From Schmidtea polychroa (Eukaryota): DNA of 64,000 bases. The position numbers and the translations under genes are program-made. Shown piece after piece: positions 1 through 64,000 of this stretch. The stretch is from assembly GCA_044892525.1 (NCBI GenBank), contig CM097886.1, positions 93,062,001 through 93,126,000 of the forward strand, given 5' to 3'. A model generated the notes under the pieces. The model saw only the letters and a program-made list of their open reading frames with translations, had not been told where the DNA came from and did no database searches. Numbering within the stretch: position 1 is the stretch's first letter; the number at the start of each line of letters is the position of its first letter.

Positions 1-2060
1 AATAAGTTAAATAGTTATTATTCCAGTATCTTTAACATTTTTCGTTATATTTTTGTAATCTTTATTAATTTTTAAAAATATTTATTTTTTGATTTGCACT
101 TTATCAATTTAAAAAAAATTAATTAACATAATTTTTACTGAATTCTTTAACATTGAATATTTTCATAATTATTGGGTTTTACCTTAACACTTTTGCTTTA
201 TATTGTTAGATGACAGGGGTCAATAAATCAACGAGTTCGAGTTAACCAAATATTACAGGAACTTCCCGAACAAAAATTAGAGGAACATCTACACGGAGGT
301 CACACAACTTCTATAATTAGTAATTCGCATTCTCAGAAGTCTTCACTTCGTTGCAGTGCGAAATCAATGGACAATTTATTTTGATATACTCTGATATTGA
401 AAATCTATCCATAATTGATTTTACATTGATATTAAATGTGTAATGGACAATTCATTTATTTGTAAATATTTCCTGAACGATTTATTGAGTGACATTGATT
501 GGGGTGTAATTTATTTATTATTTAGTGTTGTAGAATTTTATTCATTGGTGTCTATTATGTTGTTATTTTAATTTCGTGCTACGTAAAATATTAATTACAC
601 AAACTTGGGAAAAATGATAAAAACTAATTAAAATATTTGGAAATAAATTAAATTAAAATTTGAAATATTGAGAATCTAAAAAGATCAATTATGCAATCAA
701 ATTTGAAACACTTAAAAATTAATAAGAAATATCTGTATAATTAAATATCACATTTGAATAGGAAAAACGCCTTATAAAGCAATCATGAAAAATAATAGAA
801 TTATTATAATTAGAAAGCAGCTGTACAATATAAATTGTGATAGCACTAGAAATATAATAAAGTAATCAGGAACAATATAAAAATTATTTTATAAAAAAAC
901 AGCTGTCCTAATTTTTAGATAAATAGCAGCGCAAAATCAGAATTTTTCGCCCAAAAAACTAACAACTCTTTTAATATCTAAGAAGGTGAATCCTCGTTAG
1001 ATTAAAAAATAAGAAGGATACAACAAAAAAGTCTAACTACTGCACGCAACACAGCAAGGATAATATAACATTCACACATACATAATTTGCCTACACAATT
1101 CTATTGCAGTTACTGGAAATTTTGAATCGAATAGCAAGAAATTGATTTAAGTTTTTGGCAAATCTTTTATTGTAAATATATATTTGAAAACAACCGTCTT
1201 TTGTTTATTTCATACTCAGTAGATATATAGGAACCAGTAAAGTTGAGAAAGCAGATAGCGAGTTCTCTACAATACCATTTAAATTTACTTACACTCAATT
1301 TGTGATGCGGCGTACATTGTTTTACTCAATATGTTATTGTTGTGTTGGATGATGAGGGTCTACCTATCACCATATTCATATTAAATAAATATTACAGAAT
1401 AGGGCTTAGAAGTTATAGAATTAACGTGTTTTCCAAAGAAAGACAATAAACTATAGTCCAAATATATATCCAAATCAAACACAATCAAACAATATATTCA
1501 ATTCAAATGCAATCCATTTTATCCTGTATATAATTGATAAAAATTACTTTAACATTCGGTGATTTGGTTATTTTATGTGACTATATTGAATTTAAACTGT
1601 TTCATCCAAGGTGACTATTAATTATTTATCAAAATTGATTCATCCTGTGTATATATTTATTTGACTCTATATTATTTCATTAATTGCGTATTTAAACTAA
1701 ATGTCTTGGGTATTTTATTTGTTGTATAATTGTTCTGGTATGTTAATAACAATAACATTTAACACAAAGGAAAATTATAAAAATTACTATGAAACTTATT
1801 ATATTAATTAAAAATAATATTAATCTATATTAGAAATTTCTTGAAATAAATATCAAGAAATATTATACTACAAAAAATATAATAATAATATTTAATGTAA
1901 ATGAAAGATAATGAGAAAATTGTAATTATTCGACGGGAAATTATATTTGAGTAGGTTGTCAAAATAAATAAATTGCCCAAGCCAATTAAGTCGACAAGGG
2001 GAAGCCCTGAGTGAGAATATCAAAATTAATTTAATGACGAAAGGATGATTATGAGATGGG

Positions 2061-2068
2061 TATAAAAG
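2061..2068 (+). promoter_or_regulatory. TATA box candidate (recurs in every unit)
   Basis: TATAAAAG in a G-rich context (GGGTATAAAAGG). It starts 33 nt before the hairpin at 2094 and ~180 nt before the ATG at 2240. Confidence 0.35.
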
Positions 2069-2093
2069 GTGCTATTTCGGCCTGTTTTGGGCT

Positions 2094-2157
2094 TGCGCCT
2101 ATGTGTGCGTTTATTGTTAAAAGTTCTTTTTCTTGTATGTGTGCGCACACAGGCGCG
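2094..2157 (+). ncRNA. GC-rich hairpin A, candidate structured RNA or pre-miRNA-like element (recurs in every unit)
   Basis: TGCGCCTATGTGTGCGT pairs with GTGCGCACACAGGCGCG over 17 positions with one A.C mismatch, around an AT-rich loop. A paralog lies at 3051-3114. Confidence 0.3.
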
Positions 2158-2239
2158 AACAGGAGTTTTATTATTTTGGAATTCGAATTTTAGGAATTGT
2201 TATATAATTGTTTTTGTGGTTTGAATTTTTGAATCAAAA

Positions 2240-2566
2240 ATGTCAATTGATGTTTATTTAAAACTTAATATTGAAGATGAAAAAGATCGAATGCTGAAAA
2301 GAAAGTACATCACTGAGTTAATGGAACAAGATGAGAGCAAGTTGTATAATTCTAATGGTTCTGAAGAAACAGATAATGTTTTTAGTGGATAAGAATATCA
2401 ATCACTACTTAAAGAATGTGGTTTGTCACTAGCTCTTGATAATGACATCGGTGATGTTGAGGAATTTGATTCTACTCCATTTGTCAAGTACAAAGCTTTG
2501 ACTAGTAAATCGACAGACATTATTGATGAGTTCTTTGAAAAATCTATTGATGAAAGATTCGAATAA
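2240..2566 (+). pseudogene. Acidic orphan ORF (108 codons) with one in-frame TAA (recurs in every unit)
   Basis: MSIDVYLKLNIEDEKDRMLKRKYITELMEQDESKLYNSNGSEETDNVFSG*EYQSLLKECGLSLALDNDIGDVEEFDSTPFVKYKALTSKSTDIIDEFFEKSIDERFE*. The TAA is at 2390. Protein-like composition; family not recognised. Confidence 0.5.
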
Positions 2567-2589
2567 TCATTCTTTTAATTAGTAGTTCA

Positions 2590-2967
2590 ATGTTTCTGAT
2601 TTTAAAGTTGTAGCTGAATCAAATCTTTTCATTTATCAAATCATTGCAAATATCGAAGAGATTTTATTCACTCTTCAAGCAAACAACACGGAAAACAAAA
2701 CGTTATCATCTGATGATAAAATGACATCATTTTACAACTCAAACATCCAGTATTATAATTGAACCGGGGACCATCTGCAATGATATGTTGCAATTTTATC
2801 AAAAAGAAAAGGGTCTAATGAATATTTAAGTATTTGACGCTGGTATTTAAAAAAATAGTCAAACTCGAGAGCGTATTTTGTTGGCTTATTCCGTTGGAGT
2901 CTTACAAGTGATAGTTGATGTAAGGAAAACTATAATTTATTTTAAAAGAACTAGAAAACAATTCTAA
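2590..2967 (+). pseudogene. Deleted paralog of the FKBP/TPR-like gene at 3343 (recurs in every unit)
   Basis: Aligns to ~3368-3890 (VVAESNLFIYQIIANIEEILFTLQANNTENKTLSSDDKMTSFYNSNIQYYN) with deletions of 133 nt and ~37 nt plus stops. Confidence 0.8.
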
Positions 2968-3050
2968 ATTAATTACCACAAAACATCTGTATCAACCAGT
3001 CAGATGGAAGAATAATTTATCCACCTGTCTGGCTGTCTAATTTATGTCTT

Positions 3051-3114
3051 TGTGCCTGTGTGCACGTTTATTGTTAAGATATTTTATTCTTGTATGTGTG
3101 CGCACATAGGTGCG
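3051..3114 (+). ncRNA. GC-rich hairpin B, paralog of hairpin A (recurs in every unit)
   Basis: TGTGCCTGTGTGCACGT pairs with GTGTGCGCACATAGGTGCG. The arms align without gaps to hairpin A and pairing is retained. Confidence 0.3.
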
Positions 3115-3342
3115 GAGAGGGTTATTTTTATTCTTTTGGAATTAAAATCTCGGAATTAGTTATTCCTAAGCATCGGTGTGCGCGTGATTGTGGAGTTTTT
3201 ATGAAGGCTCACCTAATAATTCAGCTCCACATAATAAAGATAATGTGATTGGTATCAAAACTACTATAAATTCCTCTCGCGTTTGTATATAATTTAGTTA
3301 GTTTTAAATTGCAATTAATATTTCTTACAGTCGAATTCATTA

Positions 3343-3816
3343 ATGTCAGGTGAAAAGAATTTTTAATATGTTTCTGATTTTAAAGTTGTAGCCGAATCAG
3401 ATTTTTTCAGTTATAAAATTATTCCAAATATTGAAGAGATTTTATTCACCCTTCAAATAAACAACACGGAAAACAAAATGTTATCATCTGATGATAACAT
3501 GACATCATTTTACAACTCAAACATCCAGTTTTATAATTGTATAAAAGAAAAGAGAATCATCACCACAGATATATTATGTGCTATGCAGTTAGAGACTGGT
3601 GACGAGGAGAAAATTCGATTGGGTCATGTTGTGAAATTATATTTGAATATGGCTCGATGTAATTTGAAATTAAACCGGGGACCATCTGCATTCAAATGTT
3701 GCAATACGATGCTTGATAAGCAGCCAGTGAATGCAAAATCTATTTATCGAAAATCAAATGGTCTGATGATTATTGGAGAATTTGAAGCTGGTATTAAAAA
3801 ATTGTCAAACTCGTGA
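3343..3816 (+). CDS. TPR-domain protein, FKBP-type co-chaperone-like (possibly FKBP6/Shutdown-like), probably truncated; unit 1
   Basis: ORF 3478-3816 contains KLYLNMARCNLKLNRGPSAFKCCNTMLDKQPVNAKSIYRKSNGLMIIGEFEAG, matching the TPR2-TPR3 pattern of immunophilins (LNLAACxLKL...A...C...L...NxKALYR). The frame is open back to 3367. An ATG at 3343 joins it if a 36-nt GT-AG intron (3350-3385) removes the TAA at 3364. Confidence 0.55.
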
Positions 3817-4137
3817 ACATGCTTAGTTGGCTAATACAGTTGGAGTCAAGCATATGATAGTTGACATAAATAAATCCATGATTCTTACTTTAATTAGATT
3901 TGATTTGTTCAACATCGATAAAATGTATTCCAACTTTATTGAAGCCAGTCGTTAAAAATTTAGAATTAATAAAAAATTATTGTAGTTTTTTATAATAAAT
4001 TTAAAAAATCTATCAATTGACATGATTTAGCACAAAATTCATCATCATTATTTAAAAGTAGAAACACATAATATATTTAAATTTATTTATCAACTTATTG
4101 TTTTTTTTAAAATGAAGTTTGTTTAAATATTCAATTC

Positions 4138-4688
4138 TCTGTCGATGTTGAACTTAAATTTGTTGTCAGATCCTTTGAATTAAAAAATTCTAATCCTGTA
4201 AAAAATGAGCGAAATTTAGAGTTAGAATTTAAATTTAGATGGTCTCAATGAAAGATTAGATGAATCATCTGAAGATTAACCAGCCGTACAAGACTCAGAA
4301 AATTTTTTTTCCAACACCTAAAAAATTTAGCCTTCAAAATTCGAGAATCAAAAATCGAAATAAACGAAATGTAAATTTACAATTAAGGATAATAACGAAA
4401 TCAAACTGGAGGATGCATATGAAGATAAAGGTGCGAAACTAGTGCGACCTGATAAATAGAAAACCGAATACGACTGTTTTAGAGTCATTATAGAAATGCC
4501 AGATGAGTAAAAAAGACGTATTAAACGTTTTATCGAATAAGAGATATCCATTTGGCGTGAAGGAAGATGATTGTTATTGTTATTCACCGGAATTAATTGT
4601 AATGAACATATTGCTATGTGAATGTTCAATGGCAGAATCAACAGCTTGGCTATCGCTTAAATCAGAACTTACGTATATAACCATGTAA
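4138..4688 (+). pseudogene. Degraded coding remnant upstream of the NOP14-like ORF, probably the same gene (recurs in every unit)
   Basis: Frame-hopping protein-like text: LDGLNERLDESSED*PAVQDSE / LKNLAFKIRESKIEINEM / IKLEDAYEDKGAKLVRPDK*KTEYDCFRVIIEMPDE*KRRIKRFIE*EISIWR. AYED...RPDK*KTE loosely recalls the Nop14 YD...P(T/S)xRxKTEEE motif. Confidence 0.4.
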
Positions 4689-4799
4689 TTAATTAGTTCA
4701 TTATAATTTATTATATAATTAATCAAATAAATTGGATTATTTTTTAATCATTTATAATTAAATTAATTAGTCAATAAAAATAATTCCAGTGATAAAATA

Positions 4800-5126
4800 A
4801 TGAGAATTTCTGACAGTCAAAATAGCGAGAAATCCATTGATGCTATTTCTATGCTGTATCACATTTTATATCCGATTTTGAGAATGAGGAAAAATATGAA
4901 AATAGTGGAACTACTGGAACCGGATATCAAGGACGATTTTGATCGATCTAAGAATATTACAAAATCTTTGAAAAACAATATCAAAAAGGAAAGGAAATCG
5001 AATCAAAGGATAATGAAGTTGAATGTCAAGGAGGCATTTGTGATAGAAGTGGAAGAAGATAGGAAATTTTCGAAATTCAGAAATGAGAAAACAAAGGAAA
5101 TATTGAATTCTATCAGGCAGAAATAA
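4800..5126 (+). pseudogene. NOP14: NOP14-like C-terminal fragment, unit 1
   Basis: ELLEPDIKDDFD...SLKNNIKKERKSNQR...KTKEILNSIRQK resembles the Nop14/Utp2 C-terminus (yeast PKYEENF...MKAQLKKERK; human KRKVKQLFNSL). It is 108 aa against a ~800-aa parent and ends before the conserved QEG motif. Recognised from memory. Confidence 0.55.
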
Positions 5127-5467
5127 ATATTTGTTTTTTCCTTCTTGGCAATTTATTATTTGTGTTGAGAATTTTTATTTAAACATATAAACTACTAATA
5201 TTTTAATAAGTAGCCAAGTCAGGTGTTTTTTATTTGGCTTTTATTTTGGGGGCAGCAAGTGTATTTTGTGTTTCAATAAATTGCTAACGTAGAATTATAT
5301 TATCCTGCCACTTTCAGAATGCATGGATAACGCGAGCTTGGTAAATTGTTTTGTTGTTTTAATATTTAGGATCGAAAATGGGATGTAATTGCCCGATTTA
5401 GATCAAATTCCCAGTTAGCCGATGGGAATTAGAAACGGATCAAGTAGAGGTTAGCAAAATGAAATAA

Positions 5468-5628
5468 ACGAGCTTTGAGAATAACTTCTAAATCAACTTA
5501 GGGTTCCAGACGTGGAGGTTTCATATTAGGCCTTAATGTTAATTAAATGGATTTCGGAAATAAAAGTGCAAATATTGTGATGATTTGTAAATTGAATTGA
5601 GTATCAGGATTGATGATGAAATGTGCAT
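5468..5628 (+). repeat. 161-bp internal direct repeat R1 (recurs in every unit)
   Basis: Gapless match to 6757-6917 with 21 mismatches by hand count (~87% identity). Confidence 0.92.
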
Positions 5629-5752
5629 GAACGGGGAGGTGCTTTGTTTGTGATGAGCTGCAGATTTGTGATTTGGACGCCTTATATTCGATAAGCATCA
5701 ATAGTGGTGCTTGTTTATATGCCGTTGGACTAAGATTTTCTAAGAACTAAAA

Positions 5753-5800
5753 GATTACATATTAAGCCTTTATGTTAATTAAATGGATTTCTGAAATAAA
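5753..5800 (+). repeat. 48-bp third partial copy R3 of the internal repeat, ending 22 nt before the Ran ATG
   Basis: GATTACATATTAAGCCTTTATGTTAATTAAATGGATTTCTGAAATAAA matches 6806-6853 at 45/48. Confidence 0.88.
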
Positions 5801-5822
5801 TAAAGCTAAACTATTTTGAAAA

Positions 5823-6352
5823 ATGTCCGGTGATGTCGTAGCTCAGTTCAAACTGGTATTAATTGGTGAGGGGAAACAGGCAAAACTGCTTTTTTAAAAA
5901 ATACGTTACAGGAGAGTTTGGTAAGAAATATGGCGCAACATTGGGAGTGGAATTTCATTCTTTGGAGTTCAATAGAACTCGTGGTAAAATTCGTTTCAAT
6001 GCCTGGGATACGGCCGGCTAAGAAAAGTTCTTAGAGATTTCTACTATATTCAATGTTAATGTGCTATAATAATGTTTGATGTAACTAGTCGTATTACATA
6101 TAAAAATGATCAAACTGGCACCGAGATTTAGTTAGGGTATGTGAAAACATCCCTATTATCTTTGTAGGGAATAAGGTGGATATTAAAGATAGACTAAAAC
6201 AATTACCTTTCTGAGTAATAAGAATTTACAATATTAAGAATCACATGCTAAGTCTAATTATAAATTGGAAAAACAATTTTTGTGGATTGGTTGGGGATTC
6301 AAATCTCGAATTTTCTGAAATGCTTACAATAGCTCCTCTTCATAATTCATAA
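5823..6352 (+). pseudogene. RAN: Ran GTPase pseudogene (intronless, frameshifted, nonsense), unit 1
   Basis: Across frames: [164 protein letters not shown]. This is unmistakably Ran, with 6 frameshifting deletions, 3 internal stops and no acidic tail. Confidence 0.95.
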
Positions 6353-6360
6353 TTAGTCTG

Positions 6361-6754
6361 GTTTTCTCTTTACCTTGGCATTCAATGTTAACGACTCAGA
6401 TCTTTTCATTACTACCCGGATGAAAAGACCCACATTTTCGCCTACTTCTCAGTTTTCTTTTCACCATTTTTGTCTGGAACGTCGGTACGAGTTCTTTCTT
6501 CCATCTTTCTCAAATACGGTTCACAATTTCTAAAATTATTTTCCATCTTCGGTCATCTATACCTTCATTAGGTGTGATATCTTCTGTTCGCTCTAGTCCA
6601 GGCCAATTTTATAGAATAAAGTCATTTGGAGTTCGTCCAGTGTCATTTCAAAGTCGCTGCACTGGCAAAGGACGAGAATTCACCCTTCAACTTTTAATAA
6701 CACCGTATTCAGGTACTCATCCGTAATATCAGCCCCTCCAATATTTATTTTCAT
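6361..6754 (-). pseudogene. Degenerate EF-hand/calmodulin-like remnant (recurs in every unit)
   Basis: Minus frame from the ATG at 6754: MKINIGGADITDEYLNTVLLKVEG*ILVLCQCSDFEMTLDELQMTLFYKIGLD*SEQKISHLMKV*MTEDGK*F*KL*TVFEKDGRK.... Segments TLDEL...KIGLDxSEQxI..LMK...EDGK and TVFEKDG recall the calmodulin pattern ITTKEL..LGQNPTEAEL..DGNG and RVFDKDG. Eight stops. Confidence 0.35.
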
Positions 6755-6756
6755 AG

Positions 6757-6917
6757 ACGAGCTCTGACTATAAACTCTAAATCAACTTAGCGTTCAAGAA
6801 AGGGCGATTACATATTAGGCCTTTAAGTTAATTAAATAGATTTCTGAAATAAAAGTGCAAATATTGTGATGATTTGTCAATTAAATTGAGCATCTGGATT
6901 GATGATGAAATGTGCAT
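6757..6917 (+). repeat. 161-bp internal direct repeat R2 (recurs in every unit)
   Basis: Gapless match to 5468-5628 at offset 1,289. Confidence 0.92.
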
Positions 6918-7298
6918 AGATGAATAGAAAATACCTCGATTGAGTTATAACAGAAAGCAAGATAGACCTAGTACAGCTTTTGAGATTCAGGAGTTAATGT
7001 AATGGCAGCAATAGTAGATAACTTAGTAAATATGAAAATTATTAAAATGTTAAGATAGGAAATTGGAGACAATTGTCTACTACTAACACTACATTATAAC
7101 CCACCCAATGTGCGAATCCACTACAACCAATACTGAAATATAATACTAGGACTAACGACACCTTCTACTATTACTTAAAAAATTATTATAACTAGTTTTC
7201 GTATGTTTTTAGAATAAACGGTTTAACTTGTAACGCGCTATTCAAATAGATAATTTTCTTTAGACACCTTTTTTGTTATAAATATCAGTTTGTTCGAA

Positions 7299-7571
7299 AT
7301 GTTTTTGTGTTTTCCTTATGTACTTTGCGTCGCATGTTGCGCACATGATTCGATATACAATTTTTTGAGAAGGAAAAACATTTGGTAGATTAGTAGCATT
7401 GACAATCTCGATGAAATAGATCTGATGTTAGAGATTTCCGAAGTTGTGATTTCAAAGGTGAATTTTCTGGATCACAGACAAATACATACAATTGACAAAA
7501 CTCAATTATATAATGGTAAATTAATTAAAAATATTATTGAAATGTTGTTGGATTTTAAAAATTTGAATTGA
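7299..7571 (+). pseudogene. Orphan 90-codon frame with one in-frame TAG (recurs in every unit)
   Basis: MFLCFPYVLCVACCAHDSIYNFLRRKNIW*ISSIDNLDEIDLMLEISEVVISKVNFLDHRQIHTIDKTQLYNGKLIKNIIEMLLDFKNLN*. The TAG is at 7386; family not recognised. Confidence 0.35.
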
Positions 7572-10500
7572 CAAAACAGATTTTTATGATTTTTAGCAAA
7601 ATTATATTTTAAAAAGTAAATGAATTAGTTTGTTTAAAAAAGAGCAATTTAGATTGATTTAGCTTGAATTTCAATCCTACCTAACGGTGACAGTGAACCT
7701 GTCGAAAAATTCGACTATCAATAACAATTTGTAACTCCAAAGTTTACTATAATTTTTATTTGTTTCTTTAAAAAATATTTATTTAATATTTCGCCTAAAT
7801 TTAAAATACTTTCAATAATTGGTTTTTTAATTAATTAACGCCTCTTGGAGAAAATTTTTAAGTTTTCGTTTTAATAATTTTATTGGAATGCGTAGGAAAT
7901 AAGTTAAATAGTTATTATTCCAGTATCTTTAACATTTTTCGTTATATTTTTGTAATCTTTATTAATTTTTAAAAATATTTATTTTTTGATTTGCACTTTA
8001 TCAATTTAAAAAAAATTAATTAACATAATTTTTACTGAATTCTTTAACATTGAATATTTTCATAATTATTGGGTTTTACCTAAACACTTTTGCTTTATAT
8101 TGTTAGATGACAGGGGTCAATAAATCAACGAGTTCGAGTTAACCAAATATTACAGGAACTTCCCGAACAAAAATTAGAGGAACATCTACACGGAGGTCAC
8201 ACAACTTCTATAATTAGTAATTCGCATTCTCAGAAGTCTTCACTTCGTTGCAGTGCGAAATCAATGGACAATTTATTTTGATATACTCTGATATTGAAAA
8301 TCTATCCATAATTGATTTTACATTGATATTAAATGTGTAATGGACAATTCATTTATTTGTAAATATTTCCTGAACGATTTATTGAGTGACATTGATTGGG
8401 GTGTAATTTATTTATTATTTAGTGTTGTAGAATTTTATTCATTGGTGTCTATTATGTTGTTATTTTAATTTCGTGCTACGTAAAATATTAATTACACAAA
8501 CTTGGGAAAAATGATAAAAACTAATTAAAATATTTGGAAATAAATTAAATTAAAATTTGAAATATTGAGAATCTAAAAAGATCAATTATGCAATCAAATT
8601 TGAAACACTTAAAAATTAATAAGAAATATCTGTATAATTAAATATCACATTTGAATAGGAAAAACGCCTTATAAAGCAATCATGAAAAATAATAGAATTA
8701 TTATAATTAGAAAGCAGCTGTACAATATAAATTGTGATAGCACTAGAAATATAATAAAGTAATCAGGAACAATATAAAAATTATTTTATAAAAAAACAGC
8801 TGTCCTAATTTTTAGATAAATAGCAGCGCAAAATCAGAATTTTTCGCCCAAAAAGCTAACAACTCTTTTAATATCTAAGAAGGTGAATCCTCGTTAGATT
8901 AAAAAATAAGAAGGATACAACAAAAAAGTCTAACTACTGCACGCAACACAGCAAGGATAATATAACATTCACACATACATAATTTGCCTACACAATTCTA
9001 TTGCAGTTACTGGAAATTTTGAATCGAATAGCAAGAAATTGATTTAAGTTTTTGGCAAATCTTTTATTGTAAATATATATTTGAAAACAACCGTCTTTTG
9101 TTTATTTCATACTCAGTAGATATATAGGAACCAGTAAAGTTGAGAAAGCAGATAACGAGTTCTCTACAATACCATTTAAATTTACTTACACTCAATTTGT
9201 GATGCGGCGTACATTGTTTTACTCAATATGTTATTGTTGTGTTGGATGATGAGGGTCTACCTATCACCATATTCATATTAAATAAATATTACAGAATAGG
9301 GCTTAGAAGTTATAGAATTAACGTGTTTTCCAAAGAAAGACAATAAACTATAGTCCAAATATATATCCAAATCAAACACAATCAAACAATATATTCAATT
9401 CAAATGCAATCCATTTTATCCTGTATATAATTGATAAAAATTACTTTAACATTCGGTGATTTGGTTATTTTATGTGACTATATTGAATTTAAACTGTTTC
9501 ATCCAAGGTGACTATTAATTATTTATCAAAATTGATTCATCCTGTGTATATATTTATTTGACTCTATATTATTTCATTAATTGCGTATTTAAACTAAATG
9601 TCTTGGGTATTTTATTTGTTGTATAATTGTTCTGGTATGTTAATAACAATAACATTTAACACAAAGGAAAATTATAAAAATTACTATGAAACTTATTATA
9701 TTAATTAAAAATAATATTAATCTATATTAGAAATTTCTTGAAATAAATATCAAGAAATATTATACTACAAAAAATATAATAATAATATTTAATGTAAATG
9801 AAAGATAATGAGAAAATTGTAATTATTCGACGGGAAATTATATTTGAGTAGGTTGTCAAAATAAATAAATTGCCCAAGCCAATTAAGTCGACAAGGGGAA
9901 GCCCTGAGTGAGAATATCAAAATTAATTTAATGACGAAAGGATGATTATGAGATGGGTATAAAAGGTGCTATTTCGGCCTGTTTTGGGCTTGCGCCTATG
10001 TGTGCGTTTATTGTTAAAAGTTCTTTTTCTTGTATGTGTGCGCACACAGGCGCGAACAGGAGTTTTATTATTTTGGAATTCGAATTTTAGGAATTGTTAT
10101 ATAATTGTTTTTGTGGTTTGAATTTTTGAATCAAAAATGTCAATTGATGTTTATTTAAAACTTAATATTGAAGATGAAAAAGATCGAATGCTGAAAAGAA
10201 AGTACATCACTGAGTTAATGGAACAAGATGAGAGCAAGTTGTATAATTCTAATGGTTCTGAAGAAACAGATAATGTTTTTAGTGGATAAGAATATCAATC
10301 ACTACTTAAAGAATGTGGTTTGTCACTAGCTCTTGATAATGACATCGGTGATGTTGAGGAATTTGATTCTACTCCATTTGTCAAGTACAAAGCTTTGACT
10401 AGTAAATCGACAGACATTATTGATGAGTTCTTTGAAAAATCTATTGATGAAAGATTCGAATAATCATTCTTTTAATTAGTAGTTCAATGTTTCTGATTTT

Positions 10501-11239
10501 AAAGTTGTAGCTGAATCAAATCTTTTCATTTATCAAATCATTGCAAATATCGAAGAGATTTTATTCACTCTTCAAGCAAACAACACGGAAAACAAAACGT
10601 TATCATCTGATGATAAAATGACATCATTTTACAACTCAAACATCCAGTATTATAATTGAACCGGGGACCATCTGCAATGATATGTTGCAATTTTATCAAA
10701 AAGAAAAGGGTCTAATGAATATTTAAGTATTTGACGCTGGTATTAAAAAAAATAGTCAAACTCGAGAGCGTATTTTGTTGGCTTATTCCGTTGGAGTCTT
10801 ACAAGTGATAGTTGATGTAAGGAAAACTATAATTTATTTTAAAAGAACTAGAAAACAATTCTAAATTAATTACCACAAAACATCTGTATCAACCAGTCAG
10901 ATGGAAGAATAATTTATCCACCTGTCTGGCTGTCTAATTTATGTCTTTGTGCCTGTGTGCACGTTTATTGTTAAGATATTTTATTCTTGTATGTGTGCGC
11001 ACATAGGTGCGGAGAGGGTTATTTTTATTCTTTTGGAATTAAAATCTCGGAATTAGTTATTCCTAAGCATCGGTGTGCGCGTGATTGTGGAGTTTTTATG
11101 AAGGCTCACCTAATAATTCAGCTCCACATAATAAAGATAATGTGATTGGTATCAAAACTACTATAAATTCCTCTCGCGTTTGTATATAATTTAGTTAGTT
11201 TTAAATTGCAATTAATATTTCTTACAGTCGAATTCATTA

Positions 11240-11713
11240 ATGTCAGGTGAAAAGAATTTTTAAGATGTTTCTGATTTTAAAGTTGTAGCCGAATCAGATT
11301 TTTTCAGTTATAAAATTATTCCAAATATTGAAGAGATTTTATTCACCCTTCAAATAAACAACACGGAAAACAAAATGTTATCATCTGATGATAACATGAC
11401 ATCATTTTACAACTCAAACATCCAGTTTTATAATTGTATAAAAGAAAAGAGAATCATCACCACAGATATATTATGTGCTATGCAGTTAGAGACTGGTGAC
11501 GAGGAGAAAATTCGATTGGGTCATGTTGTGAAATTATATTTGAATATGGCTCGATGTAATTTGAAATTAAACCGGGGACCATCTGCATTCAAATGTTGCA
11601 ATACGATGCTTGATAAGCAGCCAGTGAATGCAAAATCTATTTATCGAAAATCAAATGGTCTGATGATTATTGGAGAATTTGAAGCTGGTATTAAAAAATT
11701 GTCAAACTCGTGA
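11240..11713 (+). CDS. TPR-domain FKBP-like protein, unit 2
   Basis: Same translation as unit 1 (ORF 11375-11713). Confidence 0.55.
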
Positions 11714-12696
11714 ACATGCTTAGTTGGCTAATACAGTTGGAGTCAAGCATATGATAGTTGACATAAATAAATCCATGATTCTTACTTTAATTAGATTTGA
11801 TTTGTTCAACATCGATAAAATGTATTCCAACTTTATTGAAGCCAGTCGTTAAAAATTTAGAATTAATAAAAAATTATTGTAGTTTTTTATAATAAATTTA
11901 AAAAATCTATCAATTGACATGATTTAGCACAAAATTCATCATCATTATTTAAAAGTAGAAACACATAATATATTTAAATTTATTTATCAACTTATTGTTT
12001 TTTTTAAAATGAAGTTTGTTTAAATATTCAATTCTCTGTCGATGTTGAACTTAAATTTGTTGTCAGATCCTTTGAATTAAAAAATTCTAATCCTGTAAAA
12101 AATGAGCGAAATTTAGAGTTAGAATTTAAATTTAGATGGTCTCAATGAAAGATTAGATGAATCATCTGAAGATTAACCAGCCGTACAAGACTCAGAAAAT
12201 TTTTTTTCCAACACCTAAAAAATTTAGCCTTCAAAATTCGAGAATCAAAAATCGAAATAAACGAAATGTAAATTTACAATTAAGGATAATAACGAAATCA
12301 AACTGGAGGATGCATATGAAGATAAAGGTGCGAAACTAGTGCGACCTGATAAATAGAAAACCGAATACGACTGTTTTAGAGTCATTATAGAAATGCCAGA
12401 TGAGTAAAAAAGACGTATTAAACGTTTTATCGAATAAGAGATATCCATTTGGCGTGAAGGAAGATGATTGTTATTGTTATTCACCGGAATTAATTGTAAT
12501 GAACATATTGCTATGTGAATGTTCAATGGCAGAATCAACAGCTTGGCTATCGCTTAAATCAGAACTTACGTATATAACCATGTAATTAATTAGTTCATTA
12601 TAATTTATTATATAATTAATCAAATAAATTGGATTATTTTTTAATCATTTATAATTAAATTAATTAGTCAATAAAAATAATTCCAGTGATAAAATA

Positions 12697-13023
12697 ATGA
12701 GAATTTCTGACAGTCAAAATAGCGAGAAATCCATTGATGCTATTTCTATGCTGTATCACATTTTATATCCGATTTTGAGAATGAGGAAAAATATGAAAAT
12801 AGTGGAACTACTGGAACCGGATATCAAGGACGATTTTGATCGATCTAAGAATATTACAAAATCTTTGAAAAACAATATCAAAAAGGAAAGGAAATCGAAT
12901 CAAAGGATAATGAAGTTGAATGTCAAGGAGGCATTTGTGATAGAAGTGGAAGAAGATAGGAAATTTTCGAAATTCAGAAATGAGAAAACAAAGGAAATAT
13001 TGAATTCTATCAGGCAGAAATAA
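12697..13023 (+). pseudogene. NOP14: NOP14-like C-terminal fragment, unit 2
   Basis: Copy of 4800-5126. Confidence 0.55.
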
Positions 13024-13719
13024 ATATTTGTTTTTTCCTTCTTGGCAATTTATTATTTGTGTTGAGAATTTTTATTTAAACATATAAACTACTAATATTT
13101 TAATAAGTAGCCAAGTCAGGTGTTTTTTATTTGGCTTTTATTTTGGGGGCAGCAAGTGTATTTTGTGTTTCAATAAATTGCTAACGTAGAATTATATTAT
13201 CCTGCCACTTTCAGAATGCATGGATAACGCGAGCTTGGTAAATTGTTTTGTTGTTTTAATATTTAGGATCGAAAATGGGATGTAATTGCCCGATTTAGAT
13301 CAAATTCCCAGTTAGCCGATGGGAATTAGAAACGGATCAAGTAGAGGTTAGCAAAATGAAATAAACGAGCTTTGAGAATAACTTCTAAATCAACTTAGGG
13401 TTCCAGACGTGGAGGTTTCATATTAGGCCTTAATGTTAATTAAATGGATTTCGGAAATAAAAGTGCAAATATTGTGATGATTTGTAAATTGAATTGAGTA
13501 TCAGGATTGATGATGAAATGTGCATGAACGGGGAGGTGCTTTGTTTGTGATGAGCTGCAGATTTGTGATTTGGACGCCTTATATTCGATAAGCATCAATA
13601 GTGGTGCTTGTTTATATGCCGTTGGACTAAGATTTTCTAAGAACTAAAAGATTACATATTAAGCCTTTATGTTAATTAAATGGATTTCTGAAATAAATAA
13701 AGCTAAACTATTTTGAAAA

Positions 13720-14249
13720 ATGTCCGGTGATGTCGTAGCTCAGTTCAAACTGGTATTAATTGGTGAGGGGAAACAGGCAAAACTGCTTTTTTAAAAAATA
13801 CGTTACAGGAGAGTTTGGTAAGAAATATGGCGCAACATTGGGAGTGGAATTTCATTCTTTGGAGTTCAATAGAACTCGTGGTAAAATTCGTTTCAATGCC
13901 TGGGATACGGCCGGCTAAGAAAAGTTCTTAGAGATTTCTACTATATTCAATGTTAATGTGCTATAATAATGTTTGATGTAACTAGTCGTATTACATATAA
14001 AAATGATCAAACTGGCACCGAGATTTAGTTAGGGTATGTGAAAACATCCCTATTATCTTTGTAGGGAATAAGGTGGATATTAAAGATAGACTAAAACAAT
14101 TACCTTTCTGAGTAATAAGAATTTACAATATTAAGAATCACATGCTAAGTCTAATTATAAATTGGAAAAACAATTTTTGTGGATTGGTTGGGGATTCAAA
14201 TCTCGAATTTTCTGAAATGCTTACAATAGCTCCTCTTCATAATTCATAA
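13720..14249 (+). pseudogene. RAN: Ran pseudogene, unit 2
   Basis: Copy of 5823-6352. Confidence 0.95.
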
Positions 14250-17200
14250 TTAGTCTGGTTTTCTCTTTACCTTGGCATTCAATGTTAACGACTCAGATCT
14301 TTTCATTACTACCCGGATGAAAAGACCCACATTTTCGCCTACTTCTCAGTTTTCTTTTCACCATTTTTGTCTGGAACGTCGGTACGAGTTCTTTCTTCCA
14401 TCTTTCTCAAATACGGTTCACAATTTCTAAAATTATTTTCCATCTTCGGTCATCTATACCTTCATTAGGTGTGATATCTTCTGTTCGCTCTAGTCCAGGC
14501 CAATTTTATAGAATAAAGTCATTTGGAGTTCGTCCAGTGTCATTTCAAAGTCGCTGCACTGGCAAAGGACGAGAATTCACCCTTCAACTTTTAATAACAC
14601 CGTATTCAGGTACTCATCCGTAATATCAGCCCCTCCAATATTTATTTTCATAGACGAGCTCTGACTATAAACTCTAAATCAACTTAGCGTTCAAGAAAGG
14701 GCGATTACATATTAGGCCTTTAAGTTAATTAAATAGATTTCTGAAATAAAAGTGCAAATATTGTGATGATTTGTCAATTAAATTGAGCATCTGGATTGAT
14801 GATGAAATGTGCATAGATGAATAGAAAATACCTCGATTGAGTTATAACAGAAAGCAAGATAGACCTAGTACAGCTTTTGAGATTCAGGAGTTAATGTAAT
14901 GGCAGCAATAGTAGATAACTTAGTAAATATGAAAATTATTAAAATGTTAAGATAGGAAATTGGAGACAATTGTCTACTACTAACACTACATTATAACCCA
15001 CCCAATGTGCGAATCCACTACAACCAATACTGAAATATAATACTAGGACTAACGACACCTTCTACTATTACTTAAAAAATTATTATAACTAGTTTTCGTA
15101 TGTTTTTAGAATAAACGGTTTAACTTGTAACGCGCTATTCAAATAGATAATTTTCTTTAGACACCTTTTTTGTTATAAATATCAGTTTGTTCGAAATGTT
15201 TTTGTGTTTTCCTTATGTACTTTGCGTCGCATGTTGCGCACATGATTCGATATACAATTTTTTGAGAAGGAAAAACATTTGGTAGATTAGTAGCATTGAC
15301 AATCTCGATGAAATAGATCTGATGTTAGAGATTTCCGAAGTTGTGATTTCAAAGGTGAATTTTCTGGATCACAGACAAATACATACAATTGACAAAACTC
15401 AATTATATAATGGTAAATTAATTAAAAATATTATTGAAATGTTGTTGGATTTTAAAAATTTGAATTGACAAAACAGATTTTTATGATTTTTAGCAAAATT
15501 ATATTTTAAAAAGTAAATGAATTAGTTTGTTTAAAAAAGAGCAATTTAGATTGATTTAGCTTGAATTTCAATCCTACCTAACGGTGACAGTGAACCTGTC
15601 GAAAAATTCGACTATCAATAACAATTTGTAACTCCAAAGTTTACTATAATTTTTATTTGTTTCTTTAAAAAATATTTATTTAATATTTCGCCTAAATTTA
15701 AAATACTTTCAATAATTGGTTTTTTAATTAATTAACGCCTCTTGGAGAAAATTTTTAAGTTTTCGTTTTAATAATTTTATTGGAATGCGTAGGAAATAAG
15801 TTAAATAGTTATTATTCCAGTATCTTTAACATTTTTCGTTATATTTTTGTAATCTTTATTAATTTTTAAAAATATTTATTTTTTGATTTGCACTTTATCA
15901 ATTTAAAAAAAATTAATTAACATAATTTTTACTGAATTCTTTAACATTGAATATTTTCATAATTATTGGGTTTTACCTAAACACTTTTGCTTTATATTGT
16001 TAGATGACAGGGGTCAATAAATCAACGAGTTCGAGTTAACCAAATATTACAGGAACTTCCCGAACAAAAATTAGAGGAACATCTACACGGAGGTCACACA
16101 ACTTCTATAATTAGTAATTCGCATTCTCAGAAGTCTTCACTTCGTTGCAGTGCGAAATCAATGGACAATTTATTTTGATATACTCTGATATTGAAAATCT
16201 ATCCATAATTGATTTTACATTGATATTAAATGTGTAATGGACAATTCATTTATTTGTAAATATTTCCTGAACGATTTATTGAGTGACATTGATTGGGGTG
16301 TAATTTATTTATTATTTAGTGTTGTAGAATTTTATTCATTGGTGTCTATTATGTTGTTATTTTAATTTCGTGCTACGTAAAATATTAATTACACAAACTT
16401 GGGAAAAATGATAAAAACTAATTAAAATATTTGGAAATAAATTAAATTAAAATTTGAAATATTGAGAATCTAAAAAGATCAATTATGCAATCAAATTTGA
16501 AACACTTAAAAATTAATAAGAAATATCTGTATAATTAAATATCACATTTGAATAGGAAAAACGCCTTATAAAGCAATCATGAAAAATAATAGAATTATTA
16601 TAATTAGAAAGCAGCTGTACAATATAAATTGTGATAGCACTAGAAATATAATAAAGTAATCAGGAACAATATAAAAATTATTTTATAAAAAAACAGCTGT
16701 CCTAATTTTTAGATAAATAGCAGCGCAAAATCAGAATTTTTCGCCCAAAAAGCTAACAACTCTTTTAATATCTAAGAAGGTGAATCCTCGTTAGATTAAA
16801 AAATAAGAAGGATACAACAAAAAAGTCTAACTACTGCACGCAACACAGCAAGGATAATATAACATTCACACATACATAATTTGCCTACACAATTCTATTG
16901 CAGTTACTGGAAATTTTGAATCGAATAGCAAGAAATTGATTTAAGTTTTTGGCAAATCTTTTATTGTAAATATATATTTGAAAACAACCGTCTTTTGCTT
17001 ATTTCATACTCAGTAGATATATAGGAACCAGTAAAGTTGAGAAAGCAGATAACGAGTTCTCTACAATACCATTTAAATTTACTTACACTCAATTTGTGAT
17101 GCGGCGTACATTGTTTTACTCAATATGTTATTGTTGTGTTGGATGATGAGGGTCTACCTATCACCATATTCATATTAAATAAATATTACAGAATAGGGCT

Positions 17201-19136
17201 TAGAAGTTATAGAATTAACGTGTTTTCCAAAGAAAGACAATAAACTATAGTCCAAATATATATCCAAATCAAACACAATCAAACAATATATTCAATTCAA
17301 ATGCAATCCATTTTATCCTGTATATAATTGATAAAAATTACTTTAACATTCGGTGATTTGGTTATTTTATGTGACTATATTGAATTTAAACTGTTTCATC
17401 CAAGGTGACTATTAATTATTTATCAAAATTGATTCATCCTGTGTATATATTTATTTGACTCTATATTATTTCATTAATTGCGTATTTAAACTAAATGTCT
17501 TGGGTATTTTATTTGTTGTATAATTGTTCTGGTATGTTAATAACAATAACATTTAACACAAAGGAAAATTATAAAAATTACTATGAAACTTATTATATTA
17601 ATTAAAAATAATATTAATCTATATTAGAAATTTCTTGAAATAAATATCAAGAAATATTATACTACAAAAAATATAATAATAATATTTAATGTAAATGAAA
17701 GATAATGAGAAAATTGTAATTATTCGACGGGAAATTATATTTGAGTAGGTTGTCAAAATAAATAAATTGCCCAAGCCAATTAAGTCGACAAGGGGAAGCC
17801 CTGAGTGAGAATATCAAAATTAATTTAATGACGAAAGGATGATTATGAGATGGGTATAAAAGGTGCTATTTCGGCCTGTTTTGGGCTTGCGCCTATGTGT
17901 GCGTTTATTGTTAAAAGTTCTTTTTCTTGTATGTGTGCGCACACAGGCGCGAACAGGAGTTTTATTATTTTGGAATTCGAATTTTAGGAATTGTTATATA
18001 ATTGTTTTTGTGGTTTGAATTTTTGAATCAAAAATGTCAATTGATGTTTATTTAAAACTTAATATTGAAGATGAAAAAGATCGAATGCTGAAAAGAAAGT
18101 ACATCACTGAGTTAATGGAACAAGATGAGAGCAAGTTGTATAATTCTAATGGTTCTGAAGAAACAGATAATGTTTTTAGTGGATAAGAATATCAATCACT
18201 ACTTAAAGAATGTGGTTTGTCACTAGCTCTTGATAATGACATCGGTGATGTTGAGGAATTTGATTCTACTCCATTTGTCAAGTACAAAGCTTTGACTAGT
18301 AAATCGACAGACATTATTGATGAGTTCTTTGAAAAATCTATTGATGAAAGATTCGAATAATCATTCTTTTAATTAGTAGTTCAATGTTTCTGATTTTAAA
18401 GTTGTAGCTGAATCAAATCTTTTCATTTATCAAATCATTGCAAATATCGAAGAGATTTTATTCACTCTTCAAGCAAACAACACGGAAAACAAAACGTTAT
18501 CATCTGATGATAAAATGACATCATTTTACAACTCAAACATCCAGTATTATAATTGAACCGGGGACCATCTGCAATGATATGTTGCAATTTTATCAAAAAG
18601 AAAAGGGTCTAATGAATATTTAAGTATTTGACGCTGGTATTTAAAAAAATAGTCAAACTCGAGAGCGTATTTTGTTGGCTTATTCCGTTGGAGTCTTACA
18701 AGTGATAGTTGATGTAAGGAAAACTATAATTTATTTTAAAAGAACTAGAAAACAATTCTAAATTAATTACCACAAAACATCTGTATCAACCAGTCAGATG
18801 GAAGAATAATTTATCCACCTGTCTGGCTGTCTAATTTATGTCTTTGTGCCTGTGTGCACGTTTATTGTTAAGATATTTTATTCTTGTATGTGTGCGCACA
18901 TAGGTGCGGAGAGGGTTATTTTTATTCTTTTGGAATTAAAATTTCGGAATTAGTTATGCCTAAGCATCGGTGTGCGCGTGATTGTGGAGTTTTTATGAAG
19001 GCTCACCTAATAATTCAGCTCCACATAATAAAGATAATGTGATTGGTATCAAAACTACTATAAATTCCTCTCGCGTTTGTATATAATTTAGTTAGTTTTA
19101 AATTGCAATTAATATTTCTTACAGTCGAATTCATTA

Positions 19137-19610
19137 ATGTCAGGTGAAAAGAATTTTTAAGATGTTTCTGATTTTAAAGTTGTAGCCGAATCAGATTTTT
19201 TCAGTTATAAAATTATTCCAAATATTGAAGAGATTTTATTCACCCTTCAAATAAACAACACGGAAAACAAAATGTTATCATCTGATGATAACATGACATC
19301 ATTTTACAACTCAAACATCCAGTTTTATAATTGTATAAAAGAAAAGAGAATCATCACCACAGATATATTATGTGCTATGCAGTTAGAGACTGGTGACGAG
19401 GAGAAAATTCGATTGGGTCATGTTGTGAAATTATATTTGAATATGGCTCGATGTAATTTGAAATTAAACCGGGGACCATCTGCATTCAAATGTTGCAATA
19501 CGATGCTTGATAAGCAGCCAGTGAATGCAAAATCTATTTATCGAAAATCAAATGGTCTGATGATTATTGGAGAATTTGAAGCTGGTATTAAAAAATTGTC
19601 AAACTCGTGA
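19137..19610 (+). CDS. TPR-domain FKBP-like protein, unit 3
   Basis: Same translation as unit 1 (ORF 19272-19610). Confidence 0.55.
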
Positions 19611-20593
19611 ACATGCTTAGTTGGCTAATACAGTTGGAGTCAAGCATATGATAGTTGACATAAATAAATCCATGATTCTTACTTTAATTAGATTTGATTT
19701 GTTCAACATCGATAAAATGTATTCCAACTTTATTGAAGCCAGTCGTTAAAAATTTAGAATTAATAAAAAATTATTGTAGTTTTTTATAATAAATTTAAAA
19801 AATCTATCAATTGACATGATTTAGCACAAAATTCATCATCATTATTTAAAAGTAGAAACACATAATATATTTAAATTTATTTATCAACTTATTGTTTTTT
19901 TTAAAATGAAGTTTGTTTAAATATTCAATTCTCTGTCGATGTTGAACTTAAATTTGTTGTCAGATCCTTTGAATTAAAAAATTCTAATCCTGTAAAAAAT
20001 GAGCGAAATTTAGAGTTAGAATTTAAATTTAGATGGTCTCAATGAAAGATTAGATGAATCATCTGAAGATTAACCAGCCGTACAAGACTCAGAAAATTTT
20101 TTTTCCAACACCTAAAAAATTTAGCCTTCAAAATTCGAGAATCAAAAATCGAAATAAACGAAATGTAAATTTACAATTAAGGATAATAACGAAATCAAAC
20201 TGGAGGATGCATATGAAGATAAAGGTGCGAAACTAGTGCGACCTGATAAATAGAAAACCGAATACGACTGTTTTAGAGTCATTATAGAAATGCCAGATGA
20301 GTAAAAAAGACGTATTAAACGTTTTATCGAATAAGAGATATCCATTTGGCGTGAAGGAAGATGATTGTTATTGTTATTCACCGGAATTAATTGTAATGAA
20401 CATATTGCTATGTGAATGTTCAATGGCAGAATCAACAGCTTGGCTATCGCTTAAATCAGAACTTACGTATATAACCATGTAATTAATTAGTTCATTATAA
20501 TTTATTATATAATTAATCAAATAAATTGGATTATTTTTTAATCATTTATAATTAAATTAATTAGTCAATAAAAATAATTCCAGTGATAAAATA

Positions 20594-20920
20594 ATGAGAA
20601 TTTCTGACAGTCAAAATAGCGAGAAATCCATTGATGCTATTTCTATGCTGTATCACATTTTATATCCGATTTTGAGAATGAGGAAAAATATGAAAATAGT
20701 GGAACTACTGGAACCGGATATCAAGGACGATTTTGATCGATCTAAGAATATTACAAAATCTTTGAAAAACAATATCAAAAAGGAAAGGAAATCGAATCAA
20801 AGGATAATGAAGTTGAATGTCAAGGAGGCATTTGTGATAGAAGTGGAAGAAGATAGGAAATTTTCGAAATTCAGAAATGAGAAAACAAAGGAAATATTGA
20901 ATTCTATCAGGCAGAAATAA
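20594..20920 (+). pseudogene. NOP14: NOP14-like C-terminal fragment, unit 3
   Basis: Copy of 4800-5126. Confidence 0.55.
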
Positions 20921-21616
20921 ATATTTGTTTTTTCCTTCTTGGCAATTTATTATTTGTGTTGAGAATTTTTATTTAAACATATAAACTACTAATATTTTAA
21001 TAAGTAGCCAAGTCAGGTGTTTTTTATTTGGCTTTTATTTTGGGGGCAGCAAGTGTATTTTGTGTTTCAATAAATTGCTAACGTAGAATTATATTATCCT
21101 GCCACTTTCAGAATGCATGGATAACGCGAGCTTGGTAAATTGTTTTGTTGTTTTAATATTTAGGATCGAAAATGGGATGTAATTGCCCGATTTAGATCAA
21201 ATTCCCAGTTAGCCGATGGGAATTAGAAACGGATCAAGTAGAGGTTAGCAAAATGAAATAAACGAGCTTTGAGAATAACTTCTAAATCAACTTAGGGTTC
21301 CAGACGTGGAGGTTTCATATTAGGCCTTAATGTTAATTAAATGGATTTCGGAAATAAAAGTGCAAATATTGTGATGATTTGTAAATTGAATTGAGTATCA
21401 GGATTGATGATGAAATGTGCATGAACGGGGAGGTGCTTTGTTTGTGATGAGCTGCAGATTTGTGATTTGGACGCCTTATATTCGATAAGCATCAATAGTG
21501 GTGCTTGTTTATATGCCGTTGGACTAAGATTTTCTAAGAACTAAAAGATTACATATTAAGCCTTTATGTTAATTAAATGGATTTCTGAAATAAATAAAGC
21601 TAAACTATTTTGAAAA

Positions 21617-22146
21617 ATGTCCGGTGATGTCGTAGCTCAGTTCAAACTGGTATTAATTGGTGAGGGGAAACAGGCAAAACTGCTTTTTTAAAAAATACGT
21701 TACAGGAGAGTTTGGTAAGAAATATGGCGCAACATTGGGAGTGGAATTTCATTCTTTGGAGTTCAATAGAACTCGTGGTAAAATTCGTTTCAATGCCTGG
21801 GATACGGCCGGCTAAGAAAAGTTCTTAGAGATTTCTACTATATTCAATGTTAATGTGCTATAATAATGTTTGATGTAACTAGTCGTATTACATATAAAAA
21901 TGATCAAACTGGCACCGAGATTTAGTTAGGGTATGTGAAAACATCCCTATTATCTTTGTAGGGAATAAGGTGGATATTAAAGATAGACTAAAACAATTAC
22001 CTTTCTGAGTAATAAGAATTTACAATATTAAGAATCACATGCTAAGTCTAATTATAAATTGGAAAAACAATTTTTGTGGATTGGTTGGGGATTCAAATCT
22101 CGAATTTTCTGAAATGCTTACAATAGCTCCTCTTCATAATTCATAA
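21617..22146 (+). pseudogene. RAN: Ran pseudogene, unit 3
   Basis: Copy of 5823-6352. Confidence 0.95.
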
Positions 22147-25100
22147 TTAGTCTGGTTTTCTCTTTACCTTGGCATTCAATGTTAACGACTCAGATCTTTT
22201 CATTACTACCCGGATGAAAAGACCCACATTTTCGCCTACTTCTCAGTTTTCTTTTCACCATTTTTGTCTGGAACGTCGGTACGAGTTCTTTCTTCCATCT
22301 TTCTCAAATACGGTTCACAATTTCTAAAATTATTTTCCATCTTCGGTCATCTATACCTTCATTAGGTGTGATATCTTCTGTTCGCTCTAGTCCAGGCCAA
22401 TTTTATAGAATAAAGTCATTTGGAGTTCGTCCAGTGTCATTTCAAAGTCGCTGCACTGGCAAAGGACGAGAATTCACCCTTCAACTTTTAATAACACCGT
22501 ATTCAGGTACTCATCCGTAATATCAGCCCCTCCAATATTTATTTTCATAGACGAGCTCTGACTATAAACTCTAAATCAACTTAGCGTTCAAGAAAGGGCG
22601 ATTACATATTAGGCCTTTAAGTTAATTAAATAGATTTCTGAAATAAAAGTGCAAATATTGTGATGATTTGTCAATTAAATTGAGCATCTGGATTGATGAT
22701 GAAATGTGCATAGATGAATAGAAAATACCTCGATTGAGTTATAACAGAAAGCAAGATAGACCTAGTACAGCTTTTGAGATTCAGGAGTTAATGTAATGGC
22801 AGCAATAGTAGATAACTTAGTAAATATGAAAATTATTAAAATGTTAAGATAGGAAATTGGAGACAATTGTCTACTACTAACACTACATTATAACCCACCC
22901 AATGTGCGAATCCACTACAACCAATACTGAAATATAATACTAGGACTAACGACACCTTCTACTATTACTTAAAAAATTATTATAACTAGTTTTCGTATGT
23001 TTTTAGAATAAACGGTTTAACTTGTAACGCGCTATTCAAATAGATAATTTTCTTTAGACACCTTTTTTGTTATAAATATCAGTTTGTTCGAAATGTTTTT
23101 GTGTTTTCCTTATGTACTTTGCGTCGCATGTTGCGCACATGATTCGATATACAATTTTTTGAGAAGGAAAAACATTTGGTAGATTAGTAGCATTGACAAT
23201 CTCGATGAAATAGATCTGATGTTAGAGATTTCCGAAGTTGTGATTTCAAAGGTGAATTTTCTGGATCACAGACAAATACATACAATTGACAAAACTCAAT
23301 TATATAATGGTAAATTAATTAAAAATATTATTGAAATGTTGTTGGATTTTAAAAATTTGAATTGACAAAACAGATTTTTATGATTTTTAGCAAAATTATA
23401 TTTTAAAAAGTAAATGAATTAGTTTGTTTAAAATAGAGCAATTTAGATTGATTTAGCTTGAATTTCAATCCTACCTAACGGTGACAGTGAACCTGTCGAA
23501 AAATTCGACTATCAATAACAATTTGTAACTCCAAAGTTTACTATAATTTTTATTTGTTTCTTTAAAAAATATTTATTTAATATTTCGCCTAAATTTAAAA
23601 TACTTTCAATAATTGGTTTTTTAATTAATTAACGCCTCTTGGAGAAAATTTTTAAGTTTTCGTTTTAATAATTTTATTGGAATGCGTAGGAAATAAGTTA
23701 AATAGTTATTATTCCAGTATCTTTAACATTTTTCGTTATATTTTTGTAATCTTTATTAATTTTTAAAAATATTTATTTTTTGATTTGCACTTTATCAATT
23801 TAAAAAAAATTAATTAACATAATTTTTACTGAATTCTTTAACATTGAATATTTTCATAATTATTGGGTTTTACCTAAACACTTTTGCTTTATATTGTTAG
23901 ATGACAGGGGTCAATAAATCAACGAGTTCGAGTTAACCAAATATTACAGGAACTTCCCGAACAAAAATTAGAGGAACATCTACACGGAGGTCACACAACT
24001 TCTATAATTAGTAATTCGCATTCTCAGAAGTCTTCACTTCGTTGCAGTGCGAAATCAATGGACAATTTATTTTGATATACTCTGATATTGAAAATCTATC
24101 CATAATTGATTTTACATTGATATTAAATGTGTAATGGACAATTCATTTATTTGTAAATATTTCCTGAACGATTTATTGAGTGACATTGATTGGGGTGTAA
24201 TTTATTTATTATTTAGTGTTGTAGAATTTTATTCATTGGTGTCTATTATGTTGTTATTTTAATTTCGTGCTACGTAAAATATTAATTACACAAACTTGGG
24301 AAAAATGATAAAAACTAATTAAAATATTTGGAAATAAATTAAATTAAAATTTGAAATATTGAGAATCTAAAAAGATCAATTATGCAATCAAATTTGAAAC
24401 ACTTAAAAATTAATAAGAAATATCTGTATAATTAAATATCACATTTGAATAGGAAAAACGCCTTATAAAGCAATCATGAAAAATAATAGAATTATTATAA
24501 TTAGAAAGCAGCTGTACAATATAAATTGTGATAGCACTAGAAATATAATAAAGTAATCAGGAACAATATAAAAATTATTTTATAAAAAAACAGCTGTCCT
24601 AATTTTTAGATAAATAGCAGCGCAAAATCAGAATTTTTCGCCCAAAAAGCTAACAACTCTTTTAATATCTAAGAAGGTGAATCCTCGTTAGATTAAAAAA
24701 TAAGAAGGATACAACAAAAAAGTCTAACTACTGCACGCAACACAGCAAGGATAATATAACATTCACACATACATAATTTGCCTACACAATTCTATTGCAG
24801 TTACTGGAAATTTTGAATCGAATAGCAAGAAATTGATTTAAGTTTTTGGCAAATCTTTTATTGTAAATATATATTTGAAAACAACCGTCTTTTGCTTATT
24901 TCATACTCAGTAGATATATAGGAACCAGTAAAGTTGAGAAAGCAGATAACGAGTTCTCTACAATACCATTTAAATTTACTTACACTCAATTTGTGATGCG
25001 GCGTACATTGTTTTACTCAATATGTTATTGTTGTGTTGGATGATGAGGGTCTACCTATCACCATATTCATATTAAATAAATATTACAGAATAGGGCTTAG

Positions 25101-27033
25101 AAGTTATAGAATTAACGTGTTTTCCAAAGAAAGACAATAAACTATAGTCCAAATATATATCCAAATCAAACACAATCAAACAATATATTCAATTCAAATG
25201 CAATCCATTTTATCCTGTATATAATTGATAAAAATTACTTTAACATTCGGTGATTTGGTTATTTTATGTGACTATATTGAATTTAAACTGTTTCATCCAA
25301 GGTGACTATTAATTATTTATCAAAATTGATTCATCCTGTGTATATATTTATTTGACTCTATATTATTTCATTAATTGCGTATTTAAACTAAATGTCTTGG
25401 GTATTTTATTTGTTGTATAATTGTTCTGGTATGTTAATAACAATAACATTTAACACAAAGGAAAATTATAAAAATTACTATGAAACTTATTATATTAATT
25501 AAAAATAATATTAATCTATATTAGAAATTTCTTGAAATAAATATCAAGAAATATTATACTACAAAAAATATAATAATAATATTTAATGTAAATGAAAGAT
25601 AATGAGAAAATTGTAATTATTCGACGGGAAATTATATTTGAGTAGGTTGTCAAAATAAATAAATTGCCCAAGCCAATTAAGTCGACAAGGGGAAGCCCTG
25701 AGTGAGAATATCAAAATTAATTTAATGACGAAAGGATGATTATGAGATGGGTATAAAAGGTGCTATTTCGGCCTGTTTTGGGCTTGCGCCTATGTGTGCG
25801 TTTATTGTTAAAAGTTCTTTTTCTTGTATGTGTGCGCACACAGGCGCGAACAGGAGTTTTATTATTTTGGAATTCGAATTTTAGGAATTGTTATATAATT
25901 GTTTTTGTGGTTTGAATTTTTGAATCAAAAATGTCAATTGATGTTTATTTAAAACTTAATATTGAAGATGAAAAAGATCGAATGCTGAAAAGAAAGTACA
26001 TCACTGAGTTAATGGAACAAGATGAGAGCAAGTTGTATAATTCTAATGGTTCTGAAGAAACAGATAATGTTTTTAGTGGATAAGAATATCAATCACTACT
26101 TAAAGAATGTGGTTTGTCACTAGCTCTTGATAATGACATCGGTGATGTTGAGGAATTTGATTCTACTCCATTTGTCAAGTACAAAGCTTTGACTAGTAAA
26201 TCGACAGACATTATTGATGAGTTCTTTGAAAAATCTATTGATGAAAGATTCGAATAATCATTCTTTTAATTAGTAGTTCAATGTTTCTGATTTTAAAGTT
26301 GTAGCTGAATCAAATCTTTTCATTTATCAAATCATTGCAAATATCGAAGAGATTTTATTCACTCTTCAAGCAAACAACACGGAAAACAAAACGTTATCAT
26401 CTGATGATAAAATGACATCATTTTACAACTCAAACATCCAGTATTATAATTGAACCGGGGACCATCTGCAATGATATGTTGCAATTTTATCAAAAAGAAA
26501 AGGGTCTAATGAATATTTAAGTATTTGACGCTGGTATTTAAAAAAATAGTCAAACTCGAGAGCGTATTTTGTTGGCTTATTCCGTTGGAGTCTTACAAGT
26601 GATAGTTGATGTAAGGAAAACTATAATTTATTTTAAAAGAACTAGAAAACAATTCTAAATTAATTACCACAAAACATCTGTATCAACCAGTCAGATGGAA
26701 GAATAATTTATCCACCTGTCTGGCTGTCTAATTTATGTCTTTGTGCCTGTGTGCACGTTTATTGTTAAGATATTTTATTCTTGTATGTGTGCGCACATAG
26801 GTGCGGAGAGGGTTATTTTTATTCTTTTGGAATTAAAATCTCGGAATTAGTTATTCCTAAGCATCGGTGTGCGCGTGATTGTGGAGTTTTTATGAAGGCT
26901 CACCTAATAATTCAGCTCCACATAATAAAGATAATGTGATTGGTATCAAAACTACTATAAATTCCTCTCGCGTTTGTATATAATTTAGTTAGTTTTAAAT
27001 TGCAATTAATATTTCTTACAGTCGAATTCATTA

Positions 27034-27507
27034 ATGTCAGGTGAAAAGAATTTTTAATATGTTTCTGATTTTAAAGTTGTAGCCGAATCAGATTTTTTCA
27101 GTTATAAAATTATTCCAAATATTGAAGAGATTTTATTCACCCTTCAAATAAACAACACGGAAAACAAAATGTTATCATCTGATGATAACATGACATCATT
27201 TTACAACTCAAACATCCAGTTTTATAATTGTATAAAAGAAAAGAGAATCATCACCACAGATATATTATGTGCTATGCAGTTAGAGACTGGTGACGAGGAG
27301 AAAATTCGATTGGGTCATGTTGTGAAATTATATTTGAATATGGCTCGATGTAATTTGAAATTAAACCGGGGACCATCTGCATTCAAATGTTGCAATACGA
27401 TGCTTGATAAGCAGCCAGTGAATGCAAAATCTATTTATCGAAAATCAAATGGTCTGATGATTATTGGAGAATTTGAAGCTGGTATTAAAAAATTGTCAAA
27501 CTCGTGA
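27034..27507 (+). CDS. TPR-domain FKBP-like protein, unit 4
   Basis: Same translation as unit 1 (ORF 27169-27507). Confidence 0.55.
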
Positions 27508-28490
27508 ACATGCTTAGTTGGCTAATACAGTTGGAGTCAAGCATATGATAGTTGACATAAATAAATCCATGATTCTTACTTTAATTAGATTTGATTTGTT
27601 CAACATCGATAAAATGTATTCCAACTTTATTGAAGCCAGTCGTTAAAAATTTAGAATTAATAAAAAATTATTGTAGTTTTTTATAATAAATTTAAAAAAT
27701 CTATCAATTGACATGATTTAGCACAAAATTCATCATCATTATTTAAAAGTAGAAACACATAATATATTTAAATTTATTTATCAACTTATTGTTTTTTTTA
27801 AAATGAAGTTTGTTTAAATATTCAATTCTCTGTCGATGTTGAACTTAAATTTGTTGTCAGATCCTTTGAATTAAAAAATTCTAATCCTGTAAAAAATGAG
27901 CGAAATTTAGAGTTAGAATTTAAATTTAGATGGTCTCAATGAAAGATTAGATGAATCATCTGAAGATTAACCAGCCGTACAAGACTCAGAAAATTTTTTT
28001 TCCAACACCTAAAAAATTTAGCCTTCAAAATTCGAGAATCAAAAATCGAAATAAACGAAATGTAAATTTACAATTAAGGATAATAACGAAATCAAACTGG
28101 AGGATGCATATGAAGATAAAGGTGCGAAACTAGTGCGACCTGATAAATAGAAAACCGAATACGACTGTTTTAGAGTCATTATAGAAATGCCAGATGAGTA
28201 AAAAAGACGTATTAAACGTTTTATCGAATAAGAGATATCCATTTGGCGTGAAGGAAGATGATTGTTATTGTTATTCACCGGAATTAATTGTAATGAACAT
28301 ATTGCTATGTGAATGTTCAATGGCAGAATCAACAGCTTGGCTATCGCTTAAATCAGAACTTACGTATATAACCATGTAATTAATTAGTTCATTATAATTT
28401 ATTATATAATTAATCAAATAAATTGGATTATTTTTTAATCATTTATAATTAAATTAATTAGTCAATAAAAATAATTCCAGTGATAAAATA

Positions 28491-28817
28491 ATGAGAATTT
28501 CTGACAGTCAAAATAGCGAGAAATCCATTGATGCTATTTCTATGCTGTATCACATTTTATATCCGATTTTGAGAATGAGGAAAAATATGAAAATAGTGGA
28601 ACTACTGGAACCGGATATCAAGGACGATTTTGATCGATCTAAGAATATTACAAAATCTTTGAAAAACAATATCAAAAAGGAAAGGAAATCGAATCAAAGG
28701 ATAATGAAGTTGAATGTCAAGGAGGCATTTGTGATAGAAGTGGAAGAAGATAGGAAATTTTCGAAATTCAGAAATGAGAAAACAAAGGAAATATTGAATT
28801 CTTTCAGGCAGAAATAA
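28491..28817 (+). pseudogene. NOP14: NOP14-like C-terminal fragment, unit 4 (I>F variant)
   Basis: Copy of 4800-5126, ending NSFRQK. Confidence 0.55.
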
Positions 28818-29513
28818 ATATTTGTTTTTTCCTTCTTGGCAATTTATTATTTGTGTTGAGAATTTTTATTTAAACATATAAACTACTAATATTTTAATAA
28901 GTAGCCAAGTCAGGTGTTTTTTATTTGGCTTTTATTTTGGGGGCAGCAAGTGTATTTTGTGTTTCAATAAATTGCTAACGTAGAATTATATTATCCTGCC
29001 ACTTCCAGAATGCATGGATAACGCGAGCTTGGTAAATTGTTTTGTTGTTTTAATATTTAGGATCGAAAATGGGATGTAATTGCCCGATTTAGATCAAATT
29101 CCCAGTTAGCCGATGGGAATTAGAAACGGATCAAGTAGAGGTTAGCAAAATGAAATAAACGAGCTTTGAGAATAACTTCTAAATCAACTTAGGGTTCCAG
29201 ACGTGGAGGTTTCATATTAGGCCTTAATGTTAATTAAATGGATTTCGGAAATAAAAGTGCAAATATTGTGATGATTTGTAAATTGAATTGAGTATCAGGA
29301 TTGATGATGAAATGTGCATGAACGGGGAGGTGCTTTGTTTGTGATGAGCTGCAGATTTGTGATTTGGACGCCTTATATTCGATAAGCATCAATAGTGGTG
29401 CTTGTTTATATGCCGTTGGACTAAGATTTTCTAAGAACTAAAAGATTACATATTAAGCCTTTATGTTAATTAAATGGATTTCTGAAATAAATAAAGCTAA
29501 ACTATTTTGAAAA

Positions 29514-30043
29514 ATGTCCGGTGATGTCGTAGCTCAGTTCAAACTGGTATTAATTGGTGAGGGGAAACAGGCAAAACTGCTTTTTTAAAAAATACGTTAC
29601 AGGAGAGTTTGGTAAGAAATATGGCGCAACATTGGGAGTGGAATTTCATTCTTTGGAGTTCAATAGAACTCGTGGTAAAATTCGTTTCAATGCCTGGGAT
29701 ACGGCCGGCTAAGAAAAGTTCTTAGAGATTTCTACTATATTCAATGTTAATGTGCTATAATAATGTTTGATGTAACTAGTCGTATTACATATAAAAATGA
29801 TCAAACTGGCACCGAGATTTAGTTAGGGTATGTGAAAACATCCCTATTATCTTTGTAGGGAATAAGGTGGATATTAAAGATAGACTAAAACAATTACCTT
29901 TCTGAGTAATAAGAATTTACAATATTAAGAATCACATGCTAAGTCTAATTATAAATTGGAAAAACAATTTTTGTGGATTGGTTGGGGATTCAAATCTCGA
30001 ATTTTCTGAAATGCTTACAATAGCTCCTCTTCATAATTCATAA
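29514..30043 (+). pseudogene. RAN: Ran pseudogene, unit 4
   Basis: Copy of 5823-6352. Confidence 0.95.
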
Positions 30044-33000
30044 TTAGTCTGGTTTTCTCTTTACCTTGGCATTCAATGTTAACGACTCAGATCTTTTCAT
30101 TACTACCCGGATGAAAAGACCCACATTTTCGCCTACTTCTCAGTTTTCTTTTCACCATTTTTGTCTGGAACGTCGGTACGAGTTCTTTCTTCCATCTTTC
30201 TCAAATACGGTTCACAATTTCTAAAATTATTTTCCATCTTCGGTCATCTATACCTTCATTAGGTGTGATATCTTCTGTTCGCTCTAGTCCAGGCCAATTT
30301 TATAGAATAAAGTCATTTGGAGTTCGTCCAGTGTCATTTCAAAGTCGCTGCACTGGCAAAGGACGAGAATTCACCCTTCAACTTTTAATAACACCGTATT
30401 CAGGTACTCATCCGTAATATCAGCCCCTCCAATATTTATTTTCATAGACGAGCTCTGACTATAAACTCTAAATCAACTTAGCGTTCAAGAAAGGGCGATT
30501 ACATATTAGGCCTTTAAGTTAATTAAATAGATTTCTGAAATAAAAGTGCAAATATTGTGATGATTTGTCAATTAAATTGAGCATCTGGATTGATGATGAA
30601 ATGTGCATAGATGAATAGAAAATACCTCGATTGAGTTATAACAGAAAGCAAGATAGACCTAGTACAGCTTTTGAGATTCAGGAGTTAATGTAATGGCAGC
30701 AATAGTAGATAACTTAGTAAATATGAAAATTATTAAAATGTTAAGATAGGAAATTGGAGACAATTGTCTACTACTAACACTACATTATAACCCACCCAAT
30801 GTGCGAATCCACTACAACCAATACTGAAATATAATACTAGGACTAACGACACCTTCTACTATTACTTAAAAAATTATTATAACTAGTTTTCGTATGTTTT
30901 TAGAATAAACGGTTTAACTTGTAACGCGCTATTCAAATAGATAATTTTCTTTAGACACCTTTTTTGTTATAAATATCAGTTTGTTCGAAATGTTTTTGTG
31001 TTTTCCTTATGTACTTTGCGTCGCATGTTGCGCACATGATTCGATATACAATTTTTTGAGAAGGAAAAACATTTGGTAGATTAGTAGCATTGACAATCTC
31101 GATGAAATAGATCTGATGTTAGAGATTTCCGAAGTTGTGATTTCAAAGGTGAATTTTCTGGATCACAGACAAATACATACAATTGACAAAACTCAATTAT
31201 ATAATGGTAAATTAATTAAAAATATTATTGAAATGTTGTTGGATTTTAAAAATTTGAATTGACAAAACAGATTTTTATGATTTTTAGCAAAATTATATTT
31301 TAAAAAGTAAATGAATTAGTTTGTTTAAAAAAGAGCAATTTAGATTGATTTAGCTTGAATTTCAATCCTACCTAACGGTGACAGTGAACCTGTCGAAAAA
31401 TTCGACTATCAATAACAATTTGTAACTCCAAAGTTTACTATAATTTTTATTTGTTTCTTTAAAAAATATTTATTTAATATTTCGCCTAAATTTAAAATAC
31501 TTTCAATAATTGGTTTTTTAATTAATTAACGCCTCTTGGAGAAAATTTTTAAGTTTTCGTTTTAATAATTTTATTGGAATGCGTAGGAAATAAGTTAAAT
31601 AGTTATTATTCCAGTATCTTTAACATTTTTCGTTATATTTTTGTAATCTTTATTAATTTTTAAAAATATTTATTTTTTGATTTGCACTTTATCAATTTAA
31701 AAAAAATTAATTAACATAATTTTTACTGAATTCTTTAACATTGAATATTTTCATAATTATTGGGTTTTACCTAAACACTTTTGCTTTATATTGTTAGATG
31801 ACAGGGGTCAATAAATCAACGAGTTCGAGTTAACCAAATATTACAGGAACTTCCCGAACAAAAATTAGAGGAACATCTACACGGAGGTCACACAACTTCT
31901 ATAATTAGTAATTCGCATTCTCAGAAGTCTTCACTTCGTTGCAGTGCGAAATCAATGGACAATTTATTTTGATATACTCTGATATTGAAAATCTATCCAT
32001 AATTGATTTTACATTGATATTAAATGTGTAATGGACAATTCATTTATTTGTAAATATTTCCTGAACGATTTATTGAGTGACATTGATTGGGGTGTAATTT
32101 ATTTATTATTTAGTGTTGTAGAATTTTATTCATTGGTGTCTATTATGTTGTTATTTTAATTTCGTGCTACGTAAAATATTAATTACACAAACTTGGGAAA
32201 AATGATAAAAACTAATTAAAATATTTGGAAATAAATTAAATTAAAATTTGAAATATTGAGAATCTAAAAAGATCAATTATGCAATCAAATTTGAAACACT
32301 TAAAAATTAATAAGAAATATCTGTATAATTAAATATCACATTTGAATAGGAAAAACGCCTTATAAAGCAATCATGAAAAATAATAGAATTATTATAATTA
32401 GAAAGCAGCTGTACAATATAAATTGTGATAGCACTAGAAATATAATAAAGTAATCAGGAACAATATAAAAATTATTTTATAAAAAAACAGCTGTCCTAAT
32501 TTTTAGATAAATAGCAGCGCAAAATCAGAATTTTTCGCCCAAAAAGCTAACAACTCTTTTAATATCTAAGAAGGTGAATCCTCGTTAGATTAAAAAATAA
32601 GAAGGATACAACAAAAAAGTCTAACTACTGCACGCAACACAGCAAGGATAATATAACATTCACACATACATAATTTGCCTACACAATTCTATTGCAGTTA
32701 CTGGAAATTTTGAATCGAATAGCAAGAAATTGATTTAAGTTTTTGGCAAATCTTTTATTGTAAATATATATTTGAAAACAACCGTCTTTTGCTTATTTCA
32801 TACTCAGTAGATATATAGGAACCAGTAAAGTTGAGAAAGCAGATAACGAGTTCTCTACAATACCATTTAAATTTACTTACACTCAATTTGTGATGCGGCG
32901 TACATTGTTTTACTCAATATGTTATTGTTGTGTTGGATGATGAGGGTCTACCTATCACCATATTCATATTAAATAAATATTACAGAATAGGGCTTAGAAG

Positions 33001-34930
33001 TTATAGAATTAACGTGTTTTCCAAAGAAAGACAATAAACTATAGTCCAAATATATATCCAAATCAAACACAATCAAACAATATATTCAATTCAAATGCAA
33101 TCCATTTTATCCTGTATATAATTGATAAAAATTACTTTAACATTCGGTGATTTGGTTATTTTATGTGACTATATTGAATTTAAACTGTTTCATCCAAGGT
33201 GACTATTAATTATTTATCAAAATTGATTCATCCTGTGTATATATTTATTTGACTCTATATTATTTCATTAATTGCGTATTTAAACTAAATGTCTTGGGTA
33301 TTTTATTTGTTGTATAATTGTTCTGGTATGTTAATAACAATAACATTTAACACAAAGGAAAATTATAAAAATTACTATGAAACTTATTATATTAATTAAA
33401 AATAATATTAATCTATATTAGAAATTTCTTGAAATAAATATCAAGAAATATTATACTACAAAAAATATAATAATAATATTTAATGTAAATGAAAGATAAT
33501 GAGAAAATTGTAATTATTCGACGGGAAATTATATTTGAGTAGGTTGTCAAAATAAATAAATTGCCCAAGCCAATTAAGTCGACAAGGGGAAGCCCTGAGT
33601 GAGAATATCAAAATTAATTTAATGACGAAAGGATGATTATGAGATGGGTATAAAAGGTGCTATTTCGGCCTGTTTTGGGCTTGCGCCTATGTGTGCGTTT
33701 ATTGTTAAAAGTTCTTTTTCTTGTATGTGTGCGCACACAGGCGCGAACAGGAGTTTTATTATTTTGGAATTCGAATTTTAGGAATTGTTATATAATTGTT
33801 TTTGTGGTTTGAATTTTTGAATCAAAAATGTCAATTGATGTTTATTTAAAACTTAATATTGAAGATGAAAAAGATCGAATGCTGAAAAGAAAGTACATCA
33901 CTGAGTTAATGGAACAAGATGAGAGCAAGTTGTATAATTCTAATGGTTCTGAAGAAACAGATAATGTTTTTAGTGGATAAGAATATCAATCACTACTTAA
34001 AGAATGTGGTTTGTCACTAGCTCTTGATAATGACATCGGTGATGTTGAGGAATTTGATTCTACTCCATTTGTCAAGTACAAAGCTTTGACTAGTAAATCG
34101 ACAGACATTATTGATGAGTTCTTTGAAAAATCTATTGATGAAAGATTCGAATAATCATTCTTTTAATTAGTAGTTCAATGTTTCTGATTTTAAAGTTGTA
34201 GCTGAATCAAATCTTTTCATTTATCAAATCATTGCAAATATCGAAGAGATTTTATTCACTCTTCAAGCAAACAACACGGAAAACAAAACGTTATCATCTG
34301 ATGATAAAATGACATCATTTTACAACTCAAACATCCAGTATTATAATTGAACCGGGGACCATCTGCAATGATATGTTGCAATTTTATCAAAAAGAAAAGG
34401 GTCTAATGAATATTTAAGTATTTGACGCTGGTATTTAAAAAAATAGTCAAACTCGAGAGCGTATTTTGTTGGCTTATTCCGTTGGAGTCTTACAAGTGAT
34501 AGTTGATGTAAGGAAAACTATAATTTATTTTAAAAGAACTAGAAAACAATTCTAAATTAATTACCACAAAACATCTGTATCAACCAGTCAGATGGAAGAA
34601 TAATTTATCCACCTGTCTGGCTGTCTAATTTATGTCTTTGTGCCTGTGTGCACGTTTATTGTTAAGATATTTTATTCTTGTATGTGTGCGCACATAGGTG
34701 CGGAGAGGGTTATTTTTATTCTTTTGGAATTAAAATTTCGGAATTAGTTATGCCTAAGCATCGGTGTGCGCGTGATTGTGGAGTTTTTATGAAGGCTCAC
34801 CTAATAATTCAGCTCCACATAATAAAGATAATGTGATTGGTATCAAAACTACTATAAATTCCTCTCGCGTTTGTATATAATTTAGTTAGTTTTAAATTGC
34901 AATTAATATTTCTTACAGTCGAATTCATTA

Positions 34931-35404
34931 ATGTCAGGTGAAAAGAATTTTTAAGATGTTTCTGATTTTAAAGTTGTAGCCGAATCAGATTTTTTCAGTT
35001 ATAAAATTATTCCAAATATTGAAGAGATTTTATTCACCCTTCAAATAAACAACACGGAAAACAAAATGTTATCATCTGATGATAACATGACATCATTTTA
35101 CAACTCAAACATCCAGTTTTATAATTGTATAAAAGAAAAGAGAATCATCACCACAGATATATTATGTGCTATGCAGTTAGAGACTGGTGACGAGGAGAAA
35201 ATTCGATTGGGTCATGTTGTGAAATTATATTTGAATATGGCTCGATGTAATTTGAAATTAAACCGGGGACCATCTGCATTCAAATGTTGCAATACGATGC
35301 TTGATAAGCAGCCAGTGAATGCAAAATCTATTTATCGAAAATCAAATGGTCTGATGATTATTGGAGAATTTGAAGCTGGTATTAAAAAATTGTCAAACTC
35401 GTGA
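34931..35404 (+). CDS. TPR-domain FKBP-like protein, unit 5
   Basis: Same translation as unit 1 (ORF 35066-35404). Confidence 0.55.
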
Positions 35405-36387
35405 ACATGCTTAGTTGGCTAATACAGTTGGAGTCAAGCATATGATAGTTGACATAAATAAATCCATGATTCTTACTTTAATTAGATTTGATTTGTTCAA
35501 CATCGATAAAATGTATTCCAACTTTATTGAAGCCAGTCGTTAAAAATTTAGAATTAATAAAAAATTATTGTAGTTTTTTATAATAAATTTAAAAAATCTA
35601 TCAATTGACATGATTTAGCACAAAATTCATCATCATTATTTAAAAGTAGAAACACATAATATATTTAAATTTATTTATCAACTTATTGTTTTTTTTAAAA
35701 TGAAGTTTGTTTAAATATTCAATTCTCTGTCGATGTTGAACTTAAATTTGTTGTCAGATCCTTTGAATTAAAAAATTCTAATCCTGTAAAAAATGAGCGA
35801 AATTTAGAGTTAGAATTTAAATTTAGATGGTCTCAATGAAAGATTAGATGAATCATCTGAAGATTAACCAGCCGTACAAGACTCAGAAAATTTTTTTTCC
35901 AACACCTAAAAAATTTAGCCTTCAAAATTCGAGAATCAAAAATCGAAATAAACGAAATGTAAATTTACAATTAAGGATAATAACGAAATCAAACTGGAGG
36001 ATGCATATGAAGATAAAGGTGCGAAACTAGTGCGACCTGATAAATAGAAAACCGAATACGACTGTTTTAGAGTCATTATAGAAATGCCAGATGAGTAAAA
36101 AAGACGTATTAAACGTTTTATCGAATAAGAGATATCCATTTGGCGTGAAGGAAGATGATTGTTATTGTTATTCACCGGAATTAATTGTAATGAACATATT
36201 GCTATGTGAATGTTCAATGGCAGAATCAACAGCTTGGCTATCGCTTAAATCAGAACTTACGTATATAACCATGTAATTAATTAGTTCATTATAATTTATT
36301 ATATAATTAATCAAATAAATTGGATTATTTTTTAATCATTTATAATTAAATTAATTAGTCAATAAAAATAATTCCAGTGATAAAATA

Positions 36388-36714
36388 ATGAGAATTTCTG
36401 ACAGTCAAAATAGCGAGAAATCCATTGATGCTATTTCTATGCTGTATCACATTTTATATCCGATTTTGAGAATGAGGAAAAATATGAAAATAGTGGAACT
36501 ACTGGAACCGGATATCAAGGACGATTTTGATCGATCTAAGAATATTACAAAATCTTTGAAAAACAATATCAAAAAGGAAAGGAAATCGAATCAAAGGATA
36601 ATGAAGTTGAATGTCAAGGAGGCATTTGTGATAGAAGTGGAAGAAGATAGGAAATTTTCGAAATTCAGAAATGAGAAAACAAAGGAAATATTGAATTCTA
36701 TCAGGCAGAAATAA
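36388..36714 (+). pseudogene. NOP14: NOP14-like C-terminal fragment, unit 5
   Basis: Copy of 4800-5126. Confidence 0.55.
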
Positions 36715-37410
36715 ATATTTGTTTTTTCCTTCTTGGCAATTTATTATTTGTGTTGAGAATTTTTATTTAAACATATAAACTACTAATATTTTAATAAGTA
36801 GCCAAGTCAGGTGTTTTTTATTTGGCTTTTATTTTGGGGGCAGCAAGTGTATTTTGTGTTTCAATAAATTGCTAACGTAGAATTATATTATCCTGCCACT
36901 TTCAGAATGCATGGATAACGCGAGCTTGGTAAATTGTTTTGTTGTTTTAATATTTAGGATCGAAAATGGGATGTAATTGCCCGATTTAGATCAAATTCCC
37001 AGTTAGCCGATGGGAATTAGAAACGGATCAAGTAGAGGTTAGCAAAATGAAATAAACGAGCTTTGAGAATAACTTCTAAATCAACTTAGGGTTCCAGACG
37101 TGGAGGTTTCATATTAGGCCTTAATGTTAATTAAATGGATTTCGGAAATAAAAGTGCAAATATTGTGATGATTTGTAAATTGAATTGAGTATCAGGATTG
37201 ATGATGAAATGTGCATGAACGGGGAGGTGCTTTGTTTGTGATGAGCTGCAGATTTGTGATTTGGACGCCTTATATTCGATAAGCATCAATAGTGGTGCTT
37301 GTTTATATGCCGTTAGACTAAGATTTTCTAAGAACTAAAAGATTACATATTAAGCCTTTATGTTAATTAAATGGATTTCTGAAATAAATAAAGCTAAACT
37401 ATTTTGAAAA

Positions 37411-37940
37411 ATGTCCGGTGATGTCGTAGCTCAGTTCAAACTGGTATTAATTGGTGAGGGGAAACAGGCAAAACTGCTTTTTTAAAAAATACGTTACAGG
37501 AGAGTTTGGTAAGAAATATGGCGCAACATTGGGAGTGGAATTTCATTCTTTGGAGTTCAATAGAACTCGTGGTAAAATTCGTTTCAATGCCTGGGATACG
37601 GCCGGCTAAGAAAAGTTCTTAGAGATTTCTACTATATTCAATGTTAATGTGCTATAATAATGTTTGATGTAACTAGTCGTATTACATATAAAAATGATCA
37701 AACTGGCACCGAGATTTAGTTAGGGTATGTGAAAACATCCCTATTATCTTTGTAGGGAATAAGGTGGATATTAAAGATAGACTAAAACAATTACCTTTCT
37801 GAGTAATAAGAATTTACAATATTAAGAATCACATGCTAAGTCTAATTATAAATTGGAAAAACAATTTTTGTGGATTGGTTGGGGATTCAAATCTCGAATT
37901 TTCTGAAATGCTTACAATAGCTCCTCTTCATAATTCATAA
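37411..37940 (+). pseudogene. RAN: Ran pseudogene, unit 5
   Basis: Copy of 5823-6352. Confidence 0.95.
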
Positions 37941-40900
37941 TTAGTCTGGTTTTCTCTTTACCTTGGCATTCAATGTTAACGACTCAGATCTTTTCATTAC
38001 TACCCGGATGAAAAGACCCACATTTTCGCCTACTTCTCAGTTTTCTTTTCACCATTTTTGTCTGGAACGTCGGTACGAGTTCTTTCTTCCATCTTTCTCA
38101 AATACGGTTCACAATTTCTAAAATTATTTTCCATCTTCGGTCATCTATACCTTCATTAGGTGTGATATCTTCTGTTCGCTCTAGTCCAGGCCAATTTTAT
38201 AGAATAAAGTCATTTGGAGTTCGTCCAGTGTCATTTCAAAGTCGCTGCACTGGCAAAGGACGAGAATTCACCCTTCAACTTTTAATAACACCGTATTCAG
38301 GTACTCATCCGTAATATCAGCCCCTCCAATATTTATTTTCATAGACGAGCTCTGACTATAAACTCTAAATCAACTTAGCGTTCAAGAAAGGGCGATTACA
38401 TATTAGGCCTTTAAGTTAATTAAATAGATTTCTGAAATAAAAGTGCAAATATTGTGATGATTTGTCAATTAAATTGAGCATCTGGATTGATGATGAAATG
38501 TGCATAGATGAATAGAAAATACCTCGATTGAGTTATAACAGAAAGCAAGATAGACCTAGTACAGCTTTTGAGATTCAGGAGTTAATGTAATGGCAGCAAT
38601 AGTAGATAACTTAGTAAATATGAAAATTATTAAAATGTTAAGATAGGAAATTGGAGACAATTGTCTACTACTAACACTACATTATAACCCACCCAATGTG
38701 CGAATCCACTACAACCAATACTGAAATATAATACTAGGACTAACGACACCTTCTACTATTACTTAAAAAATTATTATAACTAGTTTTCGTATGTTTTTAG
38801 AATAAACGGTTTAACTTGTAACGCGCTATTCAAATAGATAATTTTCTTTAGACACCTTTTTTGTTATAAATATCAGTTTGTTCGAAATGTTTTTGTGTTT
38901 TCCTTATGTACTTTGCGTCGCATGTTGCGCACATGATTCGATATACAATTTTTTGAGAAGGAAAAACATTTGGTAGATTAGTAGCATTGACAATCTCGAT
39001 GAAATAGATCTGATGTTAGAGATTTCCGAAGTTGTGATTTCAAAGGTGAATTTTCTGGATCACAGACAAATACATACAATTGACAAAACTCAATTATATA
39101 ATGGTAAATTAATTAAAAATATTATTGAAATGTTGTTGGATTTTAAAAATTTGAATTGACAAAACAGATTTTTATGATTTTTAGCAAAATTATATTTTAA
39201 AAAGTAAATGAATTAGTTTGTTTAAAAAAGAGCAATTTAGATTGATTTAGCTTGAATTTCAATCCTACCTAACGGTGACAGTGAACCTGTCGAAAAATTC
39301 GACTATCAATAACAATTTGTAACTCCAAAGTTTACTATAATTTTTATTTGTTTCTTTAAAAAATATTTATTTAATATTTCGCCTAAATTTAAAATACTTT
39401 CAATAATTGGTTTTTTAATTAATTAACGCCTCTTGGAGAAAATTTTTAAGTTTTCGTTTTAATAATTTTATTGGAATGCGTAGGAAATAAGTTAAATAGT
39501 TATTATTCCAGTATCTTTAACATTTTTCGTTATATTTTTGTAATCTTTATTAATTTTTAAAAATATTTATTTTTTGATTTGCACTTTATCAATTTAAAAA
39601 AAATTAATTAACATAATTTTTACTGAATTCTTTAACATTGAATATTTTCATAATTATTGGGTTTTACCTAAACACTTTTGCTTTATATTGTTAGATGACA
39701 GGGGTCAATAAATCAACGAGTTCGAGTTAACCAAATATTACAGGAACTTCCCGAACAAAAATTAGAGGAACATCTACACGGAGGTCACACAACTTCTATA
39801 ATTAGTAATTCGCATTCTCAGAAGTCTTCACTTCGTTGCAGTGCGAAATCAATGGACAATTTATTTTGATATACTCTGATATTGAAAATCTATCCATAAT
39901 TGATTTTACATTGATATTAAATGTGTAATGGACAATTCATTTATTTGTAAATATTTCCTGAACGATTTATTGAGTGACATTGATTGGGGTGTAATTTATT
40001 TATTATTTAGTGTTGTAGAATTTTATTCATTGGTGTCTATTATGTTGTTATTTTAATTTCGTGCTACGTAAAATATTAATTACACAAACTTGGGAAAAAT
40101 GATAAAAACTAATTAAAATATTTGGAAATAAATTAAATTAAAATTTGAAATATTGAGAATCTAAAAAGATCAATTATGCAATCAAATTTGAAACACTTAA
40201 AAATTAATAAGAAATATCTGTATAATTAAATATCACATTTGAATAGGAAAAACGCCTTATAAAGCAATCATGAAAAATAATAGAATTATTATAATTAGAA
40301 AGCAGCTGTACAATATAAATTGTGATAGCACTAGAAATATAATAAAGTAATCAGGAACAATATAAAAATTATTTTATAAAAAAACAGCTGTCCTAATTTT
40401 TAGATAAATAGCAGCGCAAAATCAGAATTTTTCGCCCAAAAAGCTAACAACTCTTTTAATATCTAAGAAGGTGAATCCTCGTTAGATTAAAAAATAAGAA
40501 GGATACAACAAAAAAGTCTAACTACTGCACGCAACACAGCAAGGATAATATAACATTCACACATACATAATTTGCCTACACAATTCTATTGCAGTTACTG
40601 GAAATTTTGAATCGAATAGCAAGAAATTGATTTAAGTTTTTGGCAAATCTTTTATTGTAAATATATATTTGAAAACAACCGTCTTTTGCTTATTTCATAC
40701 TCAGTAGATATATAGGAACCAGTAAAGTTGAGAAAGCAGATAACGAGTTCTCTACAATACCATTTAAATTTACTTACACTCAATTTGTGATGCGGCGTAC
40801 ATTGTTTTACTCAATATGTTATTGTTGTGTTGGATGATGAGGGTCTACCTATCACCATATTCATATTAAATAAATATTACAGAATAGGGCTTAGAAGTTA

Positions 40901-42827
40901 TAGAATTAACGTGTTTTCCAAAGAAAGACAATAAACTATAGTCCAAATATATATCCAAATCAAACACAATCAAACAATATATTCAATTCAAATGCAATCC
41001 ATTTTATCCTGTATATAATTGATAAAAATTACTTTAACATTCGGTGATTTGGTTATTTTATGTGACTATATTGAATTTAAACTGTTTCATCCAAGGTGAC
41101 TATTAATTATTTATCAAAATTGATTCATCCTGTGTATATATTTATTTGACTCTATATTATTTCATTAATTGCGTATTTAAACTAAATGTCTTGGGTATTT
41201 TATTTGTTGTATAATTGTTCTGGTATGTTAATAACAATAACATTTAACACAAAGGAAAATTATAAAAATTACTATGAAACTTATTATATTAATTAAAAAT
41301 AATATTAATCTATATTAGAAATTTCTTGAAATAAATATCAAGAAATATTATACTACAAAAAATATAATAATAATATTTAATGTAAATGAAAGATAATGAG
41401 AAAATTGTAATTATTCGACGGGAAATTATATTTGAGTAGGTTGTCAAAATAAATAAATTGCCCAAGCCAATTAAGTCGACAAGGGGAAGCCCTGAGTGAG
41501 AATATCAAAATTAATTTAATGACGAAAGGATGATTATGAGATGGGTATAAAAGGTGCTATTTCGGCCTGTTTTGGGCTTGCGCCTATGTGTGCGTTTATT
41601 GTTAAAAGTTCTTTTTCTTGTATGTGTGCGCACACAGGCGCGAACAGGAGTTTTATTATTTTGGAATTCGAATTTTAGGAATTGTTATATAATTGTTTTT
41701 GTGGTTTGAATTTTTGAATCAAAAATGTCAATTGATGTTTATTTAAAACTTAATATTGAAGATGAAAAAGATCGAATGCTGAAAAGAAAGTACATCACTG
41801 AGTTAATGGAACAAGATGAGAGCAAGTTGTATAATTCTAATGGTTCTGAAGAAACAGATAATGTTTTTAGTGGATAAGAATATCAATCACTACTTAAAGA
41901 ATGTGGTTTGTCACTAGCTCTTGATAATGACATCGGTGATGTTGAGGAATTTGATTCTACTCCATTTGTCAAGTACAAAGCTTTGACTAGTAAATCGACA
42001 GACATTATTGATGAGTTCTTTGAAAAATCTATTGATGAAAGATTCGAATAATCATTCTTTTAATTAGTAGTTCAATGTTTCTGATTTTAAAGTTGTAGCT
42101 GAATCAAATCTTTTCATTTATCAAATCATTGCAAATATCGAAGAGATTTTATTCACTCTTCAAGCAAACAACACGGAAAACAAAACGTTATCATCTGATG
42201 ATAAAATGACATCATTTTACAACTCAAACATCCAGTATTATAATTGAACCGGGGACCATCTGCAATGATATGTTGCAATTTTATCAAAAAGAAAAGGGTC
42301 TAATGAATATTTAAGTATTTGACGCTGGTATTTAAAAAAATAGTCAAACTCGAGAGCGTATTTTGTTGGCTTATTCCGTTGGAGTCTTACAAGTGATAGT
42401 TGATGTAAGGAAAACTATAATTTATTTTAAAAGAACTAGAAAACAATTCTAAATTAATTACCACAAAACATCTGTATCAACCAGTCAGATGGAAGAATAA
42501 TTTATCCACCTGTCTGGCTGTCTAATTTATGTCTTTGTGCCTGTGTGCACGTTTATTGTTAAGATATTTTATTCTTGTATGTGTGCGCACATAGGTGCGG
42601 AGAGGGTTATTTTTATTCTTTTGGAATTAAAATCTCGGAATTAGTTATTCCTAAGCATCGGTGTGCGCGTGATTGTGGAGTTTTTATGAAGGCTCACCTA
42701 ATAATTCAGCTCCACATAATAAAGATAATGTGATTGGTATCAAAACTACTATAAATTCCTCTCGCGTTTGTATATAATTTAGTTAGTTTTAAATTGCAAT
42801 TAATATTTCTTACAGTCGAATTCATTA

Positions 42828-43301
42828 ATGTCAGGTGAAAAGAATTTTTAATATGTTTCTGATTTTAAAGTTGTAGCCGAATCAGATTTTTTCAGTTATA
42901 AAATTATTCCAAATATTGAAGAGATTTTATTCACCCTTCAAATAAACAACACGGAAAACAAAATGTTATCATCTGATGATAACATGACATCATTTTACAA
43001 CTCAAACATCCAGTTTTATAATTGTATAAAAGAAAAGAGAATCATCACCACAGATATATTATGTGCTATGCAGTTAGAGACTGGTGACGAGGAGAAAATT
43101 CGATTGGGTCATGTTGTGAAATTATATTTGAATATGGCTCGATGTAATTTGAAATTAAACCGGGGACCATCTGCATTCAAATGTTGCAATACGATGCTTG
43201 ATAAGCAGCCAGTGAATGCAAAATCTATTTATCGAAAATCAAATGGTCTGATGATTATTGGAGAATTTGAAGCTGGTATTAAAAAATTGTCAAACTCGTG
43301 A
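42828..43301 (+). CDS. TPR-domain FKBP-like protein, unit 6
   Basis: Same translation as unit 1 (ORF 42963-43301). Confidence 0.55.
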
Positions 43302-44284
43302 ACATGCTTAGTTGGCTAATACAGTTGGAGTCAAGCATATGATAGTTGACATAAATAAATCCATGATTCTTACTTTAATTAGATTTGATTTGTTCAACAT
43401 CGATAAAATGTATTCCAACTTTATTGAAGCCAGTCGTTAAAAATTTAGAATTAATAAAAAATTATTGTAGTTTTTTATAATAAATTTAAAAAATCTATCA
43501 ATTGACATGATTTAGCACAAAATTCATCATCATTATTTAAAAGTAGAAACACATAATATATTTAAATTTATTTATCAACTTATTGTTTTTTTTAAAATGA
43601 AGTTTGTTTAAATATTCAATTCTCTGTCGATGTTGAACTTAAATTTGTTGTCAGATCCTTTGAATTAAAAAATTCTAATCCTGTAAAAAATGAGCGAAAT
43701 TTAGAGTTAGAATTTAAATTTAGATGGTCTCAATGAAAGATTAGATGAATCATCTGAAGATTAACCAGCCGTACAAGACTCAGAAAATTTTTTTTCCAAC
43801 ACCTAAAAAATTTAGCCTTCAAAATTCGAGAATCAAAAATCGAAATAAACGAAATGTAAATTTACAATTAAGGATAATAACGAAATCAAACTGGAGGATG
43901 CATATGAAGATAAAGGTGCGAAACTAGTGCGACCTGATAAATAGAAAACCGAATACGACTGTTTTAGAGTCATTATAGAAATGCCAGATGAGTAAAAAAG
44001 ACGTATTAAACGTTTTATCGAATAAGAGATATCCATTTGGCGTGAAGGAAGATGATTGTTATTGTTATTCACCGGAATTAATTGTAATGAACATATTGCT
44101 ATGTGAATGTTCAATGGCAGAATCAACAGCTTGGCTATCGCTTAAATCAGAACTTACGTATATAACCATGTAATTAATTAGTTCATTATAATTTATTATA
44201 TAATTAATCAAATAAATTGGATTATTTTTTAATCATTTATAATTAAATTAATTAGTCAATAAAAATAATTCCAGTGATAAAATA

Positions 44285-44611
44285 ATGAGAATTTCTGACA
44301 GTCAAAATAGCGAGAAATCCATTGATGCTATTTCTATGCTGTATCACATTTTATATCCGATTTTGAGAATGAGGAAAAATATGAAAATAGTGGAACTACT
44401 GGAACCGGATATCAAGGACGATTTTGATCGATCTAAGAATATTACAAAATCTTTGAAAAACAATATCAAAAAGGAAAGGAAATCGAATCAAAGGATAATG
44501 AAGTTGAATGTCAAGGAGGCATTTGTGATAGAAGTGGAAGAAGATAGGAAATTTTCGAAATTCAGAAATGAGAAAACAAAGGAAATATTGAATTCTTTCA
44601 GGCAGAAATAA
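44285..44611 (+). pseudogene. NOP14: NOP14-like C-terminal fragment, unit 6 (I>F variant)
   Basis: Copy of 4800-5126, ending NSFRQK. Confidence 0.55.
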
Positions 44612-45307
44612 ATATTTGTTTTTTCCTTCTTGGCAATTTATTATTTGTGTTGAGAATTTTTATTTAAACATATAAACTACTAATATTTTAATAAGTAGCC
44701 AAGTCAGGTGTTTTTTATTTGGCTTTTATTTTGGGGGCAGCAAGTGTATTTTGTGTTTCAATAAATTGCTAACGTAGAATTATATTATCCTGCCACTTCC
44801 AGAATGCATGGATAACGCGAGCTTGGTAAATTGTTTTGTTGTTTTAATATTTAGGATCGAAAATGGGATGTAATTGCCCGATTTAGATCAAATTCCCAGT
44901 TAGCCGATGGGAATTAGAAACGGATCAAGTAGAGGTTAGCAAAATGAAATAAACGAGCTTTGAGAATAACTTCTAAATCAACTTAGGGTTCCAGACGTGG
45001 AGGTTTCATATTAGGCCTTAATGTTAATTAAATGGATTTCGGAAATAAAAGTGCAAATATTGTGATGATTTGTAAATTGAATTGAGTATCAGGATTGATG
45101 ATGAAATGTGCATGAACGGGGAGGTGCTTTGTTTGTGATGAGCTGCAGATTTGTGATTTGGACGCCTTATATTCGATAAGCATCAATAGTGGTGCTTGTT
45201 TATATGCCGTTGGACTAAGATTTTCTAAGAACTAAAAGATTACATATTAAGCCTTTATGTTAATTAAATGGATTTCTGAAATAAATAAAGCTAAACTATT
45301 TTGAAAA

Positions 45308-45837
45308 ATGTCCGGTGATGTCGTAGCTCAGTTCAAACTGGTATTAATTGGTGAGGGGAAACAGGCAAAACTGCTTTTTTAAAAAATACGTTACAGGAGA
45401 GTTTGGTAAGAAATATGGCGCAACATTGGGAGTGGAATTTCATTCTTTGGAGTTCAATAGAACTCGTGGTAAAATTCGTTTCAATGCCTGGGATACGGCC
45501 GGCTAAGAAAAGTTCTTAGAGATTTCTACTATATTCAATGTTAATGTGCTATAATAATGTTTGATGTAACTAGTCGTATTACATATAAAAATGATCAAAC
45601 TGGCACCGAGATTTAGTTAGGGTATGTGAAAACATCCCTATTATCTTTGTAGGGAATAAGGTGGATATTAAAGATAGACTAAAACAATTACCTTTCTGAG
45701 TAATAAGAATTTACAATATTAAGAATCACATGCTAAGTCTAATTATAAATTGGAAAAACAATTTTTGTGGATTGGTTGGGGATTCAAATCTCGAATTTTC
45801 TGAAATGCTTACAATAGCTCCTCTTCATAATTCATAA
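45308..45837 (+). pseudogene. RAN: Ran pseudogene, unit 6
   Basis: Copy of 5823-6352. Confidence 0.95.
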
Positions 45838-48800
45838 TTAGTCTGGTTTTCTCTTTACCTTGGCATTCAATGTTAACGACTCAGATCTTTTCATTACTAC
45901 CCGGATGAAAAGACCCACATTTTCGCCTACTTCTCAGTTTTCTTTTCACCATTTTTGTCTGGAACGTCGGTACGAGTTCTTTCTTCCATCTTTCTCAAAT
46001 ACGGTTCACAATTTCTAAAATTATTTTCCATCTTCGGTCATCTATACCTTCATTAGGTGTGATATCTTCTGTTCGCTCTAGTCCAGGCCAATTTTATAGA
46101 ATAAAGTCATTTGGAGTTCGTCCAGTGTCATTTCAAAGTCGCTGCACTGGCAAAGGACGAGAATTCACCCTTCAACTTTTAATAACACCGTATTCAGGTA
46201 CTCATCCGTAATATCAGCCCCTCCAATATTTATTTTCATAGACGAGCTCTGACTATAAACTCTAAATCAACTTAGCGTTCAAGAAAGGGCGATTACATAT
46301 TAGGCCTTTAAGTTAATTAAATAGATTTCTGAAATAAAAGTGCAAATATTGTGATGATTTGTCAATTAAATTGAGCATCTGGATTGATGATGAAATGTGC
46401 ATAGATGAATAGAAAATACCTCGATTGAGTTATAACAGAAAGCAAGATAGACCTAGTACAGCTTTTGAGATTCAGGAGTTAATGTAATGGCAGCAATAGT
46501 AGATAACTTAGTAAATATGAAAATTATTAAAATGTTAAGATAGGAAATTGGAGACAATTGTCTACTACTAACACTACATTATAACCCACCCAATGTGCGA
46601 ATCCACTACAACCAATACTGAAATATAATACTAGGACTAACGACACCTTCTACTATTACTTAAAAAATTATTATAACTAGTTTTCGTATGTTTTTAGAAT
46701 AAACGGTTTAACTTGTAACGCGCTATTCAAATAGATAATTTTCTTTAGACACCTTTTTTGTTATAAATATCAGTTTGTTCGAAATGTTTTTGTGTTTTCC
46801 TTATGTACTTTGCGTCGCATGTTGCGCACATGATTCGATATACAATTTTTTGAGAAGGAAAAACATTTGGTAGATTAGTAGCATTGACAATCTCGATGAA
46901 ATAGATCTGATGTTAGAGATTTCCGAAGTTGTGATTTCAAAGGTGAATTTTCTGGATCACAGACAAATACATACAATTGACAAAACTCAATTATATAATG
47001 GTAAATTAATTAAAAATATTATTGAAATGTTGTTGGATTTTAAAAATTTGAATTGACAAAACAGATTTTTATGATTTTTAGCAAAATTATATTTTAAAAA
47101 GTAAATGAATTAGTTTGTTTAAAAAAGAGCAATTTAGATTGATTTAGCTTGAATTTCAATCCTACCTAACGGTGACAGTGAACCTGTCGAAAAATTCGAC
47201 TATCAATAACAATTTGTAACTCCAAAGTTTACTATAATTTTTATTTGTTTCTTTAAAAAATATTTATTTAATATTTCGCCTAAATTTAAAATACTTTCAA
47301 TAATTGGTTTTTTAATTAATTAACGCCTCTTGGAGAAAATTTTTAAGTTTTCGTTTTAATAATTTTATTGGAATGCGTAGGAAATAAGTTAAATAGTTAT
47401 TATTCCAGTATCTTTAACATTTTTCGTTATATTTTTGTAATCTTTATTAATTTTTAAAAATATTTATTTTTTGATTTGCACTTTATCAATTTAAAAAAAA
47501 TTAATTAACATAATTTTTACTGAATTCTTTAACATTGAATATTTTCATAATTATTGGGTTTTACCTAAACACTTTTGCTTTATATTGTTAGATGACAGGG
47601 GTCAATAAATCAACGAGTTCGAGTTAACCAAATATTACAGGAACTTCCCGAACAAAAATTAGAGGAACATCTACACGGAGGTCACACAACTTCTATAATT
47701 AGTAATTCGCATTCTCAGAAGTCTTCACTTCGTTGCAGTGCGAAATCAATGGACAATTTATTTTGATATACTCTGATATTGAAAATCTATCCATAATTGA
47801 TTTTACATTGATATTAAATGTGTAATGGACAATTCATTTATTTGTAAATATTTCCTGAACGATTTATTGAGTGACATTGATTGGGGTGTAATTTATTTAT
47901 TATTTAGTGTTGTAGAATTTTATTCATTGGTGTCTATTATGTTGTTATTTTAATTTCGTGCTACGTAAAATATTAATTACACAAACTTGGGAAAAATGAT
48001 AAAAACTAATTAAAATATTTGGAAATAAATTAAATTAAAATTTGAAATATTGAGAATCTAAAAAGATCAATTATGCAATCAAATTTGAAACACTTAAAAA
48101 TTAATAAGAAATATCTGTATAATTAAATATCACATTTGAATAGGAAAAACGCCTTATAAAGCAATCATGAAAAATAATAGAATTATTATAATTAGAAAGC
48201 AGCTGTACAATATAAATTGTGATAGCACTAGAAATATAATAAAGTAATCAGGAACAATATAAAAATTATTTTATAAAAAAACAGCTGTCCTAATTTTTAG
48301 ATAAATAGCAGCGCAAAATCAGAATTTTTCGCCCAAAAAGCTAACAACTCTTTTAATATCTAAGAAGGTGAATCCTCGTTAGATTAAAAAATAAGAAGGA
48401 TACAACAAAAAAGTCTAACTACTGCACGCAACACAGCAAGGATAATATAACATTCACACATACATAATTTGCCTACACAATTCTATTGCAGTTACTGGAA
48501 ATTTTGAATCGAATAGCAAGAAATTGATTTAAGTTTTTGGCAAATCTTTTATTGTAAATATATATTTGAAAACAACCGTCTTTTGCTTATTTCATACTCA
48601 GTAGATATATAGGAACCAGTAAAGTTGAGAAAGCAGATAACGAGTTCTCTACAATACCATTTAAATTTACTTACACTCAATTTGTGATGCGGCGTACATT
48701 GTTTTACTCAATATGTTATTGTTGTGTTGGATGATGAGGGTCTACCTATCACCATATTCATATTAAATAAATATTACAGAATAGGGCTTAGAAGTTATAG

Positions 48801-50724
48801 AATTAACGTGTTTTCCAAAGAAAGACAATAAACTATAGTCCAAATATATATCCAAATCAAACACAATCAAACAATATATTCAATTCAAATGCAATCCATT
48901 TTATCCTGTATATAATTGATAAAAATTACTTTAACATTCGGTGATTTGGTTATTTTATGTGACTATATTGAATTTAAACTGTTTCATCCAAGGTGACTAT
49001 TAATTATTTATCAAAATTGATTCATCCTGTGTATATATTTATTTGACTCTATATTATTTCATTAATTGCGTATTTAAACTAAATGTCTTGGGTATTTTAT
49101 TTGTTGTATAATTGTTCTGGTATGTTAATAACAATAACATTTAACACAAAGGAAAATTATAAAAATTACTATGAAACTTATTATATTAATTAAAAATAAT
49201 ATTAATCTATATTAGAAATTTCTTGAAATAAATATCAAGAAATATTATACTACAAAAAATATAATAATAATATTTAATGTAAATGAAAGATAATGAGAAA
49301 ATTGTAATTATTCGACGGGAAATTATATTTGAGTAGGTTGTCAAAATAAATAAATTGCCCAAGCCAATTAAGTCGACAAGGGGAAGCCCTGAGTGAGAAT
49401 ATCAAAATTAATTTAATGACGAAAGGATGATTATGAGATGGGTATAAAAGGTGCTATTTCGGCCTGTTTTGGGCTTGCGCCTATGTGTGCGTTTATTGTT
49501 AAAAGTTCTTTTTCTTGTATGTGTGCGCACACAGGCGCGAACAGGAGTTTTATTATTTTGGAATTCGAATTTTAGGAATTGTTATATAATTGTTTTTGTG
49601 GTTTGAATTTTTGAATCAAAAATGTCAATTGATGTTTATTTAAAACTTAATATTGAAGATGAAAAAGATCGAATGCTGAAAAGAAAGTACATCACTGAGT
49701 TAATGGAACAAGATGAGAGCAAGTTGTATAATTCTAATGGTTCTGAAGAAACAGATAATGTTTTTAGTGGATAAGAATATCATTCACTACTTAAAGAATG
49801 TGGTTTGTCACTAGCTCTTGATAATGACATCGGTGATGTTGAGGAATTTGATTCTACTCCATTTGTCAAGTACAAAGCTTTGACTAGTAAATCGACAGAC
49901 ATTATTGATGAGTTCTTTGAAAAATCTATTGATGAAAGATTCGAATAATCATTCTTTTAATTAGTAGTTCAATGTTTCTGATTTTAAAGTTGTAGCTGAA
50001 TCAAATCTTTTCATTTATCAAATCATTGCAAATATCGAAGAGATTTTATTCACTCTTCAAGCAAACAACACGGAAAACAAAACGTTATCATCTGATGATA
50101 AAATGACATCATTTTACAACTCAAACATCCAGTATTATAATTGAACCGGGGACCATCTGCAATGATATGTTGCAATTTTATCAAAAAGAAAAGGGTCTAA
50201 TGAATATTTAAGTATTTGACGCTGGTATTTAAAAAAATAGTCAAACTCGAGAGCGTATTTTGTTGGCTTATTCCGTTGGAGTCTTACAAGTGATAGTTGA
50301 TGTAAGGAAAACTATAATTTATTTTAAAAGAACTAGAAAACAATTCTAAATTAATTACCACAAAACATCTGTATCAACCAGTCAGATGGAAGAATAATTT
50401 ATCCACCTGTCTGGCTGTCTAATTTATGTCTTTGTGCCTGTGTGCACGTTTATTGTTAAGATATTTTATTCTTGTATGTGTGCGCACATAGGTGCGGAGA
50501 GGGTTATTTTTATTCTTTTGGAATTAAAATTTCGGAATTAGTTATGCCTAAGCATCGGTGTGCGCGTGATTGTGGAGTTTTTATGAAGGCTCACCTAATA
50601 ATTCAGCTCCACATAATAAAGATAATGTGATTGGTATCAAAACTACTATAAATTCCTCTCGCGTTTGTATATAATTTAGTTAGTTTTAAATTGCAATTAA
50701 TATTTCTTACAGTCGAATTCATTA

Positions 50725-51198
50725 ATGTCAGGTGAAAAGAATTTTTAAGATGTTTCTGATTTTAAAGTTGTAGCCGAATCAGATTTTTTCAGTTATAAAA
50801 TTATTCCAAATATTGAAGAGATTTTATTCACCCTTCAAATAAACAACACGGAAAACAAAATGTTATCATCTGATGATAACATGACATCATTTTACAACTC
50901 AAACATCCAGTTTTATAATTGTATAAAAGAAAAGAGAATCATCACCACAGATATATTATGTGCTATGCAGTTAGAGACTGGTGACGAGGAGAAAATTCGA
51001 TTGGGTCATGTTGTGAAATTATATTTGAATATGGCTCGATGTAATTTGAAATTAAACCGGGGACCATCTGCATTCAAATGTTGCAATACGATGCTTGATA
51101 AGCAGCCAGTGAATGCAAAATCTATTTATCGAAAATCAAATGGTCTGATGATTATTGGAGAATTTGAAGCTGGTATTAAAAAATTGTCAAACTCGTGA
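50725..51198 (+). CDS. TPR-domain FKBP-like protein, unit 7
   Basis: Same translation as unit 1 (ORF 50860-51198). Confidence 0.55.
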
Positions 51199-52181
51199 AC
51201 ATGCTTAGTTGGCTAATACAGTTGGAGTCAAGCATATGATAGTTGACATAAATAAATCCATGATTCTTACTTTAATTAGATTTGATTTGTTCAACATCGA
51301 TAAAATGTATTCCAACTTTATTGAAGCCAGTCGTTAAAAATTTAGAATTAATAAAAAATTATTGTAGTTTTTTATAATAAATTTAAAAAATCTATCAATT
51401 GACATGATTTAGCACAAAATTCATCATCATTATTTAAAAGTAGAAACACATAATATATTTAAATTTATTTATCAACTTATTGTTTTTTTTAAAATGAAGT
51501 TTGTTTAAATATTCAATTCTCTGTCGATGTTGAACTTAAATTTGTTGTCAGATCCTTTGAATTAAAAAATTCTAATCCTGTAAAAAATGAGCGAAATTTA
51601 GAGTTAGAATTTAAATTTAGATGGTCTCAATGAAAGATTAGATGAATCATCTGAAGATTAACCAGCCGTACAAGACTCAGAAAATTTTTTTTCCAACACC
51701 TAAAAAATTTAGCCTTCAAAATTCGAGAATCAAAAATCGAAATAAACGAAATGTAAATTTACAATTAAGGATAATAACGAAATCAAACTGGAGGATGCAT
51801 ATGAAGATAAAGGTGCGAAACTAGTGCGACCTGATAAATAGAAAACCGAATACGACTGTTTTAGAGTCATTATAGAAATGCCAGATGAGTAAAAAAGACG
51901 TATTAAACGTTTTATCGAATAAGAGATATCCATTTGGCGTGAAGGAAGATGATTGTTATTGTTATTCACCGGAATTAATTGTAATGAACATATTGCTATG
52001 TGAATGTTCAATGGCAGAATCAACAGCTTGGCTATCGCTTAAATCAGAACTTACGTATATAACCATGTAATTAATTAGTTCATTATAATTTATTATATAA
52101 TTAATCAAATAAATTGGATTATTTTTTAATCATTTATAATTAAATTAATTAGTCAATAAAAATAATTCCAGTGATAAAATA

Positions 52182-52508
52182 ATGAGAATTTCTGACAGTC
52201 AAAATAGCGAGAAATCCATTGATGCTATTTCTATGCTGTATCACATTTTATATCCGATTTTGAGAATGAGGAAAAATATGAAAATAGTGGAACTACTGGA
52301 ACCGGATATCAAGGACGATTTTGATCGATCTAAGAATATTACAAAATCTTTGAAAAACAATATCAAAAAGGAAAGGAAATCGAATCAAAGGATAATGAAG
52401 TTGAATGTCAAGGAGGCATTTGTGATAGAAGTGGAAGAAGATAGGAAATTTTCGAAATTCAGAAATGAGAAAACAAAGGAAATATTGAATTCTTTCAGGC
52501 AGAAATAA
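52182..52508 (+). pseudogene. NOP14: NOP14-like C-terminal fragment, unit 7 (I>F variant)
   Basis: Copy of 4800-5126, ending NSFRQK. Confidence 0.55.
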
Positions 52509-53204
52509 ATATTTGTTTTTTCCTTCTTGGCAATTTATTATTTGTGTTGAGAATTTTTATTTAAACATATAAACTACTAATATTTTAATAAGTAGCCAAG
52601 TCAGGTGTTTTTTATTTGGCTTTTATTTTGGGGGCAGCAAGTGTATTTTGTGTTTCAATAAATTGCTAACGTAGAATTATATTATCCTGCCACTTCCAGA
52701 ATGCATGGATAACGCGAGCTTGGTAAATTGTTTTGTTGTTTTAATATTTAGGATCGAAAATGGGATGTAATTGCCCGATTTAGATCAAATTCCCAGTTAG
52801 CCGATGGGAATTAGAAACGGATCAAGTAGAGGTTAGCAAAATGAAATAAACGAGCTTTGAGAATAACTTCTAAATCAACTTAGGGTTCCAGACGTGGAGG
52901 TTTCATATTAGGCCTTAATGTTAATTAAATGGATTTCGGAAATAAAAGTGCAAATATTGTGATGATTTGTAAATTGAATTGAGTATCAGGATTGATGATG
53001 AAATGTGCATGAACGGGGAGGTGCTTTGTTTGTGATGAGCTGCAGATTTGTGATTTGGACGCCTTATATTCGATAAGCATCAATAGTGGTGCTTGTTTAT
53101 ATGCCGTTGGACTAAGATTTTCTAAGAACTAAAAGATTACATATTAAGCCTTTATGTTAATTAAATGGATTTCTGAAATAAATAAAGCTAAACTATTTTG
53201 AAAA

Positions 53205-53734
53205 ATGTCCGGTGATGTCGTAGCTCAGTTCAAACTGGTATTAATTGGTGAGGGGAAACAGGCAAAACTGCTTTTTTAAAAAATACGTTACAGGAGAGTT
53301 TGGTAAGAAATATGGCGCAACATTGGGAGTGGAATTTCATTCTTTGGAGTTCAATAGAACTCGTGGTAAAATTCGTTTCAATGCCTGGGATACGGCCGGC
53401 TAAGAAAAGTTCTTAGAGATTTCTACTATATTCAATGTTAATGTGCTATAATAATGTTTGATGTAACTAGTCGTATTACATATAAAAATGATCAAACTGG
53501 CACCGAGATTTAGTTAGGGTATGTGAAAACATCCCTATTATCTTTGTAGGGAATAAGGTGGATATTAAAGATAGACTAAAACAATTACCTTTCTGAGTAA
53601 TAAGAATTTACAATATTAAGAATCACATGCTAAGTCTAATTATAAATTGGAAAAACAATTTTTGTGGATTGGTTGGGGATTCAAATCTCGAATTTTCTGA
53701 AATGCTTACAATAGCTCCTCTTCATAATTCATAA
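53205..53734 (+). pseudogene. RAN: Ran pseudogene, unit 7
   Basis: Copy of 5823-6352. Confidence 0.95.
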
Positions 53735-56700
53735 TTAGTCTGGTTTTCTCTTTACCTTGGCATTCAATGTTAACGACTCAGATCTTTTCATTACTACCCG
53801 GATGAAAAGACCCACATTTTCGCCTACTTCTCAGTTTTCTTTTCACCATTTTTGTCTGGAACGTCGGTACGAGTTCTTTCTTCCATCTTTCTCAAATACG
53901 GTTCACAATTTCTAAAATTATTTTCCATCTTCGGTCATCTATACCTTCATTAGGTGTGATATCTTCTGTTCGCTCTAGTCCAGGCCAATTTTATAGAATA
54001 AAGTCATTTGGAGTTCGTCCAGTGTCATTTCAAAGTCGCTGCACTGGCAAAGGACGAGAATTCACCCTTCAACTTTTAATAACACCGTATTCAGGTACTC
54101 ATCCGTAATATCAGCCCCTCCAATATTTATTTTCATAGACGAGCTCTGACTATAAACTCTAAATCAACTTAGCGTTCAAGAAAGGGCGATTACATATTAG
54201 GCCTTTAAGTTAATTAAATAGATTTCTGAAATAAAAGTGCAAATATTGTGATGATTTGTCAATTAAATTGAGCATCTGGATTGATGATGAAATGTGCATA
54301 GATGAATAGAAAATACCTCGATTGAGTTATAACAGAAAGCAAGATAGACCTAGTACAGCTTTTGAGATTCAGGAGTTAATGTAATGGCAGCAATAGTAGA
54401 TAACTTAGTAAATATGAAAATTATTAAAATGTTAAGATAGGAAATTGGAGACAATTGTCTACTACTAACACTACATTATAACCCACCCAATGTGCGAATC
54501 CACTACAACCAATACTGAAATATAATACTAGGACTAACGACACCTTCTACTATTACTTAAAAAATTATTATAACTAGTTTTCGTATGTTTTTAGAATAAA
54601 CGGTTTAACTTGTAACGCGCTATTCAAATAGATAATTTTCTTTAGACACCTTTTTTGTTATAAATATCAGTTTGTTCGAAATGTTTTTGTGTTTTCCTTA
54701 TGTACTTTGCGTCGCATGTTGCGCACATGATTCGATATACAATTTTTTGAGAAGGAAAAACATTTGGTAGATTAGTAGCATTGACAATCTCGATGAAATA
54801 GATCTGATGTTAGAGATTTCCGAAGTTGTGATTTCAAAGGTGAATTTTCTGGATCACAGACAAATACATACAATTGACAAAACTCAATTATATAATGGTA
54901 AATTAATTAAAAATATTATTGAAATGTTGTTGGATTTTAAAAATTTGAATTGACAAAACAGATTTTTATGATTTTTAGCAAAATTATATTTTAAAAAGTA
55001 AATGAATTAGTTTGTTTAAAAAAGAGCAATTTAGATTGATTTAGCTTGAATTTCAATCCTACCTAACGGTGACAGTGAACCTGTCGAAAAATTCGACTAT
55101 CAATAACAATTTGTAACTCCAAAGTTTACTATAATTTTTATTTGTTTCTTTAAAAAATATTTATTTAATATTTCGCCTAAATTTAAAATACTTTCAATAA
55201 TTGGTTTTTTAATTAATTAACGCCTCTTGGAGAAAATTTTTAAGTTTTCGTTTTAATAATTTTATTGGAATGCGTAGGAAATAAGTTAAATAGTTATTAT
55301 TCCAGTATCTTTAACATTTTTCGTTATATTTTTGTAATCTTTATTAATTTTTAAAAATATTTATTTTTTGATTTGCACTTTATCAATTTAAAAAAAATTA
55401 ATTAACATAATTTTTACTGAATTCTTTAACATTGAATATTTTCATAATTATTGGGTTTTACCTAAACACTTTTGCTTTATATTGTTAGATGACAGGGGTC
55501 AATAAATCAACGAGTTCGAGTTAACCAAATATTACAGGAACTTCCCGAACAAAAATTAGAGGAACATCTACACGGAGGTCACACAACTTCTATAATTAGT
55601 AATTCGCATTCTCAGAAGTCTTCACTTCGTTGCAGTGCGAAATCAATGGACAATTTATTTTGATATACTCTGATATTGAAAATCTATCCATAATTGATTT
55701 TACATTGATATTAAATGTGTAATGGACAATTCATTTATTTGTAAATATTTCCTGAACGATTTATTGAGTGACATTGATTGGGGTGTAATTTATTTATTAT
55801 TTAGTGTTGTAGAATTTTATTCATTGGTGTCTATTATGTTGTTATTTTAATTTCGTGCTACGTAAAATATTAATTACACAAACTTGGGAAAAATGATAAA
55901 AACTAATTAAAATATTTGGAAATAAATTAAATTAAAATTTGAAATATTGAGAATCTAAAAAGATCAATTATGCAATCAAATTTGAAACACTTAAAAATTA
56001 ATAAGAAATATCTGTATAATTAAATATCACATTTGAATAGGAAAAACGCCTTATAAAGCAATCATGAAAAATAATAGAATTATTATAATTAGAAAGCAGC
56101 TGTACAATATAAATTGTGATAGCACTAGAAATATAATAAAGTAATCAGGAACAATATAAAAATTATTTTATAAAAAAACAGCTGTCCTAATTTTTAGATA
56201 AATAGCAGCGCAAAATCAGAATTTTTCGCCCAAAAAGCTAACAACTCTTTTAATATCTAAGAAGGTGAATCCTCGTTAGATTAAAAAATAAGAAGGATAC
56301 AACAAAAAAGTCTAACTACTGCACGCAACACAGCAAGGATAATATAACATTCACACATACATAATTTGCCTACACAATTCTATTGCAGTTACTGGAAATT
56401 TTGAATCGAATAGCAAGAAATTGATTTAAGTTTTTGGCAAATCTTTTATTGTAAATATATATTTGAAAACAACCGTCTTTTGCTTATTTCATACTCAGTA
56501 GATATATAGGAACCAGTAAAGTTGAGAAAGCAGATAACGAGTTCTCTACAATACCATTTAAATTTACTTACACTCAATTTGTGATGCGGCGTACATTGTT
56601 TTACTCAATATGTTATTGTTGTGTTGGATGATGAGGGTCTACCTATCACCATATTCATATTAAATAAATATTACAGAATAGGGCTTAGAAGTTATAGAAT

Positions 56701-58621
56701 TAACGTGTTTTCCAAAGAAAGACAATAAACTATAGTCCAAATATATATCCAAATCAAACACAATCAAACAATATATTCAATTCAAATGCAATCCATTTTA
56801 TCCTGTATATAATTGATAAAAATTACTTTAACATTCGGTGATTTGGTTATTTTATGTGACTATATTGAATTTAAACTGTTTCATCCAAGGTGACTATTAA
56901 TTATTTATCAAAATTGATTCATCCTGTGTATATATTTATTTGACTCTATATTATTTCATTAATTGCGTATTTAAACTAAATGTCTTGGGTATTTTATTTG
57001 TTGTATAATTGTTCTGGTATGTTAATAACAATAACATTTAACACAAAGGAAAATTATAAAAATTACTATGAAACTTATTATATTAATTAAAAATAATATT
57101 AATCTATATTAGAAATTTCTTGAAATAAATATCAAGAAATATTATACTACAAAAAATATAATAATAATATCTAATGTAAATGAAAGATAATGAGAAAATT
57201 GTAATTATTCGACGGGAAATTATATTTGAGTAGGTTGTCAAAATAAATAAATTGCCCAAGCCAATTAAGTCGACAAGGGGAAGCCCTGAGTGAGAATATC
57301 AAAATTAATTTAATGACGAAAGGATGATTATGAGATGGGTATAAAAGGTGCTATTTCGGCCTGTTTTGGGCTTGCGCCTATGTGTGCGTTTATTGTTAAA
57401 AGTTCTTTTTCTTGTATGTGTGCGCACACAGGCGCGAACAGGAGTTTTATTATTTTGGAATTCGAATTTTAGGAATTGTTATATAATTGTTTTTGTGGTT
57501 TGAATTTTTGAATCAAAAATGTCAATTGATGTTTATTTAAAACTTAATATTGAAGATGAAAAAGATCGAATGCTGAAAAGAAAGTACATCACTGAGTTAA
57601 TGGAACAAGATGAGAGCAAGTTGTATAATTCTAATGGTTCTGAAGAAACAGATAATGTTTTTAGTGGATAAGAATATCAATCACTACTTAAAGAATGTGG
57701 TTTGTCACTAGCTCTTGATAATGACATCGGTGATGTTGAGGAATTTGATTCTACTCCATTTGTCAAGTACAAAGCTTTGACTAGTAAATCGACAGACATT
57801 ATTGATGAGTTCTTTGAAAAATCTATTGATGAAAGATTCGAATAATCATTCTTTTAATTAGTAGTTCAATGTTTCTGATTTTAAAGTTGTAGCTGAATCA
57901 AATCTTTTCATTTATCAAATCATTGCAAATATCGAAGAGATTTTATTCACTCTTCAAGCAAACAACACGGAAAACAAAACGTTATCATCTGATGATAAAA
58001 TGACATCATTTTACAACTCAAACATCCAGTATTATAATTGAACCGGGGACCATCTGCAATGATATGTTGCAATTTTATCAAAAAGAAAAGGGTCTAATGA
58101 ATATTTAAGTATTTGACGCTGGTATTTAAAAAAATAGTCAAACTCGAGAGCGTATTTTGTTGGCTTATTCCGTTGGAGTCTTACAAGTGATAGTTGATGT
58201 AAGGAAAACTATAATTTATTTTAAAAGAACTAGAAAACAATTCTAAATTAATTACCACAAAACATCTGTATCAACCAGTCAGATGGAAGAATAATTTATC
58301 CACCTGTCTGGCTGTCTAATTTATGTCTTTGTGCCTGTGTGCACGTTTATTGTTAAGATATTTTATTCTTGTATGTGTGCGCACATAGGTGCGGAGAGGG
58401 TTATTTTTATTCTTTTGGAATTAAAATTTCGGAATTAGTTATGCCTAAGCATCGGTGTGCGCGTGATTGTGGAGTTTTTATGAAGGCTCACCTAATAATT
58501 CAGCTCCACATAATAAAGATAATGTGATTGGTATCAAAACTACTATAAATTCCTCTCGCGTTTGTATATAATTTAGTTAGTTTTAAATTGCAATTAATAT
58601 TTCTTACAGTCGAATTCATTA

Positions 58622-59095
58622 ATGTCAGGTGAAAAGAATTTTTAAGATGTTTCTGATTTTAAAGTTGTAGCCGAATCAGATTTTTTCAGTTATAAAATTA
58701 TTCCAAATATTGAAGAGATTTTATTCACCCTTCAAATAAACAACACGGAAAACAAAATGTTATCATCTGATGATAACATGACATCATTTTACAACTCAAA
58801 CATCCAGTTTTATAATTGTATAAAAGAAAAGAGAATCATCACCACAGATATATTATGTGCTATGCAGTTAGAGACTGGTGACGAGGAGAAAATTCGATTG
58901 GGTCATGTTGTGAAATTATATTTGAATATGGCTCGATGTAATTTGAAATTAAACCGGGGACCATCTGCATTCAAATGTTGCAATACGATGCTTGATAAGC
59001 AGCCAGTGAATGCAAAATCTATTTATCGAAAATCAAATGGTCTGATGATTATTGGAGAATTTGAAGCTGGTATTAAAAAATTGTCAAACTCGTGA
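58622..59095 (+). CDS. TPR-domain FKBP-like protein, unit 8
   Basis: Same translation as unit 1 (ORF 58757-59095). Confidence 0.55.
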
Positions 59096-60078
59096 ACATG
59101 CTTAGTTGGCTAATACAGTTGGAGTCAAGCATATGATAGTTGACATAAATAAATCCATGATTCTTACTTTAATTAGATTTGATTTGTTCAACATCGATAA
59201 AATGTATTCCAACTTTATTGAAGCCAGTCGTTAAAAATTTAGAATTAATAAAAAATTATTGTAGTTTTTTATAATAAATTTAAAAAATCTATCAATTGAC
59301 ATGATTTAGCACAAAATTCATCATCATTATTTAAAAGTAGAAACACATAATATATTTAAATTTATTTATCAACTTATTGTTTTTTTTAAAATGAAGTTTG
59401 TTTAAATATTCAATTCTCTGTCGATGTTGAACTTAAATTTGTTGTCAGATCCTTTGAATTAAAAAATTCTAATCCTGTAAAAAATGAGCGAAATTTAGAG
59501 TTAGAATTTAAATTTAGATGGTCTCAATGAAAGATTAGACGAATCATCCGAAGATTAACCAGCCGTACAAGACTCAGAAAATTTTTTTTCCAACACCTAA
59601 AAAATTTAGCCTTCAAAATTCGAGAATCAAAAATCGAAATAAACGAAATGTAAATTTACAATTAAGGATAATAACGAAATCAAACTGGAGGATGCATATG
59701 AAGATAAAGGTGCGAAACTAGTGCGACCTGATAAATAGAAAACCGAATACGACTGTTTTAGAGTCATTATAGAAATGCCAGATGAGTAAAAAAGACGTAT
59801 TAAACGTTTTATCGAATAAGAGATATCCATTTGGCGTGAAGGAAGATGATTGTTATTGTTATTCACCGGAATTAATTGTAATGAACATATTGCTATGTGA
59901 ATGTTCAATGGCAGAATCAACAGCTTGGCTATCGCTTAAATCAGAACTTACGTATATAACCATGTAATTAATTAGTTCATTATAATTTATTATATAATTA
60001 ATCAAATAAATTGGATTATTTTTTAATCATTTATAATTAAATTAATTAGTCAATAAAAATAATTCCAGTGATAAAATA

Positions 60079-60405
60079 ATGAGAATTTCTGACAGTCAAA
60101 ATAGCGAGAAATCCATTGATGCTATTTCTATGCTGTATCACATTTTATATCCGATTTTGAGAATGAGGAAAAATATGAAAATAGTGGAACTACTGGAACC
60201 GGATATCAAGGACGATTTTGATCGATCTAAGAATATTACAAAATCTTTGAAAAACAATATCAAAAAGGAAAGGAAATCGAATCAAAGGATAATGAAGTTG
60301 AATGTCAAGGAGGCATTTGTGATAGAAGTGGAAGAAGATAGGAAATTTTCGAAATTCAGAAATGAGAAAACAAAGGAAATATTGAATTCTATCAGGCAGA
60401 AATAA
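60079..60405 (+). pseudogene. NOP14: NOP14-like C-terminal fragment, unit 8
   Basis: Copy of 4800-5126. Confidence 0.55.
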
Positions 60406-61101
60406 ATATTTGTTTTTTCCTTCTTGGCAATTTATTATTTGTGTTGAGAATTTTTATTTAAACATATAAACTACTAATATTTTAATAAGTAGCCAAGTCA
60501 GGTGTTTTTTATTTGGCTTTTATTTTGGGGGCAGCAAGTGTATTTTGTGTTTCAATAAATTGCTAACGTAGAATTATATTATCCTGCCACTTCCAGAATG
60601 CATGGATAACGCGAGCTTGGTAAATTGTTTTGTTGTTTTAATATTTAGGATCGAAAATGGGATGTAATTGCCCGATTTAGATCAAATTCCCAGTTAGCCG
60701 ATGGGAATTAGAAACGGATCAAGTAGAGGTTAGCAAAATGAAATAAACGAGCTTTGAGAATAACTTCTAAATCAACTTAGGGTTCCAGACGTGGAGGTTT
60801 CATATTAGGCCTTAATGTTAATTAAATGGATTTCGGAAATAAAAGTGCAAATATTGTGATGATTTGTAAATTGAATTGAGTATCAGGATTGATGATGAAA
60901 TGTGCATGAACGGGGAGGTGCTTTGTTTGTGATGAGCTGCAGATTTGTGATTTGGACGCCTTATATTCGATAAGCATCAATAGTGGTGCTTGTTTATATG
61001 CCGTTGGACTAAGATTTTCTAAGAACTAAAAGATTACATATTAAGCCTTTATGTTAATTAAATGGATTTCTGAAATAAATAAAGCTAAACTATTTTGAAA
61101 A

Positions 61102-61631
61102 ATGTCCGGTGATGTCGTAGCTCAGTTCAAACTGGTATTAATTGGTGAGGGGAAACAGGCAAAACTGCTTTTTTAAAAAATACGTTACAGGAGAGTTTGG
61201 TAAGAAATATGGCGCAACATTGGGAGTGGAATTTCATTCTTTGGAGTTCAATAGAACTCGTGGTAAAATTCGTTTCAATGCCTGGGATACGGCCGGCTAA
61301 GAAAAGTTCTTAGAGATTTCTACTATATTCAATGTTAATGTGCTATAATAATGTTTGATGTAACTAGTCGTATTACATATAAAAATGATCAAACTGGCAC
61401 CGAGATTTAGTTAGGGTATGTGAAAACATCCCTATTATCTTTGTAGGGAATAAGGTGGATATTAAAGATAGACTAAAACAATTACCTTTCTGAGTAATAA
61501 GAATTTACAATATTAAGAATCACATGCTAAGTCTAATTATAAATTGGAAAAACAATTTTTGTGGATTGGTTGGGGATTCAAATCTCGAATTTTCTGAAAT
61601 GCTTACAATAGCTCCTCTTCATAATTCATAA
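61102..61631 (+). pseudogene. RAN: Ran pseudogene, unit 8
   Basis: Copy of 5823-6352. Confidence 0.95.
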
Positions 61632-63176
61632 TTAGTCTGGTTTTCTCTTTACCTTGGCATTCAATGTTAACGACTCAGATCTTTTCATTACTACCCGGAT
61701 GAAAAGACCCACATTTTCGCCTACTTCTCAGTTTTCTTTTCACCATTTTTGTCTGGAACGTCGGTACGAGTTCTTTCTTCCATCTTTCTCAAATACGGTT
61801 CACAATTTCTAAAATTATTTTCCATCTTCGGTCATCTATACCTTCATTAGGTGTGATATCTTCTGTTCGCTCTAGTCCAGGCCAATTTTATAGAATAAAG
61901 TCATTTGGAGTTCGTCCAGTGTCATTTCAAAGTCGCTGCACTGGCAAAGGACGAGAATTCACCCTTCAACTTTTAATAACACCGTATTCAGGTACTCATC
62001 CGTAATATCAGCCCCTCCAATATTTATTTTCATAGACGAGCTCTGACTATAAACTCTAAATCAACTTAGCGTTCAAGAAAGGGCGATTACATATTAGGCC
62101 TTTAAGTTAATTAAATAGATTTCTGAAATAAAAGTGCAAATATTGTGATGATTTGTCAATTAAATTGAGCATCTGGATTGATGATGAAATGTGCATAGAT
62201 GAATAGAAAATACCTCGATTGAGTTATAACAGAAAGCAAGATAGACCTAGTACAGCTTTTGAGATTCAGGAGTTAATGTAATGGCAGCAATAGTAGATAA
62301 CTTAGTAAATATGAAAATTATTAAAATGTTAAGATAGGAAATTGGAGACAATTGTCTACTACTAACACTACATTATAACCCACCCAATGTGCGAATCCAC
62401 TACAACCAATACTGAAATATAATACTAGGACTAACGACACCTTCTACTATTACTTAAAAAATTATTATAACTAGTTTTCGTATGTTTTTAGAATAAACGG
62501 TTTAACTTGTAACGCGCTATTCAAATAGATAATTTTCTTTAGACACCTTTTTTGTTATAAATATCAGTTTGTTCGAAATGTTTTTGTGTTTTCCTTATGT
62601 ACTTTGCGTCGCATGTTGCGCACATGATTCGATATACAATTTTTTGAGAAGGAAAAACATTTGGTAGATTAGTAGCATTGACAATCTCGATGAAATAGAT
62701 CTGATGTTAGAGATTTCCGAAGTTGTGATTTCAAAGGTGAATTTTCTGGATCACAGACAAATACATACAATTGACAAAACTCAATTATATAATGGTAAAT
62801 TAATTAAAAATATTATTGAAATGTTGTTGGATTTTAAAAATTTGAATTGACAAAACAGATTTTTATGATTTTTAGCAAAATTATATTTTAAAAAGTAAAT
62901 GAATTAGTTTGTTTAAAAAAGAGCAATTTAGATTGATTTAGCTTGAATTTCAATCCTACCTAACGGTGACAGTGAACCTGTCGAAAAATTCGACTATCAA
63001 TAACAATTTGTAACTCCAAAGTTTACTATAATTTTTATTTGTTTCTTTAAAAAATATTTATTTAATATTTCGCCTAAATTTAAAATACTTTCAATAATTG
63101 GTTTTTTAATTAATTAACGCCTCTTGGAGAAAATTTTTAAGTTTTCGTTTTAATAATTTTATTGGAATGCGTAGGA

Positions 63177-64000
63177 AATAAGTTAAATAGTTATTATTCC
63201 AGTATCTTTAACATTTTTCGTTATATTTTTGTAATCTTTATTAATTTTTAAAAATATTTATTTTTTGATTTGCACTTTATCAATTTAAAAAAAATTAATT
63301 AACATAATTTTTACTGAATTCTTTAACATTGAATATTTTCATAATTATTGGGTTTTACCTAAACACTTTTGCTTTATATTGTTAGATGACAGGGGTCAAT
63401 AAATCAACGAGTTCGAGTTAACCAAATATTACAGGAACTTCCCGAACAAAAATTAGAGGAACATCTACACGGAGGTCACACAACTTCTATAATTAGTAAT
63501 TCGCATTCTCAGAAGTCTTCACTTCGTTGCAGTGCGAAATCAATGGACAATTTATTTTGATATACTCTGATATTGAAAATCTATCCATAATTGATTTTAC
63601 ATTGATATTAAATGTGTAATGGACAATTCATTTATTTGTAAATATTTCCTGAACGATTTATTGAGTGACATTGATTGGGGTGTAATTTATTTATTATTTA
63701 GTGTTGTAGAATTTTATTCATTGGTGTCTATTATGTTGTTATTTTAATTTCGTGCTACGTAAAATATTAATTACACAAACTTGGGAAAAATGATAAAAAC
63801 TAATTAAAATATTTGGAAATAAATTAAATTAAAATTTGAAATATTGAGAATCTAAAAAGATCAATTATGCAATCAAATTTGAAACACTTAAAAATTAATA
63901 AGAAATATCTGTATAATTAAATATCACATTTGAATAGGAAAAACGCCTTATAAAGCAATCATGAAAAATAATAGAATTATTATAATTAGAAAGCAGCTGT
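63177..64000 (+). repeat. Repeat unit 9 (partial, cut by the window end)
   Basis: Matches unit positions 1-824. Confidence 0.97.

Follow-up and report, generated by a model that had tools for sequence, protein, structure and literature searches.

Gene-derived macrosatellites, such as those of the human D4Z4, RS447, CT47 and DXZ4 type, repeat a multi-kilobase unit of gene-copy origin in strict head-to-tail order, the units being nearly identical. Known small-RNA loci derived from pseudogenes have an anatomy of tandem pseudogenes combined with repeats; among them, the piRNA loci Su(Ste) and AT-chX of Drosophila consist of tandem units in which a degenerate gene copy carries transposon insertions. 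In planarian genomes, rapid structural evolution has been reported (PMC11410931). The locus analysed here, on chromosome 2 (C2) of Schmidtea polychroa, was compared with these systems by determining the extent of its tandem array, the origin of the repeated unit and what the unit encodes.

The window (the whole 64,000-nucleotide stretch analysed) lies inside a single array:

1-64000, plus strand: tandem array, 8.1 units in the window (lag identity and unit alignment)

The period is exactly 7,897 bp, base identity being 0.99934 at lag 7,897 versus 0.30-0.33 at lags 7,890-7,900. Cutting the window every 7,897 bp gave 8 full units plus 824 bp (8.1 copies), and the alignment of these units contained 16 variable columns, all of them substitutions. 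The period, copy count and 16 substitution sites recorded by the first-pass annotation were thus all reproduced. When the flanks were added, the full array was found to span C2:93,061,788-93,134,020 (72,233 bp; 9.15 units), its edges lying 213 bp before the window start and 8,020 bp past the window end. All units stand head to tail in one orientation and are mutually 99.94% identical, with 19 variable sites, 0 indels and 40 mismatches in 64,336 lag comparisons over the whole array, and the 9 full copies comprise 7 distinct haplotypes. A unit longer than 1 kb in repeated head-to-tail order, combined with high identity between units and the signs of exchange described below, places the array among the macrosatellites. 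Tandem Repeats Finder reported nothing on the array because the longest period it handles is 500. The copy number is that of one HiFi assembly, and polishing with multi-mapped reads could be part of the cause of the zero indels over 72 kb of AT-rich array. The sequence is free of Ns for 40 kb upstream and 160 kb downstream, is gapless for 264 kb around the array, and leads into two flanks that are each unique and unlike one another. The array lies 49% along the 189.7-Mb chromosome 2 scaffold, in surroundings (at least 360 kb) dense in segmental duplications, retroelements and gene fragments.

The origin of the unit is indicated by the gene next door. An intact NOP14 gene (C2:93,057,382-93,060,795) lies directly upstream of the array, and the unit, read from position 7707 across the unit boundary to 5426, is collinear with the adjacent stretch C2:93,056,733-93,060,795. 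This stretch bears long NOP14 open reading frames, with a Pfam Nop14 match at positions 699-858 of 862 (E 1.5e-5). A genome search found no other NOP14-like C-terminus outside this region, and the gene with which the unit is collinear is adjacent, intact and otherwise single-copy. The corresponding parts of the unit are as follows:

3911-5426, plus strand: NOP14 pseudogene, collinear with the intact gene (73-93% nucleotide identity)
7707-8099, plus strand: homologue of the NOP14 upstream region, unit 7707-7897 followed by 1-202 (77-82% identical)
Unit 1273-1342 and 2934-2986: further small pieces collinear with the NOP14 locus

The NOP14 relic is disrupted by in-frame stops and frame changes and has lost about 200, 19 and 57 codons in three deletions; only its final 88 codons remain open (4767-5123). 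Its 3′ part is 89-93% identical to the parent, most of the relic 73-85%. The lesions are common to all units, which differ by 19 substitutions only; being present in every unit, they are therefore older than the amplification. On the basis of this collinearity, the unit is judged to be a decayed duplicate of the intact NOP14 locus beside it. The first-pass annotation, made from the letters of the window, had overlooked this origin.

A second dead gene follows the NOP14 relic in the same orientation, which is also that of the parent NOP14 gene:

5823-6336, plus strand: Ran GTPase pseudogene (PDB, Pfam and genome comparison)
5464-5628, plus strand: 165-bp direct repeat, partner at 6753-6917 (87% identity)

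The Ran relic begins with an ATG at 5823 and has a frameshift inside its P-loop; residues 20-68 alone stay in one frame (PDB Ran, E 5e-14; Pfam Ras, E 4.9e-7). Its nearest relative, at C2:92,812,874-92,813,508, shares about 73% nucleotide identity, and the relic is about 120 bp shorter. A PDB search with a supposed Ran C-terminal piece at 6215-6349, assigned by eye only, gave no match. A 48-bp core of the 165-bp repeat recurs at 5752-5800, just 5′ of the ATG of the relic. The proposal that this cargo had decayed long before amplification is borne out for both genes, because the relics (NOP14 73-93%, Ran about 73%) are far more diverged than the 99.94% identical units are from each other.

Much of the remaining unit consists of dispersed repeats:

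201-947, unstranded: dispersed repeat family member; copies on C1, C3 and C4 share 67-82% identity
2072-2761, plus strand: hairpin-headed TPR-like dispersed repeat, copy 1 (hairpin and open reading frame pieces, 3′-truncated)
3050-3915, plus strand: hairpin-headed TPR-like dispersed repeat, copy 2 (hairpin at 3050-3163)
6346-6757, unstranded: dispersed repeat fragments; loci on C1, C2 and C3 share 73-87% identity
7172-7684, unstranded: dispersed repeat fragments (genome comparison)

Copy 1 of the hairpin-headed repeat opens with a GC-rich stem-loop and an Sm-like site (2072-2200), followed by open reading frame pieces at 2225-2389, 2393-2563 and 2586-2759 that are interrupted by one stop and one frameshift. 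Copy 2, whose hairpin is 79% identical to that of copy 1, lacks the N-terminal part of the reading frame and retains a 149-codon open stretch (3367-3813) with a TPR-like end. This stretch has at least 150 matches in the genome, many with stops, and the family as a whole numbers more than 100 copies, mostly decayed. A word-based protein search with the 149-aa piece found no match among proteins of 82-260 aa, a range outside which longer relatives would lie, and a feature search of the ESM Atlas returned only TPR, FKBP and AIP-like leads with scores of 0.79-0.81, below the reliable range. The hairpin module lies directly 3′ of a TATA-like motif, and its predicted fold is more stable than that of shuffled sequence (z -2.6 and -3.5); its hairpin and Sm-like site resemble a spliced-leader (SL) RNA or snRNA in layout only. 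Among the other repeats, the family at 201-947 has a cluster of copies at C4 88-90 Mb, and a 130-bp high-copy element at 7549-7684 shares 86-93% identity with at least 17 loci. Dispersed repeat families contribute roughly 40% of the unit.

The 130-bp element stops exactly at the junction between two segments, designated I and R, into which the unit can be divided:

7685-8844, plus strand: segment R, 1,160 bp, unit 7685-7897 followed by 1-947 (sequence comparison and reading of its ends)

Segment R is composed partly of the NOP14-upstream homologue and partly of dispersed repeat. It is present ten times and the remaining 6,737 bp (I) nine times, so that R stands at both array ends; the leading R is just 98.6% identical to the other R segments. 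An array that begins and ends with the same 1,160-bp segment is like a tandem array of LTR-internal-LTR retrotransposons, in which one more terminal repeat than internal parts is expected, but the count of ten R and nine I is also what any exchange between direct repeats would give. The ends of R, read directly, lack TG...CA termini, and the unit open reading frames submitted to Pfam yielded no reverse transcriptase, integrase or gag domains. A reading of R-I-R as an LTR element was accordingly rejected, since R is without TG...CA ends and the internal part is without gag or pol.

The coding content of the unit was searched more broadly. Pfam was queried with 30 open reading frame pieces (nearly all of the unit open reading frames of at least 45 aa); the sole matches, to Ras and Roc, came from the Ran relic, and no histone or transposon-protein domain was found in these pieces. 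Rfam gave no match over two units at E≤1, and ARAGORN found no tRNA in the unit. A dosage array would have a unit encoding rRNA, 5S, histone, snRNA, SL RNA or tRNA, and no such gene was identified in this one. The array does not appear to encode an intact protein. The earlier statement that the unit is not rDNA, histone or snRNA is consequently supported; that it is not a transposon applies to the whole unit but not to its parts, given their dispersed repeats. Between 25 and 93% of the unit's words occur in sequencing runs of three studies, which shows presence and not copy number. One run, guessed to be RNA, contains 25% of the sampled words, suggesting that part of the unit may be transcribed.

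Relationships among the units and their nearby relatives bear on how the array grew. The two-unit block of array copies 2-3 recurs as copies 4-5, for sites 3149 and 5314 all four gametes are present among the units, and the leftmost copy has ancestral states at 958, 1204 and 1258. Together, these three patterns point to recurrent unequal exchange. Parts of the unit recur 14-360 kb downstream at 97-98% identity; one of these partial copies keeps a TOP2-fragment region, which also stands behind the intact NOP14 gene, and in the copy this region leads into the start of R. These nearby copies are of differing ages and occur in both orientations.

Our preferred explanation, to which we assign a probability of roughly 70%, is that the array is a young, neutral macrosatellite with its origin in a local gene duplication. 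According to this model, a copy that arose long ago by tandem duplication of the NOP14 locus (the gene with its upstream region and downstream DNA) would have lost its function, undergone large deletions, gained two truncated hairpin-headed TPR-like repeats along with other dispersed repeats, and been joined to a segment with a dead Ran copy. These steps of loss, deletion, repeat uptake and joining all appear to be legible in the sequence. The 7.9-kb patchwork would then have grown very recently to nine units beside its intact parent, an expansion that we infer. Tandem paralogues probably drove this growth through repeated rounds of unequal exchange (non-allelic homologous recombination), in surroundings rich in recent segmental duplications. 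The array itself is most likely functionless, and it looks like a member of a familiar class and not a new kind of element.

Several alternative explanations were weighed against this model. The assembler might have created the copy number or structure artificially, for instance by expanding a shorter array or two haplotypes. Units of 7.9 kb that are 99.94% identical approach the resolving limit of 15-20-kb HiFi reads, and the S. polychroa assembly underwent haplotig purging and polishing (PMC11410931). However, the seven haplotypes among nine full copies change in an orderly manner from edge to centre and argue against a collapse to 1-2 copies, the surroundings are gapless with unique and different flanks, and the unit's words recur in the runs of three studies (again as presence, not copy number); we consider an artefact quite unlikely. 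A slightly better, though still low, likelihood is given to the array serving small-RNA production (piRNA or endo-siRNA), as Su(Ste) and AT-chX do, whereby transcripts of the dead genes and repeats would be processed and act on the hairpin-headed TPR family, NOP14 or Ran. The tandem patchwork of pseudogene and repeats, the 89-93% identity of the 3′ part of the NOP14 relic to its parent and the presumed RNA run with a quarter of the unit words are consistent with such a role. Yet over most of its length the NOP14 relic matches its parent at only 73-85% identity, and the Ran relic its relative at 73%, which is too low for efficient targeting; moreover, every relic gene has the orientation of the parent NOP14, nine copies are few for a dedicated cluster, and the extreme youth of the array has left selection little time. 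A newly born regulatory locus, whose piRNAs or siRNAs police the hairpin-headed family or tune NOP14 or Ran, is a shade less probable than an artefact. If true, it would be a planarian counterpart of the Su(Ste)-type arrays caught within its first few unequal exchanges, beside its parent gene.

The array could be kept homogeneous by a role in chromatin or chromosome structure, for instance as a pericentromeric or boundary element, and its location at the 49% point of chromosome 2, amid at least 360 kb dense in duplications, retroelements and gene fragments, would suit such a role. This is nevertheless very unlikely, as 72 kb is small against the candidate centromeric repeats of Schmidtea, which form arrays of more than 1 Mb (PMC11410931), and the unit is found at this locus only. 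Most improbable of all is an array that raises the dosage of a so far undescribed small RNA gene, represented by the module of hairpin and Sm-like site that occurs twice per unit. Its folding relative to shuffled sequence, its position behind a TATA-like motif and its architecture, similar to that of a spliced-leader RNA or snRNA, speak for this explanation; against it, Rfam gave no match, the unit's two copies of the module are just 79% alike, and the module heads a mostly decayed dispersed family of more than 100 copies and is thus not specific to the array.

Taken as a young, neutral macrosatellite, the locus offers a clean and readable case of the birth of a large satellite-like repeat, in which a stretch of less than 400 kb takes in the still intact parent gene, its long-dead duplicate, intermediate copies of parts of the unit and the newly formed array. 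As a single locus the array is ordinary, and it would gain weight only through evidence of small RNAs or of a chromatin role.

Set beside the Drosophila Su(Ste) and AT-chX loci, with which it shares tandem units of a degenerate gene copy and transposon insertions, the array differs in its low identity to the presumed targets, and no antisense arrangement was found in it. It resembles the gene-derived macrosatellites in unit size, order, identity and origin, but here there is no intact open reading frame, there are only about nine copies, and the intact parent gene remains at the array edge. Finally, the juxtaposition of NOP14, TOP2 and Ran fragments, and neighbouring copies of varied age in both orientations, recall the segmental-duplication mosaics of primate pericentromeric and subtelomeric regions, with the difference that here one mosaic block has expanded into a regular tandem array.

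Comparison of the window with itself gave 99.934% identity when it was offset by exactly 7,897 bp, against 30-33% for neighbouring offsets, and cutting it at this length yielded eight full units plus 824 bp, with 16 variable columns that contained substitutions only. The first-pass annotation had reported the same period and the same 16 substitution sites by eye. Once flanks of 40 kb before and 160 kb after the window had been read (264 kb in total), the full array could be placed at C2:93,061,788 to 93,134,020 (C2 being contig CM097886.1); it measures 72,233 bp, equivalent to 9.15 units, and has 19 variable sites and zero indels. Topoisomerase II (TOP2) fragments form the left flank, while the right flank opens with a T run followed by a (TAA)n microsatellite; because the two flanks are unlike each other, the array is bounded. 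The microsatellite spans about 150 bp (L015:8060-8212, L014 to L030 labelling flanking stretches) and begins 40 bp past the array's right end.

The core of the unit is collinear with the stretch directly upstream of the array, C2:93,056,733-93,060,795, which carries a NOP14 gene. The features are listed in unit coordinates (unit position 1 being window position 1) unless marked otherwise.

Features of the unit and of its surroundings
7707-7897/1-202, 1273-1342, 2934-2986 and 3911-5426: NOP14-collinear blocks, 73-93% identical to C2:93,056,733-93,060,795
2072-2761 and 3050-3915: truncated dispersed-repeat members, two per unit, within the two insertions
5823-6336: Ran GTPase pseudogene, beginning at ATG
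L014:5601-8274 (C2:93,057,601-93,060,274): compact, apparently intact NOP14 gene, 1.5 kb before the array
L014 5601-5732, 5740-5877, 5943-6740, 6749-7156 and 7744-8271: long open NOP14 exons
C2:93,147,000-93,286,000 (L017-L030): maze of recent segmental duplications

In Pfam, the last NOP14 exon hits the Nop14 family at its C-terminal end (positions 699-858 of 862, E 1.5e-5); the score is below the cut-off for the whole protein, which is to be expected of a fragment. Since a genome-wide search with this exon returned only the upstream gene and its derived copies in the region, the upstream gene is most likely the functional NOP14. It is also the parent of the array's core. The copy in the unit carries in-frame stops and frame changes; its acidic exon is shorter by about 200 codons, and two more deletions remove 19 and 57 codons. 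Window positions 7948-7991 fall within the AT-rich homologue of the NOP14 upstream region.

Relative to the parent locus the unit has two insertions, at 1343-2933 and 2987-3910. Each of the dispersed-repeat members within them begins with a GC-rich stem-loop, continues with an Sm-like U-rich site and runs on into an ORF, the end of which looks TPR-like (FKBP or AIP type), as judged by eye and from weak Atlas leads. At the protein level this family was matched at least 150 times over all chromosomes, in many cases with stops, and its DNA copies start right after a TATA-like motif. At its head is a hairpin module (window 2061-2200 and 3020-3165), in which the TATA-like motif precedes the long GC-rich stem-loop, followed by the Sm-like U-rich site and another small hairpin; the folds have z-scores of -2.6 and -3.5 versus shuffled sequences. 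Other dispersed repeat families account for unit 201-947 and for several pieces within 6346-7684, one of them a 130-bp high-copy element that ends exactly at 7684. The Ran relic (PDB Ran, E 5e-14; Pfam Ras, E 4.9e-7) has a frameshift in the P-loop and keeps only residues 20-68 in one frame; its nearest relative, at a distance of 250 kb, shares 73% identity and exceeds it in length by about 120 bp. Each unit contains three copies of a 48-bp AT-rich module (window 5516-5564, 5752-5800 and 6806-6853); one is located 23 bp before the relic's ATG, and the outer two extend into 165-bp direct repeats that bracket the relic.

Known classes of repeated sequence were searched for in the unit. A search of two units against Rfam returned no match at E<=1, ARAGORN found no tRNA in the unit, and open stretches reach 149 codons at most. 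A Pfam scan of 30 ORF pieces of at least 45 aa, nearly all such pieces in the unit, detected no reverse transcriptase, integrase, transposase, gag or histone domain, the Ran relic being the only piece with a family match. On these searches, a dosage array of rDNA, histone, snRNA or tRNA genes is rejected. The earlier statement that the unit is not a transposon holds for the whole unit but not for its parts, as dispersed repeats make up roughly 40% of it (estimated by summing intervals). An array of LTR elements with R, a 1,160-bp segment (unit 7685-7897 plus 1-947), as the LTR was also rejected: the ends of R are not TG...CA and the internal part is without retroelement genes.

At 14-360 kb downstream, partial copies of the unit (mostly of 957-5436) occur in both orientations, embedded in the duplication maze, whose duplications are 96-99.8% identical to each other. 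Here, 22.7 kb at 93,168,791 is repeated at 93,254,643 with 99.4% identity, and palindromic pairs of partial units occur around 93,180,000 and 93,266,000. The NOP14 relic is 73-93% identical to its parent, the partial copies are 97-98% identical to the unit, and the array units are 99.94% identical to each other; this ordering bears out the proposal, made from the window alone, that the cargo decayed long before amplification. The partial copy at C2:93,147,663-93,153,271 runs past unit 5426 into the TOP2-fragment region also present after the intact NOP14 and then into the start of R, a layout suggesting that an older tandem unit consisted of R, core and TOP2 fragments. In the array's lineage, segment 5427-7684, carrying the Ran relic, would have taken the place of the TOP2 part. 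In a further copy, at 93.386 Mb, 6620-7684 (97%) is fused to diverged R-like sequence (78%).

The TOP2 fragments between NOP14 and the array (L014:8914-9690; C2:93,060,914-93,061,690) are scrambled in order and match Pfam DNA_topoisoIV (E 1e-23 and 2.5e-12), an additional N-terminal piece being assigned by eye. Several TOP2 copies on C3 have uninterrupted open frames of 981-1,177 aa; a TOP2 gene is expected to have introns, and intron-free frames are unusual. On either side of NOP14 and the array stand inverted repeats, about 5 kb long and diverged (70-87%), at C2:93,046,167-93,051,315 and C2:93,147,524-93,141,125; they include an ORF-A/ORF-B module and a 4-kb element. An ORF of 583-627 aa joining a ubiquitin domain (E 2e-23) to DUF1759, a gag-like domain of BEL/Pao-type retroelements, occurs three times in the duplicated region (L022:4672-6432, L017:9271 and L026:7459).

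There are ten copies of R and nine of the remainder of the unit. The start of R nearly coincides with the start of parent-locus homology, and the intact NOP14 locus and the array therefore constitute one tandem series. Seven haplotypes can be told apart in the nine full copies, copies 4-5 repeat the two-unit block of copies 2-3, and all four allele combinations occur at sites 3149 and 5314. With the 97-98% copies as outgroups, the leftmost copy retains the ancestral state at 958, 1204 and 1258, and the leading R is just 98.6% identical to the other R segments. Because of these patterns, the array probably grew by several rounds of unequal exchange, with homogenisation appearing weaker at the edge. 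A single rolling-circle event does not fit the variant patterns among copies.

The scaffold carrying the window is 189,691,935 bp long. The assembly is almost certainly schPol2 (781.29 Mb, 1,013 contigs, N50 189,691,935 bp), which was made from PacBio HiFi reads with hifiasm, followed by purging of haplotigs, Hi-C scaffolding and polishing (Ivankovic et al, 2024; PMC11410931). That the array is an artefact of assembly is unlikely, given the ordered succession of unit haplotypes and a gap-free contig, with zero N in the 264 kb read. Runs from three S. polychroa studies contain 25-93% of the unit's words, which shows presence, not copy number. We judge the tandem array to be real, well-bounded and very young. 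Nothing in the unit's sequence indicates a function, and we favour a neutral, very young macrosatellite, with a probability of about 0.7. The main rival, by analogy with Su(Ste) and AT-chX, is that the array serves as a source of small RNAs; the anatomy of the unit would suit such a role, and one run, guessed to be RNA, contains 25% of the unit's sampled words. However, the presumed targets are mostly too dissimilar to the unit, and every relic lies in sense orientation, making a small-RNA source improbable.

Among known systems, the hairpin module shares its layout with spliced-leader RNAs and snRNAs. The array as a whole can be classed as a macrosatellite whose unit is gene-derived, and it is similar as well to the mosaics of gene fragments in segmental-duplication regions.
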